Source: a virus | IMG/VR virus record: IMGVR_UViG_3300049489_001336 | Span: 64,001 to 128,000 of that record | Direction: 5' to 3' (one strand) | DNA length: 64,000 bases | Shown here: positions 1-64,000 of the stretch, piece after piece | How the letters are laid out: every line of letters starts with the position of its first letter | Position numbering within the stretch: position 1 is the stretch's first letter | Notes under the pieces: model-generated | The model's input: the letters and a program-made list of their open reading frames with translations, nothing else | The model's database searches: none | Told to the model about the DNA's origin: nothing | Program-made: the position numbers and the translations under genes

Positions 1-151
1 CATTTGAGCGTAAGGGTCTTTCCATGAACGTTTCCGCTACAAGGATATGTTCATAGATCCACCCGTCCCAGTTATCAGAGCGCATCGCTGATGCGTGCTC
101 CCCAACAAACACGACGCGGTACCCGTTCAGATAACGTACTTGCTTAGGCAT
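1..151 (-). CDS. HNH-type homing endonuclease, N-terminal 50 codons (runs off the window edge)
   Basis: Own translation from ATG at 151: MPKQVRYLNGYRVVFVGEHASAMRSDNWDGWIYEHILVAETFMERPLRSN, matching the GY...EH(R/I)LV.E..(L/M).R.L segment that precedes the HH..N..DN core of phage HNH endonucleases. The catalytic core is outside the window. Confidence 0.7.
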   Translation of the reverse strand, partial: MPKQVRYLNGYRVVFVGEHASAMRSDNWDGWIYEHILVAETFMERPLRSN

Positions 152-155
152 ATTG

Positions 156-191
156 ATGAGCCGGGGGCTCTGACCTTTGAGCTACTAGCCC
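156..191 (-). tRNA. 5' exon of an interrupted tRNA with CAU anticodon (Ile2 or Met)
   Basis: Minus strand GGGCUAG UA GCUC AAAGGUCA GAGC C CCCGG CU CAU. After CAU the sequence is CAAUAUGCC, with no CCGGG to close the anticodon stem; the HNH ATG follows 4 nt later. Confidence 0.8.
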
Positions 192-234
192 TAAAACACA
201 CTACGTTAAGCTAACTTCTTATACCTCAAAGCGT

Positions 235-444
235 TCAAAAATCGTTGTGTTGCATTACACAATCGTGTGCGTTATTCATGTGCCCATCCTCCACATTTAA
301 CTGAATGACTTTAATTACAAAAGTATTGCCGTCAAGGTCTTCAAGCGGAAGTTGAACATAGTCATTGCTACCTGTCAAGGACACGTCGCGTACTTTACCT
401 TTCAAAGCGTCCTCTAAAACCCGAGCAAGGTCTTTTGCATTCAT
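235..444 (-). CDS. hypothetical protein
   Basis: 69-aa ORF in the co-directional gene run; no motif recognised. Confidence 0.55.
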   Translation of the reverse strand: MNAKDLARVLEDALKGKVRDVSLTGSNDYVQLPLEDLDGNTFVIKVIQLNVEDGHMNNAHDCVMQHNDF

Positions 445-450
445 AAATCC

Positions 451-975
451 TCAAAACCGAGCGTAATACGCGTGGCGTTTGGCGTACTCTACATACCAAG
501 GTTCTAGCCCTAAAAGCAACGCGTGATTAAGCATCATTAAACGTCCTGAACGGCCATTGCCGTCTTCAAAGGGATGAATATGTTCAAACTCCACGTGGCG
601 ATTCCACACCCACGCGATACGTTCCTCTTCTGTGCGTTCTTTTTGTGCTTCAAACGTGTCCCGTACACGGTCCCACCAGTCGCGCAACAAAAGGGGCACT
701 TCCCGATAATCAGGACAAACGCGTCCTCCTACAGCTACGTTTATTTTACGTAGCTTACCGGCTTTATTCTTGAAGCCTTTCAATCTGCGCATTAGTAATG
801 CGTGCACCACAAGAGGGTGTACAAACAAATTTTCTTTGGACCTAGAGACAACGTACTGCGCTGCTTCTAGGTGGTCATCGTAGTGAGGGTCCCCCGGCAA
901 ATTGACGTGCCCTGGTTGAGGGTCAATCAAATTGTGTTCGTGCACAAAGGAATGAAGAAACTCTGCGGTAACCAT
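451..975 (-). CDS. Fic/Doc family protein (AMPylase-type)
   Basis: Canonical Fic motif HPFEDGNGRSGR. Confidence 0.9.
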   Translation of the reverse strand: MVTAEFLHSFVHEHNLIDPQPGHVNLPGDPHYDDHLEAAQYVVSRSKENLFVHPLVVHALLMRRLKGFKNKAGKLRKINVAVGGRVCPDYREVPLLLRDWWDRVRDTFEAQKERTEEERIAWVWNRHVEFEHIHPFEDGNGRSGRLMMLNHALLLGLEPWYVEYAKRHAYYARF

Positions 976-1077
976 TAGTTTAATATAGCGGACACACCTG
1001 CGCGTGCACCTACGGCATGCAATAAGCGTTTATTCTCTTGTTTTAATACGTAATTCTCTCGTCGTAGATACATATTT

Positions 1078-1980
1078 TCATGTACCAACAACGCTATTAA
1101 GTCCCAATCGTACTGGGAAAATCGCGCTTTTACCTGTAAAAAAGTCTTGAGGCCAGAGACCTGACTTAAGCGCTGCATTACGCGTTCGTACATACCTGTT
1201 TTCCCAATTGCCGAAAGTGTTAGTACCTAATTCATTTAACAGGACTTTTGCAAAGTCCCCTTTTTTGGCTTTTGAAATGGCCGTCAACAACTCCGTTTTA
1301 GCAGGAGCAGGACCGTTGACAGAATAACAGTGATATACGCACAAAGCGAGATCTTCTTCGAGGCTGAGATCAGAAGAGTCAGCTAATAGTGTTAATGGAT
1401 TACGTCCCTTATAGAACTGGCTCTCTACATCTTTATGCGTCGAAATAAGCCAACGTATCGCAAAGTCTTTTTGCGCTTCAAACGTAGCGGAGTCCGCGAA
1501 CAAAAGATGATGCAACCAAGCCCAGCGTTTTGCGGTTTCCCACTGCGCACCTGTTTTAGGTACTCTACCCGCTGGGGGTGTAAATACATCTAAAATGTCT
1601 TTACCGGAAATGAGATCGCCTGTTTTAATATTTCGTAGTTTGCCATCCTTACCGACGAACCAATTATGCTTACGGTAAGCGGTCCAAAGCTCATACAAAT
1701 GCGGAGACTTAGTCTCCGCATACTCTAATGCTTGCAAAAGCGAGAAAAGAGACCCTTGAGTAAGCGAGCGAGGATACACCGCGATATTGTGTAAGGGCCC
1801 GGCGGACATGCCTGCGCCATCATAGCTTTGCACTGCCCCATAGAACGGCGCTTCCATAAGAGCCGTTAAATAGTAGGCACGGTCCATGTGCTTTTTAGTC
1901 GTAGGCGGAGCAACAGCTACCGTACCGTTAATCTTACAACCAGCAAATTGTTGGTAGCGGATCCAGATAACAGTAGTCAT
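1078..1980 (-). CDS. hypothetical protein, possibly lysozyme-like peptidoglycan hydrolase
   Basis: 300-aa ORF; segment E...YGAVQSYDGAGMSAGPLH resembles the YD...(L/M)S.G..Q/H motif of lysozyme-fold phage hydrolases. Weak call. Confidence 0.35.
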   Translation of the reverse strand: MTTVIWIRYQQFAGCKINGTVAVAPPTTKKHMDRAYYLTALMEAPFYGAVQSYDGAGMSAGPLHNIAVYPRSLTQGSLFSLLQALEYAETKSPHLYELWTAYRKHNWFVGKDGKLRNIKTGDLISGKDILDVFTPPAGRVPKTGAQWETAKRWAWLHHLLFADSATFEAQKDFAIRWLISTHKDVESQFYKGRNPLTLLADSSDLSLEEDLALCVYHCYSVNGPAPAKTELLTAISKAKKGDFAKVLLNELGTNTFGNWENRYVRTRNAALKSGLWPQDFFTGKSAIFPVRLGLNSVVGT

Positions 1981-2225
1981 GGCTCGTCTTCTCGATATTT
2001 TTTTAGTTGTTCAATTTGACGCCGGAGAATTCCTACAGAAGTCTCCAGGTCTTTTGTGTACCCTGCTCCTTCATCATAGAGCTGACCGAGCCAATATAAC
2101 AAAACGCCACGAACAGCGTCGCGCCACTGCTCACGGGTCTCGCTTTGCTCAATGGTCTTTTCTATGTCAACACGCACAGCTTCAAAATGGTTTAAAACCA
2201 CGCGTGTTTTACGGTCTACGGGCAC
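1977..2225 (-). CDS. hypothetical protein
   Basis: 82-aa helical ORF whose stop overlaps the next start (ATGA coupling). Confidence 0.6.
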   Translation of the reverse strand: MPVDRKTRVVLNHFEAVRVDIEKTIEQSETREQWRDAVRGVLLYWLGQLYDEGAGYTKDLETSVGILRRQIEQLKKYREDEP

Positions 2226-2273
2226 ATATCAAAAATAGATCGAACACCTAAAAAGAACAACGATCACATTGGG

Positions 2274-2534
2274 CTAACACACAACGTAGACGGTTGTTCT
2301 ATTACTTACTTTAGGTATTAAATTAAGCGACGGATACTGCCCTTGTTGTGCATCAACAACTTGAACCCGATGTGTAGCGCGGTACTTCTGCCACTTAGCC
2401 AAATAAAAATGCTTTTTACCGGGTAATGTAACAATCAAATTAACGTCTTTGTTTTCATACCTCCCCTTAAGGTATGCCGTAAGGGTTTCTGGTGCAGCGT
2501 CCTTTTCATAAATGAAAATATTATCTATCTGCAC
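2274..2534 (-). CDS. hypothetical protein (GTG start at 2534; the listed 2573 start lies inside tRNA-Gln)
   Basis: ORF resumes immediately after the tRNA-Gln CCA end. Confidence 0.5.
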   Translation of the reverse strand: MQIDNIFIYEKDAAPETLTAYLKGRYENKDVNLIVTLPGKKHFYLAKWQKYRATHRVQVVDAQQGQYPSLNLIPKVSNRTTVYVVC

Positions 2535-2535
2535 T

Positions 2536-2609
2536 TGGTTCGGGAGCAGGGACTTGAACCCCGATAACAACATCCAAAGTGTTGTGTCCTACCGTTAGAC
2601 GACTCCCGA
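2536..2609 (-). tRNA. trnQ: tRNA-Gln(UUG)
   Basis: Cloverleaf: acceptor UCGGGAG/CUCCCGA, anticodon arm CAACA-CUUUGGA-UGUUG, T loop UUCAAGU, encoded CCA. Confidence 0.95.
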
Positions 2610-2665
2610 ATGAAATTATTCTATACAGCTAAACGAATTAAGCACAAGCTCAATTCCAAACCTAC

Positions 2666-3397
2666 TCAGGTTTCCGTGCCCGTAAGGGCCTGCAACGCTT
2701 CTTCGAGCGCTATGAAACGTTCTTTCATGAGCACAGCCCAGCTACTTACAACGAGCCGCACGGTGGCCTTATCAAGGCCCGTAGACTCGGTAAGGACGTT
2801 GAGCACGTCCATGGCGTACCTTTTGTTGTACTCAGGAACGTACATGCCATGGAAGCGCGTCGCAATTTCCTGGATTTTGGTCACAGGTATTTTGCTGCGC
2901 TTTCGCAGCGCACGGTCAATCACTTTGTCTGTGCCGTCTACAGGTTGCGCGTCTCCCAAGACGTACTCTCGCCATAGGTGTAGAACGGTCCCCGCGTACT
3001 TGGATCTTGGGGTAGGCGCCGTGTGCCCCGCTTCCCATGCCGTGTATTGCGTGGGGTGTACACCTATGCGTTTCGCCAACGTACCTCGTTTGAGGCCCAT
3101 CGCTGTTCGCAATCGAAGAAACTCGGCAGGGCTCAAAGGCCATTCAGGCATATCCCTTATGTCGGTGAGCTCTAACTGCGTCGGTTGCGCAGAAGCTTCT
3201 TCAGGGACTTCAGCCTTCTCTACATATTTTTTCCACAAAATACCTAGTTTTCGGTGGTACTTTTCACTGGGCTTATTATTGCCTTCCAACCAGTGCGTAA
3301 CACCGCGCCCAGAAATGCCCACTCTACGCGCCAATTCGGCGCGGGTAAATCCAGCGGCATTGATGAGTTGTTGGACACTCTCAGAATTCCATTCCAC
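2666..3397 (-). CDS. transcriptional regulator with two XRE-type HTH domains
   Basis: Two Cro/CI-like repeats: FTRAELARRVGISGRGVTHWLEGNNKP and LKRGTLAKRIGVHPTQYTAWEAGHTAP. Confidence 0.85.
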   Translation of the reverse strand: MEWNSESVQQLINAAGFTRAELARRVGISGRGVTHWLEGNNKPSEKYHRKLGILWKKYVEKAEVPEEASAQPTQLELTDIRDMPEWPLSPAEFLRLRTAMGLKRGTLAKRIGVHPTQYTAWEAGHTAPTPRSKYAGTVLHLWREYVLGDAQPVDGTDKVIDRALRKRSKIPVTKIQEIATRFHGMYVPEYNKRYAMDVLNVLTESTGLDKATVRLVVSSWAVLMKERFIALEEALQALTGTET

Positions 3398-3449
3398 AAT
3401 TTCTCTCCTTGTTATCCATGGTCTTTTACCAGGATCGGAGAGAATACTT

Positions 3450-3737
3450 TGGTAGGGACGGTCGGACTCGAACCGACAAGGTTTTTACACCGAAGGATTT
3501 TCTTACCACTACGACTTTCGTCGCCTTATGCTGTTTGTGGTCTGGACTATACCTTCACCGTACTCAAAAAGAGGTTAGGTGGCAGCCGTCTAGTCTCTAC
3601 ACGTTCCCTGTTCCAGGGCTTCGCTCGGTATTGCCATTTTACAGGTTTCACCGACTTTGACTGCATTCACGTCAAAGGTTTCCCTTTGAGTGCTCAATAT
3701 TTAAAGTCCTCTGCGTTTACCATTTCGCCACGCCCCC
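3450..3737 (-). tRNA. trnL: tRNA-Leu(UAA), intron-containing (exons 3704-3737 and 3450-3501)
   Basis: Exon 1 GGGGGCGUGGCGAAAUGGUAAACGCAGAGGACUU joined to exon 2 AAAAUCCUU...GGUUCGAGUCCGACCGUCCCUACCA gives anticodon loop CUUAAAA, a long variable arm and CCA. Confidence 0.93.
3502..3703 (-). mobile_element. group I intron (IC3-like, 202 nt, no ORF) between U34 and A35 of tRNA-Leu
   Basis: P1 CUU/GAG, P2 CUCAAAGG-GAAA-CCUUUGAC, P3 GCAGUC/GGCUGC, P4 UCGGU/ACCGA, P7 elements AGAGACUA and UAGUCC, P9 GAAA tetraloop, terminal G. Confidence 0.92.
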
Positions 3738-3738
3738 A

Positions 3739-3813
3739 TGGTAGTACCTGCAGGGATTGAACCTGCGACTTACCCCTTGTAAGGGGGTCACTCTGCCACT
3801 GAGTTAAGGTACT
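3739..3813 (-). tRNA. trnV: tRNA-Val(UAC)
   Basis: Acceptor AGUACCU/AGGUACU, anticodon arm ACCCC-CUUACAA-GGGGU, CCA encoded, 1 nt from tRNA-Leu. Confidence 0.93.
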
Positions 3814-3817
3814 TTAG

Positions 3818-3891
3818 TCAGGGTAGCTGGACTTGAACCAACAACCCCCGCGACCCAAACGCGGTGCGCTACCAGCTTGCGCTATACCCTG
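3818..3891 (-). tRNA. trnP: tRNA-Pro(UGG)
   Basis: Anticodon arm CCGCG-UUUGGGU-CGCGG, T loop UUCAAGU, no encoded CCA. Confidence 0.93.
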
Positions 3892-3892
3892 T

Positions 3893-4090
3893 TTAGAAGT
3901 AATCCCACAAGATCCCTTTCGGATATCTTACAGTAATTAATTCATAGTTCTGATGTATTAACTGAAGGCGTGCGCGTTGTCTAGCTTTTTTCCAACGGAT
4001 TCGTTGATCCCATCTTCGAAAACCCCTCGCGCATAACCCTCGTTCTATTTTATGCGTTTTACGCGACTTACGACGGTAATTCGTATGCAC
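3893..4090 (-). CDS. small basic hypothetical protein
   Basis: 65-aa Arg/Lys-rich ORF between tRNA genes. Confidence 0.5.
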   Translation of the reverse strand: MHTNYRRKSRKTHKIERGLCARGFRRWDQRIRWKKARQRARLQLIHQNYELITVRYPKGILWDYF

Positions 4091-4180
4091 ATAACCCTGC
4101 TAAGACGCCAAGTGAGCGTCATAGCGGGGCTTCGTGTTTATTCTCTAAATAAAACATGAATATACTCTTTCTTTTACCAG

Positions 4181-4265
4181 CGGAAGTAAAGGGATTCGAA
4201 CCCCTGGTGAATTGCTCCACGCCGGCTTTCAAAACCGGTGCCTTAAACCGCTCGGCCATACTTCC
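4181..4265 (-). tRNA. trnS: tRNA-Ser(UGA)
   Basis: Anticodon arm CCGGU-UUUGAAA-GCCGG, long variable arm, G73. Confidence 0.93.
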
Positions 4266-4275
4266 AAAGAGCCTC

Positions 4276-5772
4276 CTACTCGTTTTGAGTAGATGACAGG
4301 GCCGCAGTGCCTACGCCTAAGCCTGTCCCAAGACCCGCAGCACCCAACAATGCTTTATCTTGGTGCATACGCCCTGTAACACTTTCCTGTAACTTCCTAC
4401 TTATCAAAGGATTATTAAATGTTCCTGGTGTAGGATTAGATTCTATCAAACGAAAAGTGCCGTCAGGAAGTTCCGCGACATCAAATGCTTGATGAAGCGG
4501 GGCGTTATCGTAGTGCGATGTTAAAGGCTTATTCACTTTGCTAACAAAGTCTTCTAAAGCTTGGCGTCTATCCCCCGTAACGGGCATATGCGCAAAACCG
4601 CCTTCGCCTATTCCAAGGCTCGAAGACATCCTGTTCCACGCATCACGTATTTTGCCTTCAGGCAAACGGCGATGTGTCGATGCAAAGGGGACGCCTTGAA
4701 CCGTATGTACACGATACTCATTTTTGATGGGTATCTTTTGTTGAAGAATAAACCTGTTCGGGTTCTTCGCAATATCCTGCCAACGAGAATCCTTTAAGTC
4801 CGTTTTATTACTGACGAATGATGCGACATCGCCAAGGGACTCATCAACGGGTTTTATGAGCCACCCTTCCGGTAAATTTTTCGCTAAATGATTTTGAAGA
4901 GCATTCACATCTCCGTTAAATGCTTTCAAAACGTCCTGCATCTTTTCAGTCTCGGGAATTACGGCAGTGCCATCGTCTAAGTGTTCACGCACCTGTTTGA
5001 ACACGTCACCGAACGTGGCTTTATCCGCCATTGCTCCCGTTAAGCCTGAGTTCGCCGCATTTAGATCCACTTTACCTTGCACGGGGATCTGCGAAAAAGG
5101 AGATCCGTGGTGTAATACGGTGCTGTCTCTACGTAAGACTTCACGGTTTTTAGCAGCGGCAGCGACATCATCTGAAATGTCGTCAGCGCCGTATAAAACG
5201 CGACGTACAGCTCTCCCCAACGCCGAACCCGTAGGTCGATGCGTGGCTACTTCAAACGGGAGATCCTTCGCTTTTTCTTGGAGCTTCTGTAACGCAGGAG
5301 AGTCACTCGGTTTGAATCGACGTAAATATTTATACGCGGGATACATCGCGGCAGCGCCTAACCCTAAGCCTGTCAAAGTATCCTGCGTATCCCAATCATT
5401 TGCGAGCTTTACGCCTAACACATGGCATGCTGCTTTTTTACCTTGGGTATAGGGAACAGACTCTCCCACTGTATCAATAAACGTGGTAGAGGCTGCAGCA
5501 GGGCTCGGGGGACGGCTGAGAGTTTGCGGCCCTACGTTTAGAGACGACGAGGGCGGCGCTCCAGCGCCTAGCTGTTTGGTTACTGGCTGAGCAGCCAGGC
5601 GTGGTGTATTTTGCGAAACGCCGTATGATGCACCAGGTTTGCGCCGTAGATACTTACCTAGGCCGTAAGCGCCGAGACCCAGCGCCCCTACGCCAAGAAC
5701 AGACCCCCATCCCAGTCCTTGCTCTTTTTGGGATTGCTGCGGGTATTGTTGATTTTGATATGGGTTATTCAT
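4276..5772 (-). CDS. ATP-grasp (RimK-like) enzyme with Gly-rich hydrophobic segments and an internal copy of the shared G-x3-A-x3-LG motif
   Basis: ATP-grasp motifs WLIKP, FILQQKI..NEYRV, AFDV and LIESNPTPG; hydrophobic GxxxG helices near the N-terminus, middle and C-terminus; internal YTQGKKAACHVLGVKLA. Confidence 0.75.
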   Translation of the reverse strand: MNNPYQNQQYPQQSQKEQGLGWGSVLGVGALGLGAYGLGKYLRRKPGASYGVSQNTPRLAAQPVTKQLGAGAPPSSSLNVGPQTLSRPPSPAAASTTFIDTVGESVPYTQGKKAACHVLGVKLANDWDTQDTLTGLGLGAAAMYPAYKYLRRFKPSDSPALQKLQEKAKDLPFEVATHRPTGSALGRAVRRVLYGADDISDDVAAAAKNREVLRRDSTVLHHGSPFSQIPVQGKVDLNAANSGLTGAMADKATFGDVFKQVREHLDDGTAVIPETEKMQDVLKAFNGDVNALQNHLAKNLPEGWLIKPVDESLGDVASFVSNKTDLKDSRWQDIAKNPNRFILQQKIPIKNEYRVHTVQGVPFASTHRRLPEGKIRDAWNRMSSSLGIGEGGFAHMPVTGDRRQALEDFVSKVNKPLTSHYDNAPLHQAFDVAELPDGTFRLIESNPTPGTFNNPLISRKLQESVTGRMHQDKALLGAAGLGTGLGVGTAALSSTQNE

Positions 5773-5778
5773 AAAACC

Positions 5779-6432
5779 TCACATGAACCCGCGCATCTCT
5801 TTGTAGAGTTGATCTATTTTAGCTTGGTTAGCCGCAAATTCTGCTTTTTGCTTATGCCCCATTGCAGCATGCTCACCAACCCCTGCAACATCATCAAAAA
5901 AATGCCCTACATGTTTTGGGTTATTGACAAACTTAAAAGCTTCTTCTGCAACAGCAGGGTCCATACCTACACGACGTGCGTTATCCGGGTGTAGGTATGC
6001 TTGCATCTTCTTCAAATTAGGTGCGTTTTTACGCGCATTGTTTAGCGCTTCCTGGACTTGTGGACTCAAGTTAGTGAAGTCCGTTTTAACAGGGCGGCTA
6101 CGCCCTCTCAAAAAATCGATTTCTTGTCGACGCAAATCATTTAAATAACGTTTAGCACCAAAGCCCAGCGCACCCGTGCCTAGTCCGTATACCCCCGCGA
6201 AGACTTTCTGTGCGGTAGGGTGGTCTTCAAGTAACGGGTCATTATAGACGCCCACGCCTGCAATTGCTCCAGGAACAACACCATGGGCAATTTCACTCGC
6301 GACGGGAGCTGCCTTTTCCTTGACAAACTTGGCCGCTTGTTCTTTGAAATTAGGAACAGGCGCTGCCGTTTTTGCAAAACCAAGGACAGCGAAAGCACGC
6401 CCTGCCCCGGCCATATAAATCTGATCTGCCAT
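5779..6432 (-). CDS. Gly-zipper membrane protein with shared N-terminal motif and a J-domain-like HPD segment
   Basis: N-terminal YMAGAGRAFAVLGFAKTAA; two hydrophobic helices; KKMQAYLHPDN...AEEAFKFVN resembles J-domain helices II-III; paralog of 48740..49171. Confidence 0.65.
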   Translation of the reverse strand: MADQIYMAGAGRAFAVLGFAKTAAPVPNFKEQAAKFVKEKAAPVASEIAHGVVPGAIAGVGVYNDPLLEDHPTAQKVFAGVYGLGTGALGFGAKRYLNDLRRQEIDFLRGRSRPVKTDFTNLSPQVQEALNNARKNAPNLKKMQAYLHPDNARRVGMDPAVAEEAFKFVNNPKHVGHFFDDVAGVGEHAAMGHKQKAEFAANQAKIDQLYKEMRGFM

Positions 6433-6456
6433 GGCCTAAGTATAGGCTAAAATTAG

Positions 6457-6529
6457 AGCCCCCTGTCGGATTCGAACCGACGACCGCCAGTTTACAAAAC
6501 TGGTGCTCTACCGACTGAGCTAAAGAGGC
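6457..6529 (-). tRNA. trnT: tRNA-Thr(UGU)
   Basis: Anticodon arm CCAGU-UUUGUAA-ACUGG, standard D and T arms. Confidence 0.95.
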
Positions 6530-6563
6530 GAATAGGCTAAGCCTACTCAAAGCCCCTTTCCCG

Positions 6564-7259
6564 TCAATCTATTTCTAGAGTGAACGGAGCAGGTGGCAAA
6601 TAACGCTCTACTTGGTCTGGGCGTAGAGCTTCTACGACAGCTGATTTACGGACAAAGTTTTGCCGGCCAGGTCCTACACCGTCAGTTTCAAAGCACTCGC
6701 CTGTGCGAATATTCTTCGCACTACGAACAGGAACTACTTCCTTAGGCGAGCGGATAATCTCCGCGCCTTCTTTAATAGCCCAACCCGGTGAACTGCTAGA
6801 GTCCGTCCATACCTCCTGATAACGAATTCCTACAGGAACCACTACGTACGGATCGGAGTCCGTACAGCCCGTAGTCCCGTGATATTCACTGGTGCTCCTT
6901 GACAACTGGTTTGGGTCCAATTCTCCTGTCAAAGGATCCAATAAAGCATACTCAAACCCCAAACTGTCTTTGAATATCCTCTCCTTCACTCCGTGAATTG
7001 GCGCCAGTTCGCCATTGGCATCGCGCCATTTTGGACCGCGTGCGTCCCCAGGATCTCCCTTCGGACCTTGCGGGCCTTGGATTCCTTGAGGGCCTTGGGG
7101 CCCAGGTTCACCTTGAGGTCCCTGAGGTCCCTGAACTCCTGCTACGCCGTCATTCCCGGTAGCGGCTAGCGTGGGTTCTGCTGCTTTGTTTTGCAGCCCC
7201 AGGTCATCGCCGCCGCACGCCACCACAAGCAATAGGCAGCACAAAAATAGACTTTTCAT
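6564..7259 (-). CDS. collagen-like repeat lipoprotein
   Basis: Signal peptide with lipobox (MKSLFLCCLLLVVAC-GGDD) and about 13 consecutive Gly-X-Y triplets rich in GPQ; SD GGTGGGG before ATG 7259. Confidence 0.8.
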   Translation of the reverse strand: MKSLFLCCLLLVVACGGDDLGLQNKAAEPTLAATGNDGVAGVQGPQGPQGEPGPQGPQGIQGPQGPKGDPGDARGPKWRDANGELAPIHGVKERIFKDSLGFEYALLDPLTGELDPNQLSRSTSEYHGTTGCTDSDPYVVVPVGIRYQEVWTDSSSSPGWAIKEGAEIIRSPKEVVPVRSAKNIRTGECFETDGVGPGRQNFVRKSAVVEALRPDQVERYLPPAPFTLEID

Positions 7260-7311
7260 AATCCCCACCTTCCTTGACACTTGTGCCACAAAAAGGGGCG
7301 TTTTTATGAAG

Positions 7312-7710
7312 TTAAGGACTGAGTAGTCTCAGTACTTTTTTACGAAAATAACCAGGCGCGTTCTCCTCTTTTTCGAGGATTTTATTTACCTCGGTGAGCG
7401 TTAAGTTTTGTACTTTGTAGAGATCTGCAAAAGGCTGCGGATCCATTACTTTCCAAAACCTGCGACGCGCCGCCCGCGCCTGTGTCAGCGGTGCATTAGC
7501 CATTGTCAACAGAAAGCGGTCTTCAGGAGACAACTTCTGCTTTGCAGCATCAATAGCTATCTCCAACGCTGTTAATTGAGGCTGAATCGCTTCAACCTCT
7601 TCTGCGAAATACTTTGTGATCGGCGCATCGGGCGCGATCTTGTGTAAGAACCACATAATGACAGACCACAGGCCCATCGAGGTTCTATGAACCTTAAGCA
7701 TGGTAGACAT
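7312..7710 (-). CDS. hypothetical protein
   Basis: 132-aa ORF with SD GGGAG. Confidence 0.6.
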   Translation of the reverse strand: MSTMLKVHRTSMGLWSVIMWFLHKIAPDAPITKYFAEEVEAIQPQLTALEIAIDAAKQKLSPEDRFLLTMANAPLTQARAARRRFWKVMDPQPFADLYKVQNLTLTEVNKILEKEENAPGYFRKKVLRLLSP

Positions 7711-7759
7711 GACGCCATCTCCCTTCGACGTCTTGTACCATTATTATGAAGGTAATTAG

Positions 7760-7831
7760 CGCTCTCGGCGGGAATCGAACCCGCATTGCTGATGTGAAAA
7801 ACCAGTGTCCTAACCGCTAGACGACGAGAGC
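7760..7831 (-). tRNA. trnE: tRNA-Glu(UUC)
   Basis: Anticodon arm CUGGU-UUUUCAC-AUCAG, Glu-type D arm GUCUAGCGGUUAGGAC. Confidence 0.93.
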
Positions 7832-8088
7832 TTTTTACGACCTTCTGCAGTGATAAAGTATCTTAGTGCAGTCGTTTCGTCGATTTCCCAACGGAGGTAT
7901 CCCCGCTTGATGAGACCGTGCATCGAACGTTCGGTGTAGTCTACACGCGTATCTCCTATGCGAAGACGGATCTGCGCAAGCAGTAGCCCCGTCTCTCTAT
8001 GCAGCTCCGCCAAGATACGTAACTGAGCTTCTCCAAGACTTTTTGAGGCACGTTTTTTAACAGGAGACCCTGTAACCGCCAAACGCAT
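7810..8088 (-). CDS. winged-helix DNA-binding protein (MarR/PadR-like)
   Basis: Q..IL..L...helix...LIKRGYL......Y.IT.EGRK.L pattern; the stop codon lies inside tRNA-Glu. Confidence 0.6.
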   Translation of the reverse strand: MRLAVTGSPVKKRASKSLGEAQLRILAELHRETGLLLAQIRLRIGDTRVDYTERSMHGLIKRGYLRWEIDETTALRYFITAEGRKKLSSSSG

Positions 8089-8155
8089 ACGTTAATGCAA
8101 ACCTATACCTGTTTAGTACGTAGATACAACCAAGAAGTGTACTAAAATAACTGCG

Positions 8156-9604
8156 ATGCCTTCGAAACTTTCAGCGTTGATAACGCCTTTACAGCCTCAT
8201 CAGCAACGCGTTTTAGAACGTATACAGGACCCGAACCAGCCGGGGCTTGTCGTTGCCCATGGCTTAGGTTCTGGAAAAACGTTGTCTTCGATCGCGGCGG
8301 CCGACGCGTTACAAATGCCCACACACGTAGTAGTGCCGGCAGCGCTTAAAGCAAATTACTTAAAAGAACTACAGAAACATCGTGTTAATCAAGAAGAGGA
8401 TTTCAACATACACTCTTTACAGCGAACTTCGCGTGTCCCTGACGTACCTAATTTAACCGATAGTGCCCTCATAGTTGATGAAGCCCACAGACTTAGGGAT
8501 CCTAGCACTAGAGGCAATCAACTATTTAAACACTTGCGCGCTAAGAAGCGCCTACTTTTAACTGCAAGCCCTGTTTATAACCACCCTGCCGATTTATCGT
8601 CATTGGTCAACCTCGCTGCAGGCAGTAAACAACTTCCTGAAGATCGAAAAGACTTCGAAGCCGCCTACACAGGCATGGAAAAGATAAGCCCCGGTTTCTG
8701 GGCTCGTTTACGCGGCGTAAAACCGGGTGAACGTCAAGTCCTAAGAAACAAGGCTCATCTACAAAAAATACTTAATAAATGGGTTGATTACCACGAAAAT
8801 ACAAGTACCGAAGATTTCCCCTCTACTAAAGAGGAAATCGTAAATGTTCCAATGTCTGAAAAACAACAGGAAATCTACGATGGCCTGTTAAACAAAGCTC
8901 CTTTTTGGATTCAATACAAAATCAAGAATAACTTGCCTCCTACGAAGCAAGAAAAGCAGTTAATCAACTCATTTTTAACGACACAGCGGCAGGTCGCAGG
9001 CAGTCCCCACACATTCGTCCAAGGGATGTCCGTGGACGAAGCGGTGAACCACACGCCTAAGATTCAAGAAGCTTTGAAACGTCTCAAAGCACAAATGCAG
9101 GCAAATCCTGACCACAAAGCAGTTGTGTATTCTAATTATTTAGATTCAGGGCTTGAGCCCTATCGGCATCTTCTTGAAAAGGAAAAAATCCCCTATGGGA
9201 TGTTCACGGGGAAGATGAAGAAAAAAGAAAGAGATCAATTAATACTTGATTACAACGCCAACAAAATTAAGGCGTTGTTGTTGAGTTCTGCAGGCGGGGA
9301 AGGTCTGGACTTAAAAGGTACCCGTCAAATCCAAGTCTTAGATCCGCACTTCAACGAAGAAAAGATTCGGCAAATCATTGGGCGAGGCGTTCGTTATAAG
9401 AGCCACACTCATTTGCCTGAAGACCAACGCAACGTGCTCATTGAGCGTTATTTGTCCAAAAATAGACCGACATTTTGGAACAAACTGACAGGTGGGAACA
9501 AAGACACTACCGCTGAAGAATACTTGGATCAATTGTCCAAGGAAAAGCTGCGGTTAAATGATCAAGTTATTGAACTACTCAAACAACGTAATAGTACAAC
9601 ATAG
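8156..9604 (+). CDS. SNF2-family SF2 helicase/ATPase
   Basis: Motifs I (HGLGSGKT), II (DEAH), III (TASP), V (SSAGGEGLDL) and VI (QIIGRGVR). Confidence 0.9.
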   Translation: MPSKLSALITPLQPHQQRVLERIQDPNQPGLVVAHGLGSGKTLSSIAAADALQMPTHVVVPAALKANYLKELQKHRVNQEEDFNIHSLQRTSRVPDVPNLTDSALIVDEAHRLRDPSTRGNQLFKHLRAKKRLLLTASPVYNHPADLSSLVNLAAGSKQLPEDRKDFEAAYTGMEKISPGFWARLRGVKPGERQVLRNKAHLQKILNKWVDYHENTSTEDFPSTKEEIVNVPMSEKQQEIYDGLLNKAPFWIQYKIKNNLPPTKQEKQLINSFLTTQRQVAGSPHTFVQGMSVDEAVNHTPKIQEALKRLKAQMQANPDHKAVVYSNYLDSGLEPYRHLLEKEKIPYGMFTGKMKKKERDQLILDYNANKIKALLLSSAGGEGLDLKGTRQIQVLDPHFNEEKIRQIIGRGVRYKSHTHLPEDQRNVLIERYLSKNRPTFWNKLTGGNKDTTAEEYLDQLSKEKLRLNDQVIELLKQRNSTT

Positions 9605-9614
9605 CGTTTAAAAC

Positions 9615-9689
9615 CTCCGACGCCAGGACTCGAACCTGGAACCCCCAATTTAACAGATTGGTGCTGACTACCAATTGAGCTACGTCGGA
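9615..9689 (-). tRNA. trnN: tRNA-Asn(GUU)
   Basis: Anticodon arm CCAAU-CUGUUAA-AUUGG, acceptor UCCGACG/CGUCGGA; slightly enlarged D loop; antisense to both flanking CDSs. Confidence 0.88.
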
Positions 9690-9720
9690 ATGATTCTTAA
9701 TCGTACAGGACGCCAAGCAA

Positions 9721-11181
9721 ATGTCAATACCCCACCACAATGGAAGATTGCGCGCACTGTTAGCCTTAGGCTTCAAGCTAGCTGAATACGCCCCCGGCAT
9801 CCCCGATAAGTCACGGGTCGTCCCGTTGCCCGACATCCGTAAGCCGACGACGTGGAAGCTCAGTATCCAAGAACATAATGCAGACCGCGCAGGAAAGCAT
9901 CTTGACTTGCGTCTTGTCGACCCCCGTACGGGCCATGCACATTCTTGGGCAATTCCGCGCGCGGAACTCCCCGCGCCAGGGAAAGCGGTTCTCGCAATAC
10001 AGCAGCCAACGCACACAGCGGATTACGCGCTTAATTTTGGAAAAAACAAAGTCGACGTAATTCCTGAAGGGTATGGCAAAGGCAGCGTACGCAGCCATAC
10101 GCTTGCAGACGCTGATGTGTTTCACAGTACGCCCGCGCCAAAAGGTACGCGTGTACGCTTTAACGTATACAAATCAAAAGGCCCCGAAGAGTACGCAATT
10201 GTTCGCATGGGGAACGGCTCTGATTTGCTCGTCAATAAAACTTTGACTAGGGAGCGCGTACCCCAGTTGTTATTGGGCGAGAAACCCAAAACAAAAGAAG
10301 TAGACGTTACTAAAGTTAATCCGACGTCCAAAGATGAAGTTTGGATGCCGAAGTACGATGGGGCGCATACTTTAGTTTTGTTGAGTGATGAAAACAAAAT
10401 TCCAAGGCTTTTTTCTTATCGCATTCCTAAGAAACATACGGCAGGGCTTATAGAGCACACGCACAAAGCCCCTGACTTATTGGTACGTCGTGTACCTAAA
10501 GACCTGAAAAATACGGTGCTACGTGCTGAGACGATAGGCATTACATCTGAGGGGAAAGCGATTCCTGCGTCAGACGTGGCGGGATTACTCAACGCGACTG
10601 TAACGAACTCCCGAGAACGCCAGAAAGAGCTTAACGCAAAGCTTGTCCCTGTACTCTTTGATATCGAAAGTATCAAGGGTAAAAGCGTCCAGCATTTACC
10701 TTTTGAAGAACGCTACAAGTTACTCAAAGGCATTGGAGAGCGTTTACAACTTCCGGTCACGGACACCGCTTTTGATACCGCAACCAAAGAAAAACTTCTC
10801 AAACACATACGAGAAGGAAAGCATCCTCACACCTCTGAGGGTGTCATGATACAGTCTCTATCGACGAACAGTCCTGCGCAGAAGGCCAAGTTTAGACCAG
10901 ATCACGACGTGTACGTGCGTGAGATTTTCGAAGCTGTAGATGCACGTGGCAAAGGTTTAGGCCGTGCCGGCGGTTTTGAGTATTCATGGACGCCCCGAGG
11001 ACCTATCGTAGGCCGTGTAGGAACAGGCTTTGACCACGCCTTAGCCCGCGACATGTTTATTAGCTCTAATAAATATACGGGGCGGGTCGCCAAGGTGGAC
11101 GCCGAACGAAAAAACCCAAGTGGGTCTTTATCTAAACCAAGTTTTATCGCTTGGCATGTGGATAAAGGAAAACAACTATAA
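9721..11181 (+). CDS. ligD: LigD-like 3'-phosphoesterase fused to ATP-dependent DNA ligase (NTase + OB fold), no polymerase domain
   Basis: PE motifs IQEH....HLDLRL, SWAIP, H..DYA, YGKG; ligase motifs KYDG, EGVMI, KAKF, VGTGF, PSF..W..DK. Confidence 0.85.
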   Translation: MSIPHHNGRLRALLALGFKLAEYAPGIPDKSRVVPLPDIRKPTTWKLSIQEHNADRAGKHLDLRLVDPRTGHAHSWAIPRAELPAPGKAVLAIQQPTHTADYALNFGKNKVDVIPEGYGKGSVRSHTLADADVFHSTPAPKGTRVRFNVYKSKGPEEYAIVRMGNGSDLLVNKTLTRERVPQLLLGEKPKTKEVDVTKVNPTSKDEVWMPKYDGAHTLVLLSDENKIPRLFSYRIPKKHTAGLIEHTHKAPDLLVRRVPKDLKNTVLRAETIGITSEGKAIPASDVAGLLNATVTNSRERQKELNAKLVPVLFDIESIKGKSVQHLPFEERYKLLKGIGERLQLPVTDTAFDTATKEKLLKHIREGKHPHTSEGVMIQSLSTNSPAQKAKFRPDHDVYVREIFEAVDARGKGLGRAGGFEYSWTPRGPIVGRVGTGFDHALARDMFISSNKYTGRVAKVDAERKNPSGSLSKPSFIAWHVDKGKQL

Positions 11182-11199
11182 TCAAGCGAGGAGTCACAG

Positions 11200-11637
11200 A
11201 TGCATTACGAAAATGGTCGCGCAATTGCTTTGATGTCTTTGGGTATTAAAAAAGCAAATGCGCTTGTGCATGTTCCAGGAATGGGGCGTACTCTCCGGCC
11301 CGGCTTATCTAACGAGGCAAAAGCACGATTGCTTACCGGAATTACCGGCACTGCCGGAGGTGCCGTAGGCGGCGCTCTTGTAGACGATGAGGACCCGCTG
11401 CGCGGAGCTTTGTGGGGCGGAGGCGTCAACGCTGCAGGAGGCCTGGTAGGCGCTCTCGCTTCGCGGCACCTAAAAAAGAACGAGCCAGCTGTCCATCGAA
11501 TGTTAGAACCAATGTACGAGAATATGTTGAAGCGCCCAGGAACCGCTGCAGGAGTAAGTGCAGGTTCTGGAATGCTGAGCGGTGCTATAACTTCTGGTAT
11601 TGCGAGCAGGTTCCGCGGTACTCCTGAACAAGGCTGA
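11200..11637 (+). CDS. Gly-zipper membrane protein with shared N-terminal motif
   Basis: HYENGRAIALMSLGIKKA followed by three GxxxG-rich hydrophobic helices. Confidence 0.7.
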   Translation: MHYENGRAIALMSLGIKKANALVHVPGMGRTLRPGLSNEAKARLLTGITGTAGGAVGGALVDDEDPLRGALWGGGVNAAGGLVGALASRHLKKNEPAVHRMLEPMYENMLKRPGTAAGVSAGSGMLSGAITSGIASRFRGTPEQG

Positions 11638-11651
11638 ACCTATCCTTTCGT

Positions 11652-12116
11652 ATGCCCAGAACCCCTGACCGTACCCCTGGAGAATCCCTCGAAGAAGGGA
11701 CCGTCTACGACAACCGTCCGCCTGGTGAAGAACCCACCAGTGCGGGCGGTGTTCGGTACGTAGACGGGTCTTTTTCTTTTCGGGATAGTCTTGGTTTATT
11801 TAATCCGCGGTCAGGCGGTAGCGGTATTACGGAACCGCAACACAAAGCTCTTGACACTCTTGTTCACGATTTAGCTGAAGATAATTACACGGAGCTCACG
11901 TACACAGGGCAAGACCTTACGTCCGTGATTGTTTGGGAAACTGCCGCTAAATTGAAAAAAATACGCGAAGCCACCCTGTCTTATACAGGAGATGACTTAA
12001 CGCAGGTTATTGAAAAGCAGTACGACGCCGCAGGCACAACGGTTGTTGAAGAAATCACGTCCACGCTCGCTTACTCTAGCGGGGACCTAATAAGTGTGAC
12101 GGAGGACTTCACGTGA
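11652..12116 (+). CDS. putative virion structural protein
   Basis: First gene of a coupled plus-strand block; repeated beta-rich L.YTGxDLT.V segments. Confidence 0.5.
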   Translation: MPRTPDRTPGESLEEGTVYDNRPPGEEPTSAGGVRYVDGSFSFRDSLGLFNPRSGGSGITEPQHKALDTLVHDLAEDNYTELTYTGQDLTSVIVWETAAKLKKIREATLSYTGDDLTQVIEKQYDAAGTTVVEEITSTLAYSSGDLISVTEDFT

Positions 12117-13969
12117 GTGTATTTAAAGCGGTCTTCGTCGCAGGTGGCAGAATTGCGCTCAAAGCAGGCAGCGCTCTTATCGGACGCGTTCACTTGCGTA
12201 ACCCTGGGGACACAGCGAACATGGGCGACGCGACTACGCCCGTACGCACAGACCCCACAGGGACAACTGCACAGCCTGTCACTGACAACGGGGGGTCCCT
12301 TACTGTAGATGGCACGGTCACTGCCAACGTGGGCACGACCAACGGTCTTGCACTCGATGCTACGCTTACGGGAGGCACTCAAAAAGCGATGGTTCGTGGG
12401 GGTGCAAAAGGCGCAACCACGGCTGCTGACGTCACTAGCACTGCTGAAGGCGCAGATCACCAGGCTGTGGACGTTCAGGTTTATCATGGCGGTTCTGCGA
12501 TTAATCCGACGGCTATTCGTGCGTTAACTGCTTCAGATGTTGTCACGAGTAACCAAGGCACTGCGGCGGCATTGTCTGGTTATTGGCCCGTGCGCGTTAC
12601 GGACGGCACCAATACGATGCCCACAGGCGACGTCGTTGGCAGGGCCCTTTTCGAAAAAATAACAGATGGAACCAACACTGCAGCCGTCAAAGCCGCCAGT
12701 ACTGCAGCAGTAGCTACAGACCCTGCACTTGTTGTTGCAGTGAGCCCCAACAACATAATTTCCACCGCAGCGGTTGACCCGTTAGGGGTACCTGTGTGGG
12801 GTACCGCGTTCGATGAAACGCGTGTTGCAGCCCCTTGGACGCTGGCAGACTTAATTAATAAATATGAAATCGATCCTCGTAACTACGCGTCACAAACAGC
12901 TACCGCAGGTACCGTTACCCATGTAGCTGCGCAAAGCGCAGTTCGTCTAACCGTCACAGGCACCAGCGGCTCTAGTGCAAAACTTAGAACAAATACGTTC
13001 TACCGCTACCAAGCAGGTAAAGGGCTGCGTTGGCGAACTACGCTTTACCACGCAGATACAGGACAAACTAACCAGACCCGGCGTTGGGGATTTTTCGACG
13101 ATAATGACGGTTTGTTCTTCCGACTCAGCGGCACAACCCTAAGCGTTGTTCAACGAAGTTCTGTTTCAGGTTCTGTTGTAGACACTGTCGTTAACCAGTC
13201 CGCTTGGAATTACGACCCCATGAACGGAACGGGGCCCAGCGGCATCACTTTGGATATTACCAAAGGCAATATCTACGAAGGTGTCTTTCAGTGGCTTGGG
13301 GTGGGCAGTGCCCACTTCTTTATCAATGGTCGGCTAGTTCATACGTTCCAAAATGCGAATACAATCGCCGCGCCTTATATGCGTACGGCACAGTTGCCTA
13401 TGTCTTGGGAGGTTGTCAATACAGGGACTTCGACTGCATCCAGCCTGACGTACGTCTGTGCGTCGGTTTTCGTTGAAGGAGGCGACCTTCCTCAAGCTAC
13501 TTCGTTTGCCGCGTACAACACAGCCGACATCAGTGTTACAACCACGGAACGTCCTGTGCTCTCCATCCGTCCTAAAGCTACATACAACGCGATTACGAAT
13601 AGAATGTTGGTTCTTCCATTTCTGATGTCGATATCCACCGAAGGAAGTCGCGCAGGCTTCCGTATTGCGATGAATTCTACCTTGACGGGCGCATCTTGGA
13701 CCTCTGTAGATGCTAATTCAGGGGTTGAATATGACTTGTCTGCGACGTCTGGTACCGGTGGACAAACACTCTTCCGTGGTTTTATGCCTAACTCTAACGA
13801 CAGCGCTACCTTGTCTTTAACAGAATTCTTTTCAGACAAAGCACACGGTCGCGCTTTGCGTTTAGACGCCTTTGCAACTACACAAGATGTTTTGACTATC
13901 TACGCCATCAATGAAGCCGCAGGTACGACGTTAATGCGCGCGTCGTTGGCTTGGGATGAGGTGCGGTAA
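12113..13969 (+). CDS. putative virion fibre/decoration protein
   Basis: 618 aa, Thr/Ala/Gly-rich N-terminal repeats, then a beta-sandwich-like region (YQAGKG..RRWGFFDDNDGLFF..FQWLGVG) typical of phage structural proteins. Confidence 0.55.
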   Translation: MSVFKAVFVAGGRIALKAGSALIGRVHLRNPGDTANMGDATTPVRTDPTGTTAQPVTDNGGSLTVDGTVTANVGTTNGLALDATLTGGTQKAMVRGGAKGATTAADVTSTAEGADHQAVDVQVYHGGSAINPTAIRALTASDVVTSNQGTAAALSGYWPVRVTDGTNTMPTGDVVGRALFEKITDGTNTAAVKAASTAAVATDPALVVAVSPNNIISTAAVDPLGVPVWGTAFDETRVAAPWTLADLINKYEIDPRNYASQTATAGTVTHVAAQSAVRLTVTGTSGSSAKLRTNTFYRYQAGKGLRWRTTLYHADTGQTNQTRRWGFFDDNDGLFFRLSGTTLSVVQRSSVSGSVVDTVVNQSAWNYDPMNGTGPSGITLDITKGNIYEGVFQWLGVGSAHFFINGRLVHTFQNANTIAAPYMRTAQLPMSWEVVNTGTSTASSLTYVCASVFVEGGDLPQATSFAAYNTADISVTTTERPVLSIRPKATYNAITNRMLVLPFLMSISTEGSRAGFRIAMNSTLTGASWTSVDANSGVEYDLSATSGTGGQTLFRGFMPNSNDSATLSLTEFFSDKAHGRALRLDAFATTQDVLTIYAINEAAGTTLMRASLAWDEVR

Positions 13970-15114
13970 TGGGCACACTTAGTACACTTTTAGATAATAT
14001 AACGCTTAATGCAAGTGGGTCCGCCAATTATCGGGCAGGACCCGAACAAGAAGTCGTTTTATTTTGGAATATCACAGGGCCCGTTACAGGAACCAGCCCT
14101 ACGCTGGTGTTTACGTTACAAGAAGTCGATCCAGGAGACGAAACAACTGCAAACGGGCAGTCTTCTACGAGTGCTCCTATTACAGCAGCAGGGACAGGGC
14201 AACTTGTTCTAAGCTTAATCACGAGCCCCATCATAAAAGTATCCTGGACCGTTGGAGGCTCTTCTCCATCGTTTGGGGCAACGCGCGTTACGTGTGTATC
14301 CAAAACAGTAGGTAATAAAGGGCCAATCGTAGCCGATGGCGCCGATACCACGTTGGGGGCGACCACCGACGCGGACACGGCTCTTACCGTGGTCGGCCGC
14401 CTTAAAAAAATTGTCGCGCTTTTGGCGGGAGGTTTACCTGCTGCCTTAGTAGGCGGGAGGCTGGATGTAAATACAGGCTCCTGGCTAGGTTCCACCGCGC
14501 CATCGGTAGGTCAAAAAACCTCCGCAAGCAGTCTACCGGTTGTTATCGCAAATGACCAGACCGTGCCCGTGTCTAGCGGTGCAACTGAAGAAGCTACGTT
14601 TACCGTAACTGCCTTAGCGGTTGTTTTAGGGAATAACAAGTCGTTACTAAGTCTCTACAACCCAACAGCAAGTACCAAGATTTTGAAACTGCGTGAATAC
14701 TACGTACGAAATGCACAAACAACAGCTGTCACAGGCGTTGCCGCACAGTTACACATTTATCGGTTTGCGAGCGGCAGTGCCCCTACTGGGGGGACCGCGC
14801 TAACTCCGTACGTACACGATACCGCCGACACGCTCGGAGTGGGGATTGACGCTCGTACAGGTGGCACCATCGCAGGAGAGGTGGCGGCGGTGGCCGACGT
14901 GATGCGCATCAGCTCCGATGAGTGGGGGCCTGGTACCTTAGACCAAGAAGGCGCGCAGCAAACCATCAGTAACTACTTGCCCGCGCGAGTAAAGAGAGAC
15001 GCGCAACAAAAACCCATTGCAGTGCTTCGTCCAGGGCAGGGTGTCCATTTGAAATGCGCGACCAATACGACGGCAGGTAGTTTTGATTTAATCTTCGTAT
15101 TTACACAGGTGTGA
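13969..15114 (+). CDS. putative virion structural protein
   Basis: 381 aa, Thr/Ala/Gly/Val-rich and beta-rich; stop/start overlap with the upstream gene. Confidence 0.5.
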   Translation: MGTLSTLLDNITLNASGSANYRAGPEQEVVLFWNITGPVTGTSPTLVFTLQEVDPGDETTANGQSSTSAPITAAGTGQLVLSLITSPIIKVSWTVGGSSPSFGATRVTCVSKTVGNKGPIVADGADTTLGATTDADTALTVVGRLKKIVALLAGGLPAALVGGRLDVNTGSWLGSTAPSVGQKTSASSLPVVIANDQTVPVSSGATEEATFTVTALAVVLGNNKSLLSLYNPTASTKILKLREYYVRNAQTTAVTGVAAQLHIYRFASGSAPTGGTALTPYVHDTADTLGVGIDARTGGTIAGEVAAVADVMRISSDEWGPGTLDQEGAQQTISNYLPARVKRDAQQKPIAVLRPGQGVHLKCATNTTAGSFDLIFVFTQV

Positions 15115-15118
15115 TTTT

Positions 15119-16063
15119 ATGGCGCGACTTGACCGTAGACTTCGGGTTTCCTGGGAAACGTTAAAAACGTTAGCTAACCAAAAGCGCGTTGGCTACCACA
15201 GTTATGAAACTGAAAATGCCATCGAAGTCTATTTGATCGAGGACGGGGAGCCGTCTTTTTGGGCCTGCGTCTACAAAAGTACCGACCCCTCGTATGACGT
15301 GGACACTTACAACGATTGGATTGACAACTACGCTCTTACAGCAAACGGCCCGTCTCGTCCTCGTGACTATGATGGACGTGACGTATTTCTTCCCGTCACG
15401 TTGGGTGCGGGCCAGTGGCATTATTGGCACGGTGAGGGAGATGACGTTGAGGAGGAAACTATAGGGGGCGGCGCTGCGTTTGCCGTATCCCGCTCGACCG
15501 CAGGGGAGAGTACTGTTGTTTGGCGTTACCGTGACCCCGTATGGATTGCAGGCGGTTCTTTCAAGTACGAGGGAGCACAACTCGGGGATTGGGTGCGGTT
15601 TGAGATCTATGCCCCTGCAACACCTATTACGCCCAGTGCAGGAGGCAATACAGGTAATTGCAACCTGCACGAGTCTGGGGTGCTCATTCCTGCGGCAGGG
15701 GATGGCGCGTACAACGTAGACTTAGAAAATACGTACCCAGTACCTACCTCTGACTTCGCGCCTTACTCTGGGTTTTGGAATTACGCATTACCAGCGGACA
15801 TGAAAGGAAAAGGAGTAACCACGGCGGGCACACCAGGAGGGTCCAAGTATCACTTAATCCCTGCACGGGTAAATTTGGATTTGTTCGTCAACAAGGAGAG
15901 GTTGTTGGGTAGCGGATTAAGCACCTATGAGCCTCAAAACATTCGCGTGAGTCTTTGTCTCCCTGGTTGGGAATTTGAGTGCACCATCCATAACGAGACA
16001 GGAGACCATACATTAGAAGCGATTTGGCGTGTTTTAGTGAGCCGTTATTGGACGACTGTTTAA
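15119..16063 (+). CDS. putative virion structural protein
   Basis: 314 aa, last gene of the plus-strand block, ending at a convergent terminator. Confidence 0.45.
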   Translation: MARLDRRLRVSWETLKTLANQKRVGYHSYETENAIEVYLIEDGEPSFWACVYKSTDPSYDVDTYNDWIDNYALTANGPSRPRDYDGRDVFLPVTLGAGQWHYWHGEGDDVEEETIGGGAAFAVSRSTAGESTVVWRYRDPVWIAGGSFKYEGAQLGDWVRFEIYAPATPITPSAGGNTGNCNLHESGVLIPAAGDGAYNVDLENTYPVPTSDFAPYSGFWNYALPADMKGKGVTTAGTPGGSKYHLIPARVNLDLFVNKERLLGSGLSTYEPQNIRVSLCLPGWEFECTIHNETGDHTLEAIWRVLVSRYWTTV

Positions 16064-16064
16064 T

Positions 16065-16100
16065 AGCTAAAAAATAGAACGGGCAAAATCCCGTTCTATT
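16065..16100. terminator. bidirectional intrinsic terminator
   Basis: AGCTAAAAAATAGAACGGG-CAAAAT-CCCGTTCTATTT between convergent genes. Confidence 0.85.
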
Positions 16101-16778
16101 TCAGGCCACAGCCCGATAGAGATCGTCCCCGGACCTGTACTGCACAGGCGCCGTATGGACTATTCGGTGTGAAGGCTTAGCCCAAACATTAGCGCGAGCA
16201 TACGTGTCGTCTTCGTCGGATTCCAACGACACTTTCTGCGCTAACAAAACGTCATAGATGGGGAGATTTCCGGGAGGAAGGACACACCATTCTTCGATGA
16301 TATTTCCTTGCATGTCCAACCTGAAAATGTTGTGCATGCGTCCTCGACGGATCTCAAAAATATTTCCTTTGTTGGAGACAACGCGAAACTTATTTTGCGT
16401 CTCCAACATGGTGCGTTGTTCTTCGGTAAGGCACATGTACAACAGCGCTTTGGCGCGTTCTTCGACAATTTGCGAAATGGCCCGCTGTGCTTCATTGGGA
16501 ACAACGATGGGAGACGCGGGTGAATACATAGGGCGTCGCGTAGGATAGTTTTCGTAACGAAATACGTCCAAACCGGTTACTGTGTATGTACTTAAAGAGG
16601 GAAACCACGCTGTAGACACAGCGTTCCCGTATGTGGTGGAACTTGTGGATGCGCTGTACGCCGTCGTGTCTACCCACCCGCTGTTACCCATACAATGGGC
16701 CTGGTACGCGTGATACACCCGATACATTTCATTGGAATTAAACGCGATTGTAGACGTGATTTCCGTGTCAACAATCAC
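16101..16778 (-). CDS. hypothetical protein (probable GTG start at 16778, coupled to the upstream stop)
   Basis: GTGA overlap with the TGA of the 16775..17047 ORF; C-terminal domain with WC..P..LP..D.LLAQK. Confidence 0.6.
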   Translation of the reverse strand: MIVDTEITSTIAFNSNEMYRVYHAYQAHCMGNSGWVDTTAYSASTSSTTYGNAVSTAWFPSLSTYTVTGLDVFRYENYPTRRPMYSPASPIVVPNEAQRAISQIVEERAKALLYMCLTEEQRTMLETQNKFRVVSNKGNIFEIRRGRMHNIFRLDMQGNIIEEWCVLPPGNLPIYDVLLAQKVSLESDEDDTYARANVWAKPSHRIVHTAPVQYRSGDDLYRAVA

Positions 16779-17047
16779 CCGCCCTGCAACGGGGGCCGCA
16801 TCAGGATTTTCTCGGCGTTCGGGTCGAACTCCCGGATCTGCTCCCCTGTGCTCCCGTCGCTGTTTAGCCTGAAGGCTACGTAGCCTTTCTTTTTCAAGAC
16901 GTCGAAGCTCGCCTTTGCTGCTTCGACTTCCACCGCATTGTTTTTGTCCCAATGCACCTTGGAGTCCCCCGACAGGTCCATTCCGAACATGATCCCCGTG
17001 GACGACTCTGTGCGTTCGTTTGGTTGCACCACATGCTGCAGCTGCAT
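16775..17047 (-). CDS. small protein ending in Gly-Gly
   Basis: 90 aa, globular-looking composition, C-terminus LQGG-stop. Confidence 0.65.
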   Translation of the reverse strand: MQLQHVVQPNERTESSTGIMFGMDLSGDSKVHWDKNNAVEVEAAKASFDVLKKKGYVAFRLNSDGSTGEQIREFDPNAEKILMRPPLQGG

Positions 17048-17124
17048 TTGCCATCTCTCTTCCTAAAAGAAAAAAGACACGTAAAATACGCGTCTTTATC
17101 TTATGCCACAAAATATGGATTATC

Positions 17125-17523
17125 TCAGATTTGAGCGCCATGCTCGCGCAAAATACCGACGAGATCTGGCGGTTTCCATCCTTCGGGTTTTAGAATTTTG
17201 CCGTCGGCTCTAAACGTGGCTACCCCGTTCGGGAATTTAGCCATATTGGAACGTTGTACTTCATTGAAGATAGCCGCCAACGGAATACCATACGTATGGG
17301 CGGTCTCTGCAATAATGTACGCCATATCGGCTAGCGCATCCGAGATTTTCACAATATCGGAATCGCTTTCAGCTGAAAGGTACTCTTCGTATTCCTCACG
17401 CAAAAGGCGAAGCCGTAATCTGCGCACTTCCATGTCTTCCGGAAAACCGGGAGTCGTCGCAGGCTTTCTGCCTGCCGCTGTCATGAATTCAAAGACAGCG
17501 TCCATTACCTTTTCCAAAGCCAC
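17125..17523 (-). CDS. MazG-like NTP pyrophosphohydrolase (PRA-PH/DR2231 type)
   Basis: EEYEEY...DALADMAY...EVQRSNMAK...DGKILKPEGW. Confidence 0.85.
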   Translation of the reverse strand: MALEKVMDAVFEFMTAAGRKPATTPGFPEDMEVRRLRLRLLREEYEEYLSAESDSDIVKISDALADMAYIIAETAHTYGIPLAAIFNEVQRSNMAKFPNGVATFRADGKILKPEGWKPPDLVGILREHGAQI

Positions 17524-17526
17524 TCC

Positions 17527-17880
17527 TTACGCGTGAAACACCGCCCCATGATACGCAGCGTACATGCGATACTGCGGTATTTGCTTCACGTCGTCCATGT
17601 CTAGAAAACCGATGTCAAGCATCCGCGTAATCGCAGTGTCTACACAATGCCAACACGGATGATAATAGGCGACTTGCTGCAAAAGCCATTTAAAATTGCC
17701 CTGCGCGTTAAGTTGCATACTCTGCAGTTGTGCGCACATTTCTTGTTTACGTCCGTCAGGAAGCGGTTGATCTGCCTCAACCACAAGAGATTCAAAAACC
17801 GTTAAAACGGCATTTAACGTATCTTCGTCCTTAAAGAAGGTCCGATTTTTAATCAATACGGCGAGCTCTTTGAGATCCAA
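17527..17880 (-). CDS. hypothetical protein
   Basis: 117-aa ORF in the operon. Confidence 0.55.
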   Translation of the reverse strand: MDLKELAVLIKNRTFFKDEDTLNAVLTVFESLVVEADQPLPDGRKQEMCAQLQSMQLNAQGNFKWLLQQVAYYHPCWHCVDTAITRMLDIGFLDMDDVKQIPQYRMYAAYHGAVFHA

Positions 17881-17898
17881 CGTACCACCTCTATGTTC

Positions 17899-18432
17899 TT
17901 ATACCGCGCTCTTTTCCCATACTTGAAAAGAGTATGCAAAAGCCTCGCCCTGAAGCTGTTCTGATTCTTGAGTCTTTTTAAAGCCAGAAAGAAGCGGGAA
18001 TCGCACATCACAAGGAATCTCAGCGTGTACTTGTGTCAAATAAACTTTGCGACACTCAGGAAGCCAAAGCGCTTCTTGATACACTTGACTTCCACCAATG
18101 ACAAAAACGCGCTCTATATACGCCAGAGCTTTGCAATAAGCCAAGGCCGCGTCCAGGCTCGGTAGCACGAAAGCATACGGCCAAACGCCGTAATCTTCAT
18201 TTCGCGACAAAATGAAATTGACGCGATCTGGCAAAGGTCGAAACTTTTGAGGGATAGACTCCCAAGTCTTCCGACCCATGATCACCGCGTTCTTTTTATT
18301 CGGATCTTCCGTCCAAGACGTAAGTACTTTGAAGTGCTTCATGTCTCCAGGAAGTTGCCAAGGCAACTTGCCGTCTTTACCAATTCCTCTTTGGGAATCC
18401 ATCGCAACCACAAGGTCAAACGGAATAGACAT
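17899..18432 (-). CDS. folA: dihydrofolate reductase
   Basis: GIGKDGKLPW.LPGDMKHFK, VIMGRKTWESIP..FRPLP.R.N, FVIGGSQVY. Confidence 0.97.
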   Translation of the reverse strand: MSIPFDLVVAMDSQRGIGKDGKLPWQLPGDMKHFKVLTSWTEDPNKKNAVIMGRKTWESIPQKFRPLPDRVNFILSRNEDYGVWPYAFVLPSLDAALAYCKALAYIERVFVIGGSQVYQEALWLPECRKVYLTQVHAEIPCDVRFPLLSGFKKTQESEQLQGEAFAYSFQVWEKSAV

Positions 18433-18450
18433 GAAGCACCTCTTTGTAAG

Positions 18451-18960
18451 TCAGTACAGGTCCCCAGGCTTAGGCGGGAAAAAAGATTTCCACTTGGTCT
18501 CTTGATGGTCGATGACCAACGCGTCATGTTCATCCAAACGGTAAACGCCCACACCGGCTGCTGCCGCGTGCGCATACAATCGATTCAAATGCTCTTCAGC
18601 ACGGTAAGGTTCGTCGTAAATGATGCACTTTAAGCCTGCGTTACAGATTAGTTTAAAACATTGCCAACAAGGCAGTGCCGTACAATAAAGAATAGCGCCT
18701 TCGACACGGACACCGTTTTTGGCTGCTTGGGCGATAGCATTACATTCCGCATGCACTGCGCGAATACAATGCCCCTCTTCCATCAAATGCCCCTCATCGT
18801 CACAGTGAGGCGTCCCAAGCACCGAGCCGTTGTATCCAGTAGCAATAATATGCCGGTCCTTGGATACGATCACCGCCCCTACGTGTTTACGATTGCACGT
18901 AGCGCGCGACGAGACCTGGTACGCCACATCCATAAAATAACGAAACCAATTTTTACGCAT
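18451..18960 (-). CDS. dCMP deaminase (ComEB-like)
   Basis: Zn motifs HAECNAI and PCWQC, plus VGAVIV and TGYNG; probable ATG at 18960. Confidence 0.93.
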   Translation of the reverse strand: MRKNWFRYFMDVAYQVSSRATCNRKHVGAVIVSKDRHIIATGYNGSVLGTPHCDDEGHLMEEGHCIRAVHAECNAIAQAAKNGVRVEGAILYCTALPCWQCFKLICNAGLKCIIYDEPYRAEEHLNRLYAHAAAAGVGVYRLDEHDALVIDHQETKWKSFFPPKPGDLY

Positions 18961-18975
18961 TTGATTACCCGTAAA

Positions 18976-19016
18976 AGCTAAAAAAGGCCCCACCAGCACC
19001 AATGCCAGTGGGGCCC
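18976..19016 (-). terminator. intrinsic terminator with UUUUUUAGC tail
   Basis: GGCCCCAC/GTGGGGCC inverted repeat adjoining AGCTAAAAAA. Confidence 0.75.
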
Positions 19017-19131
19017 CTATACGACAGCAGCACTCTAACTCTAGGCGAGAGTGCTAGGTCCTGGCAAGTCTCGGTTACGGTAATCAAAGACAGCAAAACA
19101 TTCCACTTCAAAGTGGAATAGCTTGCATTAT

Positions 19132-19797
19132 TTATTCAACGGGAGGCGTCGCGCCTTCGGGCTCAGCGAGACCCAAAACCTGCTCTTCCTTAAGAAGGAG
19201 TCCTGTGGTTTTAGATGAACCCTTCCACTCCCCATGCCCCAGCTCAGCAACGGCCACCACGTAGTGCAGCGTGTTTGCCCGCACTTCTGCAACAACGCCT
19301 ACCCCTTTCTTAAAGCGACTTTTAGAGCCTTCCGGAACTTGATAATCAAGCATCACACGATCGCCCTGCGCATACTTGGGCTGAAGCCCATACGTCTTCA
19401 CCCAAGCCTGCTCCGCGAGCTCAACCCCGTAATGCCGGTGATGCTCTGCCGAGTCCAAATCACTGACGATAGATGCGTCGATTTCCCAACCCTTACGGTC
19501 TAGCGCCTTCGCCAACGCGTATCCGTCCCAACTGTATTCCTCATCAAGGATATCGATCAAATCGAAGTATTCGCCGTAATCATCCGATTCTTTGGCGTCT
19601 TCATGCGCTTCTTCGATTTGTTCGTCTGAAAGCCCTTGATTCTTTAATTCATGTATCGTGGGAGGTATTTTAAACCCCATAGTTTTACACAACTTACGCG
19701 CGACACCTTGCAACACTTCAGGGTCGTGCGCATCCGGGCGTGGCGGCGTTTTTCCAGGTGCCGTGGCAACATCAGGGATTACAAGTTGTTCTGGCAT
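19132..19797 (-). CDS. hypothetical protein
   Basis: 221-aa acidic ORF with a possible C-terminal SH3-like beta barrel. Confidence 0.6.
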
Positions 19798-20354
19798 GGT
19801 AAACCTCGGACTTCACGGTGTATACGTGTAAATAAAATACCCTGTTCGATTGCGTCATCGAGCGCAACGTGCGTGTGTGGAGCACTTCCAAAATATCGTT
19901 TTGGGTAATTACGTTTCACTGACTGTGTGAATTTAGGTATTTTTAAGTGAGCCATTGCATACGTTTTGATATCTAACGAAGACCACCCAAAGGGATTCTC
20001 TTTTGCGTATGCCCACAGATACCAGAATACAAATAAAGAATCGAATGCTGCAGGGTAACCCACGAAAACAGGGCGATGCGGCAACGCTTTAAGCCACGTT
20101 ACGTAACGTACCATCGCATTTGTAGGATCTTCGGGATTAACCCGCGTGGCATTGTACGCAGCTTTATTTTTAAACCAGAATTCAGCCGTATCAGGGTCTA
20201 TTTGGGAATTGGGCAGCAATTCCAAATTTACTTGAAACGTAGAAATCGGAATTTCCGAATTCCCATCAAAAGCAGCAGACCCGAGAGACAACATAGAGTT
20301 GACCCCTGGGCACGGGCCATTGGTCTCTACGTCGGTGCTTACGTACGTTTCCAT
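19779..20354 (-). CDS. DEDDh 3'-5' exonuclease
   Basis: Exo I DVE, Exo II AAFD, Exo III H.ALDDA. Confidence 0.88.
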
Positions 20355-20385
20355 CGAAGCAACTCCTAGACAAATCTTTGTCTAT

Positions 20386-21038
20386 TCAAAAATAAGGAAG
20401 TACACGTTTGGCCAACGCTTTCGTCACTCTAGGATCAAGCGTTTCTCCGTAGCGTAAAGCGTCGTGCATCGTGACCAACAATTGAATGTCATTTCGCGCA
20501 CTGTGGATCGCTTTTTTCAGCAATGTATCCAGCGTTGCGCGCAGCTCTTCTTCAAGAGGTGTTTCTTTAATTAAATTACGTACTGCGTTCAACGCATCAA
20601 GCGTTGTATCTTTGGGGTACGTATTACTCATCGCGGAGTTGTTTTTGAGCGTAAGTGTATACGCATACTTCGTGGTGTTTCGACGTTACTAAACTTTTCC
20701 CACTGTTCGCACTTATCACAGTACCCCCACCACTGCGTTTTTCTTGCGGCATTGCGCGCGTCCCACCAAACGCCTTGCATATAAAGGCTGTAACTATCTC
20801 CGAATAAGCGTAGGTACGTATCAGGAAAACAAGTTGTTACATATATTTTGTAATGGAAGTTTCGTAAAATATCGACCAGCGCTTTGGTAAAATGCGCTTG
20901 ACCGTATTTACGGTTCTCCCATTGTAGAAGAGGTTCCATATCGAGGGTAATTACCCGATCGTCTTTTTTGCTTAAACGTACAAAACTAATGGGATCTTCG
21001 ATGATCCCGCTAAATCGAGGAATTGCTTCGCTAGACAT
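20386..21038 (-). other. two hypothetical ORFs (20628..21038 and 20386..20631) directly downstream of Ro60
   Basis: Coupled ORFs, no motif recognised. Confidence 0.5.
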
Positions 21039-21069
21039 AAAGAAAAACCCCGTACAAGACGGGGTTCCT

Positions 21070-22812
21070 TTAGGCTTCTACGTTTTCAACCACTTCCGTG
21101 GGCGTTTCCGTGACCGCATTCTCAGGCATGACCAAGGGCAAAGCCTTGATCGTCTCCACCCAAGCCTTGGCGTCTTGTCCCTTCACGAAGTTTTCGATAA
21201 CGCCCCATACTGAATCATTGAAACCTCCAATGTTCAAGATGTCAGGGTCATCTGCAGCTTGCGTTGTCGTGTTCGGGGTTACGTCCAAACACACCAACTT
21301 GCAGTTGGCATTACGTGTTTGAATTTTGCGGAACAACTGCTCCATCTCTGTCGGACCTGTTTTGTTGGTCGTCAAGTAGTTGTAACGATTGTGCGCCAGA
21401 GTTGCCCACGATTCGTTGTCCGAAAAGAAAATGATCGTTTCAGCGTCTTCCTTTTTGTCAAGAATATGCTGAAGCCCAAGCTGCAAGCTTGTGCCACCGC
21501 CGCCACACGCTGCCAATTTCTTGGCGTTGGTCATCACCGAATCGAGTGGGTTGAGTTGCAAGCGTGTGTGCAGCGACGTATCGACAGGAATGACGCGGGC
21601 CCCAGGGGTGGTCCGCAGCACGCATGCCGCAAACAACGCGGCCACGTCGATACAACGCATTTTTGTGGTCGCAGACCCCCGTCCCCCTGTCACAGGCGAG
21701 CTCATGGAACCTGACACGTCCGGAAAAACCCAAACGTTGTCGCCGAAAGAAGGCGTATTTTTGGTAGCAATCTCAAGCGCGGCTTGTAGCGCCATTTTGA
21801 TGTCTACCGGGATTTCCGAATTATCTTCGGTCGCCAAATAGGCCATCAAGAGCTGATACGGAAAAACCCGCGCGCGCTGAATTTCTTCAGCGTTCGCAAG
21901 CTTCTCTGCAATCTTCTTTACGACAGCTTTGTCTTTCAGCACGCCATGGCGCTGAAACGTATTGAGGTTCATGCGCGTGAATTGCCATCCGCCATTGAGC
22001 GCGATCGTCGTCCAATCCGCCGTGGACAGAGGCAACGCCGTCAACATCTGGAAAGGAACCTGCGGTACTGTGAGGTTCTCCCCTGCCTTGTACTTTTCGT
22101 AGTCTTGGATGAGCTGCGGGAGTTCATCTTTCTTATAGAACTTCCGTCGCTCTTTCTGCTTCTCGTCGGCCTTGGCTTCCTCAGGGTAGCCTAACAGGTA
22201 TTTGAACGCGGAATCCCGTTGTTTGTCTTCGCCCGCTTTCACGTGGGCAAGACGGATGATGTCCGCCAGAGACGGCGACTCACCGACCGACGCACGGAAC
22301 AGCGCTGCGCCATTTCGCTTGTCGAACCACTGGTGAATAAGCCGTCGCGGCACGGTCCCCAGTGATTTACGCCCCGTCGTGCCCGAGCGAACAATCTGCA
22401 CGAAATTCCGCAGCATCTTATCATTGTCAATGGCGAGCGGAAATGCGCACTCCAACCATTTCTTGGCTTCATCGCGCGCTTCACCTTCCAACGTCTTACA
22501 ACGCGCCGCAAGCAGCGCGCAGAGAAGCGCAGGCATGTCTTTCATATGTCCCGACTTACGGGCATAAACAGCGCACTTCGCGATGTACTCACTAGTACAT
22601 TGCTCCGCGAACTCTTTGACCTTTTGTAGCTGGTCTTCAGGTGAAACGTAATAGGTCTGAGACAAGCACCCTGTTGCTGCAAGTTGCGCAAGGGCGTGTT
22701 CAGGGGTGAAAGCATAAGCTTTACCCCCTGCATTATTAATGGTATTGACAGTGCGCGCAGGCTTAGGTTGTTTTCCAGCCGTAGCAGAAGAAAAAAGCTG
22801 TTTATTAGCCAT
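21070..22812 (-). CDS. rsr: Ro60/TROVE-domain RNA-binding protein with C-terminal vWA domain
   Basis: TROVE hallmarks (N.AGG.AY, YAR..G.MKD.PA, SLAD.IR.AH.K, WQ..RMNLNTF.RHGV, A...PYQL) and MIDAS-type DVSGSM...GGGT....L...I.FSDNESW; ATG at 22812 preferred over the TTG at 22836. Confidence 0.93.
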   Translation of the reverse strand: MANKQLFSSATAGKQPKPARTVNTINNAGGKAYAFTPEHALAQLAATGCLSQTYYVSPEDQLQKVKEFAEQCTSEYIAKCAVYARKSGHMKDMPALLCALLAARCKTLEGEARDEAKKWLECAFPLAIDNDKMLRNFVQIVRSGTTGRKSLGTVPRRLIHQWFDKRNGAALFRASVGESPSLADIIRLAHVKAGEDKQRDSAFKYLLGYPEEAKADEKQKERRKFYKKDELPQLIQDYEKYKAGENLTVPQVPFQMLTALPLSTADWTTIALNGGWQFTRMNLNTFQRHGVLKDKAVVKKIAEKLANAEEIQRARVFPYQLLMAYLATEDNSEIPVDIKMALQAALEIATKNTPSFGDNVWVFPDVSGSMSSPVTGGRGSATTKMRCIDVAALFAACVLRTTPGARVIPVDTSLHTRLQLNPLDSVMTNAKKLAACGGGGTSLQLGLQHILDKKEDAETIIFFSDNESWATLAHNRYNYLTTNKTGPTEMEQLFRKIQTRNANCKLVCLDVTPNTTTQAADDPDILNIGGFNDSVWGVIENFVKGQDAKAWVETIKALPLVMPENAVTETPTEVVENVEA

Positions 22813-22913
22813 GGTGACACACTTTCTAACAGGCAAGATCCTGCTAAATAAAAAATCCGTGAATAACGAATAGCGTCTACTACCACGAGGCAGTAGACGT
22901 GTCGCTTCTTTTA

Positions 22914-24587
22914 TTAAATTTTGTTGGGCCTAATTTCAGTAATGTCTGCAACAGCCGCCTCAATGTCCCTATCCTTTTGTTCACGCCAAAGATGTTGCGC
23001 TAGATTCAACAATGCGACAGCATCGTCAAATGGCAAACGCCCGTCGTTGATTTCCTCCCGACACCGTACAAGAAAGGCGTCAATGTGTTGACGTTTCATG
23101 CCCTCTCGCTTCGAGAGGACACTATTCCTCTCTACTTTCTTGTACCGTTTTTAGCGCGCATTTATGGGGATATAACCACGTATCCAACCGTATTACCGTT
23201 AAGGTCCAGAATCTTCTTTTGGTGCGGTCGAGGCTGCTCCAATAAGTTCTCCATGTCGTTTGCAAGACGCTTAAAAATGCGCGCTACCTCTGGAGAAGGG
23301 TCGCTATCAAACGCATCGTTTTCTGTAGTGATTGTAACCGTGATTTTCATTTCATCACCAAAAACCAGAGGATGGTACCCACGACACCTCCAAACAGCGC
23401 GCCGTACAAAAATGAATTCATATGTAAACTCTTCTGAGGTACATCAATAAGAATCACGCGCGGATTGGTCGGCGTGTCGTCACTTTCTAAGGCATTACGA
23501 AAATCGTGGAACGATTTATCAAATCCCGCGACCGTGCTTTCGATAGACGCGCGGATTTTTTCAGTATTAAGCCATGTTTCAAGTGGCACATTGGCTGGCC
23601 GTTTGGTTACATCGGTGCCTTTGCACTGATGAAACTTCACAAGAACGTGCGGGATAAAAGCGCCGCAACGTTCACATGCTACGCATTCTTCAGGAGTAAA
23701 TCCGGGCATGGGGGTAGCGTACTAAAACCAAGAACAAAATCTATCATAGAGTTCAAGGTGCCGTTTTTTGAAAGCGAGGGGCTTCACGTTTACAACCCTC
23801 ACACGTCACGTGCTCCAAGTCCTCCAGATACGCCCAGCGATGTTCAGGCGGCCACACCCACGGTGCACCCGCGCCACACAGGGCAACTCCGTTGAACAAA
23901 ACATGGACAACTAAATCAGTGTGTAACACCGCTTTTCTCAATTGCTCTAATTCCTGGTGCAACCTCTCGATTGCGTCACAAGCGTCCCATACGTCCTTCG
24001 CTACCACTTCTCGTATTTGGGCTTGCCAGCGTAAATACGGAGAACATTGTTTACGTAAACGGCGTACACACGCTAGGTCATGTGTACGCTGTTCATCTGC
24101 GTTAGACATCTTTCACCAAAGAATCTACTGTGATCTCCGTACGAGACTGCAAATAGGCCCTCATGGTGTACCCTGTTTGTTGATCCTGAATGCGAATCAC
24201 ATCCGGAGTGTACCCCGTCATCCTACGCATCTCGGTAGCGTACTCCACCGCCGCAGCGCTAGCGTCCACCGCGTGGATCTCATGTTTAAACTTACCCTGG
24301 ATACTACAAGTAAAGACGCGCATAACTCCTCCAAGCCTTTACTTGGTATGATAGGCTTAACCCTTCAGTGAAATTTCAATAAGTGTCGTTAGGTAGTATG
24401 CAATAACAAGGTAAATAACCAGGCGCGAAAAAGAGTTATGCAAAATGCGTTTATGCAAGTAAGTGGCGTGAAAAATACGCAGTAATCCGTAAAGGCTTGC
24501 TAACAATGCGCCACTTGCGTTGTTCTGCATAAAGCACAACGCGGCGATCAACACCGACCACCATGCAGCCACGACGTCGTGTGTCAT
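22914..24587 (-). other. run of six small hypothetical ORFs (22914..23099, 23162..23350, 23347..23709, 23753..24109, 24102..24323, 24357..24587)
   Basis: Co-directional, tightly packed; two have hydrophobic segments. Confidence 0.55.
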
Positions 24588-24588
24588 T

Positions 24589-25074
24589 TTAATTATTAAT
24601 TTCTTGAAACATCCAACCCTGGGCGGCCTTAATCGCTTCTTCGGTGCCCATGAGTTGGCGCTTCTTATCGTCCACGACGAGAATCAACAAAGCACGCTGT
24701 GCCATCCGGCTAAGTACGCCCTGCCCACGTTGAAAATCCCCGCGCGCAACCATGACCGGAATTCCGGTGGCTTCTGTGAATTCCTGTCCTGCAGGATGAA
24801 ACATCACCCCGCATTTATCAGGGCGGTCTTCTTCCCAAAAAACTTTGCGGGAATCTTTATGTTCCCAGGTGGCTTCATCGATCCACAAACAAACAAATTC
24901 CTGACAGCTAGCAGGCCGGTCAGCGTAGATTCCACATGAAGTCCCTGTACAGTGCGTACAAGTCACGTTCATGGGCTTATCTAATTCTGTGACCCCCATC
25001 AACGTACAGCACGCGGTGCACTCCCCGCACGCACGCTTCAAAGAGGTAAGTCTTCTTTTATCTTTCTTAGCCAT
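24589..25074 (-). CDS. YkgJ-like Cys-cluster (CxxCxxCC) protein
   Basis: CGECTACC...C.HC....C.IY..RP..C..F.C.W. Confidence 0.8.
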   Translation of the reverse strand: MAKKDKRRLTSLKRACGECTACCTLMGVTELDKPMNVTCTHCTGTSCGIYADRPASCQEFVCLWIDEATWEHKDSRKVFWEEDRPDKCGVMFHPAGQEFTEATGIPVMVARGDFQRGQGVLSRMAQRALLILVVDDKKRQLMGTEEAIKAAQGWMFQEINN

Positions 25075-25979
25075 ATACGAACTCGACTTGGCATACAGTC
25101 TTCAGAAGCAGAATGCTCTGCAAACTTGTGCAATCGCTTCAACTGAACAGGTTGTACTTTAAATTGTGACTTCATCAATTGGGCGTAAGACATATCCTTG
25201 TTCGCAGCCGCCACGATAAGTGGCAACGCTTGCACTGCGTGATTCAAGGACACATCCGAATAGCGCATTTCACGCATCCAAGCTTCATAGCCTTCACACA
25301 AAGGATACGGAGCAGGAGCCACATCAACTCGCGTCCCTTTCACTTTCATATAAATGTACGGCACACTCATTTATCAAGACCCTTCAACCAAGGTAGGAGA
25401 AGATAGAACCAAAAAACGACCCCAAGCGCCATACCAAGTAAGCTTGCTACGATAAGCAGAGCATCCACAGAGACCCGCGGCGGTTCCTCTGCGCGAATTT
25501 CAACCGGAAGTCTTTTCTGAGGACGCCGAATCCGTCTTCGTTTGATAAATTTCATCCTGCGTTTCCTCGGCGGATTCTTCTGCATAGAATAGTTTGTACA
25601 GTGCCTCTTTTAAGTCCGTGCGCAACACAAGAAGGTGCTGCGCCATGTACGTATTTCTTTGCGCATAGCGATCCGCCCACGCGTTGAGCACCGAAAACAT
25701 CCGATGGAGCGGTAGCACCGGTTGGCGATAATAATGGCTAAGCGCCCTAAGAAGCTCTTCAGCTTCTTCGTCGTTTTCGATTTCAATCCTGAGTGGCATC
25801 CGTGGCCTCGTCTTTGACTTCTTTGATATCCACAACGGTAATCCAATCGCGCTTACCTGCTACGCGTTCAAAAAACAAAGAACGCGCTGCCTCAGGGTCG
25901 TCCGGTTTGGCTACCACGAGTTGCGTGTGAGGGCCGTTGTCTAAAACCATGTATTCAACAACGTACGCAGAGGTAGCCA

Positions 25980-26300
25980 TCAGCTCTCCAAATCAATATG
26001 CGCCATACACTTGCAGCACATGTTGTGTTTGTCAGAGCACGCAAAACAAATTTTTGGAGCTGCCCCATTGGGATGCTGCACTTCAACATCGCAGATACGG
26101 CACGTATACTTGACAAAGCCATGTGTTACGAGTCCGCCGCGACGAAGATAAAAACAAACCGTGCATAAACGCGATGCGTGTCGCTGTGTTTTATCTTTGT
26201 CTGCTTTTAGCTCTGTAAGTTGTTTTTCTCTTTCTTCGATGGCCTTTTTTGCATAATACGTATTTATGCGTGCTGTCTCCTCAAGGTCGTCCAGAGCCAC
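25980..26300 (-). CDS. Cys-rich putative zinc-binding protein
   Basis: CTVC, CRIC, CFAC, CCKC pairs. Confidence 0.6.
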   Translation of the reverse strand: MALDDLEETARINTYYAKKAIEEREKQLTELKADKDKTQRHASRLCTVCFYLRRGGLVTHGFVKYTCRICDVEVQHPNGAAPKICFACSDKHNMCCKCMAHIDLES

Positions 26301-26328
26301 TAGCCCCTCCTTTATTCTTTTACCGTAA

Positions 26329-26739
26329 TTAGATGTCTTCCAACAGCTTTTTACGAACGTCTTCTTTCACCACTAATTGTTCTATCTTTGCAGCGGCGCG
26401 TTCCCAATCGCCTTTCCACATGAAGCGGCAAGACGTGAACATGGGATACCCGTTTACGCCTCGGGGACCCGCTTGATCCCAATACTCCCAAACAGTGCCT
26501 ATTTCAAGAGCTACTTCCTTTGGGACGCCTGAGAGAGCTCCCATAGCCAACGGAAGGAAGACCATAGGAACCACACTCGGTTGTTTAATTTGTTGAATGA
26601 TGAATATTTTTCCATCGATATAATCCAAAACAAATTGCTTTAGCGCGTCGTTTGACATTCGCGGAAGTTCAAACGCGGGCTTGGGCACGTCAGGCCCTTC
26701 ATTCTTTGTCTCGGGAAATGTTTCTTTTTCGTCTATCAC
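26329..26739 (-). CDS. hypothetical protein
   Basis: 136-aa ORF. Confidence 0.55.
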   Translation of the reverse strand: MIDEKETFPETKNEGPDVPKPAFELPRMSNDALKQFVLDYIDGKIFIIQQIKQPSVVPMVFLPLAMGALSGVPKEVALEIGTVWEYWDQAGPRGVNGYPMFTSCRFMWKGDWERAAAKIEQLVVKEDVRKKLLEDI

Positions 26740-27050
26740 GACGCACCAACCTTTGGTCCATCCAAAGCCACCCTAAAAGGAACGCTACGACCATTCCTGG
26801 GACAAGCAGCAAATAGAGTAAGTAAAGCATCAGTCGATGTCGTCGTACCCATCGAACTTAAATTTCTCTTTCTCTAACATGGCATTGGCAAAGGACTCGC
26901 ACAGACGTGCAAATCCTTGGGGATCCATGAGATGCATGTTATCCGGGTGAAGGGAATTTTGATAAGCGATGGCATAACGACGCCACGCTTCACGTTCTTC
27001 TTTGGTGTACCGCACCGTAGAAGGTGGTTGTGGAACAGGACTACGCCGTG

Positions 27051-27620
27051 TCATAGAGAACCCCACCATTGGTCAGGAAAATGGGTATGCACTAATTGCA
27101 GCAATGGGTTATACGTCTTATGCCTATTTAAAGCGTGCTGAAGAGGCTCAGCACGCAGGTCAATAGCCTCCAGCAACCCTACGTGGTCGTAGCGAAGCAT
27201 TAATTTACAGATGATGGCAACGCTTTCGAGGTCATCTCTACGTTCACACAATTCACTCGAAAGCACTGCAACGTATAAGTCCTTTGACTCCAACGTTTGC
27301 AGCGTTGCAAGGCCGTCGAGTACTTCATCGATCTCGCTAGAAAAAGCGTCCACGATGTGCTGCTTCCACGTTTCAGGAAGTGTCTTGGCCCAGCGACTAA
27401 CTTTTTCTAGGGCTGCGTCTTCTTTCAGCAGGAAGGGCAACCACCGATACAAAAGGCCCATGCCTGTTATGGCCATGTACATTTCAGGGTTACTGAAGCG
27501 ACTCTCAATAACGGCCTGAAACCAGGCAGGCAACACAGCATTACCTACGATTTGCCGCAACGGGGGCATTAAGAACGCCGTCTTTTTTGTGTTACCTCCT
27601 GGAAACGGTATGACACTCAT
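27051..27620 (-). CDS. hypothetical protein
   Basis: 189-aa helical ORF with SD GGGAGGG. Confidence 0.6.
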   Translation of the reverse strand: MSVIPFPGGNTKKTAFLMPPLRQIVGNAVLPAWFQAVIESRFSNPEMYMAITGMGLLYRWLPFLLKEDAALEKVSRWAKTLPETWKQHIVDAFSSEIDEVLDGLATLQTLESKDLYVAVLSSELCERRDDLESVAIICKLMLRYDHVGLLEAIDLRAEPLQHALNRHKTYNPLLQLVHTHFPDQWWGSL

Positions 27621-27689
27621 AAAAATCCCTCCCTTGAACTTTTACCGTGGTAATCGCTATTTTTTGTTTGTTAGTATCGGTATGTAGAA

Positions 27690-28610
27690 ATGAACATGAT
27701 AAATCTACTTTTACTCGATGACGATAAAGCGTCGTTTACGCTCGTAAAACACATGTTGTCGCAGTCGCACCTACGATATGAGTTGAACTGGGTGCGCACA
27801 ATACCAGAGGCAATGAACTACCTATCCAACGGTAAGGTGTCATTAATTGTTATCGATCAAGGTAATTCAGGTTTTGAATTATTGAGTAATCCTGTTTTTA
27901 AAGGGTTCAAAGTACCTGTGATTTTTATGACGGGTCAAGGCGACGAATACCAGGCCGTGCAAGCCATTAAGACGGGCGCCTATGATTATCTAATCAAGGG
28001 ACGTTTTGACGGCTCTCGGCTTACATACGCCATTGAAGAAGCCTTACGAGAACACGAATACAAACTTAAGATCGAAGCGCATCAAATCGAATTAATTAAA
28101 CTTGCTACGACCGACGACCTTACAGGACTTTTGAACCGAAGACACTTCACCACGCGCCTTAAAGACGAAGTAGCACGTTACACGCGGTATCGCACGCCTT
28201 TCTCTGTGGCCATTTTAGATGTAGACCACTTCAAGAGTATCAACGATACCTATGGGCATGCGGCAGGTGATACTGTATTGCGTGAGTTGGGAATTCTTAT
28301 ACGAAACACGCTTCGTTCCACAGATACAGCGTGTCGATATGGTGGTGAGGAGTTCTTAATTGCATTTCCGAGCACTACATTGGCGGGCACCGAGGCACTA
28401 AGTGAACGTTTGCGCCTGACAATTGCCAACCATGTTTTCTGGTACGAAAAAATGCACATCCCTGTGACGGTAAGCATTGGCGTGGCGGAGTCTTATCCGG
28501 AGATCAACAACGCAGAAATGCTGCTTAAATTGGCGGATAAAGCGCTTTACGCAGCTAAAAAAGACGGCAGGAACTGTGTCATTTCTTATCACTATGGTGC
28601 GGGGCTTTGA
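27690..28610 (+). CDS. response-regulator diguanylate cyclase (REC-GGDEF)
   Basis: REC acidic pocket LLLDDD, acceptor-position D (VIDQ), YLIK; GGDEF domain DDLTGLLNRR, DVDHFKSINDTYGHAAGD, I-site RSTD, RYGGEEF, ADKALYAAK. Confidence 0.93.
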   Translation: MNMINLLLLDDDKASFTLVKHMLSQSHLRYELNWVRTIPEAMNYLSNGKVSLIVIDQGNSGFELLSNPVFKGFKVPVIFMTGQGDEYQAVQAIKTGAYDYLIKGRFDGSRLTYAIEEALREHEYKLKIEAHQIELIKLATTDDLTGLLNRRHFTTRLKDEVARYTRYRTPFSVAILDVDHFKSINDTYGHAAGDTVLRELGILIRNTLRSTDTACRYGGEEFLIAFPSTTLAGTEALSERLRLTIANHVFWYEKMHIPVTVSIGVAESYPEINNAEMLLKLADKALYAAKKDGRNCVISYHYGAGL

Positions 28611-28627
28611 CCACCTATTATTAGGGC

Positions 28628-28987
28628 ATGGTCAATTATAAGTACCGCGCCACGGTCTCCCGCATCGTAGATGGCGACACGCTATTTCTCCATGTACAGC
28701 TCGGCTTTCGCCTCACGGCCGAAGTTGAATTCCGTATGAACGGACTCAATACGCCTGAGGTTGTAGGAAGCAATAAAACGGCGGGGCTCGCGGCCAAAGC
28801 AGAGCTGACGCGCCTATTAGGGTTAGGCGAAATTTATGTACAATCGACCAAGAGCGATAAGTACGGACGGTGGCTTGCTACGGTGTTTGTTAAGCAGGCC
28901 AACGGGAATGAACTCAACGTCAATGAACATTTGTTAAACAACGGGTTTGCATTGCCCTATGATGGCAAGGGCGCCAAACCGGAGTAA
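28628..28987 (+). CDS. thermonuclease (SNase-like) family protein
   Basis: V.RIVDGDT, R..G..TPE, DKYGRWLA. Confidence 0.88.
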   Translation: MVNYKYRATVSRIVDGDTLFLHVQLGFRLTAEVEFRMNGLNTPEVVGSNKTAGLAAKAELTRLLGLGEIYVQSTKSDKYGRWLATVFVKQANGNELNVNEHLLNNGFALPYDGKGAKPE

Positions 28988-28992
28988 TAACT

Positions 28993-29532
28993 ATGCGACG
29001 CTTATTTTATCTTTGTGCACTCTTGAATCTTCTTACGTGTTGTAAGCCCGAAGACCCGCGTGAAGACGCACCTCTGTTGAAGAGGTGGGACCGTAAGCAA
29101 CCCCTTGGGCTCTACCTATCCAAGAATTTAGCCCCATGCCAAGTGGCAGGAATGCACGCCGCAGAAGCCTACTGGGAGGCTTTGACCGGTGAAAATCTGA
29201 TTCTCTACACGGCCACCGTAGAGCCTACGGATGTTTCGATGTCTTCCGCAACACGCCAGGCCTACGTCATTGCGGTGACTCAAGCCCCGATGTACAGGCC
29301 CGATGCGCTAGACCAAGCAGAACTGTTTTCCATGCAGCACAGCGAACAATTTCTACATAGCGTGGAGATCCGTGTCCAAGGCTGCTCTGTTTGGGCGTTC
29401 ACGCATGAGCTAGGGCATGCGTTGGGCCTTGGGCATGCTGTGGGCAGTACCGCGCTAATGCAGCCTACGCATGCTCCTGACGCTTGGGACGTGAGTGTTA
29501 AAGAAATTCGCTTGGTGAAGTATCAGCTTTAG
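28993..29532 (+). CDS. matrixin-like (metzincin M10) lipoprotein
   Basis: Signal peptide ending at Cys; HELGHALGLGH and Met-turn ALMQP. Confidence 0.85.
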   Translation: MRRLFYLCALLNLLTCCKPEDPREDAPLLKRWDRKQPLGLYLSKNLAPCQVAGMHAAEAYWEALTGENLILYTATVEPTDVSMSSATRQAYVIAVTQAPMYRPDALDQAELFSMQHSEQFLHSVEIRVQGCSVWAFTHELGHALGLGHAVGSTALMQPTHAPDAWDVSVKEIRLVKYQL

Positions 29533-29933
29533 AGCTAAAAAAAGCCGCATGACAAGCCGGCTCAGTCTATGCACTGAAAACAATAGACACTGAAAAAGTG
29601 CCAACCCGGTTCAAGCAGGGTGCCGCACTTTGCACACTGCTGACTGCCGTGTCGATAAACTTCTAATTTATCGTCGAGCTCTTTGAGATCTTTTCGTAGA
29701 CGTTCGCGCTTTTCTAACAACGATCGGTACATCGGTAAAAATCGCGACATTGAACCTCTGGAGTTACAAGGCGTCCTCACAAAGCTGTGCTGTTTTTTCG
29801 TGTGCGTACAAAAGCCACGCGGGTTCTTCCCAAGGCATCCCCATCAAGGGATGAACCACTGCGTTATGCACGAATTTCCAAAACAAGAAACGGACACTCT
29901 TCGACATAGGCCCCCCTATGTAGCTGTATGCGC

Positions 29934-30323
29934 TTAGTCAAAATCAAAGGCGCTTGGACAGCTTTTTCCTACGCACACGTCTTCGTATGTTGCTTGGAGA
30001 TTTTGCAGATATTTGCACGCTTTACGGTCAATACCAGCGATTTTGAAGGCGCTTTCCCAAGAGGATGCAACACGTACCACAGTTACATTTCCTGTAATGC
30101 GAACACGGTTTCCATTGCGTTCCTCCCAGGATACCTCAACGCAAGACTCACAGGGAGAAACCCATACGTTGTATAATTCCCAACAACGAAAAGGCGTACC
30201 GCTCCAATCACGTTCTACGACAACCCAATTATTTTCAATGGTACACGCCGTACAGAGTATAAGTAACAGCACCCATTTTAACATGGTTGTAGAATAGCTC
30301 ATGCGCCTCCCTGAGCACTCCAA
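29934..30323 (-). CDS. putative lipoprotein
   Basis: LKWVLLLILCTAC lipobox-like signal; true start is probably an internal Met. Confidence 0.5.
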   Translation of the reverse strand: MECSGRRMSYSTTMLKWVLLLILCTACTIENNWVVVERDWSGTPFRCWELYNVWVSPCESCVEVSWEERNGNRVRITGNVTVVRVASSWESAFKIAGIDRKACKYLQNLQATYEDVCVGKSCPSAFDFD

Positions 30324-30880
30324 TAATCAACGGCACGTCGATGATGAATACTAAATTGGTGCTGTAGCTGTTTCATAACAGGACAATCGCCACTGAAAAG
30401 TACGGCTTCGTCTACGACTTTCCGTGCGGCTTCGGCGTACGCCAAAATCGACTGCGTGCCCCAGCGCGGAGGGTACGCCACGAGGTCATGCACATTGGCC
30501 GTTTTATCGGCAATTTTTACCGCGCGTACGCGATTTGCCGTGTGAGAGTCTTGCATAACCAGAAGCTGGTGATTTGTTTTATACGGCTCTACGCGCGCAT
30601 TGCGAGGCAGCGTCAACAGCAAGACATCTTCTGCGATTTCTTCCCCGAAATCTCTCAAGAGATGTTCTTCAGGATACGCCGTGTCCTCGATGATATCGTG
30701 AAGAAAACCAAGAATAAATATTTCAGAGCCATAGGCGTGCGATGCGCCTACGCTATTTAAGAACTCGTTTACCTGCATGAGGTGCATTACGTATGGCACC
30801 GCAGGGCCGGTTCGCGTCGAACGCACCTGTCCTTGGTGGTACTGCCGAGCAAGGGCCATCGCCTTGATCACCAAATCCAT
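30299..30880 (-). CDS. HD-domain small alarmone hydrolase (RelA/SpoT/Mesh1-like)
   Basis: A...H.GQ.R, PY..H, LHDIIEDT, VKIADK..N; SD AGGAG before ATG 30880. Confidence 0.88.
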   Translation of the reverse strand: MDLVIKAMALARQYHQGQVRSTRTGPAVPYVMHLMQVNEFLNSVGASHAYGSEIFILGFLHDIIEDTAYPEEHLLRDFGEEIAEDVLLLTLPRNARVEPYKTNHQLLVMQDSHTANRVRAVKIADKTANVHDLVAYPPRWGTQSILAYAEAARKVVDEAVLFSGDCPVMKQLQHQFSIHHRRAVDYWSAQGGA

Positions 30881-31072
30881 GTTTTCTCCTTTTAAGATCG
30901 CCCGTATTGCCAGCCTTTGGGTGGACTTCGCATTACCATAGACTTTGTTTCTGTGCACCATTCACAACGGTAAGGACAGCGTACTACTGCAGAGTTTTGC
31001 CCGGCTGCTTCACGCGAGTTGGTGCTTGTTGCATATAAATAACCGTTACAATCTTGGCAATAGACAGCGCAT

Positions 31073-31953
31073 TCATCGATTTCGAGGTGCATCAGCGATC
31101 ACCTTCAACGCTGCTTCCAGCGCTTTACCTGCGTGGGAATGATGGAAAATCAACGCCACAACGTGGGACACCTTAAGGCCGTCTTCGTATGTATATGTCG
31201 AGGTGACAGACGCTGTTCTATTCACGGGGCTCACCACGAACCTAACACCTTTTAAACTAGGGTATGCACGCTGCGCCAATTCGTCTAAATCTTTGGCTTT
31301 ATCTTTTTTAGCGTCTTTTTTTGTGACTACTTTGGCGCGTTTTTGGGGTGCATTACGCTTTGACACACGTGGCATGTCCAAGGACCTTTTCCTAAGCCAA
31401 ACGTACGAAAACGACAGTGCTTACAGAAAAGCTCTACGGCTCTGCTGTTCGCAGGTTCTTGCTTTGTGACATAGCGAGAACCTTTCAGACTATCGTAGCT
31501 CCTTGTCATACACCCCTCAGCTAAAAAACGAAAGCGACGCACCTGACATGCCAGACTGTAGTCTGGGCTAGTCGGAATCGCCGCTTTCAAACAAAGCAAC
31601 GCTTTGTCATGTTCTTATACCTAAATTCGTTTGTTTTTTATTGAACCACTGGCTTTGGGCTTTTTAGAGCTCAAGTGCTTTACAACAAAGCCTACATTGC
31701 GCAGCTCTCGTTGATATTCTTCGAAGAGGTCTTCGAACACTTCTTCGAAGTTTGCAACGCACGTATTGTGTTTTATCAACACTGCCGCAGTTCCGAGTGC
31801 TTGCAGCTCGCGTTTGAGCCCGTTTAAATCATAGCAGTAAACCGCGTTACGTTTGATATGCAAAACCACTTGGCCTTTTGACCACTGGGCTTTGTCTAAA
31901 ACTGCGTCCATGGCATCGAACGCAGTATCGCCTTGTTCGTCGATAAGGTCCAT
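31073..31953 (-). other. hypothetical ORFs 31073..31381 and 31621..31953
   Basis: Co-directional ORFs with SD-like sequences; no motif recognised. Confidence 0.5.
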
Positions 31954-32098
31954 GTGCCCTCACTAAAAATTAGCGTACCCGTACAGCAACATGGCGACGG
32001 CAATTAGTACAATCACAACCAAGGCAGGTACAGGGTTGCAGACAAAGACAATGACGTCACAAACAAAATCAAGTAACTCATCCGTTACTGTGGGTTCT

Positions 32099-32608
32099 TC
32101 ATCCGACATCGTCGACAAGAATCCAATCGTTTGCGAGAACATCTGTTTGCGACGCGAACCAAGGAACTAGTTTATTGTCTGCCGTCTTCATGACGATGAA
32201 CGGCAACCATGTTCCTACGCAGGGATCGATTTCACGGACTTTGAATTCCTTGTCCGAATAAAGGTCCACGTAGCGTAGCCACATGCCTTTCCCGTTCCAG
32301 CCGGTGCGTGCGACGCGTTTTCCTTGTTTAAGTAATGTGATGGCATCCCCGAAATTCATACATTCCCCTTTCACCGTACGCCTTACCCCTAAGGCGCCAG
32401 GTTCAATGTCTTCTAAGTCTAACAACGCAGGCGCTTTAGGCTGACTTACATGCCAAGCTTCAATTTGTGCATGTTCGTCGGCGCTAAGCGTCCACCAAAG
32501 GTCACTGAGCTCTTCGGCACGTCGGGACTCTTCTGCGTCCGACAACGGCCTGTCTAATTCCAGTTTTATGAACAAATCGAGATAGCGCTCAACACTCATG
32601 GTGTTCAC
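32099..32608 (-). CDS. tad2: DUF2829 / Tad2-like anti-Thoeris sponge domain (32099..32359) in frame with an 83-aa N-terminal extension
   Basis: MNFGDAI.LLK.GKRVAR.GWNGKGMWL...MKTADNKLVPW.ASQTD.LA.DW; internal SD AAGGGG before ATG 32359. Confidence 0.85.
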   Translation of the reverse strand: MNTMSVERYLDLFIKLELDRPLSDAEESRRAEELSDLWWTLSADEHAQIEAWHVSQPKAPALLDLEDIEPGALGVRRTVKGECMNFGDAITLLKQGKRVARTGWNGKGMWLRYVDLYSDKEFKVREIDPCVGTWLPFIVMKTADNKLVPWFASQTDVLANDWILVDDVG

Positions 32609-33488
32609 CTACCCAAGCCGTCGGGCCTAGTTCTGCAATTAGACCCCCAGGGAAGCGTACCACGGTAACGCGTGTTCCTACATTGTTTGTGTATTCGTAT
32701 TCAATGGTACCGCGCGTGCCTGGCGCAACTCGCTGGTATGTGTTGGGCGTATCTTCGTGTTCGGCCCAAACCGAACCCAGGTTGACTACGTATTGCTCAT
32801 CTACTGCCACGTGAAACTTACCTGTAGATGCGTCACGACATATTCGACAGCGCGAAATACAATGTAACCAGCGCCGCCAAGGGCACCCAAAAACATAACC
32901 CATTCTCTGCGGCTGGTCACGAACATGGATCATACCTTCTTAGGGTATACCACCCCGGCACGGCGAAGTCTGGCCTCTAATGTTTTTACTTTACGTGAAA
33001 GCTTTTGGTTGCGCTCTTCGAGCGAAAATAAGCGGATGCGCAAATCACACTCAGAGCAAGTGCCGTAAATATGCCCATGTTCGCAGCCATCGTCGGTACG
33101 ATTGAACTGCCCACGGGGATCAATGGGCAGTTCGTGGATACGCGCTTTGAGTTTTTCGATGACAATTTTAGAAGACTTAAAGCGCAGAGGTTGCTTGACG
33201 TTCACGCGTTTTCTCTCCCGAGCTCAACAAATGCCGGATACGAGAAAGTGTATTTTCGACCCCTTGAATCAACTCGTGAGGCGCACTTTTGCCGTACCCT
33301 TCGTAGGTACTCAGCGTCGTAACGCCAAACAAGTCAGGTCTATCGGGTTCCCAGGTAACTACGATTTTGTCGCCGACATACGCAATATCAATGAACGTTT
33401 CATTTGGGTAGCGCTCTACCTCTAGATGTACATTTTCACATTTAGCTGCTTCTAGTTTGGATACAAGCAAATCAACAGGATGTGACAT
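32589..33488 (-). other. three hypothetical ORFs (32589..32933, 32930..33205, 33177..33488)
   Basis: Overlapping stop/start coupling. Confidence 0.5.
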
Positions 33489-33545
33489 AAAACCTCCAAA
33501 AGGAAAAAGACGGTGCAGCGATTAAGCTCACCGTCTGAAAATTAA

Positions 33546-33655
33546 AGAGTAGCAAAAAGAGAAGAGTATCGAGCTACCAATGCTCGGTCTGCGGCATAAG
33601 AGGAGCCGCAGATTGGATTCGAACCAATAATGTACACCCTTCAGGCATCTACTCT
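33546..33655 (-). ncRNA. Y-RNA-like unit G with permuted tRNA-like domain
   Basis: Terminal helix AGAGUAG/CUACUCU; T arm AUUGG-UUCGAAU-CCAAU, then closed stem CUGCGGC/GCCGCAG, then D-like arm CGAGC-AUUGGUA-GCUCG. Confidence 0.8.
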
Positions 33656-33867
33656 AACGTTGAGTTTAGACCTATGTAGTGCAAAACGCAACTACATGGT
33701 CATATAACTCTTTTTACAACGAACACACGCTACGCGGTACGGCGGTGCTAGCCCCATAAAACCATGGGCTTCCAAAATCACGGTCGAATGAAAACCCATG
33801 AAACACAAAAAGCGCCCGAACATACGACTCCAACCTTGGCGTTTTGGAAGGGTTGTAAGCATCGCAG

Positions 33868-34113
33868 TTACGTTTTGGGTTTGACTCCCATGTCGGAGTC
33901 ACAGAGGGCTTTGGTGAACTTATTGATACTCATGTAGAGTTCACGCTCGGCTTGGCGCACCTTAGGTTGCGCGTCGTTATTTCTAAGCCAATTGAGCCGA
34001 GTATTGATTTCTTCTTGGAACTTTGCGAGATCGGCTCTGCCTTCACGCGTCATCACCAGCGTGCACATTTCATCGACAAGTTTATCTACGAGCCAATCCG
34101 TTACGGTTGACAT
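33868..34113 (-). CDS. hypothetical protein
   Basis: 81-aa ORF with SD GGAGGAG, lying between ncRNA units. Confidence 0.6.
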   Translation of the reverse strand: MSTVTDWLVDKLVDEMCTLVMTREGRADLAKFQEEINTRLNWLRNNDAQPKVRQAERELYMSINKFTKALCDSDMGVKPKT

Positions 34114-34180
34114 TGCGGTGTTCTCCTCCGATTAAAAGAAACACGATTACTACAAGACACTGTTTTTTGCAAAAAAAAAA

Positions 34181-34209
34181 ACGTAGCTACAAACAAGCTG
34201 TAGCTACGT
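34181..34209 (-). terminator. intrinsic terminator after Y-like unit H
   Basis: 11-bp inverted repeat ACGTAGCTACA/TGTAGCTACGT followed on the minus strand by a U10 tract. Confidence 0.8.
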
Positions 34210-34216
34210 AAAAAGA

Positions 34217-34367
34217 AGCGGTAACAAAAAGTGAAAAGTCGTTTGGCTTTTGCTCTACCAACTGAGCTACCAGCCTGTAAAGACTTCTGTAAAGACTTCT
34301 GGCAGGCTGGGATGGACTCGAACCACCGACCCAAAGTGTGGATGTAGACCTTTCGGCATTTACCGCT
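34217..34367 (-). ncRNA. Y-RNA-like unit H (YrlA-type)
   Basis: Terminal helix AGCGGUAA/UUACCGCU, GCCGAAAG in the 5' strand, T arm, stem CCAGCCU/AGGCUGG with G-CCA in the closing loop, D arm UAGCUCAGUUGGUAGAGC. Confidence 0.85.
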
Positions 34368-34453
34368 GGTGCAGGAGGAAGGACTCGAACCTCCGAAGTG
34401 CTAAGCACATCTGGTTTACAGCCAGACCCCTTTGCCGCTCGGGACAATCCTGC
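34367..34453 (-). tRNA. trnY: tRNA-Tyr(GUA)
   Basis: Anticodon arm UCUGG-CUGUAAA-CCAGA, variable arm, CCA whose last A is the first base of unit H. Confidence 0.92.
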
Positions 34454-34458
34454 AAAAA

Positions 34459-34591
34459 GAAACAGCAAAATTAGAAGAGTTTATTTTATACTGGTTACCC
34501 AACGCCCCCATAGATTGGTGGAGGCAAGCGGATTCGAACCGCAACAGTCCTTTTGGTCAAAAAAGATGTAAACCCTTCAGGTATCTGTTTC
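34459..34591 (-). ncRNA. Y-RNA-like unit I with Ala-type acceptor stem
   Basis: Terminal helix GAAACAG/CUGUUUC; T loop UUCGAAU; UGCCUCC-A-CCA-AUCUAU-GGGGGCG. Confidence 0.78.
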
Positions 34592-34615
34592 AAAACTCAG
34601 TATGCCGAAACGTGT

Positions 34616-35212
34616 TCAGTCGTGCAAGGCGCCCGAGAACGCAGCCATGAAGTCCACTTCTTCGAGCTTCTTCACGTCCACGATATCATGCTTGGCGCCC
34701 TTGAGGTCGTCATCCAACGCCGTCAAGAAGTTCTGCAGGTCGGGCGCGATATTTCCCACCGTGAGGAAGGAAATCGCAAACTCGTGCTCATCCCGAATGT
34801 CATTGCTGATGTCGATGATGACCTTCTTCACAGCCGCACGGTCCGCAGGCTCGCCGTCGGTGGCGACGAACAGTAGCGTCTGCGCGTACTTGCCTTCCTT
34901 GTGCAGGCTGTAGGCGGCCTTGATAAGCGCGGCGGTGTCCGTCATGCCTTCATTGGCCTTGAGCCCGCCAATGACGTCGTGGGCCTTTTCTGCGGTCACA
35001 TTGCGATAGGGCGTGACCTTCGCGCCAAAGGTGAGGACGTCGATTCCATCTTCGTCCCACTTGCTGGCCTCCGTAGCGAACGTCTTGACCTGTTCCTTGA
35101 GGTACTCAATGCGTGAGGTACCGTTGGGACAATCCGTGGTCTGCATCGAAGCAGAAACGTCCACGCCAAAGATGAAGTTGTCACCGCGATTGAGTTCAAG
35201 CTGAGAAGACAT
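34616..35212 (-). CDS. vWA domain protein
   Basis: MIDAS DVSASM...T...VATDG; visibly GC3-rich codons; probable ATG at 35212. Confidence 0.85.
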   Translation of the reverse strand: MSSQLELNRGDNFIFGVDVSASMQTTDCPNGTSRIEYLKEQVKTFATEASKWDEDGIDVLTFGAKVTPYRNVTAEKAHDVIGGLKANEGMTDTAALIKAAYSLHKEGKYAQTLLFVATDGEPADRAAVKKVIIDISNDIRDEHEFAISFLTVGNIAPDLQNFLTALDDDLKGAKHDIVDVKKLEEVDFMAAFSGALHD

Positions 35213-35508
35213 GTTTCTTTTCTTTCTTTTTTCGGAAATCCACAAATAAATAAACAACAATTAAAGAAGAGACATCACCGAAAGTTTTGTCTCAAACAGC
35301 TTTGACTGTGTACTCGGGAGGTACAAAGAACGCAAGGACTTCTTTGTACACCAGCGAGTCATCGAGCTTATCATGCACATGGAGAAAATACCGAGAACCC
35401 CAACATAGAATTTCCACGCGAGGTTGAAACGGAGGAATTTTCACGTCCGTAACGAATTGACCATCTTTGGTGTAAAGATGCGCCACTTCGTAGAATTCGC
35501 CGTTGACT

Positions 35509-35937
35509 TTATCCACGGTCACTTCCAATTCCATAAGACATGACGGTGGATTTAAAGTGGTGTGACCACTCCCATTCGTCGAGGACGAATTGACAAAACT
35601 GCCGCTCAGTAACGGTAATTTCATCGGCCGTGCTCATTTCGAGCATACGGATAGTCTTGTTGTATTCTTTGACATGCGATACAGGCTCAACGCAGCTGAT
35701 TTGGCGAATCACCTCAGCTTTATTGACTGCCTTGTCCAGCATCAGCGTAAGCTCTTGAATAGCTGCCGCACGGTAGGCTTTGCAGGCCAACACGTATTCT
35801 TCTTGATGCTTATTTCGGTTAAGCCGAATCGCATCCAAAAGCGTTTCTTTATTGATCGTTACCTTGCCCGTGCCAAAGTCATTTAACATACTTTGCCCTG
35901 TATTTAGAGAGTTCCGCTTTAAGTTCGCGGTTCTCAC
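35509..35937 (-). CDS. hypothetical protein
   Basis: Coiled/helical ORF; start uncertain. Confidence 0.5.
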   Translation of the reverse strand: MRTANLKRNSLNTGQSMLNDFGTGKVTINKETLLDAIRLNRNKHQEEYVLACKAYRAAAIQELTLMLDKAVNKAEVIRQISCVEPVSHVKEYNKTIRMLEMSTADEITVTERQFCQFVLDEWEWSHHFKSTVMSYGIGSDRG

Positions 35938-36738
35938 GTGCTAAAGAAGAAATCTTTGCGTCGCGCGCAACGATCATTTTACGAAATTTGTCGTAGTCTG
36001 CACATATCGTGCAGTCGTCTTTCCAACGCTTGTGCTCGCAGGCGCTGGGCCCTGTGTAATTGCCGCAGTCGTCGGTCCAATTGGGCATAAATCCCCGTCT
36101 AATTTCTTATACCAAGAAAAGACGGGAAACCATCAATCGTTGATTGCCGTGCATTCTTTCGGAGAATGATGCTCCAGGCATTTATACATGAGCTCGTGTT
36201 TTTCACACGACTCAAAGCACGACGCAACAGCCCACGGCCCAAATAAAATCAACGCAAACCAAATGTAGTCGGGCATACTCCCTCAATCTGCCGGCGGTGC
36301 ACGTTGCGGTACACACTGTTCAATACACTCTTGATGCAGCCAATAATTTTGGCATGAATGAACGACGTTTAAAAGAAACAGCATCAACAAGACGAGGGCA
36401 AGTAAACCTTGATTCCCCACAAAGCCTCTTTGTAAAGACCCGCAGTATCTTTCCGCGCTGCGGGCGGCCACGGTCTACGAACACACACCTATTCGTAAAA
36501 TAGGCGAGGTTATTGCCTCTACGAAGTCGTGCGAATTCCAACCTACGTATAGGTATTTAAACTGGTTGGGGCGACCTTCCAGGAGCTATACGCGACTGCT
36601 CTGCTGCCACAGCACTGGCTTCATCCCACACCTGGCAGGGCGTGTTTATGGACTTATCCCAGTCTATAATCAAATTGCACGACTTCGTAGAAGCAACAAC
36701 CTGAGGAGAAGGGACTCTACAAGGAGAGCTTTCTTCTT

Positions 36739-37566
36739 TCAAGGAGTTTTTTCTATTCTGTCGAGATAACGCTGCGCAAGGGTGCTGCACACGGTTTTAC
36801 GTGTTGCTTCACCCAAGTAAAAACCGGCATTTGGGTACTGATAGTCGCGCCACGCCGTGTCCAACCAGCGCGAATAATACGGGTATACTTCTTGTAAATT
36901 TGTTTTGAACTTACCGCGTTGACGGTCAATGACGTCTTCCACTCGCCGCAAACTATTGCGCGCGGGCCCGCCGTTGATTCCATCAAGGTATTTCAAAAAG
37001 CTTTCAGCTTCGGTGAGAGGCTTTGGCTTTTCGTCGGACTTCAGGGTTTTTAGGCATTCGTTTGCAAGAATGTCCAACGTCAAATTCGCCACGGTAGCCC
37101 CGACTTTTTTCTCGGCAGCGTAGTAACTGTTATAGCGGCGCATCGCATAGCTTACAGTTACATGCAGGGCGTTTTTTACGCTGTCCAATGTTAATTGATC
37201 TCTCGGTTTCTGCGAGATCATCGCAAAAACTTCTACATACCTTGCAATGACCGCATTCACAGGGCCTTTGGTAATGAAATGCGCAAACGTCTCTGCACGA
37301 GTTTTCTGCGCTTCTGTAGGCTCTTTTACCCGTGATTTTTCCGCGTCGACTTGGGGAATGACGCTGCTTTGGTACGTAAGATTGAGCCTTATTTCTTTGA
37401 CGATAGGCTGCAGTTCCGAAGTCCACGTACGCCCATGCTCTGCGCAAGCCACGCCCTGCTCGTGCAGCTTTTTACGCTTCTCCTCGGCGCACTTGGGACA
37501 GCTGAAGCGATGGGGGAGCTGAAGGTTATGCGCTTGGCAGGTGTACTTGAAAACGTCGTAACCCAT
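36739..37566 (-). CDS. hypothetical protein with N-terminal Cys/His (zinc-ribbon-like) region
   Basis: C..H...CPKC...C.EH; SD AGGAG before ATG 37566. Confidence 0.6.
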   Translation of the reverse strand: MGYDVFKYTCQAHNLQLPHRFSCPKCAEEKRKKLHEQGVACAEHGRTWTSELQPIVKEIRLNLTYQSSVIPQVDAEKSRVKEPTEAQKTRAETFAHFITKGPVNAVIARYVEVFAMISQKPRDQLTLDSVKNALHVTVSYAMRRYNSYYAAEKKVGATVANLTLDILANECLKTLKSDEKPKPLTEAESFLKYLDGINGGPARNSLRRVEDVIDRQRGKFKTNLQEVYPYYSRWLDTAWRDYQYPNAGFYLGEATRKTVCSTLAQRYLDRIEKTP

Positions 37567-37983
37567 GGAAGATCTCCTATTTACGGGGTTTATTACGAGG
37601 CTTTTTGCGGTGCTCTTTCTTTTCGAGCATCGTGGCCAAATCAAAAAGCCGCGTCAGGTGGAGTTCCTTGGCGCGACTACGAATGAACGCAATGGTGTCT
37701 TCGAGTTCTTTTTCACGGCCTCGGGCGTAGGCCGTTTTATGTATTTTGAAAAAGGCCAACATCTCCGGATTGTCACGGAGATATTGTTCAAGTTCTTTTA
37801 CCTCGATCTCTTCGCTTTTGGTGCTCACGCCGCATTCTCCATAGTTTGTACTGGGCGAGTAGATGCCCTATCCAAAAACCCGCTAGGAGCAACACCACGA
37901 AAAGGTACTGACGCGTACCAAAGAAGAACCCGACGAGAAAAAGCAGCATAATTGCGATGGCTAGTTCTCTGTTTTTCGGGTCT

Positions 37984-38523
37984 TTAAACACGACGATCGC
38001 CCCAGAAGAAATAGTCGGTGTACAGCATAGCCACTGCGCGTCGCACATACGAGGTATCTTGGTACGCCATGACGGCTGCTTTGAGTTCTTCCGCAGCGGT
38101 TTTAATGACATCGACATAGCTGTGACTTGCTTCGGTCCACAGGGCATAAGCCCAGGCGGGGTCTGGTTCTCCTTCTCCAAGTTTTTGCAGCAAAGACTTT
38201 TCTACTGCTTGCTGTTCTCTAGCCGCTGCAGGCGAAGAGTTTTCAATCCAGTTAATCAAGGTAATAGCGTGGCCCGCATACTCTTGGTAGTCGATAATCA
38301 TGAGTTTATTGTACAAGTATTCCTGTAAATAATCGTAGGGTTCTACGGGTTGCTTGGGAAACAACGCGTGTTTTTCTGCGACGTAGAGACCGCGCTCCAA
38401 CAAAGACGTTACAGCTGTTTCTTGTTTACGTTCAGGGGGATCACAGTAATTGCATACGGCAGAGACAAACAACAACGTCATTTTTCGATAGCAGCCAGGG
38501 CAATAAAGTACGGGGTCAGTCAC
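37984..38523 (-). CDS. hypothetical protein, paralog of 38532..38987, with extra N-terminal CxxC...CxxC
   Basis: Shared C-terminus YTD(Y/H)FFWGDRR. Confidence 0.7.
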   Translation of the reverse strand: MTDPVLYCPGCYRKMTLLFVSAVCNYCDPPERKQETAVTSLLERGLYVAEKHALFPKQPVEPYDYLQEYLYNKLMIIDYQEYAGHAITLINWIENSSPAAAREQQAVEKSLLQKLGEGEPDPAWAYALWTEASHSYVDVIKTAAEELKAAVMAYQDTSYVRRAVAMLYTDYFFWGDRRV

Positions 38524-38531
38524 AAACCCTC

Positions 38532-38987
38532 CTAAAGGTCAAAACGACGATCGCCCCAAAAGAAATGGTCTGTGTATCCCATGGCTAACGCTTTTTGAGC
38601 CACTGCAGGAACAGACTCCGGTGGAAAAGGAGGGCTGTCTTCTTTTTCCATTTTACATAATTTGGTGTACACGTGATGTGTTATGCCCCAAATTTCGTAC
38701 GCAGCAGGTTCTCCAACCTTGGTTAACGTGACGAGATCTGAGATAAATATCTCAATCTCTTTTTGTTTTTCAGAAAGCTCCGCAGAGCTTTCAATTATAT
38801 CTATCAAAGTCAGCGCTGCCGCAAGGTGTTCACTAGGATCTGGAATACCCAGTACACCTTTGAAATAACGGTCCAGGTATTCGATAATACTCGCTGGTTT
38901 TTGTTTAAATGCGGCGTGGTTTTGCGCAATAAAATCACAAAACTCTTTGTCTTTAGGGCTTGTGAACTTATCAGGGACTAAAAGCAT
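38532..38987 (-). CDS. hypothetical protein, paralog of 37984..38523
   Basis: TLI..IE.S, GEP...Y..W and YTDHFFWGDRR shared with the neighbour. Confidence 0.7.
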   Translation of the reverse strand: MLLVPDKFTSPKDKEFCDFIAQNHAAFKQKPASIIEYLDRYFKGVLGIPDPSEHLAAALTLIDIIESSAELSEKQKEIEIFISDLVTLTKVGEPAAYEIWGITHHVYTKLCKMEKEDSPPFPPESVPAVAQKALAMGYTDHFFWGDRRFDL

Positions 38988-39832
38988 TACAAAACCCTCC
39001 TTAACAACGGTTTACGCCGATGCTCAACTATGATTTTTAATTCAGTCCTTGTCTAGGGGACATCTACCCGGAACACTTCATCGAACATTTCGAGGTCAAC
39101 GATGTTAAACACATCAGGTGTCTCATTGCGTATTTCCCGTACCTTTCGTAATAAACGAACACGTGCATTAGCAAATTTAATCGCACTACCCGTCGTGCCT
39201 TTTCCAGTATGCACGATTGGGTAAAGGGCGAAAGCCGCAGCCCACACAAGCTTTTCAGTGTCATTCATGTAGTCGCTTTGCCTTCTGCTTTGGCTGCTTC
39301 TTGCGCGTTGAGCGCGTCACAAATACGCTTCGCCCATTTTCTTGCAACAGGCTCCGTGTCAAATAAGTCTCCAGGGGTCATACACACGGTTTGGCCGCCT
39401 AAACAAACATGGTACGTCTTCATACCATCTTCGTCATCGACGATGTCCATGTAAAAAGGTTTGTTGTCAGCACTCATCGTCCATCTCACTCCGTAACACG
39501 GGGTAAACCGTCGTGAGCGCATCTTTCTCTGACACGAGTATTTTCACAATATCCATGTGCCCTTTGTGCGCTTCTGCGCGCGTAGCGTAGCGCTTCACGG
39601 TTTTATCCATGACGCCACCAAAGACCATGGTTTCGAACAACAAAGGTTTTTCTTGGTTGTTATACGCATGGTTAATGCCCAAAAAGACGGTCGAAACAGA
39701 AAGCCTAGCGTCGTCTGTTTCGGTGTACAGCAATTGCGTATTATGCGTTGTAATCCACTCGATGTATTGCATCAGCGTTACATTTTGAACGGTATCCCCG
39801 TCAAAAGTATAAAAGGGCGACATTGATTCCTC

Positions 39833-40165
39833 CATAGACTTTTACCAGAGATAGAGGCTAAAAAAGGCCGAAGCCATTTAGCAAAACAGCAAATGCCCTG
39901 TACTTGCTCCTGTACGTGGATTCCACTGAACTACCTGATAACGAATCTCTCGGCATGTCTTTAAGTGCACGTAAACTACTACGGGAAGCGGCTTAAAGCC
40001 TATTGTCTCTAATGTTGCCGTATCAGGCTGTTTATACTGCGATAGATTCACGCCATATTGCTCCAATAAAGAATTGACATCACGTATTAAGCGCTGTTCT
40101 GCGTCTTTACGCACGTACACCTCATAGACTTTTACCAGAGATAGAGGCTAAAAAAGGCCGAAGCC
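39833..40165 (-). repeat. identical 43-bp direct repeats (39833..39875, 40123..40165) flanking the 80-aa ORF 39878..40120
   Basis: CATAGACTTTTACCAGAGATAGAGGCTAAAAAAGGCCGAAGCC in both positions. Confidence 0.92.
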
Positions 40166-40168
40166 CTT

Positions 40169-40411
40169 TCAAACATGCACAAATACCTGCGTGCACATCT
40201 GCTCGTCTACGAAGGAATCCAAGGCAGAGACGTAGTGTATGTATTCAAGGCGAGATGCTTTGATAAGCACCCCTTCCTTTTCTGCGTTTAGGTTGTGGTA
40301 CTCAAAGTAAAAGGATTGCGCTTCAGCACAGCCTTTTTGACTCGGCGCTTCTGCTTCATCAATCACAAAGTTTGGATGCCGATCTCCTTCAAAAACAAAT
40401 ACAGCGAACAT
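40169..40411 (-). CDS. hypothetical protein, paralog of 41931..42170
   Basis: M(F/Y)A(V/I)F(V/I)F...APS...C..A.SFYFE....E..G.L..ASRL. Confidence 0.7.
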   Translation of the reverse strand: MFAVFVFEGDRHPNFVIDEAEAPSQKGCAEAQSFYFEYHNLNAEKEGVLIKASRLEYIHYVSALDSFVDEQMCTQVFVHV

Positions 40412-40506
40412 GGCATTTTCTCCTTGTTAAAATCCTATACCAGGGAAACAGGGAGATTTATGAAGGCTAAAAAAGGCCGAAGCCCCTTTATAGGCAATTA
40501 CGCACG

Positions 40507-41436
40507 TTACCCTTTGAGAGTCGTACATGCAATTTCCCAAACCTGGTCAGGGGTCAAGGAGGAGGACTTTCCTCCTTCGAGTCGAGGGCTACCTCCAATG
40601 GATGAGCCACCACCCCATCCGGGTTCCAGTGCCGCGAGAGCAGCCAGCAACGAGCCGGGCCTGCTAACGGGGCCAATGGCCAAGTTCACAAGGTCCGACC
40701 GCTTCGCCACGGTATATGTCCGGGTGCCATCAGCAGCATCCTGGAATAGGATGCCGCCGTCATAACCGTCCTCATACAAAGCGGAGAACCCAAAACCCTC
40801 GCATGTAGCGATGGCGAATTTGTGACCGTTGATAGTCACCGCGAGGCGGTAGTAGTCAAGCACTACAGGGGGTGTAGTACCGAGCGTCACGGTCCCCTCA
40901 ATCAGGGAGGTAATACCCTGAAAACATTGTTCAAGAAGTTCCGGCCATTGACCGAATACCTCACGAACCTTGCCACGGAGATCCGTGACAGGTTTGATGG
41001 CTGCCCTGAAAAACAGGGATGCCATCGAGTTCTCCTCCTTGGAAAGAAGAAGAGCGCCCGCGGGGCCATGCGCGTCAATCGCGCCCACTGCACGGACAAG
41101 GCTCCTCACACGGTCCTCGTTTGCCTTGTGGGCATTGTCCATGAGCCAAAGACTCATGACAGTATCTCCGTCTAGGTCATTGACGTACACAACACGGTCG
41201 TTAAGCCAGCCTGCGCCTCCAAGGCACAGAACGTTGCGCACCTGTTCGCAGGTGCTGAGGGTAACCAAACGAATGCAGTGGTCATGGTGGTCAAAGGACC
41301 AACGATCACCGGGGCCCTGTTGGGGACCTTGAACAAAGCCATCGAGCGAGACGCCTCGTTCCATAAGATCTGTGATACTGCCGTAATCGCCCGGAATGAG
41401 CTTAATGCTGTAGTTTTTACGTTGCATTGCAATCAT
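40507..41436 (-). CDS. putative DHH-like phosphoesterase
   Basis: FDHH, NDLDGD, and a C-terminal GWGGG reminiscent of DHHA1; motif order is atypical. Confidence 0.45.
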   Translation of the reverse strand: MIAMQRKNYSIKLIPGDYGSITDLMERGVSLDGFVQGPQQGPGDRWSFDHHDHCIRLVTLSTCEQVRNVLCLGGAGWLNDRVVYVNDLDGDTVMSLWLMDNAHKANEDRVRSLVRAVGAIDAHGPAGALLLSKEENSMASLFFRAAIKPVTDLRGKVREVFGQWPELLEQCFQGITSLIEGTVTLGTTPPVVLDYYRLAVTINGHKFAIATCEGFGFSALYEDGYDGGILFQDAADGTRTYTVAKRSDLVNLAIGPVSRPGSLLAALAALEPGWGGGSSIGGSPRLEGGKSSSLTPDQVWEIACTTLKG

Positions 41437-41530
41437 GGCATTTCTCCCTGTTAAAACCCTATACCAGAGAAGTAGAGAATTTTTTTTTTTTGAAGGCTAA
41501 AAAAGGCCGAAGCCAATTTAAGGATGCCCT

Positions 41531-41854
41531 TCAGTGTGCGAAAGCTCGCGGCGTAACATTCATTGGCCACTGCATTTCAATGGGACAATCCCCTTTCACG
41601 AGGGGAAGGACGATGCGCCAGTTGGCAGCTTCCACTGCCAGCGTCTCGTAGCGTTGATTGGTATTCTCAATGAGCCGGGTGCTGACTCGTTCTCCCGTAG
41701 GAGAGACCAACCAGGGCGTTTCCCCTGGTCGTATGTCTTCGATGACGTCGAGAACCACCTCAGCAATTAAGGTGTATGTGTCTTGTCCCCGTAAGGACAC
41801 GTCCACCTCAGGGGCATCAAGCACTACCAGCAAACCATAACTGTATACTTCCAT
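41531..41854 (-). CDS. hypothetical single-gene cassette
   Basis: Flanked by promoter repeats. Confidence 0.6.
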   Translation of the reverse strand: MEVYSYGLLVVLDAPEVDVSLRGQDTYTLIAEVVLDVIEDIRPGETPWLVSPTGERVSTRLIENTNQRYETLAVEAANWRIVLPLVKGDCPIEMQWPMNVTPRAFAH

Positions 41855-41930
41855 AAATCCTCCTAAAACCCTATACCAGGGAAAGCGTTGTATTTATGAA
41901 AGCTAAAAAGGCCGAAGCCTCGACACACAG

Positions 41931-42170
41931 TCAAACGTACGTCGTCACAGACAAACAATGTATCGCACTATCTGGCAGCGTCCTGCGATATTCAATCGAG
42001 ATAAGCCGAGACGCCCTGAGCAAGGCACCGTCTGCTTCCTCTCTTTCCTGGTTAAGTTCAAAGTAGAACGACACTGCTTTTGTACATTCCAGTTTGCTGG
42101 GCGCTTTATCTGCAGGAACCGCGTAATATGAATTGATCATATTTTCGTCGAAAATGAAAATTGCGTACAT
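41931..42170 (-). CDS. hypothetical protein, paralog of 40169..40411
   Basis: Aligns with 40169..40411 over most of its length. Confidence 0.7.
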   Translation of the reverse strand: MYAIFIFDENMINSYYAVPADKAPSKLECTKAVSFYFELNQEREEADGALLRASRLISIEYRRTLPDSAIHCLSVTTYV

Positions 42171-42528
42171 GTGAATCTCTCCTTGTTAAAACCCTATACC
42201 AGGGAAACAGGAGGATTTATGAAAGCTAAAAAGAACAGCAGAGCATATACGCGTCTGCTGTTTTGGCTGGTCATCGGACGCTCACAGCCATATCTAGCGT
42301 CCAAAAGATTTCATTATTGTAGAAATCACGACAAAGCTCTTCTTTTATTGATTGTGCCCTAGAGCTTAGAAAGTACGCACAACCTCAGCTAAGGTAACGC
42401 CCTTTAGCGGCGTATGGCGGGCATAAATTATGCGCGGGCGCTGCCAAAACGCTACAACCGCGCACAGACCAGAGAAGGAGAGGCCCTGATCAATTTATTA
42501 TACCAGGTAAACAAAGAGATTTATGTTA

Positions 42529-42689
42529 TCAAATAAACACTTTAGGTGTTTCACCTCGTGCAAGCGCTTTCTTTAACTGCGCTTCTTGAGCTTTTTAATA
42601 CGCCGTTCTCTTCTGTTTTTAGGTTCTTCGATAATGCGAAGATACTTCGATGAATGATCACAAGCTACAACTCGTACTCTGCATTTCAT
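42529..42689 (-). pseudogene. frameshifted (or -1 recoded) paralog of 42715..42906
   Basis: Zero frame stops at 42573. A -1 shift at T-AAA-AAG (42591-42597) restores IKKAQEAQLKKALARGETPKVFI, colinear with ARKSQEAKAQRAFDKGETPKIFI of the neighbour. Confidence 0.65.
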
Positions 42690-42714
42690 GGTGCCTCCTG
42701 CGGTTATACTTAGT

Positions 42715-42906
42715 TCATCCCATATCGATAAAAATCTTAGGTGTTTCCCCTTTATCAAACGCGCGTTGAGCTTTGGCCTCCTGGGATTTACGCGCGCGTC
42801 GTTCACGCCGATTTTTAGGGTCTAGAACAATCCCTAAGTGGCCAGCAGGGTTAACTTCATCGCGAGAGTGTGTAACGTGCTTCGCACGTTGCTTTCTACT
42901 TTTCAT
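42715..42906 (-). CDS. small basic hypothetical protein
   Basis: Contains PKNRRERR...GETPK shared with the downstream gene. Confidence 0.6.
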   Translation of the reverse strand: MKSRKQRAKHVTHSRDEVNPAGHLGIVLDPKNRRERRARKSQEAKAQRAFDKGETPKIFIDMG

Positions 42907-43179
42907 GGCTCGGTTCCTCCGCAGGTTGTAATTGGCTTAGTTCATAACGAACTTGGAAGCTAAATACGTCTTTATCAAAGTCTACCTGACTTCCTGTGCT
43001 TAGACCAATCCACGTATAATACACTTGTTGATCTACCACGCGTTTAACCACAACCCGCGCATTACCTCCGTCACAAGGCTGCCAAATAGAGCCTGGTTTG
43101 ATTTCATGGGCTTTGAGGAATTTTTTCATGAGGTTATGTCTTAGCTAAAAAAGCCTGAGGGTAAATCAGGCTTTTCGGT

Positions 43180-43614
43180 TTAGAAAAACTCTTTGCCACC
43201 TTGGTTGTATAGCTGCACCAACGCCACATTAAACGGCGCTTGGTATTTGCTCGCCACTTGGTGCGCCACCAAGATGGTAGACGGTAAGACTACCTCTGCG
43301 GCCAACGCAAAGATTTCTCCACGACCATTGTACATCGGCGTATCTACGCCCCGGTCGATGCGCTTCCAAACCTTGTAGACGCGCTTCATGTTAAAGCGCT
43401 TGCTTAGACGCGTATACGAGCTTTCCAGCGCGTAGAAACTACGCCAACGCTCGATGTGTCTTTTGAACTGTTTATACGTGCGAACTTGTAGGAGTTCTGC
43501 ACGGTAATATTTCCCTATGTTGACGTTGTCATCCGAATAGAGAAACGCGCTGGCGCCTACTTTGTTTAAAACCTCGACAACGGGTTTTACATCATAGAGA
43601 CGCACCATGCTCAA
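43180..43614 (-). CDS. hypothetical protein
   Basis: 144 aa, coupled to the upstream gene. Confidence 0.55.
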   Translation of the reverse strand: MSMVRLYDVKPVVEVLNKVGASAFLYSDDNVNIGKYYRAELLQVRTYKQFKRHIERWRSFYALESSYTRLSKRFNMKRVYKVWKRIDRGVDTPMYNGRGEIFALAAEVVLPSTILVAHQVASKYQAPFNVALVQLYNQGGKEFF

Positions 43615-44018
43615 GTCTCAAGTGCTTCAATGCGCTTCCTGAGCTCTTCCTCGGTAAGCGCGCTGAGCTTTCCTGCCTGCTTTTCCGCAAGGACCTCAAG
43701 CAGTTTCTCTTTCTCAATTTTATTGTCTGCGCGCTTCTTGGCCGCTTCTTCTTCTTTCAGCCGCACATTGATGATGTGCTTGACGATGTTGAGCGCGGTT
43801 TCCAACTTGATGTGCAAGTGGTTACGCGCAGTTTCAACAAAGCTTTCTTCCGTGGCATCTTTCAAGGCTTTGTTTGCGGTTTTTGCCACGGCATTGAGAT
43901 TGAAATCATCTTTGGAACGAAGCGGCACATCCCAAAGCTGCTCGACACTGAGCTCGCCTTTGATAGATGAAAAGCGAAGCTTATAACGTGTCGCGTACTC
44001 GAACATTTCAGAACTCAT
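43611..44018 (-). CDS. coiled-coil phage hypothetical protein
   Basis: FE.A.R.KLRF.S.KG.LSVEQLWD.PL N-terminus, then heptad-rich helix. Confidence 0.65.
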   Translation of the reverse strand: MSSEMFEYATRYKLRFSSIKGELSVEQLWDVPLRSKDDFNLNAVAKTANKALKDATEESFVETARNHLHIKLETALNIVKHIINVRLKEEEAAKKRADNKIEKEKLLEVLAEKQAGKLSALTEEELRKRIEALET

Positions 44019-44287
44019 GGTTTTTCTCCTCGATCAAACACGTGAAAAATGAGGTTCCCCTCTAATTGTTGAAACGTACCTACGTACTTTCCAGGATTTT
44101 CAGGGAGCGAATGCCCTGTGCCCGCAACGCGAAAGTAACGGTCTACTTTGGGAGCCTCCGGGTCTACAAGCGCCCAGATACAGGGAACCCTGTGTTGTAC
44201 TTGAACCGTGAGAATCTCCGCTCCCACGGGCATCGTAATAATTACGGAATCGTCGATCGAAAATGGGTACTTGTAAATCGTTTTCAT
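44015..44287 (-). CDS. phage hypothetical protein
   Basis: IYKY.....MP.GA.IL.VQ.Q....C.WA.VDP pattern recalled from phage proteins. Confidence 0.6.
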   Translation of the reverse strand: MKTIYKYPFSIDDSVIITMPVGAEILTVQVQHRVPCIWALVDPEAPKVDRYFRVAGTGHSLPENPGKYVGTFQQLEGNLIFHVFDRGEKP

Positions 44288-46380
44288 GTTCCTACCAACA
44301 CGTTGAACAATCGTTGCTTTTTACCTTGTTGGGTTCGCACGATAAAGGAGTCCTTTTTGGTCGATGAAAACCCCAGGCCCGCGAGTTGATTGTCCGAGGG
44401 CTGGCATTTGGTTTTATCAGCGATAACTTCAAAAACTTTGCGATGCGGCTCTAGGCGCGAGTGCAGGAACTCGTTGTAAAAGCCGCGAATTTCTTCATCA
44501 CATTTAGCGCCCTCCAGCACAAAGAATGTGTGTTTGTTACCCACTGCGTTATCCCCCCAGTAATTGGGACTGAGCATCACAGCGTTGACTTTGACGTATT
44601 GTTCGGTCGTGAGTCCCCATTTCTCTTTCGAGAGATTGGACGACGTAATGGCAGGGTCTCCCACATCCACACGTTCAATACTGCCATTTTTGAGGTAGAG
44701 CGTAGCAACGGTCACGTCTTGACGTGTACGCACAATTTTGTTGTAGGAATAATGGGAAAGTTTACCGCCGCTTTCAGTCTCCACGACAAACCCAGGATTG
44801 CTGGTCTCACGCTGAGAGTAATTATTCACCACGATGCGATACGCGCCGTCGGGCGGGTTAGTCGCCCAAACAATGTTTTCCACAGGCTCTCGTGTGGTAC
44901 CACTGCCTGCGTTCATGTCGACGTCGAGCACACCCCCGGTCCAGCCGCGTTTGTTCCCGAAGTAAATATGTTGCAATGTGGTTTTGACTCCACGACCTGC
45001 AGGCTCATGGATGTGTAAATCCAGGTCGTCGAAGTTGAACCATGAAAGAGATACACGAAGGATGGCGCCGTCGACTTTGCCGCCTGCTTTCTTCACGCGC
45101 TCTTTGATGGAGTCCGCGACATTGCCTCCGTAAGACCATGCAAAGTCATTGGACCAACGAAAGAGTTGCTTGGGCTCGGGATGCGCCGGCGCCGTAATGG
45201 CCATGAGGTTACCCAAGTGCTCTCCTTTGACCAAAAGCTCAAGGCTTTGCGTCTCAGGCAGGACTTTGGACATGAAATCATCGATGCTGATAGACTCAGC
45301 ACGTTCTTCGTCTTTGGCTATGTCACGGGCGGCGTGGGCAGTGGCGTGGTGCATCAGCACGTCGCCAAGGCCGCCACGCATCAGCGGTTTCACGGAACCA
45401 TCGACCCACTTGACATCGTTCACAGAAACGTCGCCAATCACGGCAAAGCGGCGTTCCAGAGCCGCCTCAAGCCCAAGCTCTTCGATGGTTTCCATGGCCT
45501 TTTTGACCATGCCAGGCGTAATCAGCGCGGTCGTACGCTTGTAATTTTGGGGCGCGACTTTGGTTTCAAAACTCGCTACAGCTTGTTCTATATCTTTGCC
45601 TTCCGATAGGTCTTGGACGAGTGTTCCAATCACCGTGTTACGAAAACGCGCCGCAGGACTCTGCGCATTGGCCCAAGCAAAAATACTTTGGTCTTTCGGG
45701 CTACTCTTCAAGAACGTATTTTGTAGCTTTTGAAATTGCTGAAGAGCAGAGCGATGTTCTTGGCCTCGGTACAAACTACTGGCGTCCACCAACGAAAGCA
45801 CCGTGGACACTGCCTCAGGCGTTAATTCCCGAAGACCTCGTTCAAAGACCTGCACCGTCGTACGGTAATTACCACATACGGTGTCAGGCGACGCTACACG
45901 GAGCTTACGCGGAATTTCTTCGGTGTGAAGGTGTCCCCACGTCGTGACCTGTTGGGTTTCTTTGTCGAGAGACCTTGTTTGCACGGCGCCAAACCGTAGC
46001 TCATTGACCCCAACACGAAACAAATCACGAATGCCTACTGAGAGCACCGCGTTTTTCAAGGCTGTGGCGACGTCCGCGTAAAAGTCAGGTCCTTTCTTCG
46101 CGGCTTGGTCCCAGACCGTGTGAAGCTTACCTTTGTCAAAAGACACGACGTTGCCCGCACGACGAATAAACTGCCTGCACATGGAGCAGTCGTGCTCTGT
46201 CTTGGTCTTGAAAATGGGATTGGTGCCTTCAGGAAACGAGGCAAGATAAAGCGCATACAACGCGTCGCCCTCGATGTCGGCGACAAAGGCTTCTTCGGAA
46301 TTGACAATTTCACGGAAAGAAGCAGCGACCCACGTATGGAATTGTTTGCTTCTCTTTTCAGCGACGGCATATTGCGACAT
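44284..46380 (-). CDS. large phage protein with a C-terminal YfaP/DUF2135-like segment
   Basis: 698 aa; LSWFNFDDLDLH..EP...LDVDMNAG....PVENI.W. Confidence 0.6.
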   Translation of the reverse strand: MSQYAVAEKRSKQFHTWVAASFREIVNSEEAFVADIEGDALYALYLASFPEGTNPIFKTKTEHDCSMCRQFIRRAGNVVSFDKGKLHTVWDQAAKKGPDFYADVATALKNAVLSVGIRDLFRVGVNELRFGAVQTRSLDKETQQVTTWGHLHTEEIPRKLRVASPDTVCGNYRTTVQVFERGLRELTPEAVSTVLSLVDASSLYRGQEHRSALQQFQKLQNTFLKSSPKDQSIFAWANAQSPAARFRNTVIGTLVQDLSEGKDIEQAVASFETKVAPQNYKRTTALITPGMVKKAMETIEELGLEAALERRFAVIGDVSVNDVKWVDGSVKPLMRGGLGDVLMHHATAHAARDIAKDEERAESISIDDFMSKVLPETQSLELLVKGEHLGNLMAITAPAHPEPKQLFRWSNDFAWSYGGNVADSIKERVKKAGGKVDGAILRVSLSWFNFDDLDLHIHEPAGRGVKTTLQHIYFGNKRGWTGGVLDVDMNAGSGTTREPVENIVWATNPPDGAYRIVVNNYSQRETSNPGFVVETESGGKLSHYSYNKIVRTRQDVTVATLYLKNGSIERVDVGDPAITSSNLSKEKWGLTTEQYVKVNAVMLSPNYWGDNAVGNKHTFFVLEGAKCDEEIRGFYNEFLHSRLEPHRKVFEVIADKTKCQPSDNQLAGLGFSSTKKDSFIVRTQQGKKQRLFNVLVGT

Positions 46381-46405
46381 ACGAATCTCCTAGAACGCTT
46401 ATCCT

Positions 46406-47044
46406 TCAGAGGTACTTACTGTTAAGCACGGACATTAAAATAATTTGCATGGGCGCTAATACCACTTGTCCAAAAGTGGTTTGGTCCGCGTACATCAATT
46501 GGAATTGAGCCGATACATTAAAGTCAGGGTTCCATGAAATTACTTCGGCCGTGTCGACTTGGTCACAAAGCGCAGGATCGCTAATCACCGAATAATTACG
46601 GCACGCCAATGGGCGATCTTCATAAATGCTGCACAGGTTGTTCTCTAGGAACAAACATTGCTGCTGCATCTCCCACCATTTGGTGCAAATTTTCTCTCGG
46701 TTTTCACCTGCGGTAAAATCCAAGCGGTTGCCATGCTCATCAATATGCGCTTGCTCCATCAACGTGCACTGCTCTTCGAGCAAGACGTATTTCTTTCGTA
46801 ATAGCTTTCCGTGTTTGTGCACCAAATAAAGAGCTTCTCCCAAGGACAAAGCTACGACTTGTTTGCAGCAAGCGCTACAGCCCTTGACACACGTCAAAGG
46901 TGGTTTTTCTGCGTCGTCTCGCTTTTTGTCATAGGTATTGTAGATGTTAGAGACCATCGCGCGCAGTTTGGCGTTGGCTTTTTCCTTGGCCTCTTTTTCG
47001 CGAACCCCTTGTGCCCGTCGTTGTTTACGGTTGAGTTGCAACAA
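46406..47044 (-). CDS. YkgJ-like Cys-cluster protein
   Basis: C.KGCSACC...C.FL....CSIYEDRPLACR.Y. Confidence 0.85.
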   Translation of the reverse strand: MLQLNRKQRRAQGVREKEAKEKANAKLRAMVSNIYNTYDKKRDDAEKPPLTCVKGCSACCKQVVALSLGEALYLVHKHGKLLRKKYVLLEEQCTLMEQAHIDEHGNRLDFTAGENREKICTKWWEMQQQCLFLENNLCSIYEDRPLACRNYSVISDPALCDQVDTAEVISWNPDFNVSAQFQLMYADQTTFGQVVLAPMQIILMSVLNSKYL

Positions 47045-47129
47045 AGTCTCTCCTTGTTAAATGAGGGCTATAGTCTTTTACCGTAGAGCAGCTAAAAAGA
47101 AGGATAAGCACTCTAAGTACGCGCCACGC

Positions 47130-48659
47130 TCAGAAATTCAAGTCGTACACGTTGTCATACTTTTCGCGCGGATACGTAGGGCTGAGGCGCTCCGCGATGG
47201 TCATCAAGATCTTTTCAAAGCTACGGTCATCGCAGCTCAATTTGCTGCACACCCATACGGTGTCATTGGTGTAGCGCTTGAAGGCAACGATCACCTGCGA
47301 GGCCTGGTAAATGCCATCGCCATCGTGGGCCACTGCGCCAAAGGCAAAGTAGTCCCGTCCGTGATGGTCTTTGCCGTAAATCAGCTTGTTGTTTTTCACG
47401 GCGGCGTACGGAATTTTGTCGATGTAATCGGTGGGACCGACCCATTCCTTGGGCGCGTCCATGTGAACCAAGATCTTGTTATGTTTGATGGCAAAGATGT
47501 TGAGAAGGTCGACGTTCATGTGAATTTCCCCTTGTTAAAACCCTATACCAGGGAAAGAGGGAGATTTATGAAGGCTAAAAAAGGGCTGTAGCCCAAACGA
47601 CTCAAGCGGAGGCCAAAGCCATATCAATGTGCCGATGCATCGCTCGCAAAAGTTCCATAGGCTGTTTGTGGTCCACGTTGAGAACTTCTTTATTCATGGC
47701 AAACAACGCCTCTTGGAACTTCTTGTCAAACAATGCTTTGTCCGAGGTAAGTGCCCGTTTGACCATGCGCTTCAGTCCTAGGTACTGCAGCGACAACAAG
47801 AGACAAGCAAACTCTTTAAGAGCTGGCGCGTTTTCTTTGACGGAATGAAGCGTTGCTTGAGTGATCATGGCAATTCTCCCTGTTAAAACCCTATACCAGG
47901 GAAAGAGGGAGATTTATGAAGGCTAAAAAAGACAAGAAAGCCACGGACCGTTCCGTGGTTAATGCAATTGCGCCTGCCGCAACGTGGTCACAGTTTCCAC
48001 CAAACGAAGCACGTTCGCAGCCAGATCGTCGACTTTCTTTTCGTTGTCTTCGAGAACCAGCATTAGTTGTTCCGGAGTCACGCCGACGAGGCCTTGACCC
48101 ATGCTCAGATTGATGACTTTGAGCTTAAACACGACTTGCAGGAGCTGCGTGCTGTAGCTTTTGACAGCGCCCAAATCTTTGTTTTGACAAGCACTGTCAA
48201 GGTGGGTCAACAGCACGTTGGCTTTGATGATTTCTGCGTCGAACAATTGAATGAGGCTCATGGGGTTTCTCCTTGTTAAAACCCTATACCAGGGAAACAA
48301 AGAGAATTATGAAGAGCTAAAAAAGGCCGTGGCCTCACAATATTCAAACGCTGGACCGTAACATGTCAAAGACATGTTCACGCGCGTTGGAATTGTTTCC
48401 GCGCAACGCTCGCAAATTCTCGTACCACACTCAAAGCGTTGCGCCTTATATGTGCCGCACGTTTATGGAACGCAATGACCAACATAGACGTGCAAAGCAT
48501 ACTTGCAAAGAACCACCCTGCGAAGATCTCGTAAGGCCTATTGAGTTCTAACGCAGCTTGGATCTGCGCATCCGTCATAGGTGACGGCGGGGCTTCCACG
48601 TTCACAAATAAGCTGGCGATACTGAGAACAACCGAGAAGGCTGAGGCGTGCTTTTTCAT
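47130..48659 (-). other. four single-gene cassettes (47130..47519, 47602..47868, 47959..48261, 48378..48659)
   Basis: Each starts immediately after a promoter-RBS repeat; the last has two hydrophobic segments. Confidence 0.65.
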
Positions 48660-48739
48660 GGTAATTTCTCCTTGTTAAAACCCTATACCAGAGAAACAGG
48701 GAGATTTATAAAGCGTTAACCAAAGGCTATAATCCAGCT

Positions 48740-49171
48740 ATGTCACATTATGAATTAGGTAAACAGACAGCTTTGGTTAAACTGGGGTTTGTTAAAGCGG
48801 CAGGGTTACAGCCGTCTACGCGAGTCATGCTTTCAGAGATCGCGCATGGAGCTGTTCCAGGTCTTGCGGCAGGGGCAGGTACGTACGCCGCTACAGACGA
48901 CCCGATGCTTGCTGCAGGAGCGGGACTGGGCGTGGGTTCGCTTGGGTATGGCACAAAGCTTATGCTCAATCATCCAAGGAAAAGGGATTTGGACTTTGTA
49001 AGTCGCATGCATAGGAACACACGGCAAGGCTTAGACGATATCAATGGCAAAATTAGAGCAGGCGCTGACCCTGCTATGTATGACGGCGTAAAAAAGATTA
49101 AGGAAACGCAGCTTAAACGGGACAAGGAAGAGATGGATAGACTACAAAGTAAATTACAAGGACTTCTTTAA
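48740..49171 (+). CDS. Gly-zipper membrane protein with shared N-terminal motif, paralog of 5779..6432
   Basis: HYELGKQTALVKLGFVKAA; EIAHG.VPG..AG.G.Y...GLG.G.LG(F/Y)G.K..LN..R....DF shared. Confidence 0.75.
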   Translation: MSHYELGKQTALVKLGFVKAAGLQPSTRVMLSEIAHGAVPGLAAGAGTYAATDDPMLAAGAGLGVGSLGYGTKLMLNHPRKRDLDFVSRMHRNTRQGLDDINGKIRAGADPAMYDGVKKIKETQLKRDKEEMDRLQSKLQGLL

Positions 49172-49196
49172 GAATAAAATGATGTAAACGTTGGGG

Positions 49197-50051
49197 TTAC
49201 TCTTTACCATCAACGGTATCAAGTAATGCAGTAGCTCCGTACGTTCCAAGGGCTACTGCAGGTAACTTCATTGCAGTGCCTGCGTAGGTGCCAAAGGCAG
49301 GTAACAACGTCTTAATACCTTTTACCATATCTCTGCGTGTGGCTCCGTTGCGGTACATATTCAATAAACCATGCCCACTGGCATAAGCTTCTTCCGCAAG
49401 TACGGGCACCGTCGGTAGCACAGAGCTGGCTAAATAAGCGTTGCGTTTCGTTTTACTTTCCTCGCCAGGATTCGATTTTTCAGCGTCATACGCGTATAAA
49501 CCTGGAATAAGCCCCAACCACGGTTTACTGAACGTGCTATACCCTAAATTGCCCAACATATGCATTATTTTAGGGGTTTTTTCAAAGTAATGTTTATGCC
49601 CTAACTCATGCGCCAAAGTAGCTGGATTTTTCTGGAATGACGCCTCGCCTAACGTAATCACGTTTTTCTTTGAACTAAAGGATCCCCGGTATGGGGACGT
49701 TCCAGGTTTCCCCCGTTCAACGTTATGTCCTTGAACGAGCTTTTCATAAATCTCTTTTTCTCTAGCCAAATCGTCTAAGTGCGCCTGGCTAGGCTTCTTT
49801 GCATTGGGCGTTAAATGTGCTGTATCTGCATAATAAGATTTATTCAATTCATCCACGATAGCGTTATTACTATGCGTCCCGACCGCGTCACCTAAGAGGT
49901 AACCTGAGTAACCTCCCCCTGCTAGTAGACCCGCATTGAGAATTCTCTGGTCTTCATCACTTAATTCTTTAGCTACCGGCGCAGTAGATGAGCCTGTACG
50001 CATACCCAGTTTGGTAAGAGCAAAATGACGGCCTGCAATATAAGAATTCAT
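49197..50051 (-). CDS. zincin metallopeptidase with shared N-terminal motif
   Basis: SYIAGRHFALTKLGM; AHELGH and downstream EEAYAS (gluzincin-like third ligand); hydrophobic segments. Confidence 0.72.
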   Translation of the reverse strand: MNSYIAGRHFALTKLGMRTGSSTAPVAKELSDEDQRILNAGLLAGGGYSGYLLGDAVGTHSNNAIVDELNKSYYADTAHLTPNAKKPSQAHLDDLAREKEIYEKLVQGHNVERGKPGTSPYRGSFSSKKNVITLGEASFQKNPATLAHELGHKHYFEKTPKIMHMLGNLGYSTFSKPWLGLIPGLYAYDAEKSNPGEESKTKRNAYLASSVLPTVPVLAEEAYASGHGLLNMYRNGATRRDMVKGIKTLLPAFGTYAGTAMKLPAVALGTYGATALLDTVDGKE

Positions 50052-50387
50052 AAGGGTATTATACGCGGTTGCTAACAGCTAAAAAAGAACAACCTTAGAG
50101 CTCTTCGATGCTCAGCCCGGTGTCCTTTAAAATCAAATTAACCCGCTTAACCACAAAGTCTTGCTCTTCAGGACTCAGCGCTGCCCATACAGAGTCTACA
50201 CCGTCTCGTAGCAGAGGATCTACCTGGTCACATGCAGGGCAATACACAAAGCCCCAAATGTGAAATCCAAGGCGACACCATAACCTACGCCACCACCCGT
50301 CTAAGCGTCTAGGCGGCGCTGCGTTACACATGTGAATGATATCGAAGTATTGATGGTGGCGTGGGCCTGGGTATTTGTGAGGCATAA

Positions 50388-50636
50388 TTACTTGGGGTCT
50401 GTGTCTTTATTCTTGAATAAGTGCACGTACGCAGAATGGCAAAGAAATACGAACACCGCGGTGACAATCAGTGCGCCTAACGCGCTTGCGACAATGCCAA
50501 ACAACCAAAAGAAAATACGCAACGCAAACAGCGCGATTAACGCCGCTAGCCCGTAGCTGAGAATCACGGCGACATCACGGGGAATCCACGAAGGGTATTT
50601 GTTGAGAATGTGTGCGGGGATTTCAGGGAGTTTCAT
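50388..50636 (-). CDS. small membrane protein
   Basis: Two long hydrophobic helices. Confidence 0.55.
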   Translation of the reverse strand: MKLPEIPAHILNKYPSWIPRDVAVILSYGLAALIALFALRIFFWLFGIVASALGALIVTAVFVFLCHSAYVHLFKNKDTDPK

Positions 50637-51082
50637 TGAGGGCCTTTGAGCAGGTTAGGTTGAAGCAGACTATGGAGCATCTTTGTAGCTTTTCCTTCTT
50701 CCAATAGCCAGCGGTCTACCTCTCGAACATTGTCGACGTTTACGTTATGCCCCCGCGAACACTGCAACTTGGGCACATGACCAAAGGCTTGGCAAATCCT
50801 GGGTCGAACTTCGTAAATGGCACATACGCCTCGTTGATAAAAAGGACAAGTTAACCCTTGGTCCTTAGGAACAATGTTGTGCTGCGCAATATATTGCTGG
50901 ATTCTCTTGAGCTGTTTATCAGAGACAAACACAGGTCCACAACAATCGCCGCAGAACTTTTCACAGGTCATGCTAGGGAACGTGGGGAGTTTTAGTTTGG
51001 CCAAAGGACCTCCAACGTAAGAGATCTTGCTTACTGCATTGGCTTTTAAGCCGTGTTGGCTCGTTGCGCCGCCGTGGACCAC
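50633..51082 (-). CDS. YkgJ-like Cys-cluster protein
   Basis: CEKFCGDCC...CPFY..G.CAIYEVRP.IC..F. Confidence 0.85.
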   Translation of the reverse strand: MVHGGATSQHGLKANAVSKISYVGGPLAKLKLPTFPSMTCEKFCGDCCGPVFVSDKQLKRIQQYIAQHNIVPKDQGLTCPFYQRGVCAIYEVRPRICQAFGHVPKLQCSRGHNVNVDNVREVDRWLLEEGKATKMLHSLLQPNLLKGPQ

Positions 51083-51274
51083 TCAAGAGCTCAACTTTGA
51101 AATAGCGTACTAAAAAGCAATAACGACTATCTAAAAACGCGTAACAACCAATGCGCCATTCTCCGCATGTCAACGACCTCCAACATTTGTTTAGACATGC
51201 GCCTGTAGGTCTAGAGTACGAATATTCAGGCAAACGCTCAAATTCATCGAGCCATACACGCATGACATTGGCCA

Positions 51275-51387
51275 TAGCGTTCGTGCAAGGACTCGAACCT
51301 TGCTCCCGTTAAAGAATGGAACTGGGGGGAACTCCCTCTAACGGTGTCCAGGTGGCAGGGCATTTACCACAAACAAACAACGAACTA
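51275..51387 (-). ncRNA. tRNA-like structured element, copy 1
   Basis: Acceptor-like GUUCGU/ACGAAC, T arm CAAGG-UUCGAGU-CCUUG, long CCGUUAGAG/CUUUAACGG stem in place of the anticodon arm. Confidence 0.55.
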
Positions 51388-51714
51388 TTATTTGGGCTTG
51401 CCCAAGTTAAAATATTTGCGAATTTCTTCGCCACGTTCTGTGCAACGATACGAGTAGGGTAAATACGGGTGCTTTTCGAGTAAACCCTTAGTAACCAAGA
51501 CCTTGGCGCGCTTACTCTCGGAAGCAGTCAAAGTCTTCGGCGCATCGTACGCGCACAAACTAAGGATATTAAAATCATAAAACGTAAGCCGAAGGGTATT
51601 GCGTACAAAAGGCCAAATCAACTTGGCTGCAGCTTGTATTCCTTCATGGCTTGCAACATCGATAATATCACAGACCAATTCGAGCTCATCGTCGGTGACT
51701 TCCATAACACCTCA

Positions 51715-51811
51715 GTATTCGTGCAAGGACTCGAACCTTGCTCTCTATATAAACAGTGTATCCCTCAGTTTATACAGATGTCCAGGCGGCCGAGGAGAAC
51801 AGCCACGAATA
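51715..51811 (-). ncRNA. tRNA-like structured element, copy 2
   Basis: UAUUCGUG/CACGAAUA, identical T arm, shared CCUGGACA, 10-bp CUGUAUAAAC/GUUUAUAUAG stem. Confidence 0.55.
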
Positions 51812-52209
51812 TAAAAACAAAGAGCGATAGATCGAGATTGCAACCGATGCCTGAGCTACTAACTAAGCCACTGTCTCTTTCAGGCACTGCCAAGAACAGT
51901 AAGCACGAGATGCGACAGCTCAAGCAAGACGTGTTGCGATGTATCGACTCGCGCCGATTCAGTAGAAAGTGCTCTTTGTTCCACCATGCACAGGGTTCGG
52001 AGCGATGTGCACAGTGATAAAAGGTTCGGGTGAAAAGCGGGAAGATTCTCAGATTTTTAGATGGATTACAGAGCTGAACATGCGACTTCAATGAGTAGAG
52101 GCACTGCCATTTCATTGACTTAGTTGTCGACGAGTTGTTGGCTCTGTACAAAGGTTGTTGCCCATGACGGGCGACTTGCTTTTCACCCTAGGAAAACCTC
52201 AACGATAAA

Positions 52210-52716
52210 CTACTCGAAGAGGTCTTCCGTAAGCGTTTTGATTTCGTGCTCCTCCGCATTGCCTTGAGCAATGGCAGCACGCATGGCACTCGCACGCTTG
52301 GCCGCACTCGTGGCATTTTTCAATGCATCACTTGCGCTGACCTGCGTCTGTGCGTAGATTTTGTTCGGGTCCCGCTCGTCTGCAGAATAGCCGTAGCGCT
52401 CTTTCTTGCTGCCTGTGGCTGAGCGCCACATCTTTTCTGCGCGGGCGAGGCCCCCAAGCGCCTTCACGGCAAAGCCCAAGGTGATCAATTCACCGTCAAA
52501 AGGCACTTTGACCTGAAGGTTGTACATCGCCTGTGCTTCTTGCAGCTTGGCAATGGCATACTCTGCCGCCAAATACTGCTTGACTGCATCGACGGGATGT
52601 TCCTTGGTTTCCCCAGGATAAATCTTCAACGAATCATCGAACACTCGGGAAGCCGCGTCTTTACGCAGCTCCCATTGTTTGATGGCTTCACGGATTTTGT
52701 AGCCAGTGACTTTCAC
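52210..52716 (-). CDS. helical hypothetical protein directly downstream of the large Y-like array
   Basis: 168-aa Ala-rich ORF. Confidence 0.7.
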   Translation of the reverse strand: MKVTGYKIREAIKQWELRKDAASRVFDDSLKIYPGETKEHPVDAVKQYLAAEYAIAKLQEAQAMYNLQVKVPFDGELITLGFAVKALGGLARAEKMWRSATGSKKERYGYSADERDPNKIYAQTQVSASDALKNATSAAKRASAMRAAIAQGNAEEHEIKTLTEDLFE

Positions 52717-52769
52717 AAAGCCTCACTAGATAGTAGATGAGAGATACTTATTTACTTTTACCGTACAAC

Positions 52770-52852
52770 AGCTAAAAAAATCGAATATCTGCACGGTCTT
52801 CCATGGGATTTCCCAGCATTACTGCTGAGTCACACCCCGTGCAGATATTCGA
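52770..52852 (-). terminator. long-stem hairpin (16 bp) with branched loop, followed by UUUUUUUAGC
   Basis: TCGAATATCTGCACGG (52781-52796) and CCGTGCAGATATTCGA (52837-52852). Confidence 0.7.
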
Positions 52853-52861
52853 AAAACAAGC

Positions 52862-52938
52862 GTGGAAGCAAACTTGCGATGTTCCGTTTTCGGATCCCTT
52901 TTGGGGAGCGTAGATGTAGACATCACGACATCTTCCAC
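52862..52938 (-). ncRNA. Y-RNA-like unit A (short, no tRNA domain)
   Basis: Terminal helix GUGGAAG/CUUCCAC with the shared AUG...GUCUACAU and UUUG core. Confidence 0.7.
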
Positions 52939-52948
52939 AAACTTAAAC

Positions 52949-53079
52949 GGCCAGCAAAGATTTGAGAAGTCTATTTTACGCGTGCTGCCATTACACCACC
53001 AACAGTGTTACCTGCTGGACAGGATTCGAACCTGCTCCTCGTCCGCCCAATGGATGTAAACCTCTCGGGGCATCTGGCC
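52949..53079 (-). ncRNA. Y-RNA-like unit B (permuted tRNA domain)
   Basis: GGCCAG/CUGGCC; T arm GCAGG-UUCGAAU-CCUGU; CCAGCAG/CUGUUGG; D arm GUGU-AAUGGCA-GCAC. Confidence 0.83.
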
Positions 53080-53090
53080 AAAACTTAAAC

Positions 53091-53224
53091 GGTCAGCAAA
53101 GATTGAAGAGTCTATTTACGCGCTCTACCACTGAGCTACCCCGGCATAGATGGCGCCAGGGGCAAGGATTTGAACCTTGCATCCTCGTCCTTAGCATGGA
53201 TGTAAACCCTTCGGGCATCTGACC
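53091..53224 (-). ncRNA. Y-RNA-like unit C (permuted tRNA domain)
   Basis: GGUCAG/CUGACC; GAAGGGUUUA/UAGACUCUUC; T arm; CCCUGGC-G-CCA-UCUAU-GCCGGGG; D arm UAGCUCAGUGGUAGAGC. Confidence 0.87.
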
Positions 53225-53234
53225 AAAACTTAAA

Positions 53235-53375
53235 GCGACAGCAAAAGGCGCAGTGTCTAAATCCCTTGCGGGAGTCTGCTGCTCTACTTTTGAGCTACAC
53301 GCTTAAACAACAAGCGTAACTGGATTTGAACCAGTAACCCGCAGATTTCAATGTAGACACTACTACATCTGTCGC
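53235..53375 (-). ncRNA. Y-RNA-like unit D (permuted tRNA domain)
   Basis: GCGACAG/CUGUCGC; GUAGUGUCUA/UAGACACUGC; UCUGC/GCAGA junction stem; T and D arms. Confidence 0.85.
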
Positions 53376-53386
53376 AGACACTAAAA

Positions 53387-53470
53387 GGGATAGCAAAGAG
53401 TTGTCGAGTTTAGCCCCTTGCGGAGCAATTTTCTTAGCCAGAAATGTAAACCCAACGGGGCATCTATCCC
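53387..53470 (-). ncRNA. Y-RNA-like unit E (short)
   Basis: GGGAUAG/CUAUCCC with shared core; no T or D arms. Confidence 0.72.
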
Positions 53471-53481
53471 AAAACTTAAAC

Positions 53482-53544
53482 GGGCAGCAAAGGATCGTCT
53501 GAGTCGCAATTACCAAAAATGTAGACCCAAACAAGCATCTGCCC
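53482..53544 (-). ncRNA. Y-RNA-like unit F (63 nt, minimal)
   Basis: GGGCAG/CUGCCC with shared core; GGGUCU/AGACUC-type inner pairing. Confidence 0.68.
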
Positions 53545-53614
53545 AAAACTTCTTTACCTCTCGATGCTCAAGCTGTCAAGCGAGCGTCGGAGAGGTCTAT
53601 ATTCTTATACCTAA

Positions 53615-54292
53615 TTAATCCTGTTTTTTCTTAGGATTAACTCGTTTTTCTTTTTTGTCTTCGCTCTCAAGAAAATCCATCGTCCTCTTGATGCTGACAA
53701 ACACAAGCTCACGCATAGACTGCGGATACCCAGCCTTGCCCTTGTGCTTCTCCAGATACGTAGAGATGCGCTTATGCAGGTCCAGAGGGATAGGCAAGCC
53801 CATCGTCTTAAACTTCATAGTGCGTTGCTTCTCGGTGAGACGGTACGTGGAAAAGAACTCCAACACGTTAAAAGACACGCTTGGAGCTTCGCCTGGCGCC
53901 TGTTCGGGCTCAGGCACAATCACAACTTCAACAGATTCAACGGGAGCTTCAAGCATAAGAGGCTCGGGCTCAACCACAACAAGTTCTAGGGTTTCAAAAC
54001 TTGGTTCTTGCACCGTTGCAGGTACAGAGCTACTCTCTACGCGGGGTAGTGTATCTTCTACGAAAGATATTTCGGTAGGAGGCGCTTCTTCAATCGCCCA
54101 GGTCCCTGACTCTTCTAGCGAAGGCTCCTCTACTACAGGAGCCGGCGGAGGAGTTTTGTTTTTGGCCTTGGCTTTTTTCTTTGGCTTTGCAGCCACGACA
54201 GGCGCTTCGACCGACGCAGCTTGTGCCTTTGGCGCTTGCCCTCGGAGTTGCTGCTCAGCCTTTAGATACCGTTCAATCTGGGACAGGAACAT
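53615..54292 (-). CDS. protein with long disordered N-terminus and C-terminal ribbon-helix-helix-like domain
   Basis: About 150 Pro/Glu/Ser-rich residues, then FKTMGLPIP (strand), LDLHKRISTYLEKH (helix), MRELVFVSIKRTMD (helix). Confidence 0.55.
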   Translation of the reverse strand: MFLSQIERYLKAEQQLRGQAPKAQAASVEAPVVAAKPKKKAKAKNKTPPPAPVVEEPSLEESGTWAIEEAPPTEISFVEDTLPRVESSSVPATVQEPSFETLELVVVEPEPLMLEAPVESVEVVIVPEPEQAPGEAPSVSFNVLEFFSTYRLTEKQRTMKFKTMGLPIPLDLHKRISTYLEKHKGKAGYPQSMRELVFVSIKRTMDFLESEDKKEKRVNPKKKQD

Positions 54293-54887
54293 ACTACCTA
54301 CTGGTCGTTAAGACATTTGTTCAGTGCCGCCTTGGGAAAACTTTTTGGCGTTTTCTAAATGACTTAAGCCCTATTATCTGGGGTTGACTCGTTGTGTGTA
54401 TCAAGGACAACACTACGACTGTCCTTACTCAAAGTGTAGCACATAACTTTGGCTAAATAAAAAAGCCTCCCATTAGCCAACATGAATAATTACTTTGATT
54501 AATCAAAGACTTTGATCTTTGACGCATCTAGGTACCTATACAGGCTAGCTAATGTGGGTAGTAGGGCGGGGAGGCACGCCCAGCCGACGGCACAGCTGGA
54601 GGGGGAGACTCTGCGTTCGTCGGTACCCGGCCGAGGTGCTGGCGGCACCTCAAAACTGGCTAAATCTTGGACCGACCCCCAAAGGGGCCGGCAGCGGTGT
54701 TACCACCGCCAAACATATATTTTACAGTCCGAGTCAACTCAGCTTGTAAACTTGTTAAGGATACATCTAGCGGTAACAAACAACGACGGCGTGGAAGAGA
54801 ACGTCGGCGGTTTCTAGACATCTACTTACTTATACCACATCTAAGTACATTTCTGTAAATTTGAATACTGGCGACTGAAGTAGCCAT

Positions 54888-55124
54888 GCAATGCTTATTG
54901 CAGTAGCCGCAGACAGAGTAGCAGCAAGAGGCCTTGCACAGAGCAACCAAGGTTGCTGCAAGAGAACTTGCCCGGTGCAAGAACCCTTGCATAGAGCAAC
55001 CAAGGTTGCTGCAAGAGAACTTGCCCGGTGCAAGAACCCTTGCATGGCAATTTGAGTAGCCGCAAGAGAAATTGCGCAACGGTGCTTGCCCTGATGCAAG
55101 ACCTCTTGCTGCAATTTTTGTTGA
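54888..55124. repeat. cluster of 13 GCAA-N6-TTGC palindromes
   Basis: Perfect at 54888, 54924, 54943, 54958, 54977, 54996, 55011, 55030, 55062, 55076, 55096; one mismatch at 55047 and 55111. Confidence 0.93.
54932..55045. repeat. 53-bp tandem repeat, about 2.1 copies, each holding three palindromes
   Basis: Units start at 54932, 54985 and 55038; one mismatch between the two full copies. Confidence 0.92.
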
Positions 55125-55833
55125 CCGCAAACAGCAAAAAACCCCAAAAACGTTCCTCGATTCGCCTGTGGTTGTACAATGAACACAGGAGGTTGTGTGT
55201 GTTCTTTGACTTTTCTTTGCTTTACCACTTGCTTAAGAAACGAGTAACTGCTCTAATGGGAGTGTGTTTACTGACGACTTGCAACGCCCCCCTATTAAGT
55301 TTTTAGAAAGGCATAAGCAAGCCAAAGTACGGTGCGGCAAGGTTGGCACGGTCTCTTGCATTTGCCGGTTTTGTTATTCTTTTTTTTTATTTCCTTACTT
55401 TTCCTTACATGTCGTACTTTTCCTATTATATTTATGTTACATTTATGAAAACTATAATAATTATAATAAGATAAGATAAGAACATGCGCGCACGAACCTG
55501 TTACATACGCTCGACAACACCCCCTGATACGTGCCAACTTTCACACAACATATACCCTGACGCGCGCCCGAGCAGCGCCCACGCGCTGGTGTGGCAAAAA
55601 GTAACATATGCGCGAGTTATTAACTTTGATACTCGCGCGTCACGAGAACCTCGTGAGGAGCACCAAGGGGGTACCCCCTGTGTGGAATCTGGCCAAGACG
55701 ACAGGGGTATCGAAACAGTTTCGAAACATTCAAAATAGAAGTCAATGTTTATAACCAATGAATTAAACTCAGCTTCACCTAGAAGTCACAAAAAAAAAAA
55801 ATCCGATATCCGACATGTAGGTAAAAAAAGAAA

Positions 55834-58122
55834 ATGAAAAAAATCCATAACAATCATGGCTTTCATGCAAACGCATGCCAACCGCATAGCACTATACTTC
55901 GCCTTAGCGGTGACCAACTACTTTGGTGTTTGTCACCAATCTGGCCACGCAATCGAACTGAGGCGCTAAGTCAACAAACCATCCGACAGGCCCCCACCTT
56001 ACTCCGACGTAACCGCAATCTCGTAGATGTCGGGGTATGGAAGATGGTGGACGTTGATGTGTGCCTACATGATGAAATTGGTTGGTTCATCCTCCATTGG
56101 CCCCGTGTTTTGGACACTTTTTTGAAAAGCGGAATTACTATCGACCGCGTAACCCGCTGCATACCGAGCCTCAAGACCCTGCAGACAGCCTGCAGGAACG
56201 ACCCTGCAGCGCGCTACGCGGCCTGGCGAAGCCTCCAAAGCACTTTCGACGCCCAGATGCCGCCAGGCGCCCTTTTGCGGGCTCCTATGAGCCTCACAAG
56301 CGTTTTGTCCGAGTTTTCCACAGAAAAATACGATACAGCTGGAAATCCCCAGGGGTACCTAGATGAATTTTCAGTAGTGAAATGTGGACAGTTGTCCGCT
56401 ACAGCGCACGAAGGCAATGTTTTAGACCTCGAAACACGCCTAAACCGACTGTCAGTTTTTCAACTTGTAAATTTGATGAAGATCAACCCTGTACTGCTTG
56501 ATTTGGGTCATCCCCTCATCAAGTTCTTGTACATGGCGCTCATGCGGCTACACACCACGCCAGAGCACCACGGGTGGGCCCACTGGGGTATCTTATGGAC
56601 CAAAAAAGGTCTGGTGTTCAACCCAGCCATCGCAGCAAAGCACGTGGAAGATGACCCAGCCGTGGCAGTACAACTTGGTTTGCGTACGTTCACAGATGAG
56701 CGTGCGCATGACCTCATTGCGCGCACGACAGACCCCAGCACGTTCTCGCGTAGAGACCTTGCGACGTTCCCTCCTATCGACAGCTTGATTACGAACACAC
56801 CTGCGTCGAGAGAGCACATTGCTAAGTCTATTGAGCCCCTGAAAAGCCTGTACACAAACACCGAATTAGCTGTGTATCAATCGTGCCACAAGCGAGAGTG
56901 TTTGTATTTCCCTATCGAAAGTGAAAAATCAGGGATTATTCAATATTTCAAACAACTAATACTTGTCTCCGCTGAACTCACAAAACCTGACCCTAAACTC
57001 CCTCGGGCCTTGCGGCGCTGCTTTCCCCAGTTCGCACCCAAGACTAAAAAATACATCCCAAAACACCGAGGTGTGGAGCATTCCAAACTCGATTTGGAAG
57101 ACAAAGAACGCATGAGGCCTGTCGCCCTCTGTCAGTTCAACGCTTTTGATCTCTCTTATTGGGACCCCGACCGTTCCGAAACCCTAGAAGAAGGTCTTCC
57201 TTTCCAACCTATGACTATGGAGTTCGCACAATGGGCAGGCTACCAGTACATGTCTTTTCCCGTCGAACTCGCAGAAAAGCTTCCTGAACTCAAAGAGCCT
57301 GTTCTGCTCAAAGACACGGTAATCAGCGCTAATTTAGGTTGGCAGGAATACCCTACGTCTGTAGGAACGGGCGTCGAGCACATTGTTTTGCGCATCAATG
57401 ATGATGTTCTGACAGTTAAAAGCCCTCTCAATACCGTAGAAATTAACTACGGTAAACAAGAGCGGCGCCCCGATCGTTCTCCCAATACGTTCAAGCCCAA
57501 AGTAGGGATTGGGTACTTTATTCATCCTACCTTATTTGTACCAAATGGGCCGGCACACCTTCTACTGGACGCCATCAAGGACAACCGGCCAGGTATCAGT
57601 ATTGCTACAAAGAATCTCATAGAGGCTTTTCAAGTTCTTTGTCGCTGGATTTATAGCCCAGAACTATGCACAGGCATGATCTCGGGAGAACTCGAAGCCG
57701 CACTAAGCCCTGAGAGTCCAGTTATCCTAGACACCCCCAGTGCCCGGCTAAAGTTTTTGCAAGAAAGAGCCACCCGTTCTCGTTATCATGTGCCTCCCCA
57801 TGAAAGTGAGCTCGGCGCCAAAGGTCAACGCTCCAAACAAATGGTCGACTACGACCGGTTTTTGTATTGGTACGTCGCCAAATACGAGCTGGCTGTTCTG
57901 TGGGAAACCAAAAAATGGGCTTTCTGCAAAGAAGACCAGGCCCAGTACATCTGCAAACGCTGGATGCGTTGGCGCCGCGAACTCGCAAGCATGCCGCACC
58001 TGGTGGATCCTTATCCTGGGATTTCTCGCAGGGACGTGAAGGGCTTGATTAGTTACAACGACTGGAACAAGCTCCTTACTACCGCCAATAAGATGTTTGG
58101 CCGCTCCCCGATGGAGCTCTGA
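55834..58122 (+). CDS. large hypothetical protein (762 aa)
   Basis: Long open frame divergent from the RHH gene; no motif recognised; start uncertain. Confidence 0.75.
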   Translation: MKKIHNNHGFHANACQPHSTILRLSGDQLLWCLSPIWPRNRTEALSQQTIRQAPTLLRRNRNLVDVGVWKMVDVDVCLHDEIGWFILHWPRVLDTFLKSGITIDRVTRCIPSLKTLQTACRNDPAARYAAWRSLQSTFDAQMPPGALLRAPMSLTSVLSEFSTEKYDTAGNPQGYLDEFSVVKCGQLSATAHEGNVLDLETRLNRLSVFQLVNLMKINPVLLDLGHPLIKFLYMALMRLHTTPEHHGWAHWGILWTKKGLVFNPAIAAKHVEDDPAVAVQLGLRTFTDERAHDLIARTTDPSTFSRRDLATFPPIDSLITNTPASREHIAKSIEPLKSLYTNTELAVYQSCHKRECLYFPIESEKSGIIQYFKQLILVSAELTKPDPKLPRALRRCFPQFAPKTKKYIPKHRGVEHSKLDLEDKERMRPVALCQFNAFDLSYWDPDRSETLEEGLPFQPMTMEFAQWAGYQYMSFPVELAEKLPELKEPVLLKDTVISANLGWQEYPTSVGTGVEHIVLRINDDVLTVKSPLNTVEINYGKQERRPDRSPNTFKPKVGIGYFIHPTLFVPNGPAHLLLDAIKDNRPGISIATKNLIEAFQVLCRWIYSPELCTGMISGELEAALSPESPVILDTPSARLKFLQERATRSRYHVPPHESELGAKGQRSKQMVDYDRFLYWYVAKYELAVLWETKKWAFCKEDQAQYICKRWMRWRRELASMPHLVDPYPGISRRDVKGLISYNDWNKLLTTANKMFGRSPMEL

Positions 58123-58264
58123 CACAAGATATTGACACGCACACTGCCGTGGAGTAGTGTTTTAAGGCTGCGTCGTGTGGTCGTGCACGTCTGTTGGTAA
58201 TGGTGGACTCCGAGGGTGTTGGCAAGCACTCTCGGAGTTTTTATTTTTGAGCTAAAAAAGAGCA

Positions 58265-58762
58265 CTAGGCTCTCACAATACACTGCTGGTCATTTAATTT
58301 AACTTTGACTTGAACAGCCTTGGTCTTCTTGGCCGGGCTGTCCAAGTACAAGATGCTGTGGCAAGTACGTTCGATGTCGTCGAAGTCAGTGATATAATAA
58401 TCGACTAACCTCTCCGTCTTGTAACATCGATAAATCACTGAAATCACCTTTGGGAAACCTACCCACAAAGACCCGTGAGTCACGTTGTGGGTTGCACTAA
58501 CTACACTGTGTAGAGTCCACCAAAAATGGCGGTTTCTTTTCAGCATACCTTGTTCTGGGTGCTCATATTTTATAGAGAGGTTGTTGTACGTTGAATGTCT
58601 CTTAACGTACCAGGTAAGCCCCAAAGGCGCATAGCAATAAGGCAGCCATGTGATTAGATATGGTTTATAATTAGAGTCTAATACGTGGCCGCTTTGTATT
58701 TCCCAAACGTAATCCACGCGCCTTCCCAATAATTCCGGCAATGCACGCTCATTAATGTACAT
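58265..58762 (-). CDS. tandem paralog family member
   Basis: SLWV.F..VISVIY...DYYITDF...KVKLN. Confidence 0.8.
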   Translation of the reverse strand: MYINERALPELLGRRVDYVWEIQSGHVLDSNYKPYLITWLPYCYAPLGLTWYVKRHSTYNNLSIKYEHPEQGMLKRNRHFWWTLHSVVSATHNVTHGSLWVGFPKVISVIYRCYKTERLVDYYITDFDDIERTCHSILYLDSPAKKTKAVQVKVKLNDQQCIVRA

Positions 58763-58767
58763 ATGCT

Positions 58768-59295
58768 TTACGCCTTGACGATGCGTCGATCATCATCGAG
58801 TTTAACTTTGACTTGGGGTTCGATGCCTTGGTTGTCTAATGCCAAAGGGCTAAGGCTCTCAGCCAAATAGCTACTGTTAAAATTGTAGCTATAATAATCG
58901 GTATAGTTGGTTTTAACCGAGGAATCATAGCGGTATAGCACTGCTATAATCCGAGGGAAGTCTACCCACAAAGAAACGGACTGAACGCCTAGTGTATAGC
59001 GGGTAAGCCGTGCTAAATTTAACCAAAAGTATTTGTTTTTAGCCCTAGTTTGTAGGTTAAATGTCCCTAACCTAACGTAAGGTTTACGAATGCTATCCGT
59101 ATTCGTAGTTGTACGACTCAAAGAATGACGTTCAACGTCGTATGTCAGGCCGTTTTGGTTGTAGTAAATAGGTAACCACGTCGAGTGTTCAGGGAACACG
59201 TAAGGGATATTGTCAGTAGCAGGCCCTGGTAATTCCCAGACATTAAGCACTCTTCGTCCAAGCAGAGACTTCACGACGTTGGCGTTGACGTACAT
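58768..59295 (-). CDS. tandem paralog family member
   Basis: SVSLWVDF..IIAVLY...DYYSYNF...KVKLDD. Confidence 0.8.
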   Translation of the reverse strand: MYVNANVVKSLLGRRVLNVWELPGPATDNIPYVFPEHSTWLPIYYNQNGLTYDVERHSLSRTTTNTDSIRKPYVRLGTFNLQTRAKNKYFWLNLARLTRYTLGVQSVSLWVDFPRIIAVLYRYDSSVKTNYTDYYSYNFNSSYLAESLSPLALDNQGIEPQVKVKLDDDRRIVKA

Positions 59296-59786
59296 ATACG
59301 TTTGTCCTTATCAAGGAAAATGCGGACAGCTTTAAAATCAGACCATAAAACGAACCCAATATACCCATTACAAAGATTATGTGTGTCTAAATCACTTATG
59401 TAGTAGTCAACACCAAGCTTGGTATTTACCACCGTAATGCTCTTGTGGTTGTCTAAAAACCACAAAGTGATGTGTCTTGTATACCCGCGTGCGGCTACGC
59501 GCGATAAAAACAGCCAAAAGTCTTCGTAAAAGGCACGGGTGTCTGCATCAAGATCTCTGTGATTTTGATGTATGCACTTGTTATTGCGCCTCCATACGTG
59601 TCTTTTATCAGTGTAAAAACTGACTCTATTGTTGTAGTACAGCTGCGTAGGCACTCCTGTAGTGCTGGTAGGCCAGGGTTCGTGATCTACGATGACGTAA
59701 TTACGCGCATGTTCGATGTCTAGCTCCCATACATGACAAAGTTTACGCCCTAGGACGTACAACAAAAGGTCTTTACTTACGAACAT
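59271..59786 (-). CDS. tandem paralog family member
   Basis: HITLWFL...VDYYISDL...RIFLDKD. Confidence 0.8.
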   Translation of the reverse strand: MFVSKDLLLYVLGRKLCHVWELDIEHARNYVIVDHEPWPTSTTGVPTQLYYNNRVSFYTDKRHVWRRNNKCIHQNHRDLDADTRAFYEDFWLFLSRVAARGYTRHITLWFLDNHKSITVVNTKLGVDYYISDLDTHNLCNGYIGFVLWSDFKAVRIFLDKDKRICTSTPTS

Positions 59787-60267
59787 ACGGTAGGTCTTTA
59801 TTGTTTACGTACGTTACTTCGTCTATCGGCGGGCGGGACTCAGTGTATTCACTGCAGATAAACCTGTTGCACTCTCCAAAGGTCTTAAAGTCAGTGATAT
59901 AATAATCGTAACAACCACTACACCTAAACACCGCCACTACTTTGTAATTCGCAAAGACCCACAACGAGATATGCTGAATATAACGTTCACGTGTAACGTT
60001 TGTTAAAAAGAACCAGAAGTTCTCACTGAACTTCTTGAACCGCTCTGATTTACCCTCTAATGACTCTCTGTAATTAACATCAGTTCGATCCTTATAAACA
60101 CTGATTCGCGTATTACTGTTAATGCAACTAGGCACTATTGACGTGCTTGTAGGCCATGCGCAATACGCTGCAAACGTATTATCTAGACAGAACTGGGCGT
60201 CGAGTTCCCATACGGCAATAAGCGTACGTACATCGACAGCCTTTAAAACGTTGGACGGTATTCGCAT
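59773..60267 (-). CDS. tandem paralog family member
   Basis: HISLWVF...YDYYITDF. Confidence 0.8.
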   Translation of the reverse strand: MRIPSNVLKAVDVRTLIAVWELDAQFCLDNTFAAYCAWPTSTSIVPSCINSNTRISVYKDRTDVNYRESLEGKSERFKKFSENFWFFLTNVTRERYIQHISLWVFANYKVVAVFRCSGCYDYYITDFKTFGECNRFICSEYTESRPPIDEVTYVNNKDLPYVRK

Positions 60268-60743
60268 ACTTTGCCTTGGTCGTCTAATTGAATGCGCGCA
60301 TACCCTGGTGCTCGTAATACTGCACCTCTAAATAGCAGATAATGATTATTAAAACGCGTCCCATGGACGTGAGAATAGTAATAATCTACGTAGGTAGTAT
60401 GGCTTGAGCGCTGATGAAACACGGAAATGACGCTTAACCCAAAAACCCATAACGTGACGTGGTTGTTTGACACGGTTATCAAACCGCGGAGTCGTTCGTA
60501 GAACGAGATACGTGATTCTCGGTTTTCGTCATAGTCGCCCTCTTTTAATATATCCCTATTACGCCGTTGCCCCTTTCGAACGCTGTAGCTTTGAACTTTC
60601 CAGGGGGACAGTAAAGGGTTGCCTGTAAAAATCGTCCAAGTAAGGCCGTGTTTCTTTATGTCTACAAAAAAAGAATCTATCTCATGGGTATAATCTAATT
60701 GAAGCCCGTTTATTCGCTCGAAGACAACTTGGGGGACATACAT
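60243..60743 (-). CDS. tandem paralog family member
   Basis: HVTLWVF..SVISVF...VDYYYSHV...RIQLDD. Confidence 0.8.
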   Translation of the reverse strand: MYVPQVVFERINGLQLDYTHEIDSFFVDIKKHGLTWTIFTGNPLLSPWKVQSYSVRKGQRRNRDILKEGDYDENRESRISFYERLRGLITVSNNHVTLWVFGLSVISVFHQRSSHTTYVDYYYSHVHGTRFNNHYLLFRGAVLRAPGYARIQLDDQGKVCEYRPTF

Positions 60744-61183
60744 AGGATTCCCTCTTTATTGAGAAAAATAGAACAAAAAGATTCGTGATTAGCTACGTCC
60801 TGATACAACGCATTGTGATTAATGAAATCAGTAGGATGGACATGGGCGTAATAGTATTCAGTGTGCTCTACGTGATAGATCACCGAAATGACGTGGTAGT
60901 TGAACATCCACAATGACACGTGCTGCGTACTGTACATAACAAAGGACGACAGGCGTGTGTAAAACTCCGCGTACATTTGCCATTCTGAGTTTGCTTTTTC
61001 GAATTTATTTTTACCCTTTTTTAAGCTGAAAGTACGCACTATCCAGGGCACTAAAACAGCGCGCGCAGGATTGGTCCATGTGGCTTTGCGTGCTAATCCA
61101 CGAAAGTGGGCGGGTTCCATTTCAAAGACGCAATCTAATTTATTGCCCACAATGGCTTGGGCTACGCGATATGGGACGCGCAT
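60710..61183 (-). CDS. tandem paralog family member (start MRVP at 61183)
   Basis: HVSLWMF...VISVIY...EYYYAHV...IFLNKEG. Confidence 0.8.
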   Translation of the reverse strand: MRVPYRVAQAIVGNKLDCVFEMEPAHFRGLARKATWTNPARAVLVPWIVRTFSLKKGKNKFEKANSEWQMYAEFYTRLSSFVMYSTQHVSLWMFNYHVISVIYHVEHTEYYYAHVHPTDFINHNALYQDVANHESFCSIFLNKEGILCMSPKLSSSE

Positions 61184-61184
61184 A

Positions 61185-61655
61185 TTAGGCCTTACAAATG
61201 ATGTGGTTTTCATTGAGGCGAATCTTCACGTGATCTCTCCAATAAACGGGTTCGTAAATTCCCAGGTAACCCGTGACGTGCTCCCGTTGCAACGTGTAAA
61301 AACAATGCCAGTACATGATTGACCCACTGGCGACGTGCAGTGCAAACACGTGCTCTTCGCGAGAGAGCTCTAAAAGAGTACAGTGGTAGGAGTCCATTGC
61401 TTGCCATTTGGTCTGCATCTGGGACCATAGGTGCGAATTATTGGCGATGTTAAGCAAGGTGGTGGTGTACGTGCCATACCCTTTGCCTATACAAATACAT
61501 TCGCATTTTTTGTGCGGAGGCACAGTGGCGCGTACAACCATCGCGCTGTGTATGGTAACGCGTTGCGTATTGAACCGTACCGCGTCGTGGATTTCGTAAC
61601 AGTTGTAGAGCTTCCGCCGTAGCAGTACATCGGCGACTGCTTTAGGTACGCGCAT
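61185..61655 (-). CDS. tandem paralog family member
   Basis: MRVP N-terminus, KIRLNEN C-terminus; centre diverged. Confidence 0.7.
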   Translation of the reverse strand: MRVPKAVADVLLRRKLYNCYEIHDAVRFNTQRVTIHSAMVVRATVPPHKKCECICIGKGYGTYTTTLLNIANNSHLWSQMQTKWQAMDSYHCTLLELSREEHVFALHVASGSIMYWHCFYTLQREHVTGYLGIYEPVYWRDHVKIRLNENHIICKA

Positions 61656-62120
61656 TTACCACCTTATAACAATGTGCCTGTTTACCCCTTTTACCAGATA
61701 GAGCGCCTCAGTATTCGTGTATACGAATTTACTGGCGATGTATTCGTGATTAGGTTTGTAATAAGCGCCTGTCTCGTTGAATTTAGACAGGTAATAGTTA
61801 ACTCCGCCTTCGTTGCGCGTTAGTACAGTAATTACCCAACCGCCGTCCAACAGCCATAAACTACTGCTTGTAGCGTATTCACCCGTATAGAGATTTCTTA
61901 GAGTTTGCCAGAACGGAGCATCTACTTGGATAGAATCATCCCAGACCGCCTTGCCTTTATTAAGCGAAAAACGCAAGGCGTGCAGGACAGGATGCAGTCC
62001 TTGTGTATTATTTACAAAATTTATATGCTTGGTGGATGTGAAAGGCTGTCCACTAAACTCAAGGCAACTCAAGAGGCAACGCCCGTAGAGTTTGTGAGCG
62101 ACTTTACGAGGGACGTACAC
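61656..62120 (-). CDS. tandem paralog family member
   Basis: MYVP; SSLWLL...VITV...VNYYLSKF. Confidence 0.78.
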   Translation of the reverse strand: MYVPRKVAHKLYGRCLLSCLEFSGQPFTSTKHINFVNNTQGLHPVLHALRFSLNKGKAVWDDSIQVDAPFWQTLRNLYTGEYATSSSLWLLDGGWVITVLTRNEGGVNYYLSKFNETGAYYKPNHEYIASKFVYTNTEALYLVKGVNRHIVIRW

Positions 62121-62562
62121 AGTACACTACTCCGTCTTTATTGAGTCGCACTAGACACTGGGATTTGTGCTTTGTATTGTCAAACAATCGGTCCCAGTAG
62201 GAGGCTACCTTATCATGCACCGGAAATGCGTCGTTGAAATCGCAGTAGTAATACTTACGAAGGCGTTGATTGTCTTTGTTTATATACGTGACCTCGTACA
62301 ACACCAAATTATGCGCAAACAACCACATGCTAACATTCTTGGCGCTAATGCCTGTACTATTCACAAATAGGTGCTGATAAAACAGACCCATATCAAACGT
62401 ATTAGTCCTTATTTTAAATTCTCTATGATTAACCGAAATACGCTTGTAATTAGTAGCGATGCCCTTAGCAAGGCATGCGGCTTCGGATAACCACTTAAAG
62501 TCCATGGCGCATTCAAGGCGCTTGCCTTCGATGAGTTCCCCTACTTCGTTAGGGACGTACAC
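62104..62562 (-). CDS. tandem paralog family member
   Basis: MYVP; NVSMWLF...YYYCDF...VRLNKDG. Confidence 0.78.
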   Translation of the reverse strand: MYVPNEVGELIEGKRLECAMDFKWLSEAACLAKGIATNYKRISVNHREFKIRTNTFDMGLFYQHLFVNSTGISAKNVSMWLFAHNLVLYEVTYINKDNQRLRKYYYCDFNDAFPVHDKVASYWDRLFDNTKHKSQCLVRLNKDGVVYCVRPS

Positions 62563-63046
62563 AGGTTAATTCTCCTGTTTGAGGGTCGTGTTTTAAGTAA
62601 ATGCCTGAATGCTCCAAAGAACTTATTTTACCCAAAAACTGATGATTCGTGAAATTGGTTTCATCAAATATTGTTTGGTAGAAATGATGAATAAGAGGGT
62701 GTTCATGCTCCACGTGCAGAACCGAGGTGTAAATTGTAATGATTGTTTTGAAATTACAAAATAGAAAAGTCATTAAATCGGCATGATCTCGTTTAAAGAA
62801 TATACGTATATGCTCTGCTATATTATCTATTAGGACACAGTGGCGGTCATTAGGGATGACACCCCTTACTTTTGTATAATCAGATTTGCGTAATAAAGAC
62901 TCAACGCTTTTACCTTCAACAAAGCCTGATTGTAAAAACGCCCTAGTCAAACTCCGATTGACTTCAGGACCTGTCATCATAGCTATACGCTTTACCTTTA
63001 GCCCCGGTATTATATGAGCGACTTCAATGGGGATTAACAGAGACAA
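62549..63046 (-). CDS. tandem paralog family member (diverged)
   Basis: L.IP N-terminus, TIITIY...FYQTIF. Confidence 0.65.
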   Translation of the reverse strand: MSLLIPIEVAHIIPGLKVKRIAMMTGPEVNRSLTRAFLQSGFVEGKSVESLLRKSDYTKVRGVIPNDRHCVLIDNIAEHIRIFFKRDHADLMTFLFCNFKTIITIYTSVLHVEHEHPLIHHFYQTIFDETNFTNHQFLGKISSLEHSGIYLKHDPQTGELTCVRP

Positions 63047-63501
63047 ATGACACCTTCTTCATCCAGTTTAATACGAACTAATCCTGCTCGCGGTCTGTCA
63101 CTACACGCGGATCCGTGGTTAATGCCTAGTCTCGGATTAGTAAGATAAAATGTTTTTGTGACCCATCCACTTTCTTGAAGAGGTCTGTAGTGATAAATAG
63201 ACACAATACGGGTAGACTTTAATACCCACAATGTGACATTTACAATCGCTTTATTATTGGAAATGTTTATAACACTCGCCCAAAAGTCCTGGCTGTGTTC
63301 GTACGCTTGTGAACGGTCCGATAACCTTGGTCTGGTAAGGCCCTTACGTACAGACCGAACCCTGTAAGGAAAAGAACTTCGAATGATAAAGTCATCGGGA
63401 CAAGGGTCCAGGTCTTTTAGTAGCTCTGGTTTAACCATTTCTATGCAGCAAATGATCGTGTCACCGCTAATCTTTTTTGCGAGGAATCTAGGAATCCACA
63501 T
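63034..63501 (-). CDS. tandem paralog family member (start MWIP at 63501)
   Basis: NVTLWVL...IVSIY...FYLTN...RIKLDEEG. Confidence 0.75.
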   Translation of the reverse strand: MWIPRFLAKKISGDTIICCIEMVKPELLKDLDPCPDDFIIRSSFPYRVRSVRKGLTRPRLSDRSQAYEHSQDFWASVINISNNKAIVNVTLWVLKSTRIVSIYHYRPLQESGWVTKTFYLTNPRLGINHGSACSDRPRAGLVRIKLDEEGVICLC

Positions 63502-63967
63502 CGAACTTAGCCATTTCAAATTTAATACTTTCCTGAAAAACACTAGCTTTAACTATTCGTATATGTAACGTATCTGTAAGAAAACCTACGTGAGAAAGAA
63601 GCATCCACCCTGAATAATCATCAAAAATGTAACAAGCCATGTGAACTAGTCCTAATTCACTACGCCGTATATCGATGTAATTAATCCAATCGTCGAGCAA
63701 TCGATGTATAAGCACCCTAGCTACACCCTTTTGTATTCTAATGGCACCTTTGTTAGAGATCCGCGTGACATAGGCATATTCAAGCCACTCGTTACACGTA
63801 ATCGAATGCGGGTTTTTGAGGTTGAGCGGGTATCTAGTAAGATTGACCCAGCTAGTCGGGCTACTCAGCTCTAACTGATATTTTAAACTTTTACCCCTTG
63901 TTTCCTTTTTTATTTTCGTTAGTGCTTTGCTGTAAAGACGAGGAGCAACCTTGATATACGTTGTCAT
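63488..63967 (-). CDS. hypothetical protein, possible distant member of the paralog family
   Basis: Same size and operon; signature only weakly present. Confidence 0.5.
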   Translation of the reverse strand: MTTYIKVAPRLYSKALTKIKKETRGKSLKYQLELSSPTSWVNLTRYPLNLKNPHSITCNEWLEYAYVTRISNKGAIRIQKGVARVLIHRLLDDWINYIDIRRSELGLVHMACYIFDDYSGWMLLSHVGFLTDTLHIRIVKASVFQESIKFEMAKFDVDS

Positions 63968-64000
63968 ACGTGCTCACACAAAATCACTGAAGCGTCAGCT

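Follow-up and report, generated by a model that had tools for sequence, protein, structure and literature searches.

A probable bacterial-type group I intron carrying an HNH endonuclease gene in a phage tRNA(CAU) gene

Introduction

What is a phage tRNA gene that breaks off directly after its CAU anticodon and is followed, a few nucleotides later, by the start of an HNH endonuclease frame? The question is raised by one end of a 64,000-nucleotide stretch of DNA, called the window here, which covers positions 64001-128000 of contig C1, the one 189,879-bp contig of IMG/VR record IMGVR_UViG_3300049489_001336, a freshwater phage rated 100% complete. A preliminary description, made from the letters of the window, proposed a probable group I intron carrying a homing endonuclease, and named as the other possibility a tRNA disrupted by a free-standing HNH insertion.

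According to a 2014 review (PMC3984707), all phage group I introns then known were in protein-coding genes, despite many phage tRNA genes, and Lak phages, with their unclassified "enigmatic" introns, have been put forward as the first case of introns in phage tRNAs (Devoto et al. 2019, PMC6784885). A survey of bacterial and archaeal genomes only distinguishes the cyanobacterial fMet intron ("fMet.2Ug"), inserted after U33, from the Azoarcus type ("Ile2.5Ug"), inserted after U36 (Williams 2020, bioRxiv 10.1101/2020.01.27.920355). The Synechocystis tRNA-fMet group I intron with I-Ssp6803I is credited to Bonocora and Shub 2001, as cited in PMC3984707. Intron ORFs are usually restricted to peripheral loops (Hausner et al.). 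We found no published description of a phage tRNA(CAU) HNH-intron family in full-text searches of the literature, which does not prove that none exists.

Materials and methods

The missing part of the gene was sought in genome positions 58001-68000 (fetched as L001). Since the intron mode of ARAGORN misplaces the junctions of these genes, giving Pro(cgg) for this one and Gln, His or Leu for relatives, junctions were mapped by brute-force in-silico splicing, requiring a U at position -1 and a G at the intron end, with ARAGORN as judge. The structure was tested on an alignment (A2) of 12 complete split genes, with the helices read from this phage's own sequence. Homologs were retrieved by a protein database search and by an alignment-based scan of viral contigs; scans of viral contigs with the exact exon-2 pattern and with the single protein gave no match, nor did a blastn search of INPHARED phages with the locus as query. 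For bacterial relatives, the conserved core signature was sought in one genome per prokaryote species, and junctions in the hits were mapped in the same way.

Results

The locus is laid out as follows.

Window 156..191, minus strand: exon 1 of tRNA(CAU), 36 nt (sequence and in-silico splice)
Window 1..155, minus strand: first 155 nt of the 701-nt intron, start of loop L1 (RF00028)
Window 2..151, minus strand: first 50 codons of the 181-aa HNH ORF, ATG at 151-149
Genome C1 64151-63606 (L001 6151-5606), minus strand: full 181-aa ORF, stop TGA inside P5'
Genome C1 64000 down to 63455, minus strand: rest of the intron, 546 nt past the window start
Genome C1 63454-63418, minus strand: exon 2 of tRNA(CAU), 37 nt, outside the window, 546-582 nt before window position 1

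Exon 1, read from 191 to 156 on the minus strand, is GGGCTAG TA GCTC AAAGGTCA GAGC C CCCGG CT CAT, that is, the acceptor 5' strand, the D arm, the anticodon-stem 5' strand and C32 U33 C34 A35 U36. U36 is at window 156, and the 5' splice site separates it from position 155. The preliminary description had recognised here a tRNA 5' half ending in CU-CAU, without the CCGGG stem partner and with an ATG 4 nt later, and the sequence reads so: CAU is followed by CAAT and then by ATG. It had also noticed an HNH-like frame cut by the window edge, and this frame, 50 aa and open at its 3' end in the window, continues to 181 aa in the genome. The other half of the tRNA, predicted to begin with about AACCGGG and to carry a T arm, was found past the window edge. 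It consists of AA, the anticodon-stem 3' strand CCGGA, the variable loop ACGTT, the T arm GCAGG-TTCGAGT-CCTGC, the acceptor strand CTAGCCC and the discriminator A. The two halves are 701 nt apart, and joining them in silico gives a tRNA(cat) by ARAGORN with a 7-nt CU-CAU-AA loop; the sole junction that restores this loop places the intron end ..AAUGGG before AACCGGA, so that the intron ends in the terminal G expected by the preliminary description. ARAGORN did not call this tRNA within the window, where it called eight others, because half of the gene falls outside. A chance look-alike of a half-tRNA was considered and is ruled out by the partner half 701 nt downstream together with 13 further split loci.

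The DNA between the two halves matches the group I intron family RF00028 (L001 5912-5462) with 76 bits against a gathering score of 50 (E 2.6e-18; 1.2e-20 for the whole genome), and the ribozyme core judged from sequence and comparison is complete, P1-P9 with the P3/P7 pseudoknot. Its elements, apart from P1, are the following.

Genome C1 63896-63893, minus strand: guide GGUG
Genome C1 63890-63871, minus strand: P2, GCAA loop
Genome C1 63864-63858 with 63521-63515, minus strand: P3
Genome C1 63855-63849 with 63602-63596, minus strand: P4
Genome C1 63845-63842 with 63610-63606, minus strand: P5
Genome C1 63590-63573, minus strand: P6
Genome C1 63564-63558 with 63489-63484, minus strand: P7
Genome C1 63557-63528, minus strand: extra hairpin between P7 and P3'
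Genome C1 63514-63496, minus strand: P8
Genome C1 63478-63463, minus strand: P9, GAAA loop
Genome C1 63455, minus strand: terminal G

Thus the P3-P9 core that the preliminary description had hoped to see lies beyond the window edge, and the absence of both a core and a tRNA 3' half, by which it would have preferred a disrupted tRNA, does not apply here. Together with the terminal G, exon 2 and the recurrence at the same site described below, the match supports the proposed intron. We consider it highly probable that this tRNA(CAU) is split after U36 by a 701-nt bacterial-type (IC3-like, "Ile2.5Ug") group I intron with an acquired HNH homing-endonuclease gene.

Comparison of the 12 complete split genes supports both the ribozyme and the tRNA. 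Standard pairs are formed in 91.8% of the alignment cells, versus 32-45% when the partners are slid by 1-3 columns; changes occur on both sides at 56 of the 81 pairs, and none of 500 shuffles matches any observed measure. Pairing reaches 98.8% in P3, 97.6% in P4, 93.8% in P5, 98.8% in P6, 100% in P7 and 85.5% in P8, and stands at 79-94% in the additional two-part hairpin that separates P7 from P3'. P9 is 61% paired, a low score due to alignment shifts in a length-variable hairpin rather than to absence of the helix. All four tRNA stems are 100% paired across the 12 loci, with compensatory changes in the acceptor, D and anticodon stems. The anticodon stem, formed between exon 1 and exon 2, covaries at all four of its pairs although its halves are 700-790 nt apart in the DNA, and therefore the split tRNA is under selection. 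This argues that the spliced tRNA is what selection sees, and it is the strongest sign at hand that the ligated tRNA is made and used.

P1 was located by comparison with bacterial relatives, because these have the same GUG layout directly 5' of P2. In all 12 loci it comprises the wobble U36.G297 and the pairs A35-U298, C34-G299 and C+1-G296; the guide GGUG, directly 5' of P2, is invariant in the phage family, so all P1 pairs are invariant and hence without covariation support. The loop spanned by P1 (L1) measures 258 nt in this phage and 258-337 nt across the family. Three other candidates for P1 were rejected in favour of the GGUG indicated by the bacterial relatives. One was a 3-bp hairpin pairing CAU with the AUG start codon; another, a pairing with intron positions +49 to +59 inside the ORF (-11.5 kcal/mol), has counterparts of similar energy at unrelated sites in relatives; and in the third, the leader hairpin CUGAAC..GGUUCA..AUG, U36 would face A in five of nine members, G in three and C in one, and three members lack the hairpin.

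The ORF passes the Pfam HNH_3 model (PF13392; 28.6 bits, cut-off 24.8) and matches PHROG 15471 "HNH endonuclease" end to end (E 5e-26). The database search returned 35 homologs of the same length with 33-57% identity. In the resulting alignment of 36 sequences (A1), H54, H55, N63, N67, H76 and H80 are invariant; the HNH core predicted from the truncated frame is thus present as HH..N..N..H..H. Four invariant cysteines (C111, C114, C126 and C130) follow as a Cys4 ribbon, and the C-terminus is a helix-turn-helix of the GRKYGVSDNAVRKWA type. The alignment-based AlphaFold2 model has a pLDDT of 86.9 with a single disordered stretch, residues 91-107. Residues 1-85 find their closest structural counterpart in I-HmuI (1u3e), with a moderate match (Z 7.4, below 8; rmsd 2.6 over 74 residues; Foldseek E 0.22), and residues 136-181 match helix-turn-helix DNA-binding domains at Z of about 5. 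Foldseek against the PDB gave nothing at E 0.001 or better, a PDB sequence search with the protein gave no meaningful match, an NCBIfam scan of it gave just a sub-threshold ZorE stretch, and no HNH paralog was found elsewhere in the phage genome.

The position of the ORF relative to the ribozyme differs from what had been supposed. The preliminary description placed an endonuclease ORF near the 5' splice site, which holds for its start codon, but the frame extends through L1, the guide and the 5' strands of P2-P5 before it ends in P5'. The HNH domain (codons 1-85) lies in L1; codons 86-104 are at the same time the guide GGUG (codons 86-87, Gly-Ala) and the 5' strands of P2 (88-94), P3 (96-98), P4 (99-101) and P5 (103-104); and loop L5 is taken up by codons 105-181, which encode the Cys4 ribbon and the helix-turn-helix. 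The disordered stretch of the model coincides with the codons encoded by P2-P5. In A1, the linker "GAPG..VNSGKSK" is found in intron-borne members, is partly kept (GAPG..GVSLGKPK) in the protein of a decayed locus, L007, and is absent from the free-standing members P0028, P0033 and P0034. This distribution indicates that the RNA, rather than the protein, best accounts for the conserved linker. As a separate observation, P0008, P0015, P0017, P0021, P0023, P0026 and P0027 have C-terminal tails of the form ..SQA.STL.EGAETTGEV. The EGAETTGEV tails correspond to the translated conserved P6/J6-7/P7 part of the ribozyme, so in these homologs the reading frame extends into the core.

The same intron and ORF were found at the same site in at least 14 phage or metagenome loci. 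The ORF lies inside an RF00028 match in L004/L005, L006, L012/L013, L015, L017, L019, L020, L021/L022, L023, L024 and L026, and each RF00028-matched locus resolves by brute-force in-silico splicing to a tRNA(CAU) split after U36. There are twelve independent loci with the ORF in an intron at this site, and L016/L018 and L025 carry the same element just below the Rfam threshold. The introns of the phage family are 700-790 nt long, and the host contigs range from roughly 1 to 395 kb, several being phage genomes of 150-400 kb. Two side observations concern these contigs. In L006, ARAGORN calls a "tRNA-Stop" with anticodon UUA at 2470-2542, directly followed by another RF00028 match (74.9 bits, 2576-2802); beside the CAU intron there may be either a suppressor tRNA or a split tRNA that was mis-called. 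In L034 (2773-3168, 130.6 bits) and L020 (1089-1448, 99.5 bits), large phage contigs that also carry this HNH family, tmRNA genes (RF00023) lie in tRNA clusters.

Every homolog with at least 46% identity and examined DNA is in a tRNA(CAU) intron at this site, except one. At L007:2920-3620, tRNA halves flank an HNH ORF (P0020, 47% identical), but the locus does not match RF00028 and its anticodon region is mutated. It has the look of a degenerated copy of the element, a tRNA pseudogene in which the HNH gene is left, and it is the scenario that the preliminary description opposed to an intron, a tRNA disrupted by an HNH gene with no ribozyme core, realised in a relative. If L007 is an end-state, the phage studied here might itself be on the way to it, with a ribozyme that splices poorly, a tRNA(CAU) that is effectively a pseudogene, and only the HNH gene maintained. 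Just CAAU separates its splice site from the ATG, unlike most relatives, which have a leader of 30-80 nt with a CUGAAC..GGUUCA hairpin and a Shine-Dalgarno sequence; nine of 12 relatives have both features, three members are without the hairpin, and this phage lacks both hairpin and Shine-Dalgarno. Its intron 3' tail, GUAAUGGG, is also divergent from the family consensus ACAAACNUG. These losses, with the divergent tail, could reduce splicing or translation efficiency. However, all core helices of this phage are intact, its RF00028 score exceeded those of the other loci in the first comparison, its four tRNA stems are preserved, guide GGUG and terminal G are present, and the allele is unchanged in a second sample. 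We therefore regard decay in this phage as very unlikely and prefer an intact intron.

The second sample comes from an independent freshwater study, in which identical intron-bearing contigs were found with both splice junctions covered and no differences. A search for RNA sequencing runs containing this DNA found none. No intron-less exon-exon joint was found in three DNA runs; read-layout record X2, 5443 to 8585, resembled such a joint and was rejected as cross-mapping between the T arms of different tRNAs. The lack of an intron-less allele in these runs could suit another reading, in which the intron splices but the HNH enzyme no longer homes into tRNA(CAU), and instead cuts nearby or competitor DNA (marker exclusion, cassette spread) or aids splicing. 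The distant homologs also bear on it. Within the tRNA arrays of phages they are free-standing, 4-80 nt away from tRNA genes of various kinds (Gly, Arg, Thr, Cys, Glu, Lys, Met), and they are not tied to tRNA(CAU).

L010, L014, L029, L032, L034, L035, L039, L043 and L045: free-standing distant homologs, several at about 2001-2500

Intron-encoded HNH enzymes of the I-HmuI type act as nickases and cleave DNA that contains the intron as well, which we count in favour of this reading. On the other hand, the closer homologs keep the same intron and site except for the decayed L007, as site-specific homing predicts. A non-homing enzyme, or one that aids splicing, is thus very unlikely, and homing remains the preferred reading.

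The tRNA(CAU) is the only CAU tRNA of the phage and is not an initiator, as it has G1-C72, C11-G24 and C29-G41. The other tRNAs and the neighbouring genes are listed here.

Window 2536-9690 and 34367-34453; genome 62467-62541: phage tRNAs
Window 3502-3703, minus strand: intron of tRNA-Leu(UAA), 202 nt, ORF-less group I, RF00028 56.5 bits
Window 451-975, minus strand: Fic/DOC-domain gene upstream of the split tRNA
Genome C1 62934-63413, minus strand: DenV-like pyrimidine-dimer glycosylase (Pyr_excise, E 5e-24), starting 5 nt after the tRNA 3' end

The other anticodons belong to Lys(UUU), Gln(UUG), Val(UAC), Pro(UGG), Ser(UGA), Thr(UGU), Glu(UUC) and Leu(UAA), plus GUU and GUA. Nearly all of the phage tRNAs have U34 and read A-ending codons, a set that suggests compensation for a host poor in such tRNAs. 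The tRNA(CAU) is probably a tRNA-Ile2 reading AUA after lysidine modification by the host, or else an elongator tRNA-Met; Ile2 is favoured because most phage tRNAs read A-ending codons and because the insertion class is the Ile2 one. TilS (PF01171) is not encoded in the phage genome. The second split tRNA that had been suspected in this cluster is tRNA-Leu(UAA), which was missed by ARAGORN; its exons (about 3704-3738 and 3450-3501) are split between U34 and A35 (CUU|..G|AAAA), the classical "Leu.3Ug" setting. An Rfam scan gave exactly two group I matches in the phage genome, both in the same tRNA cluster. The gene order HNH then Pyr_excise is also kept in L004/L005.

The bacterial scan yielded introns at Leu(UAA) loop position 3 (19 loci), CAU position 5 (11), CAU position 2 (3) and Arg position 5, and so recovered the intron classes of Williams 2020. 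The CAU position-5 introns are 223-294 nt long, ORF-less, proteobacterial and chromosomal, and begin CAU|CAAAAU-GGUG-[P2], with GUG directly 5' of P2 and an L1 of about 6 nt. They have in common with the phage intron the CAU anticodon, the insertion after U36 and the GUG guide, and with the phage family the P2 and P9 GNRA loops, the core signature GAGCCAAG..GAAGGUGCAGAGACUA..GAUGAGAUAGUCC, and the J4/6-P6-P7 and J8/7-P7' motifs. Furthermore, a proteobacterial sub-lineage (L098, L118, L119, L127, L128, L151, L164 and L174) shares the hairpin between P7 and P3' with the phages. The shared guide layout, core and hairpin indicate that the phage intron is a derivative of the bacterial "Ile2.5Ug" (Azoarcus-type), IC3-like lineage, as read from sequence. 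The two differ in that the bacterial members are ORF-less and chromosomal, whereas the phage family has an HNH gene in L1 and L5 that is translated through the guide and P2-P5. By this comparison, the phage L1 grew from about 6 to 258-337 nt by the HNH domain, and L5 gained the Cys4 ribbon and the helix-turn-helix. The core signature was also seen on L105, L134 and L156, contigs binned as Pacearchaeota and Methanosarcinaceae MAGs; mis-binning has been suspected for archaeal-binned cases of such introns (Williams 2020, bioRxiv 10.1101/2020.01.27.920355).

Discussion

Comparison of the sequences identifies the element as a phage-borne, endonuclease-carrying form of the group I intron classically found in bacterial tRNA(CAU) genes; its layout, in which the ORF runs through the core, is unusual. 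Of the two analogues named in the preliminary description, the Azoarcus tRNA-Ile intron is apt, as it occupies the same site after U36, and the cyanobacterial fMet intron is not, as it lies after U33 (Williams 2020) of an initiator tRNA.

The fMet intron is thus set apart by its host tRNA and by its site, the phage junction being after U36 of a tRNA without initiator features. Its endonuclease I-Ssp6803I is a PD-(D/E)XK protein, not an HNH enzyme. A possible counterpart of the enzyme is I-HmuI/I-HmuII from the DNA polymerase introns of Bacillus phages SPO1/SP82, likewise HNH enzymes of phage group I introns. I-HmuI has an N-terminal HNH module and a C-terminal helix-turn-helix module, as does the phage tRNA-intron enzyme, but the latter has an extra Cys4 ribbon and no detected sequence similarity to solved structures, its host gene is a tRNA gene rather than a protein-coding one, and its ORF is threaded through ribozyme strands rather than confined to one loop. 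Free-standing endonucleases of the T4 SegB type (PMC13096335) resemble the distant homologs of this HNH protein in lying between phage tRNA genes; however, SegB is a GIY-YIG enzyme and not intron-borne, whereas the gene studied here lies inside a ribozyme.

We infer that the phage intron splices and homes, as follows. The precursor would be transcribed with the tRNA cluster, U36 would pair with the guide G in a long-range P1, and exogenous guanosine would attack after U36. The terminal G would then replace the guanosine in the P7 site, and ligation of the exons would give the mature tRNA. The enzyme may be translated from the excised intron as a near-leaderless mRNA, with its AUG 4 nt in and no Shine-Dalgarno sequence, while translation of the unspliced precursor would open up P2-P5. 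In co-infecting relatives whose tRNA(CAU) gene lacks the intron, the HNH enzyme would make a nick or a cut close to the anticodon, and repair of the cut allele would copy the intron in. Homing is proposed because the HNH gene is intact, because the association with the site is strict across phages, and because a decayed copy exists; the site association holds across phages with very different tRNA exon sequences.

The threading of the ORF through the ribozyme may have a regulatory meaning. It is conceivable, albeit doubtful, that the arrangement is a built-in switch, in which the ribosome melts the core so that each transcript is either spliced or translated. If so, selection would act on one RNA stretch in two roles, as catalytic RNA and as a disordered linker that the protein tolerates, and the excised intron would be the sole source of the enzyme in this phage.

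In summary, large phages very probably harbour a tRNA group I intron of bacterial type whose nearest kin is the Azoarcus/Ile2 class. It would connect the classical bacterial tRNA introns, which lack ORFs, with a plausible means of spreading horizontally. Its ribozyme strands, translated as a disordered protein linker, would be a compact natural case of dual coding. Since split tRNAs of this kind are invisible to standard tRNA finders, the tRNA repertoires of phages are under-counted.

Follow-up and report, generated by a model that had tools for sequence, protein, structure and literature searches.

The genome of an uncultured freshwater phage (189,879 bp, ~190 kb), of which the window analyzed here is a 64,000-nt part, codes for a set of proteins that share a peptide of ~16 residues, here called the tag, with the consensus Y-x2-G-x3-A-[LF]-x-K-L-G-h. 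The strict pattern [YH]-x2-G-x3-A-h-x2-L-G-h has six matches in a six-frame translation of the window, with Y/H codons starting at 6417(-), 9733(+), 11206(+), 48749(+) and 50042(-) and, internal to a gene, at 5451(-); all six lie in the genes to which the original prediction had assigned them. The carriers and one untagged helicase gene are as follows.

4276..5772 (-): 498-aa protein with an N-terminal Gly-zipper, an S/P-rich linker, an internal tag, a Gly-zipper, a weak ATP-grasp-like domain and a C-terminal Gly-zipper
5779..6432 (-): 217-aa Gly-zipper protein with an N-terminal tag (motif DNA 6376-6417) followed by A-K-T-A-A, and an HPD tripeptide
8156..9604 (+): SNF2-family helicase, untagged, starting MPS-KLSA-L, at the head of a gene run of SNF2, ligase and Gly-zipper protein
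9721..11181 (+): predicted LigD-type ligase with a tag (9733-9774), K-L-A (9775-9783), E-Y-A-P-G-I-P, a 3'-phosphoesterase (PE) domain and an ATP-dependent DNA ligase
11200..11637 (+): 145-aa Gly-zipper protein with an N-terminal tag (motif DNA 11206-11247) followed by K-K-A
48740..49171 (+): 143-aa Gly-zipper protein with an N-terminal tag (motif DNA 48749-48790) followed by V-K-A-A
49197..50051 (-): 284-aa HExxH zinc peptidase with a Zn_peptidase_2-like fold, Gly-zipper segments and an N-terminal tag (motif DNA 50001-50042)

The 498-aa protein has its tag (PYTQGKKAACHVLGVKLA) at residues 108-125, with the Y at residue 109 and the motif DNA at 5410-5451. A GTG at 5467-5469, six codons ahead of the tag Y, is a possible internal start that no ribosome-binding site supports; the internal position counts against a reading of the tag as an N-terminal loading signal. 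The ATP-grasp assignment made earlier is retained as a match to Pfam R2K_3, but a weak one (E 9e-4, under the cut-off), and a PDB sequence search with this protein gave no match. The J-like label given earlier to the 217-aa protein has only the HPD tripeptide behind it and no Pfam or Atlas support, and an Atlas search with the protein gave nothing usable; its homolog P0002 (39% identity) keeps both the tag and K-T-S. Hexamers TATACT and TATAAT lie 6 nt 5' of the ATG of 5779..6432 and of 48740..49171, respectively.

The SNF2 helicase (Pfam SNF2-rel_dom, E 9.5e-20) has only the tail of the tag, as first described, in its N-terminus MPSKLSAL, and its ortholog in the related genome G001 (61% identity) has the full tag MSESYTQGRGDALLTLGIVKYA. 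The ligase matches Pfam LigD_N (E 1e-5) and DNA_ligase_A_M (E 1.6e-5), both slightly under the curated cut-offs, and its PE domain matches PDB structures 2lj6 and 3n9b by sequence. The same Pfam domains are found in 337 homologs (precomputed matches), and the K-x-D-G adenylation motif is present as KYDG; with a PE domain and an adenylation domain the protein is predicted to be a LigD-type end-repair ligase, in agreement with its earlier identification. The peptidase identity also stands, with a fold match to Zn_peptidase_2 at TM 0.56-0.64; the structural match runs from residues 33-47 onward, and the tag therefore lies outside the fold. A peptidase homolog (P0012) keeps the tag together with K-M-A-A-S. 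Searches of the ligase and peptidase against cultured phages (blastn and tblastn) gave no match, and related loci in IMG/VR were recovered with a capsid protein query and not with the ligase or protease queries.

Occurrence and modularity of the tag

The strict pattern has nine matches in the whole genome and none in 20 shuffles, and a tag HMM separates the nine copies (16.6-24.4 bits) from all else (≤9.5 bits). There are no indels among the nine, as had been stated for the window copies. The observation is confirmed and is larger than first noted. The tag begins 2 to 6 residues past the start Met in eight of the nine copies, and an extreme N-terminal position on otherwise unrelated proteins is seen in these eight, in ~11 carriers of G001 (six of them encoded in a row), and in 42/42 tagged ligases. 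All carriers are from uncultured genomes. A profile search of the whole library with a 32-residue tag gave eight matches at E ≤0.001, a motif of this length being too short to decide presence beyond the clade; five are true matches, all starting at residues 2-5, and the other three are repeat proteins with no relation to the tag.

At the four invariant positions (G, A, L and G) every synonymous codon is in use, and at the DNA level the copies average 44% identity, which places selection at the level of the peptide; the same codon spread rules out an RNA-level or DNA-repeat origin of the motif. AlphaFold2 run on the tag alignment predicts a helix across residues 2-12, and the modeled helix is short and amphipathic, its small residues forming a narrow face that would suit packing on a partner protein. 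A complex prediction pairing the tag alignment with that of the major capsid protein (MCP) scored 0.00 with controls not run, an outcome that weighs neither way on binding. A Pro/Ala-rich linker usually follows the tag, and in the enzymes there is also a K-x-[AS] junction.

Tag state varies among homologs of the same protein. Ninety ligase homologs comprise 42 with the tag, 31 with another or a short extension, and 17 with no extension, and at least nine changes of state are required on their tree. Where NUDIX or other domains are inserted behind the ligase tag, the tag stays at the extreme N-terminus; such natural insertions speak to tolerance of differing cargo and nothing more. Similarly, an untagged structural-operon protein at genome position 51955 has a tagged ortholog in G010. 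A related lineage has a second flavour of tag, F-x-[DS]-E-L-x-K-I-A (S-F-x-D-E-L-E-K-I-A), with seven copies compared with 0.05 in shuffles, mostly N-terminal and one of them within the head module. Orthologs with and without the tag, the repeated changes of state, conservation at the peptide level and the strictly N-terminal placement bear out the earlier proposal of a modular tag on diverse cargo. They show an N-terminal element under peptide-level selection that comes and goes without regard to its cargo.

The K-x-A junction and a possible link to the virion

K-x-A had been described as usually following the tag, and in the window this largely holds, with K-x-[AST] after five of the six copies and absent from the remaining one. 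At the junction of tag and enzyme, K-x-[AS] is present in 49 of 73 extended ligase homologs compared with 4.2 expected. K-x-A follows only ~20% of non-ligase tags, and few of the G001 carriers have it, so cleavage cannot be general. A related motif, K-x-A-S, is enriched 5 to 8 times in head-module proteins of three genomes: this one (20 observed, 2.5 expected), G001 (11 and 2.3), and Salmonella phage Arash (12 and 1.8). In the scaffold-like proteins, which are otherwise 36-40% identical, the K and A of the site are conserved at 0.9-1.0, and K-x-A is a candidate prohead-protease site.

In the window, the genes of most carriers lie elsewhere than in the structural module, and overall the majority of carriers are distant from the capsid gene. 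The operon for RNA polymerase (RNAP), head and structural proteins has three strong and two degenerate tag carriers, and the tag of one structural-operon family (at genome position 41451) is kept in 20 related contigs. Among cultured relatives Arash is the closest (MCP 41%, RNAP 30-35%, SNF2 37% identity), and its gp217 is the ortholog of the SNF2 helicase at 8156..9604 (37% identity, E 9e-102). In the Arash virion gp217 is represented by 1148 spectra and is abundant, as are the RNAP subunits and Gly-zipper proteins (gp213, gp221 and gp224); ligases and a sigma factor are present too (PMC10585845), in a proteome of 116 detected proteins of ~250, in which the virion call is weak for those of low count. 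Arash resembles this genome in its layout, with the RNAP in the head module, as well as in the K-x-A-S enrichment. What sets Arash apart is the tag. Neither an HMM nor an unbiased comparison of N-terminal 12-mers recognised one in this phage, which alone among the relatives has virion data; the sole outcome of the 12-mer comparison was a paralog family with a common ARRLVENLGLSW.

The original prediction of a packaging and ejection tag therefore fares differently in its parts: the modular tag is well supported, and the case for virion loading and K-x-A cleavage is circumstantial, made up of the K-x-A junction, the K-x-A-S of head-module proteins, the tagged structural-operon families and the Arash virion orthologs. 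From these we infer that tagged proteins may be located in the virion, cleaved and ejected.

Comparison with known loading signals

The nearest parallel is the capsid-targeting sequence (CTS) of phage T4, which is present on internal proteins IPI, IPII and IPIII (PMC9024508; PMC3012670, PMC9958956). Both are short N-terminal peptides common to several otherwise different proteins. The T4 peptide leads straight into a motif found in the head proteins of that phage as well, for which K-x-A after part of the tags would be the counterpart, and in both cases delivery of the cargo along with the DNA is presumed. However, the tag differs in sequence and is longer (~16 residues), its putative site is K-x-A rather than (L/I)-x-E, and each genome has 9 to 11 carriers, among which are large enzymes and Gly-zipper proteins, compared with three internal proteins in T4. 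Many tags also lack the site, the flavours are lineage specific, and the tag is known from sequence only. A second parallel is DarB of phage P1, a large helicase-containing protein that is packaged and injected and has an N-terminal packaging signal of <30 residues that is transferable in P1 (PMC9024508). DarB is like the carriers here in having its signal at the N-terminus, but the signal is known on one protein, with no consensus described across many, and P1 loading needs the helpers Hdf, DarA, DdrA/B and Ulx, none of which was identified here.

Encapsulin cargo-loading peptides dock varied enzymes inside an HK97-fold shell, are usually C-terminal, and are not removed. They share with the tag a short Gly/Leu-containing peptide on varied cargo enzymes. 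The tag does not belong with them, having another consensus, an N-terminal position, and carriers that for the most part are far from the capsid gene.

It is about as likely as not that the tag acts as a modular propeptide for virion loading and includes a protease site. Its role would be to direct proteins, in a set that changes fast, to the virion during assembly, the proposed cargo being the end-repair ligase, the zinc peptidase, the ATP-grasp-like protein, the membrane-active Gly-zipper proteins, the SNF2 helicase in relatives, and the small proteins whose genes lie between those for RNA polymerase. Cutting at K-x-A by the prohead protease would free the mature protein for delivery along with the DNA. 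A broader proposal, tentative and with odds somewhat against it, is of a cargo code in mostly uncultured 170-220-kb phages with their own RNAP, in which an interchangeable lineage-specific helix (of at least two flavours) and a common K-x-A site would load a rapidly changing toolkit into the head and later release it for co-injection; the toolkit would consist of the DNA-repair ligase, SNF2 helicase, peptidase, membrane-active Gly-zipper proteins and polymerase adaptors.

Alternative readings and implications

The partner of the tag need not be a capsid component. Between the genes for the two RNA-polymerase chains lie those of two small, conserved tagged proteins, both here and in G001, G006, G008 and G009, an arrangement that would also suit a polymerase-docking role. 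The carriers could thus dock on a non-capsid hub, either the phage RNA polymerase or an early-infection complex, with K-x-A as a docking element and not a cleavage site. Bacterial RapA is an SNF2 protein bound to RNAP, and the tagged SNF2 ATPase of G001 fits this reading, as do a sigma-factor-like protein of G011 with an N-terminal extension ending in K-L-S-A and a TAnAnT hexamer that stands 6-8 nt ahead of the ATG in this genome, both in the RNAP operon and in several transcription units of carriers. The TAnAnT arrangement near the ATG is not conserved on the G001 carriers and so provides no evidence of timing. Among the carriers, however, the Gly-zipper proteins, the membrane-type zinc peptidase and the ATP-grasp-like protein would be odd clients of a polymerase. 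In three genomes it is specifically the head-module proteins that are enriched in K-x-A-S, and a non-capsid hub is unlikely; if the polymerase is itself packaged, as in Arash, the hub merges with virion loading.

It is also conceivable that the tags bind each other, their G-x3-A faces forming bundles that assemble the soluble enzymes on tagged Gly-zipper membrane proteins in the infected cell, as a complex bound to the membrane. The invariant G and A are at positions i and i+4 on one helix face, like helix-helix packing motifs, many carriers have Gly-zipper hydrophobic segments, and carriers occur in runs of adjacent genes such as the six consecutive ones in G001. Bundling is nonetheless improbable, leaving unexplained the strict N-terminal placement, the conserved K-x-A junction and the tagged structural-operon proteins.

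The clustering of carriers as neighboring genes would also fit an N-terminal cap or small domain spread by duplication in a fast-evolving family, with no common address function. The carriers had been described as unrelated, which is correct for several folds but not for 5779..6432 and 48740..49171, which are paralogs, and carriers occur in adjacent pairs; G001 24937-26148 and 31268-32245 are likewise paralogs. Cargo as different as SNF2, LigD-PE/ligase, Zn_peptidase_2-like and Gly-zipper proteins, the differences in tag state between orthologs, and the location of the tag outside the peptidase structural match argue against such a cap, and it is very unlikely. The least credible reading, which can be given little weight, takes the tag for a Sec signal peptide with an A-x-A-like site or for an amphipathic helix that binds membrane: the tag is N-terminal, ~20 residues long and partly hydrophobic, with a small-x-small-like K-x-A next to it and many carriers of membrane-active appearance, but its hydrophobic run of 7-9 residues is broken by a conserved K or Q (x-K-L-G) with no uninterrupted h-region, there is no RR motif as for Tat, export is implausible for cytoplasmic ATP-dependent DNA enzymes (ligase and SNF2), and the conserved face is of small residues rather than the bulky hydrophobics of lipid-binding helices.

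Were the tag a signal for virion loading, one could predict from sequence alone which proteins this group of phages injects, and K-x-A would be what a family of prohead proteases recognises, that of the cultured phage Arash among them. A defined helix and cleavage site would also offer a candidate means of packaging foreign proteins in phage heads. Should the partner instead be, for example, the phage polymerase, the tag would still mark a hub-and-client system in a barely studied group of phages; as a loading signal, it would show large environmental phages using T4-style capsid targeting at a far greater scale and with more modularity.

Tagged proteins and the shape of the tag

The source is a single virus contig of 189,879 bp, with the window covering bases 64001 to 128000, and Salmonella phage Arash is its closest cultured relative, with identities of 41% (major capsid protein), 35% (first RNA-polymerase chain), and 30% (second chain), and with the portal, polymerase, and capsid gene order in common. 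The capsid protein is 65 to 88% identical in at least 132 IMG/VR contigs, several of which are complete genomes of 180 to 198 kb; that of the related phage G001 shares 79% identity.

All six motifs described in the original prediction were found at the positions given, and they are the only matches to the strict pattern [YH]-x2-G-x3-A-[LIVMFC]-x2-L-G-[LIVMF] in a six-frame translation of the window. The whole genome contains nine, compared with zero in 20 shuffled genomes, and a profile built from the nine scores them at 16.6 to 24.4 bits vs. 9.5 bits for the next best open reading frame (ORF); a motif this short does not permit a census of the whole library. The carriers are as follows.

Window 4276-5772 (-): ATP-grasp-like protein, tag internal
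Window 5779-6432 (-): Gly-zipper protein
Window 9721-11181 (+): ligase
Window 11200-11637 (+): Gly-zipper protein
Window 48740-49171 (+): tagged protein
Window 49197-50051 (-): zinc peptidase
Genome 24538 (outside the window): tagged, 66 aa; encoded between the polymerase genes
Genome 25143 (outside the window): tagged, 80 aa; encoded between the polymerase genes
Genome 41451 (outside the window): tagged, 207 aa; the capsid gene ends 1.6 kb upstream
Genome 28515 and 53676: degenerate tag copies; a fully tagged G001 homolog confirms the latter

In eight of the nine instances the tag begins 2 to 6 residues past the start codon, and a stop codon lies 6 to 28 codons upstream; the ninth is at residue 109 of the ATP-grasp-like protein. 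A GTG at window 5467-5469 (-) lies six codons upstream of this internal copy, the usual tag-start spacing, and a shorter tagged isoform might just possibly begin there; no ribosome-binding site is visible at this GTG. The invariant G, A, L, and G residues use 4, 4, 6, and 4 different codons, respectively, and mean DNA identity is 44%, so the tag is conserved as a peptide and not as a DNA repeat or RNA element.

Thirty instances give the consensus x-Y-x2-G-[QRK]-x2-A-[LF]-x-K-L-G-h, for which AlphaFold2 predicts a helix spanning residues 2 to 12 and ending at L-G (pLDDT of ∼87 over the first ten residues). The conserved Y, G, A, and L lie on one narrow face of the predicted helix, with small residues mid-face, a shape that would suit close packing on a protein partner more than lipid binding. 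A Pro/Ala/Gly-rich stretch usually follows the tag, and Atlas structural matches of the peptidase start at residues 33 to 47, thus placing the tag outside them.

Several other features are of note. A gene at window 6564-7289 (-), adjoining a tagged gene pair, codes for 241 aa with a collagen triple-helix repeat (Pfam E value, 6.5e-7), and about twelve consecutive minus-strand ORFs of 150 to 175 aa with a lower G+C content (0.43) occupy window 58265-63967 (-). A TAnAnT hexamer is positioned 6 to 8 nt before the ATG at window 5779-6432 (-), 8156 (+), 48740 (+), and 49197-50051 (-) and at genome 20145 and 187102, and these genes lack a Shine-Dalgarno sequence and look leaderless. Only 9 of 254 genes have this arrangement. 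It is found at the polymerase/head operon and the SNF2-ligase run, as well as at three tagged genes; the G001 polymerase gene keeps it, unlike the G001 carriers.

Gain, loss, and replacement of the tag among relatives

About 11 proteins of G001 carry the tag, six of which are encoded consecutively, and they include an SNF2 helicase 61% identical to that of the window (8156-9604), which starts with MPSKLSAL and so has only the tail of the tag, as originally proposed. G010 codes for a tagged ortholog of a structural-operon Gly-zipper protein (genome 51955) that is untagged here. In G003, the ligase ortholog has acquired a GNAT domain, and its tag, though diverged, is retained. More than 337 ligase homologs were found, many located on contigs 170 to 217 kb long. 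In 90 of the 120 best homologs, the enzyme body opens with [EQ]-[FY]-A-P-G-I-P; it is preceded by the tag in 42, by another or shortened extension in 31, and by no extension in 17. A tree of the ligase bodies requires at least 9 changes between tag and no tag, and at least 18 when three states are scored. Inserted domains, NUDIX or other, sit between tag and ligase, with the tag still at the extreme N terminus. We consider it quite probable that the tag is a modular unit read by one partner.

The other ligase extensions often contain [FL]-x-[DS]-E-L-x-K-[IL]-A. A related phage with such an extension, G011 (IMGVR_UViG_3300044959_000131; 176,945 bp), whose capsid protein matches the profile at an E value of 7.5e-29, has no type 1 tag and seven copies of F-x2-E-[LM]-x-K-[ILN]-[AG] vs. 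0.05 in shuffles. Most are 8 to 15 residues from the start codon of unrelated small proteins, and one is between scaffold-like genes adjoining the capsid gene; the second N-terminal tag common to the seven proteins reads [SA]-F-x-[DS]-E-L-[EQ]-K-I-A (for example, at 6880, 37142, 87107, 119037, 169275, and 172177). Orthologous cargo thus carries lineage-specific address peptides with the same K-x-A ending, and one could speculate that the two tags are diverged versions of one (A-L-E-K-L-G and E-L-E-K-I-A). A sigma-factor-like protein of G011 (38074-39039) has an N-terminal extension ending in K-L-S-A.

Virion proteins and the proposed loading mechanism

Tagged families within the long polymerase/head/structural operon are the two small interpolymerase proteins, conserved in four relatives (G001, G006, G008, and G009), and the 41451 (tag retained in 20 related contigs), 53676, and 51955 families. 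Arash is the only relative with virion proteomics, and both polymerase chains are among its most abundant virion proteins, with a sigma factor, ligases, and helicases likewise detected; with 116 virion proteins reported, low-count detections mean little (PMC10585845). Arash gp217, annotated as a DNA helicase and detected with 1,148 spectra and 100% coverage (PMC10585845), and the window's SNF2 protein are orthologs (E value, 9e-102); gp213, gp221, and gp224, also virion proteins, belong to the Gly-zipper type that is tagged here. Against the link to the virion, the tag itself was not found in Arash. Untagged proteins at window 43611-44018 (-) and 44284-46380 (-) are orthologs of Arash gp140 and gp141 (44% and 46% identity), which are detected in virions though encoded far from the structural module (PMC10585845).

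In the proposed mechanism, the tag would act as an address helix for a putative common receptor of the assembling particle; for enzymes, the head protease would cut at K-x-A and free the mature protein, and the cargo (the end-repair ligase, SNF2 helicase, peptidase, Gly-zipper proteins, and small proteins) would enter the next host together with the DNA. The Gly-zipper proteins could insert into membranes, and the small proteins may tether the polymerase. We judge this mechanism about equally likely to be right or wrong, counting the junction motif and the orthology with Arash as evidence for it. Its logic is the same as that of the T4 CTS and P1 DarB head-loading signals, but here it would apply to 9 to 11 proteins per genome (PMC9024508). 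Less probably, the tag could dock its carriers to a hub such as the phage polymerase, bundle with other tags at a membrane, be shared through paralogy, or act as a secretion signal, but none of these four alternatives accounts for both the N-terminal rule and the link of K-x-A to head proteins.

K-x-A and the head protease

Of 73 ligase homologs with extensions of at least 10 residues, 49 place K-x-[AS] just ahead of the body, within the final few residues of the extension (4.2 expected from shuffles; maximum, 12 in 500 shuffles), regardless of extension type. A peptidase homolog (P0012) has the tag followed by K-M-A-A-S, and two G001 paralogs have it followed by K-I-A-A-S. The original view of a modular tag on diverse cargo is supported by orthologs with and without it. 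K-x-A does not accompany every tag: it comes next in only about one-fifth of the nonligase tags, and some would therefore not be removed.

Head-module proteins (genome 27230-42100) contain 20 K-x-A-S sites vs. 2.5 expected, a density 10 times that of the remaining proteome, and there are 11 vs. 2.3 in the G001 head module and 12 vs. 1.8 in that of Arash (gp217 to gp225), an over-representation of 5 to 8 times across the three genomes. In scaffold-like proteins 36 to 40% identical across relatives, the K and A are conserved at 0.9 to 1.0 and the middle residue is variable. A protease domain is present in genome 34943-36802, 39% identical to Arash gp222. An untagged 330-aa protein (genome 187102-188094 [+]), which may likewise be part of the virion, has two K-L-A-S sites and a TATAAT-N6-ATG start matching that of the window 48740 tagged gene. 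On the simplest reading, the head maturation protease would cleave at K-x-A; K-x-A-S is probably the prohead protease cleavage motif of this group, and it can be checked in the cultured phage Arash.

What the first reader, a model, noticed from the sequence alone, without database searches (positions are those of the whole stretch)
21070..53544. Phage Ro60 with nine dispersed Y-RNA-like ncRNAs: an expanded RNP system
Seen: a full-length TROVE-vWA gene plus nine minus-strand units sharing one scaffold: a unit-specific terminal helix, conserved AUG opposite UUUG, then a G(U/C)UUA or GUCUA helix pairing with UA(G/A)AC followed by CAU. The terminal helices all differ yet each is perfectly complementary (GUGGAAG/CUUCCAC, GGCCAG/CUGGCC, GGUCAG/CUGACC, GCGACAG/CUGUCGC, GGGAUAG/CUAUCCC, GGGCAG/CUGCCC, AGAGUAG/CUACUCU, AGCGGUAA/UUACCGCU, GAAACAG/CUGUUUC), which is direct covariation evidence. 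Six contain T arm, then closed acceptor stem, then D arm. Known: YrlA Y RNAs have this permuted tRNA domain on a Ro60-binding stem, tether Ro60 to partners such as PNPase, and usually occur as one or two genes next to rsr, including in some mycobacteriophages. Inference: a repertoire of interchangeable adaptor RNAs on one Ro60, acting as tRNA decoys against anticodon nucleases or tRNA-sensing defences, or redirecting host RNA decay. The copy number, the distance from rsr (11-30 kb) and the modular variants look unusual.
Basis: partly seen in the sequence, partly recalled or inferred. Interest (0 to 1): 0.92.

Follow-up and report, generated by a model that had tools for sequence, protein, structure and literature searches.

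The report
Nine Y RNA genes in a Ro60 phage
A 190-kb freshwater phage that encodes the RNA-binding ring protein Ro60 also carries nine distinct Y-RNA-like genes in tandem arrays, and the same pattern of up to eleven such RNAs, often embedded in tRNA clusters, occurs in many other Ro60-encoding large phages.

Summary
All nine minus-strand units exist at the stated helices. A descriptor scan and a purpose-built covariance model find exactly these nine in the whole 189,879-bp phage genome.

They are clustered rather than dispersed:
- A six-unit tandem array at 52862-53544 has a promoter-like site upstream and a terminator hairpin downstream.
- U7, tRNA-Tyr and U8 lie at 34217-34591 and end in a terminator. 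U9 lies at 33546-33655.

The shared scaffold is the consensus Ro60-binding stem of Rfam YrlA. Four units match YrlA end to end (E 7e-11 to 0.17), all below the gathering score. Six carry the permuted T-arm, closed acceptor and D-arm module; three are minimal.

Covariation over 27 units from six phage sources is strong: 95% of cells paired, against 35-49% in slid controls.

The repertoire is not exceptional. Of 50 IMG/VR phage records with Ro60 relatives, 44 have units. Counts reach 11, units often abut tRNA genes, and some lie 10-30 kb from rsr. T4, T5 and KVP40 gave no strong full-length hit; their best was 20 bits.

Ro60 binding, expression and function are untested. The anticodon-nuclease decoy idea fits the anatomy poorly, because the modules have no anticodon loop.

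I class this as a new variant of a known kind, of moderate interest.

The parts
21070..22836 (-). rsr: Ro60 orthologue (TROVE ring plus vWA_Ro60 domain). The longest ORF is 588 aa from a TTG start. The protein collection holds a 580-aa form, which would start at 22812.
   Evidence: Pfam vWA_Ro60 7.4e-14 and TROVE 1.8e-7. It matches D. radiodurans Rsr 2NVO (2.3e-14), phage phiLo Ro60 9KOP/9L5Y and vertebrate Ro60, with DVSGSM MIDAS conserved. It is 44.6% identical to Myxococcus phage Mx1 Ro60.
53551..53579 (-). Promoter-like site of array A: TTGACA, 17 nt, TAAAGA. It ends 6 nt before the first base of U1.
   Evidence: Read from the sequence. The consensus scan did not list it because the last base of the -10 element is A. 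Equivalent TTGAC(A/G), 16-17 nt, TAnAnT sites precede the arrays in L018, L021 and L024. It is an inference and was not tested.
53482..53544 (-). U1: minimal Y-RNA-like unit of 63 nt, with stem, loop and stem only.
   Evidence: CM R1 28.8 bits, E 4e-5, although U1 was not in the training set. z -3.0.
53387..53470 (-). U2: short unit of 84 nt with two small apical hairpins.
   Evidence: R1 43.8 bits, E 4e-9, not in the training set. z -2.9.
53235..53375 (-). U3: long unit of 141 nt with T arm, closed acceptor-like stem and D arm inside an extra helix.
   Evidence: Rfam YrlA 34.1 bits, E 7e-4. R1 93.4 bits. z -3.9.
53091..53224 (-). U4: long unit of 134 nt with V arm (loop GGACGAGG), T arm, acceptor-like stem and D arm.
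   Evidence: Rfam YrlA 42.7 bits, E 2e-6, full-length alignment. Its nearest relative is a unit of another phage, L022:9217-9351 at 73%, rather than its paralogue U5 at 69%.
52949..53079 (-). U5: long unit of 131 nt of the same V-arm type as U4.
   Evidence: Rfam YrlA 25.8 bits, E 0.17. R1 86.4 bits. Alignment A5.
52862..52938 (-). U6: short unit of 77 nt with two small hairpins and no tRNA-like module.
   Evidence: R1 30.4 bits, E 1.6e-5, not in the training set. z -3.1.
52774..52852 (-). Terminator-like element after array A: a 16-bp outer stem enclosing an inner hairpin, followed by seven U.
   Evidence: MFE -38.5 kcal/mol, z -6.1, 0 of 200 shuffles as stable. Sequence.
34599..34627 (-). 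Promoter-like site of array B: TTGCAC, 17 nt, CATACT. It ends 7 nt before U7 and overlaps the stop codon of the VWA gene.
   Evidence: Read from the sequence. It is an inference.
34459..34591 (-). U7: long unit of 133 nt with a V-like hairpin, T arm, acceptor-like stem and a short D-like arm. AUA replaces AUG.
   Evidence: R1 94.1 bits. z -4.2. No Rfam YrlA hit at E<=1.
34367..34453 (-). tRNA-Tyr (GTA) with encoded CCA, 5 nt after U7 and directly abutting U8.
   Evidence: ARAGORN. Rfam tRNA 40.7 bits.
34217..34367 (-). U8: long unit of about 150 nt and the best YrlA match. Its long acceptor-like stem has a loop containing a 12-nt tandem duplication.
   Evidence: Rfam YrlA 58.2 bits, E 7e-11, model 1-114. 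R1 97 bits.
34171..34209 (-). Intrinsic terminator after U8: a 12-bp stem followed by ten T.
   Evidence: Terminator scan.
33546..33655 (-). U9: compact long unit of 110 nt with T arm, acceptor-like stem and D arm. It lies about 560 nt downstream of U8, beyond two small ORFs.
   Evidence: R1 92.9 bits. z -4.6.
33504..33536 (-). Terminator-like hairpin with a U tract after U9.
   Evidence: Read from the sequence. The scan did not list it.

Best explanation
The nine units are genes for YrlA-class bacterial-type Y RNAs that serve the phage's own Ro60.

Shown:
- Each unit has the conserved two-helix stem with an asymmetric internal loop that defines the Ro60-binding module of YrlA. This is helix, AUG, second helix, UACAU, a variable stretch, second helix strand, UUUG and the closing helix strand.
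- Six units carry the permuted tRNA-like effector module. Three carry only small hairpins.
- The family is conserved with compensatory changes, and in related phages and bacteria it lies beside rsr.

Inferred:
- Array A, and the U7-tRNA-Tyr-U8 unit, are each transcribed from a sigma-70-like promoter whose predicted start coincides with the first unit. No convincing promoter was found for U9.
- The precursors are cut in the 5-11 nt A/U-rich spacers and at the tRNA borders by host tRNA-processing and RNA-decay enzymes such as RNase P, RNase Z or RNase E, followed by exonucleolytic trimming.
- The resulting 63-151 nt RNAs dock by the conserved stem on the outer face of the Ro60 ring.
- The variable modules then gate the Ro60 cavity or tether Ro60 to different host partners. 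The best precedent is the 3'-5' exoribonuclease PNPase (RYPER complex).
- The distinct terminal helices probably keep neighbouring units from mispairing within the precursor.

What the phage gains is open: host RNA turnover, tRNA or rRNA quality control during infection, or counter-defence.
For: Scaffold identity:
- The Rfam YrlA consensus reads cggCgaAUGC, a helix, CUAc, a variable stretch, UuGucGccg. U8 and U4 align to it end to end.
- Four units hit YrlA at E 7e-11 to 0.17 in a 35-kb search.

Specificity in the genome:
- CM R1 was trained on six long units plus two Mx1 units. It recovers the three untrained short units and nothing else, with a gap from 28.8 to 18.7 bits.

Linkage to rsr in relatives:
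- L018 has four units plus a tRNA-like segment read by eye, 420-970 nt upstream of rsr.
- L021 has four units 76-430 nt downstream of rsr, followed by a tRNA read from the sequence.
- L022, L024 and L025 have units upstream of rsr. Mx1 has two units in its tRNA cluster.
- Bacterial Ro60 loci L032 and L033 also have several same-scaffold units.

Covariation on 27 units:
- 95.3% of cells are paired, against 66% in shuffles and 35-49% in slid controls.
- 153 cells show a change on both sides, against 43 in shuffles.
- The terminal helix is 100% paired, and all five modelled pairs covary.

Association with Ro60:
- 44 of 50 Ro60-encoding IMG/VR records have hits at E<=1e-4.
- The tRNA-rich, Ro60-less phages T4, T5 and KVP40 give only partial tRNA-type hits, plus one 20-bit full-length hit.

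Other points:
- Paralogues are 40-72% identical, and U4 is closer to a unit of another phage than to U5. The units are therefore old and maintained, not recent duplicates.
- The Ro60 gene is intact.
- Identical DNA is present in contigs from a second freshwater study, so the array is not an assembly artefact.
- Precedent: phage phiLo Ro60 binds two phage-encoded Y-like RNAs and host PNPase in vitro (PMC12135203). YrlA is bound by Rsr in Salmonella and M. smegmatis (PMC4201824).
Against: - There is no expression or binding evidence of any kind.
- All Rfam YrlA scores lie below the gathering score of 69 bits; the best is 58.2. U7, U9 and the three short units give no significant Rfam Y-RNA hit.
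- The canonical GNCGAAN0-1G motif is altered in all nine. Seven read CAGAUG, UAGAUG or AAGAUG, U7 reads CAGAUA, and U8 reads UAAAUG. Relatives mostly keep CGAAUG or CAAAUG.
- The units are 11 and 30 kb from rsr, so the linkage argument rests on relatives.
- The covariation alignment was fitted to the model, which favours the structure.
- The promoters are weak consensus matches that the scan tool did not call.
Confidence: 0.8

Rival explanations
1. The units are Y-like RNAs that act without the phage Ro60. They would work as sponges or decoys for host factors that recognise the tRNA elbow or structured stems, such as RNase P, TruB, DusA, PNPase, host Ro60 or a tRNA-sensing defence. The phage Ro60 would play an unrelated role.
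For: - The units are unlinked from rsr in this genome, at 11 and 30 kb.
- In many relatives they sit inside tRNA clusters, not beside rsr.
- YrlA is a substrate of TruB, DusA and RNase P (PMC4201824).
- A Tad2-like anti-defence gene lies about 1 kb from U9.
Against: - The part conserved across all units, including the three that lack any tRNA-like module, is precisely the YrlA Ro60-binding stem.
- Full-length units were found in 44 of 50 Ro60-encoding phage records, and no strong one in three Ro60-less tRNA-rich phages.
- In L018, L021, L022, L024 and L025 the arrays abut rsr on the same strand.
Confidence: 0.1
2. The tRNA-like units are decoys that absorb anticodon nucleases such as PrrC or RloC, or PARIS-type tRNA-targeting defences.
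For: - The phage invests in its own tRNAs, with nine tRNA genes.
- Units are co-transcribed with tRNA-Tyr.
- A Ro60-like protein of phage Bas63 counters the Ppl defence (preprint PMC11482910).
Against: - None of the modules has an anticodon stem-loop. The Ro60-binding stem occupies that position, and the acceptor end is closed by a loop. The YrlA crystal structure shows no free CCA end and a kinked anticodon-equivalent stem (bioRxiv 10.1101/312249).
- Three of the nine units have no tRNA-like part at all.
- The genome has no RNA-repair genes such as RtcB, Rnl2 or a CCA-adding enzyme.
Confidence: 0.05
3. The units are decayed or rearranged tRNA genes, such as tandem-tRNA junctions, or a structured repeat family with no RNA function of its own.
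For: - Adjacent tRNAs can mimic the T-arm to D-arm part of YrlA. Partial hits of this kind occur in T4, T5 and KVP40, and Chen et al. caution about them (PMC4201824).
- In U4, U7 and U8 the acceptor-like loop begins with CCA, as a tRNA-tRNA junction would.
Against: - ARAGORN calls no tRNA in any unit.
- Every unit keeps a perfect 6-8 bp terminal helix and second helix through compensatory changes at 40-72% pairwise identity.
- The short units have no tRNA parts.
- Unit types are conserved between phages.
Confidence: 0.03

Closest known systems
YrlA (Rfam RF02553), the tRNA-like Y RNA of Salmonella, M. smegmatis and mycobacteriophages (Chen et al. 2014, PMC4201824; structure in bioRxiv 10.1101/312249)
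   Same: - Two-module design: a 5'/3' stem with an AUG/UUG internal loop as Ro60-binding module, then CUAC/UACAU, T arm, closed acceptor-like stem and D arm.
- Same strand as rsr.
- U8, U4, U3 and U5 align to the full model.
   Different: - All units score below the gathering score.
- The CGAA core of the GNCGAAN0-1G motif is replaced, mostly by CAGA, with matching changes on the 3' strand.
- There are extra V arms and long acceptor loops.
- There are nine copies rather than one or two.
- The units lie 11-30 kb from rsr instead of within 4 kb.
- They are arranged as polycistronic arrays.
YrlB (Rfam RF02565), the second, smaller Y RNA of Salmonella
   Same: A shorter Ro60-bound RNA encoded with YrlA, with the same kind of stem but a reduced effector module. 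This is analogous to U1, U2 and U6.
   Different: There is no sequence membership: U1 gives 19.1 bits against a gathering score of 97, E 0.67. According to PMC4201824, YrlB still contains a T arm. U1, U2 and U6 do not.
Yrl1 and Yrl2 of Thermus phage phiLo with phiRo60 (PMC12135203)
   Same: A phage-encoded Ro60 with phage-encoded Y-like RNAs. In vitro it forms a ternary complex with host PNPase. This is the best precedent for how the RNP here may work.
   Different: There are two RNAs, directly upstream of the Ro60 gene. phiRo60 is only distantly related to this Ro60 (phmmer E 1.7e-9). No arrays or tRNA interleaving are described.
D. radiodurans Yrn1 / RYPER (Rsr, Y RNA and PNPase)
   Same: The Y RNA tethers Ro60 to an exoribonuclease through its non-Ro-binding module. 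Yrn1 contains a T-arm-like stem-loop.
   Different: Yrn1 has a different module order and is thought to have evolved independently of YrlA (PMC4201824). No phage is involved.
Expanded Y-RNA families in animals: two to four Y RNAs in vertebrates (PMC4201824), and the many stem-bulge RNAs of nematodes (my own recollection, not checked here)
   Same: One Ro60 is served by several Y-RNA paralogues that share the binding stem and differ in the loop module.
   Different: They are separate Pol III genes, not polycistronic arrays, and have no tRNA-like module.

Membership tests
YrlA (Rfam RF02553) | Score at or above the curated gathering score (69 bits) | tested here: not met
   The best score is 58.2 bits (U8). 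U4 scores 42.7, U3 34.1 and U5 25.8, and the others give no hit.
YrlA (Rfam RF02553) | A stem formed by the 5' and 3' ends, carrying the Ro60-binding internal loop (consensus cggCgaAUGC on the 5' side and UuGucGccg on the 3' side) | tested here: met
   It is present in 9 of 9 units, with AUG (AUA in U7) opposite UUUG and a perfect 6-8 bp closing helix.
YrlA (Rfam RF02553) | Exact GNCGAAN0-1G motif (Chen et al. 2014) | tested here: not met
   No focal unit has it. Seven read CAGAUG, UAGAUG or AAGAUG, U7 reads CAGAUA, and U8 reads UAAAUG. Several units of related phages keep GGCGAAUG. The changed bases are paired and covary, so this is a variant of the motif, not its loss.
YrlA (Rfam RF02553) | tRNA-like effector module in the order T arm, closed acceptor-like stem-loop, D arm | tested here: met
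   It is met in U3, U4, U5, U7, U8 and U9, with T loops UUCGAAU, UUCAAAU or UUCGAGU and D arms of the GUAGCUCAGUGGUAGAGC type. It is absent in U1, U2 and U6.
YrlA (Rfam RF02553) | Encoded within about 4 kb of rsr on the same strand (criterion of Chen et al. 2014) | tested here: not met
   The strand is the same, but the units lie 10.7-11.8 kb and 30.0-30.7 kb away. The criterion is met by homologous units in L018, L021, L022, L024 and L025.
YrlA (Rfam RF02553) | Bound by Ro60/Rsr in vivo | not testable with these tools
   No RNA-protein tool was available, and no RNA run holds the sequence.
YrlB (Rfam RF02565) | Sequence and structure match to the model | tested here: not met
   U1 gives 19.1 bits against a gathering score of 97, E 0.67. 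U2 and U6 give nothing.
tRNA (RF00005 / ARAGORN) | Cloverleaf with an anticodon arm and an open acceptor end | tested here: not met
   ARAGORN calls only tRNA-Tyr in the two regions. Rfam tRNA hits inside units are partial or span two units, at 22.6 and 28.7 bits, below the gathering score of 29.
Ro60 / Rsr (TROVE plus vWA) | HEAT-repeat TROVE ring, followed by a vWA domain with a MIDAS motif | tested here: met
   Pfam TROVE and vWA_Ro60 both score above their cut-offs. The protein aligns over residues 32-483 to Rsr 2NVO, with DVSGSM conserved.

The most novel reading that the evidence does not exclude
Ro60-encoding large phages use a single Ro60 ring with a library of up to about eleven different Y RNAs, produced from tRNA-style polycistronic operons. 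Conserved unit types differ in their effector module: a tRNA-like elbow with or without a V arm bearing GGACGAGG, or minimal hairpins. Each type would direct the same protein to a different host partner or substrate class. The system would then be a multiplexed, RNA-programmed host-takeover or counter-defence device, not a simple one-RNA, one-protein RNP.
Probability: 0.25. Interest if true: 0.8.

Novelty: new variant of a known kind. Interest (0 to 1): 0.58.

Why it matters
Bacterial and phage Y RNAs are described as one or two genes beside rsr, and the partner of their tRNA-like module is still unknown. This locus and its relatives show three things.
- In large environmental phages the repertoire is commonly 3-11 RNAs.
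- The RNAs are organised like, and often within, tRNA operons.
- They fall into types that are conserved between phages.

This has three practical consequences.
- It gives a natural series of module variants on one constant Ro60-binding stem. That makes the effector question directly testable, by pull-downs with each module.
- It means that searches limited to within 4 kb of rsr undercount Y RNAs.
- It flags small 'hypothetical protein' calls in phage tRNA clusters as probable Y RNAs. An example is WNM70101.1 of the cultivable Myxococcus phage Mx1.

Mx1 offers an experimental entry point.

Tried and rejected
- **RNA evidence.** No RNA holder is listed for the array.
- **Natural variation.** Laying contigs from three DNA runs showed identical sequence and no variants, so they gave no natural covariation data.
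- **Close relatives in public collections.** A blastn of array A against the phage collection found nothing. A single-protein scan of IMG/VR with Ro60 found nothing. A DNA-pattern scan gave one contig, L017, with no unit under R1 and therefore spurious.
- **RNA-repair partners.** RtcB, Rnl2-type RNA ligase and CCA-adding enzyme are absent from the genome. One related contig, L024, does have rsr followed two genes later by RtcB.
- **VWA protein.** The VWA protein upstream of array B is not similar to the VWA protein of Mx1.
- **CCA in acceptor-like loops.** CCA at the start of the loop occurs in U4, U7 and U8 but in none of about 24 long units of relatives, so it is not a family feature.
- **GGCATAAGA motif.** It is only weakly enriched (18 matches against 12 expected). 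One copy lies 59 nt upstream of U1. I did not pursue it.
- **Closest Ro60 relatives.** P0002, P0003 and P0007 (58-72% identity) show no unit near rsr, but two of the three contigs are only about 3 kb long. The contigs for P0005 had no DNA available.
- **Tools and sources that failed.** The supplementary tables of Chen 2014 and the 2020 Annual Review were not held.
- **Structured-RNA islands elsewhere in the genome.** Another reader reported retron-like RNA units beyond the window. I viewed one region, and R1 does not hit it. I did not analyse it further.

Full report
**Origin of the window**

The window is bases 64001-128000 of a 189,879-bp IMG/VR virus record that CheckV rates 100% complete. 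It encodes a helicase, a DNA ligase and virion structural proteins. The whole genome carries nine tRNA genes, all on the minus strand. The same DNA occurs in freshwater sediment and freshwater metagenomes from two studies.

**Check of the observation**

- A descriptor of the scaffold returns exactly these nine in the whole genome. Their contiguous closing helices are 7-8 bp long. Shuffled genomes gave 0-3 hits.
- Folded alone, each unit gives the closing helix, an asymmetric internal loop (AUG side against UUUG side) and a second helix as its minimum-energy structure. The z-scores run from -2.1 to -4.6.
- Six units (U3, U4, U5, U7, U8, U9) contain a T arm, a closed acceptor-like stem and a D arm. 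U1, U2 and U6 are 63-84 nt and lack these.
- The Ro60 gene at 21070-22836(-) has TROVE and vWA_Ro60 domains. It aligns to D. radiodurans Rsr, phage phiLo Ro60 and vertebrate Ro60, and its MIDAS motif is intact.

**Arrangement**

The units are not scattered singly.

- *Array A (52862-53544).* Six units lie head to tail with 9-11 nt spacers, mostly GUUUAAGUUUU.
  - A TTGACA, 17 nt, TAAAGA site ends 6 nt before U1.
  - A hairpin of -38.5 kcal/mol (z -6.1) with seven U follows U6.
- *Array B.* It starts with a TTGCAC, 17 nt, CATACT site 7 nt before U7.
  - Five nt after U7 comes tRNA-Tyr with encoded CCA.
  - U8 abuts the tRNA and is followed by a 12-bp terminator with ten T.
- *U9.* It lies about 560 nt further downstream, with its own terminator-like hairpin.

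The promoter assignments are read by eye and are inferences. The consensus scan did not list them.

**What the units are**

The scaffold is the consensus of Rfam YrlA. That consensus reads cggCgaAUGC, a helix, CUAc, the tRNA-like part, a helix, then UuGucGccg.

- U8 (58.2 bits, E 7e-11), U4, U3 and U5 align to the full model. None reaches the gathering score of 69 bits.
- I built a covariance model, R1, from the six long units and two units of Myxococcus phage Mx1.
- R1 recovers the three untrained short units at E 4e-9 to 4e-5.
- It finds nothing else in the genome above 18.7 bits.

The GNCGAAN0-1G motif of Chen et al. (PMC4201824) lies at the junction of the closing helix and the loop. Several units of relatives keep the exact motif (GGCGAAUG), and many more read CGAAUG or CAAAUG. 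In the focal phage the sequence is mostly CAGAUG, with matching changes on the 3' strand.

**Relatives**

The Ro60 is 44.6% identical to that of Mx1. It is 52-72% identical to proteins on metagenomic phage contigs, and about 48-50% identical to Ro60 of Acidobacteria-like bacteria.

| Source | Position of rsr | Units found |
|---|---|---|
| L018 | 10001-11626 | four units at 9030-9578 with a tRNA-like segment (read by eye) among them; a fifth at 2949 |
| L021 | 3865-5571 | four units at 5647-6001, followed by a tRNA (read from the sequence) |
| L022, L025 | 10001 onward | a long unit plus a short unit just upstream of rsr |
| L024 | 10001-11653 | at least two scored units, a third found by eye, and a tRNA-like segment read from the sequence, all upstream of rsr; RtcB two genes downstream |
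| Mx1 | 56915-58564 of the record | two units in the tRNA cluster about 11 kb upstream; one overlaps a 40-aa 'hypothetical protein' call |
| L032, L033 (bacterial) | 6001 onward | two to four clear same-scaffold units within about 6 kb |

- *Covariation.* On the 27-unit alignment, 95.3% of cells pair, against 66% in shuffles and 35-49% with the partner slid.
  - 153 cells have changes on both sides, against 43 in shuffles.
  - All five modelled pairs of the closing helix covary with no mispair.
  - The alignment was fitted to the model, which favours the structure. The single-sequence folds and the anchor-based helix counts are independent of it.
- *Age of the paralogues.* Paralogues within the focal phage are 40-72% identical. 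U4 is closer to L022:9217-9351 (73%) than to U5 (69%).
- *Unit types.* The V-arm type (U4 and U5 plus units of L018, L022 and L025) shares the loop motif GGACG(A/U)GG. The unit types are therefore old and maintained.

**How unusual is it?**

Against the literature it is unusual.

- Chen et al. reported 355 YrlAs in 254 bacteria and 22 phages, all within 4 kb of rsr.
- phiLo has two Yrls upstream of its Ro60 gene (PMC12135203).
- A jumbo-phage survey mentions only a TROVE protein with 'a tRNA-like partner' (PMC7824862).
- In my own check, Myrna and GMA2 each have one full-length YrlA-type hit, and Bmoc has none.

Against metagenomic phages it is typical.

- R1 was run over 50 IMG/VR records that encode Ro60 relatives at 39-54% identity. 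It hits 44 of them at E<=1e-4.
- Counts are 11 in G003 and G033, 10 in G002, 9 in G051, 8 in G004, and 7 in four further records.
- In G003 all eleven listed hits are full length. Two abut rsr and nine lie 13-20 kb away.
- I inspected G003, G002, G051 and G033. There the units carry the canonical stem and are interleaved with tRNA genes at 0-10 nt spacing. One example is two short units followed by tRNA-Tyr, as in the focal array B.
- The Ro60-less, tRNA-rich phages T4, T5 and KVP40 give only partial T-arm to D-arm hits below 29 bits, plus one 20-bit full-length hit.
- Atu_ph07 was run in the same call and gave only partial hits. Its Ro60 status was not established.

The focal phage is therefore one well-preserved example of a widespread organisation that I could not find described in the literature searched. 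It has a pure six-unit Y-RNA operon. The two closest Ro60 relatives with usable DNA, and L026, show no units near rsr, but two of those three contigs are only about 3 kb long.

**Mechanism**

- *Shown:* the anatomy, its conservation, and its association with Ro60 genes.
- *From established knowledge:* Y RNAs bind the outer face of the Ro60 ring through the conserved stem. They gate the cavity or tether Ro60 to an effector. The effector is PNPase in D. radiodurans and, in vitro, in phage phiLo. [quoted passage not shown]
- *Inferred here:*
  - transcription of array A and of U7-tRNA-Tyr-U8 as polycistronic precursors from host-type promoters;
  - release by the host tRNA-processing and decay machinery;
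  - assembly of up to nine alternative Ro60 RNPs whose modules select different partners;
  - unit-specific closing helices that prevent mispairing between neighbours.

The anticodon-nuclease decoy idea is disfavoured, because there is no anticodon arm and three units have no tRNA part. An RNA-repair role lacks support here, because the genome has no RtcB, no Rnl2-type RNA ligase and no CCA-adding enzyme. A counter-defence role remains possible. A Ro60-like protein of phage Bas63 counters the Ppl system (preprint PMC11482910), and a Tad2-like gene lies near U9.

**Verdict**

The identification as YrlA-class Y RNAs is well supported by computation but has no experimental support. The functional claims are open, and the claimed exceptionality is not borne out among relatives.

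I rate it a new variant of a known kind, with interest 0.58. The value lies less in this one phage than in the general pattern it exposes.

Noticed in passing
window 34616-35260 (-): A stand-alone VWA_2-domain protein of 214 aa ends inside the promoter-like site of the U7-tRNA-Tyr-U8 unit. Ro60 itself ends in a vWA domain. Mx1 and contig L025 also have VWA proteins in the region, but the Mx1 protein shows no BLASTP similarity to this one.
   Followed up: partly
window 32099-32608 (-): A protein with a Tad2-like (Thoeris anti-defence 2) domain, Pfam E 1.7e-26, lies about 1 kb downstream of U9.
   Followed up: no
window 19779-20354 (-): An RNase_T/DEDD-type exonuclease (Pfam E 7e-6) lies two genes downstream of rsr. 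The relatives examined show no such gene next to rsr. It could be a phage-encoded nuclease partner.
   Followed up: no
window 3531-3713 (-): A group I intron (Rfam 56.5 bits, above the gathering score) lies immediately downstream of tRNA-Val within the tRNA cluster.
   Followed up: no
L001 8613-8735 (Mx1 record 45524-45646): The annotated 40-aa 'hypothetical protein' WNM70101.1 of Myxococcus phage Mx1 overlaps a Y-RNA-like unit (R1 75 bits). It is probably a false gene call. A 70-aa call at L018 9037-9249 overlaps units in the same way.
   Followed up: partly
window 53139-53161 (U4), 34510-34531 (U7), 34272-34311 (U8): In three of the six long focal units the loop closing the acceptor-like stem begins with CCA, as a tRNA 3' end would. 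None of about 24 long units from relatives shows this. The tRNA-Tyr gene of this phage encodes CCA.
   Followed up: partly
alignment A5; window 53180-53200 (U4) and 53036-53056 (U5): The V-arm loop motif GGACG(A/U)GG is conserved at sequence level in U4, U5 and their counterparts in L018, L022 and L025. This suggests sequence-specific recognition. Its partner is unknown.
   Followed up: no
L024 10001-14360: A related phage-like contig has rsr followed by a RimK-like ATP-grasp gene and RtcB, with Y-RNA-like units and a tRNA-like segment upstream. This is the bacterial rsr-rtcB linkage in a phage-like context.
   Followed up: no
R1 does not hit them. I viewed one island but did not analyse it.
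   Followed up: no
L114 331-574; L118 954-1148; window 34217-34591: A tRNA-Tyr gene directly flanked by Y-RNA-like units recurs in three divergent Ro60 phages: the focal phage, G003 and G051. This may be an ancestral arrangement.
   Followed up: no

What the first reader, a model, noticed from the sequence alone, without database searches (positions are those of the whole stretch)
34459..53224. Three permuted units keep N-CCA in the closing loop; unit I carries alanine identity elements
Seen: unit C CCCUGGC-G-CCA, unit H CCAGCCU-G-CCA, unit I UGCCUCC-A-CCA, each followed by a spacer and the 5' acceptor strand. Unit I has G1-C72, G2-C71, G3.U70 and A73. Known: G3.U70 with A73 specifies AlaRS charging, and two-piece permuted tmRNAs mature by cutting such a loop. 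Inference: loop cleavage would yield two-piece, aminoacylatable tRNA mimics without anticodons that could bind EF-Tu or act as decoys. Unit I has no tag reading frame, so it is not a tmRNA.
Basis: partly seen in the sequence, partly recalled or inferred. Interest (0 to 1): 0.7.

Follow-up and report, generated by a model that had tools for sequence, protein, structure and literature searches.

The report
Phage Y RNAs with built-in CCA
Three of this phage's nine Y RNA-like genes (likely partners of its Ro60 protein) carry, in the loop sealing their tRNA-like arm, the CCA end and leader signal of real tRNA genes, so they are probably cut into two-piece tRNA mimics; one also bears alanine-charging marks.

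Summary
On the minus strand, units C (53225-53090), I (34591-34459) and H (34366-34218) each have a T arm, a 7-bp acceptor-like helix, then N73-CCA, a spacer and the 5' acceptor strand. Unit I has G1-C72, G2-C71, G3.U70 and A73.

The units are not orphan mimics. They are three of nine YrlA/YrlB-type Y RNA-like genes of a 190-kb phage that also encodes a Ro60/Rsr protein (21070-22836, minus strand).

In 37 related units from this phage, Myxococcus phage Mx1 and metagenomic or viral contigs, CCA sits at positions 74-76 in 12 of 29 loops of 5 nt or more. It occurs at most once at any other loop offset. Most of these loops end in AU before +1. True tRNA genes in a subset of the same arrays use the same signals. 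The remaining units are mostly sealed by tetraloops.

The best reading is host RNase P cleavage plus 3' trimming, giving two-piece Y RNAs. This was shown experimentally for Mycobacterium smegmatis YrlA but is not shown here. Alanine charging of unit I is possible: one metagenomic relative keeps G3.U70 and another does not.

This is a new variant of a known kind. This scan has already noted phage Y-like tRNA mimics, some with CCA, on other DNA.

The parts
53090..53225 (-). Unit C (my Yd), a Y RNA-like RNA with a permuted tRNA-like domain. T loop 53174-53168; 3' acceptor strand 53161-53155; G73-CCA 53154-53151; spacer 53150-53146; 5' acceptor strand 53145-53139. Pieces if cut and trimmed: 75 nt and 56 nt.
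   Evidence: Rfam YrlA 42.7 bits over the full model. R2 scores 133.5 bits, but this unit is one of R2's six seed sequences, so that score is circular. MFE fold; coordinates.
34459..34591 (-). Unit I (my Yg), a Y RNA-like RNA with a reduced D arm. T loop 34538-34532; 3' acceptor strand 34526-34520; A73-CCA 34519-34516; spacer 34515-34510; 5' acceptor strand 34509-34503, with G3.U70 and G7.U66. Pieces if cut and trimmed: 76 nt and 51 nt.
   Evidence: Rfam YrlA does not detect it. R1, built from unit C alone, scores it at 54.7 bits. R2 gives 103.9 bits, but unit I is one of R2's seed sequences.
34218..34366 (-). Unit H (my Yh), a Y RNA-like RNA. T loop 34322-34316; 3' acceptor strand 34310-34304; G73-CCA 34303-34300; 23-nt spacer 34299-34277, which holds a 12-nt direct repeat; 5' acceptor strand 34276-34270. 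Pieces if cut and trimmed: 67 nt and 59 nt. The unit starts at the base after the CCA of tRNA-Tyr.
   Evidence: Best Rfam YrlA match in the genome, 58.2 bits.
34367..34453 (-). tRNA-Tyr(GTA) with encoded CCA, lying between units I and H. Unit I ends 5 nt before its +1.
   Evidence: ARAGORN and Rfam.
34181..34209 (-). Intrinsic terminator (12-bp stem followed by T10) closing the stretch unit I, tRNA-Tyr, unit H.
52948..53080 (-). Unit Ye, a tRNA-like Y RNA with a 7-bp acceptor helix closed by a 6-nt loop without CCA.
53235..53375 (-). Unit Yc, a tRNA-like Y RNA with a 7-bp acceptor helix closed by a 7-nt loop without CCA.
33547..33654 (-). Unit Yi, a tRNA-like Y RNA with a 7-bp acceptor helix. 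Its loop starts U-CCU and ends AU.
53387..53470 (-). Unit Yb, a short Y RNA-like RNA with the stem carrying the Ro60-binding motif but no tRNA-like domain (YrlB-like).
53481..53545 (-). Unit Ya, a short Y RNA-like RNA (YrlB-like).
52861..52939 (-). Unit Yf, a short Y RNA-like RNA (YrlB-like) and the last member of the six-unit tandem array.
21070..22836 (-). Phage Ro60/Rsr ortholog (588 aa, TROVE plus Ro60 vWA domains), the presumed protein partner of the units.
   Evidence: Pfam; full-length match to D. radiodurans Rsr, PDB 2nvo; NCBIfam Rsr across the whole profile but below its cut-off.

Best explanation
Units C, H and I are three of nine Y RNA-like genes of a 190-kb phage. Six are YrlA-type and three are short, YrlB-like.

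Anatomy. In each unit the 5' and 3' ends pair into a two-part stem that carries the conserved Ro60-binding 5'-strand motif. In six units the other end is a circularly permuted tRNA-like domain: T arm, 7-bp acceptor-like helix closed by a loop, and D arm. There is no anticodon loop. The units are transcribed together with phage tRNAs and probably bind the phage's own Ro60/Rsr protein.

Proposed mechanism for C, H and I. The closing loop copies a tRNA-to-tRNA junction: a purine at 73, then CCA, a spacer, and (in C and I) AU just before +1. Host RNase P would therefore cut 5' of +1, and host 3' exonucleases would trim the spacer back to the encoded CCA. The two pieces would stay together through the acceptor helix and the long terminal stem. 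The result is a Ro60-bound tRNA mimic with a free CCA end, as reported for M. smegmatis YrlA.

Unit I also has the AlaRS acceptor set, so it could be alanylated.

Shown here: the sequence features, the covarying structure, the family-wide positional enrichment of CCA, and the presence of Ro60. Inferred: transcription, Ro60 binding, cleavage, trimming and charging.
For: - Family assignment. Rfam YrlA matches four units across the full model at 25.8-58.2 bits.
- Structure in this phage. Each unit folds on its own into terminal stem, internal loop, second stem and a multi-arm tRNA-like junction. Over the six paralogs 97.3% of cells pair and 23 of 33 pairs show changes on both sides, including all 7 acceptor pairs; 0 of 500 shuffles reach this, and slid controls give 40-47%.
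- Structure in the wider family. Over 76 matches, 92.9% of cells pair and 31 of 32 pairs covary.
- Protein partner. The phage encodes Ro60/Rsr. Four of five large phage records with such arrays also encode a TROVE protein, three of them above Pfam's cut-off.
- CCA position. CCA lies at 74-76 in 12 of 29 loops of 5 nt or more, against at most 1 at any other offset. N73 is A in 10 and G in 2. AU precedes +1 in 9 of 12, or 10 after a register correction.
- Same signals on real tRNA genes. In the eight loci checked, 74 of 82 tRNA genes encode CCA and 55 of 82 have AU at -2/-1.
- Retention across divergence. In one related group (L116:4070, L228:1727, L170:1819, L330) the stems differ and the loops span 7 to 43 nt, yet ACCA is kept in all four and the terminal AU in at least three; L170:1819 depends on the register chosen.
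- Operon context. tRNA-Tyr abuts units I and H, and a terminator follows H.
- Precedent. M. smegmatis YrlA, with a 7-bp stem, is cut by RNase P in vivo and in vitro and ends in CCA. Salmonella YrlA, with a 6-bp stem, is not cut (PMC4201824; 10.1101/312249).
Against: - Cleavage and trimming are therefore inferences.
- All Rfam YrlA scores fall below the gathering score of 69 bits.
- The units lie 10.7 to 31 kb from the Ro60 gene, not within the 4 kb used as a criterion by Chen et al.
- Many family members are sealed by tetraloops, and others carry NCCA-like but degenerate loop starts. The open form is therefore not required for the family, and CCA can be lost.
- Ye is this phage's closest match, by D-arm sequence, to the group that keeps ACCA elsewhere, and Ye has lost the CCA.
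- Unit C has a 13-bp rather than 12-bp stack. Unit H has C rather than U at -1. In units C and I, N73 could pair with -1.
- The nearest cultured relative, Mx1, has two units without CCA.
Confidence: 0.6

Rival explanations
1. Closed-loop Y RNAs. The units stay uncut, as Salmonella YrlA does. Under this reading the NCCA plus spacer is only a relic of how the permuted module arose: from the junction of two tandem copies of one tRNA gene, or by recombination with such a junction inside a tRNA array.
For: - Salmonella YrlA and D. radiodurans Yrn1 are not cut.
- About half of the family is sealed by tetraloops.
- Degenerate starts such as A-UUA, A-CUU and U-CCU in other loops look like decayed NCCA.
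- Tandem identical tRNA genes do give such junctions, for example L177:9497, which is two tRNA-Ala genes.
- Ye has lost the CCA that its closest relatives keep.
Against: - CCA is kept at one exact position while every acceptor pair covaries and loop length runs from 7 to 89 nt.
- A purine at 73 and AU at -2/-1 are kept together with the CCA.
- A loop that copies a real RNase P site on a 7+5 bp stack is hard to shield from RNase P. M. smegmatis YrlA with such a stem is cut.
Confidence: 0.25
2. Charged tRNA mimic. After cleavage, host AlaRS alanylates unit I. The charged RNA then acts through EF-Tu or the ribosome, or as a decoy for enzymes that attack tRNA acceptor ends.
For: - Unit I has G1-C72, G2-C71, G3.U70, G4-C69 and A73-CCA.
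- AlaRS needs no anticodon and charges acceptor minihelices that carry G3.U70 (established knowledge; not re-read here).
- L049:55-236 has the same architecture: reduced D arm, U49/U65 mismatch and a variable hairpin. It keeps G3.U70, G7.U66 and A73-CCA while pairs 4-69 and 6-67 changed on both sides and the loop grew to 61 nt.
- Chen et al. raised aminoacylation as a possibility for M. smegmatis YrlA.
Against: - Only 2 of 12 NCCA units have G3.U70.
- L170:4092-4238, whose 5' acceptor strand differs from L049's at one base, has G3-C70.
- G.U pairs occur at several acceptor positions in the family, so one G3.U70 among three NCCA units could be chance.
- Unit I lacks a normal D loop and elbow.
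- The phage has no AlaRS gene, and no tmRNA-like features were found.
Confidence: 0.12
3. True permuted tRNA genes (as in Cyanidioschyzon merolae) or a two-piece tmRNA. The ends would be cut and ligated to give a decoding tRNA, or the RNA would carry a tag reading frame.
For: - The gene order, 3' half then CCA then spacer then 5' half, is the same as in permuted tRNA and permuted ssrA genes.
- Wang et al. note this resemblance for YrlA.
Against: - There is no anticodon loop. The position of the anticodon stem is a 10-bp helix that runs on into the conserved Ro-motif internal loop and a terminal stem, and both helices covary.
- The phage has no RtcB.
- ARAGORN, which also models permuted tmRNA, and Rfam find no tmRNA.
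Confidence: 0.02

Closest known systems
Mycobacterium smegmatis YrlA (Chen et al. 2014, PMC4201824)
   Same: - A Ro60-bound Y RNA with a permuted tRNA-like domain and a 7-bp acceptor stem.
- Found in cells as two halves, cut at the RNase P site.
- The 5' half ends in CCA.
- Processed from a precursor that also holds a shorter YrlB.
   Different: - There only one C is encoded and CA is added after cleavage. Here the whole N73-CCA is encoded, together with a spacer of 5 to 23 nt; relatives have spacers up to 85 nt.
- It is bacterial and lies next to rsr. These units are phage genes, sit in arrays among tRNA genes, and lie 10.7 to 31 kb from the Ro60 gene.
- No alanine identity set was reported for it.
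Salmonella Typhimurium YrlA (Rfam RF02553; structure described in Wang et al. 2018, 10.1101/312249)
   Same: - The same modular plan: a stem with the GNCGAA-type Ro motif plus T arm, acceptor-like stem-loop and D arm.
- A tRNA-like L shape.
   Different: - It has a 6-bp acceptor stem, a closed loop and no CCA, and it is not cut by RNase P.
- The phage units score only 26-58 bits against this family's model, below the gathering score of 69.
Phage Y RNA-like RNAs with phage Ro60 (mycobacteriophages in Chen et al. 2014; Thermus phage phiLo Yrl1/Yrl2, PMC12135203; Bas63 gp130, PMC11482910)
   Same: - A phage-encoded Ro60 together with Y RNA-like genes in or near tRNA clusters.
- Reported roles: recruitment of host PNPase (phiLo) and countering the ppl defence system (Bas63 gp130).
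   Different: - The phage units I sampled are sealed without CCA: Alice and Mareelih and Mx1.
- None of the papers I read mentions encoded CCA, an excisable loop or alanine marks.
Two-piece tmRNA from permuted ssrA genes
   Same: - Permuted order, with the CCA-ended acceptor piece upstream, then an intervening segment that is removed.
- G3.U70 with A73 and no anticodon; this applies to unit I only.
   Different: - The units have no tag reading frame, no pseudoknots, and no ARAGORN or Rfam tmRNA match.
- The body of the RNA is a stem with the Ro60-binding motif.

Membership tests
YrlA-type Y RNA (Rfam RF02553; Chen et al. 2014) | The 5' and 3' ends pair into a long stem that carries the 5'-strand motif GNCGAAN0-1G, the proposed Ro60 contact. 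| tested here: met
   Unit H has the motif exactly. Units C, I and Yi carry close variants with one extra pyrimidine or with U in place of C. The terminal stem and the second stem covary: 5 of 6 and 5 of 10 pairs change on both sides.
YrlA-type Y RNA (Rfam RF02553; Chen et al. 2014) | A permuted tRNA-like domain in the order T arm, acceptor-like stem-loop, D arm. | tested here: met
   Present in six units. All 7 acceptor pairs, 3 of 6 T-stem pairs and 3 of 4 D-stem pairs show compensatory changes. In the family of 76 matches, 31 of 32 pairs covary. Unit I has a reduced D arm.
YrlA-type Y RNA (Rfam RF02553; Chen et al. 2014) | A score at or above Rfam's gathering threshold of 69 bits. | tested here: not met
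   The best match is 58.2 bits (unit H); unit C scores 42.7 and unit I is not detected. The candidate YrlA hits in phages Alice and Mareelih also score below threshold, at 37 and 52 bits.
YrlA-type Y RNA (Rfam RF02553; Chen et al. 2014) | Encoded within about 4 kb of a Ro60/Rsr gene on the same strand. | tested here: not met
   A Ro60 gene is present on the same strand (21070-22836), but the units lie 10.7 to 31 kb away, inside tRNA-type clusters.
YrlA-type Y RNA (Rfam RF02553; Chen et al. 2014) | Bound by Ro60/Rsr and modified by TruB and DusA. | not testable with these tools
   This needs immunoprecipitation and modification mapping.
Two-piece (permuted) tmRNA | A tag reading frame with a resume codon, pseudoknots, and an alanine acceptor stem. 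| tested here: not met
   ARAGORN finds no tmRNA in the window or the genome, and Rfam finds no tmRNA match. Only the alanine acceptor set is present, and only in unit I.
Permuted tRNA genes (Cyanidioschyzon merolae type) | An anticodon stem-loop that is restored when the precursor ends are cut and ligated. | tested here: not met
   No anticodon loop exists. The helix continues into the Ro-motif internal loop and the terminal stem. The phage has no RtcB.
Substrate of AlaRS (alanine identity) | G3.U70 in a 7-bp acceptor helix, with A73 and a free CCA end. G1-C72, G2-C71 and G4-C69 contribute. | tested here: inconclusive
   The sequence elements are all present in unit I and are kept in L049:55-236. 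They are not kept in L170:4092-4238. A free CCA end and actual charging were not testable.

The most novel reading that the evidence does not exclude
A subset of phage Y RNAs is built to be opened by the host's tRNA-processing enzymes into two-piece, CCA-ended tRNA mimics that ride on phage Ro60. One lineage, comprising unit I here and L049:55-236, is then alanylated by host AlaRS. That would give an anticodon-less charged tRNA mimic, like the tRNA-like domain of tmRNA. It might act on EF-Tu or the ribosome, or as a decoy for host defence enzymes that attack tRNA acceptor ends.
Probability: 0.12. Interest if true: 0.85.

Novelty: new variant of a known kind. Interest (0 to 1): 0.55.

Why it matters
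Y RNAs with Ro60 are conserved from bacteria to humans, yet the job of the bacterial tRNA-like module is still open. Only one species, M. smegmatis, has been shown to cut that module open.

The data here show that many large phages encode Y RNA-like units whose sealing loop carries the full set of tRNA end-processing signals. Sister units sit beside them, sealed by tetraloops. This suggests two deliberate forms, open and closed, and gives exact cut sites and product sizes to test.

If the open form is made, and above all if one lineage is charged with alanine, phage Ro60 particles would display a tRNA acceptor end. That would link Ro60 biology to translation factors or to anti-tRNA defence systems. 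One published report already has a phage Ro60-like protein countering a defence system (PMC11482910).

Tried and rejected
- Self-cleaving ribozyme, group I intron halves or CRISPR-like repeats as the conserved flanks. I dropped these once Rfam and folding showed that the flanks of one unit pair with each other.
- Sequencing-run search for RNA ends.
- Close relatives by Ro60 protein in IMG/VR: none found. A first DNA pattern gave only five matches, and none scored as a Y unit with model R2.
- A pattern aimed at unit I-type T arm plus ACCA in viral contigs. None of the matches was a permuted unit I-type module; two of the fetched loci (L144, L156) hold unrelated Y units.
- A pattern for the C55 T-loop variant plus ACCA. 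It returned 57 matches with normal tRNA gene order and 55 ambiguous ones, so that T loop is not specific to Y units. Only four permuted hits came out, one of them already known.
- The hit at 17778-17864 and the motif at 28217 lie in coding-like sequence and are not units.
- L177:9497-9603, which has a perfect tRNA-Ala acceptor helix, is two tandem tRNA-Ala genes and not a Y RNA.
- Supplementary tables of Chen et al. and two Wolin-lab reviews are not held. I therefore could not count CCA in published YrlA sets.
- No phage RtcB or AlaRS gene was found. The only match to the CCA-adding enzyme family was weak, E 0.17 and below cut-off.

Full report
**What is there.** The window is bases 64001-128000 of a 189,879-bp virus record. 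Reading that strand shows a repeated plan:
- a 5' strand with a conserved motif;
- an optional small hairpin;
- a T arm with a canonical T loop;
- a 7-nt 3' acceptor strand, a loop, and the complementary 7-nt 5' acceptor strand;
- a D arm;
- a 3' strand that pairs back to the 5' strand of the same unit.

I found nine such units, all in the window:
- Six carry the tRNA-like domain: Yc 53375-53235; unit C 53225-53090; Ye 53080-52948; unit I 34591-34459; unit H 34366-34218; Yi 33654-33547.
- Three are short and lack the tRNA-like domain: Ya, Yb and Yf.

Unit H lies just outside the stated span.

**What kind of RNA it is.** A permissive Rfam scan matches four units to YrlA (Y RNA-like A) across the whole model, at 25.8-58.2 bits. 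All are below the gathering score of 69.

Each unit folds on its own into a terminal stem, an internal loop, a second stem and a tRNA-like junction. Over the six paralogs, aligned to a covariance model, 97.3% of cells pair and 23 of 33 pairs change on both sides, including all seven acceptor pairs. No shuffle of 500 reaches this, and slid controls give 40-47%.

The phage encodes a full-length Ro60/Rsr ortholog at 21070-22836 on the same strand. It has TROVE and Ro60 vWA domains and matches D. radiodurans Rsr in the PDB.

The published description of YrlA fits: a stem carrying a GNCGAA-type motif, plus T arm, acceptor-like stem-loop and D arm, that is, a circularly permuted tRNA without an anticodon loop (PMC4201824; 10.1101/312249).

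tRNA-Tyr sits between units I and H. Unit H starts at the base after its CCA, unit I ends 5 nt before its +1, and a strong terminator follows H. The units therefore look like parts of tRNA-type transcription units.

**Is the CCA more than chance?** I built covariance models from the units (R1 and R2). I used them on DNA fetched with short patterns from metagenome and viral collections, and on Myxococcus phage Mx1. Mx1 is the nearest GenBank relative, with 44.6% Ro60 identity.

Arrays of the same RNA occur in many contigs, several from phage records of 130-530 kb. They are interleaved with tRNA genes. Four of five such records encode a TROVE protein, three of them above Pfam's cut-off. Structure support across 76 matches is strong: 92.9% of cells pair and 31 of 32 pairs covary. 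This alignment is fitted to the model, but slid controls stay near 40%.

Among 37 units with an acceptor helix:
- 29 have loops of 5 nt or more.
- In 12 of these, CCA occupies positions 74-76. It occurs at most once at any other loop offset, and CCA makes up 1.25% of trinucleotides in the units.
- N73 is A in ten and G in two.
- The loop ends in AU before +1 in nine, or ten after correcting one register.
- Most remaining units are sealed by four-base loops.

True tRNA genes use the same signals. In the eight loci checked, which include five of the seven other contigs holding NCCA units, 74 of 82 tRNA genes encode CCA and 55 of 82 have AU at -2/-1.

In one related group (L116:4070, L228:1727, L170:1819, L330) the stems differ and the loops span 7 to 43 nt. 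ACCA is kept in all four and the terminal AU in at least three, since L170:1819 depends on the register chosen. In this phage, Ye is the closest match to that group by D-arm sequence, and it has lost the CCA. The feature is therefore gained, kept and lost; it is not universal.

**Mechanism.** The closing loops of units C, H and I are copies of a tRNA 3' end followed by a tRNA 5' leader, sitting on a 7-bp acceptor helix. That helix stacks on a 5-bp T stem in H and I and on a 6-bp T stem in C.

The closest experimental case is M. smegmatis YrlA. Its 7-bp stem is cut at the RNase P site in vivo and by M1 RNA in vitro, and its 5' half ends in CCA. Salmonella YrlA has a 6-bp stem and is not cut.

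I therefore read units C, H and I as Y RNAs that host RNase P and 3' exonucleases open into two pieces. The predicted sizes are 75+56 nt, 67+59 nt and 76+51 nt. The pieces would stay paired and bound to Ro60. The phage has no RtcB and no AlaRS, and the only match to the CCA-adding enzyme family is weak and below cut-off. Host enzymes would therefore do this work.

**Alanine identity.** Unit I has the complete acceptor set for AlaRS. L049:55-236 shares its unusual features: a reduced D arm, a U49/U65 mismatch and a U/A-rich variable hairpin. It keeps G3.U70, G7.U66 and A73-CCA, while two other pairs changed on both sides and the loop grew to 61 nt. That is suggestive.

Against it, L170:4092-4238 has a 5' acceptor strand that differs from L049's at one base, yet it has G3-C70. 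Only 2 of 12 NCCA units have G3.U70, and G.U pairs occur at other acceptor positions too. One apparent third case was two tandem tRNA-Ala genes. I put charging at roughly one in eight.

**Rivals.**
- The main rival is that the RNAs stay closed and the CCA is a relic of an origin from a junction of tandem tRNA genes. Degenerate CCA-like loop starts in other units fit this. The exact positional retention, together with R73 and AU(-1), speaks against pure drift.
- A true permuted tRNA or a two-piece tmRNA is excluded by the lack of an anticodon loop, tag frame and pseudoknots.

**Known or new.** Phage Ro60 with Y RNA-like genes is published for mycobacteriophages, phiLo and Bas63. Cleavage of one bacterial YrlA is published too. 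In the papers I could search and read, I found no description of three things:
- a genome-encoded R73-CCA with an excisable spacer in Y RNAs;
- its recurrence across large phages, next to tetraloop-sealed sister units;
- an alanine acceptor set.

Two reviews and the supplements of Chen et al. were not available.

This scan has already noted phage Y-like permuted tRNA mimics on other DNA, some with a built-in CCA. The same reader filed the nine-unit Ro60 system of this phage separately.

Noticed in passing
window 3450-3738 (-): A tRNA-Leu(UAA) gene split by a group I intron (Rfam Intron_gpI at 3531-3713, 56.5 bits). It starts one base after the CCA of tRNA-Val and has its own encoded A-CCA. ARAGORN does not call it. 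Its 5' acceptor strand is identical to that of unit I, but the 3' strands differ.
   Followed up: partly
window 51285-51303 and 51723-51741 (-): Two copies of a roughly 26-nt element containing a T-arm-like hairpin. Each lies 6-9 nt upstream of the ATG of a small ORF on the minus strand. They are not part of any Y unit or tRNA.
   Followed up: no
window 19779-20354 (-): A DEDD (RNase T family) exonuclease gene lies about 700 bp downstream of the Ro60 gene on the same strand, separated from it by one small ORF (Pfam PF00929, E 7e-6). A 3' exonuclease close to Ro60 could be relevant to trimming of the Y RNAs or to Ro60's known work with exonucleases.
   Followed up: no
window 34616-35260 (-): A 214-aa vWA-domain protein is encoded directly upstream of unit I. 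Phage Mx1 also has a vWA-domain gene inside its tRNA and Ro60 region.
   Followed up: no
window 34277-34299 (-): The 23-nt spacer in unit H's loop consists of a 12-nt direct repeat in tandem, as if the spacer had been duplicated.
   Followed up: no
L007:8258-8383 and L007:8610-8713 (Myxococcus phage Mx1, OR576727.2 45169-45294 and 45521-45624): Mx1 has two unannotated Y RNA-like units inside its tRNA cluster. The second is overlapped by an annotated 'hypothetical protein' CDS (45524-45646), which is probably spurious.
   Followed up: partly
L078, L170, L177, L180, L181 and others (alignment A7): Many related units have G or C in place of U at T-loop position 55. Units with G55 tend to have a D loop that lacks the usual GG, which hints at a covarying elbow contact. 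The C55 T loop also occurs in sequences with normal tRNA gene order in viral contigs.
   Followed up: no
L013:3600-3760 (Mycobacterium phage Alice): The candidate YrlA upstream of the Ro-like gene overlaps two annotated small 'hypothetical protein' CDSs (gp218 and gp219).
   Followed up: no
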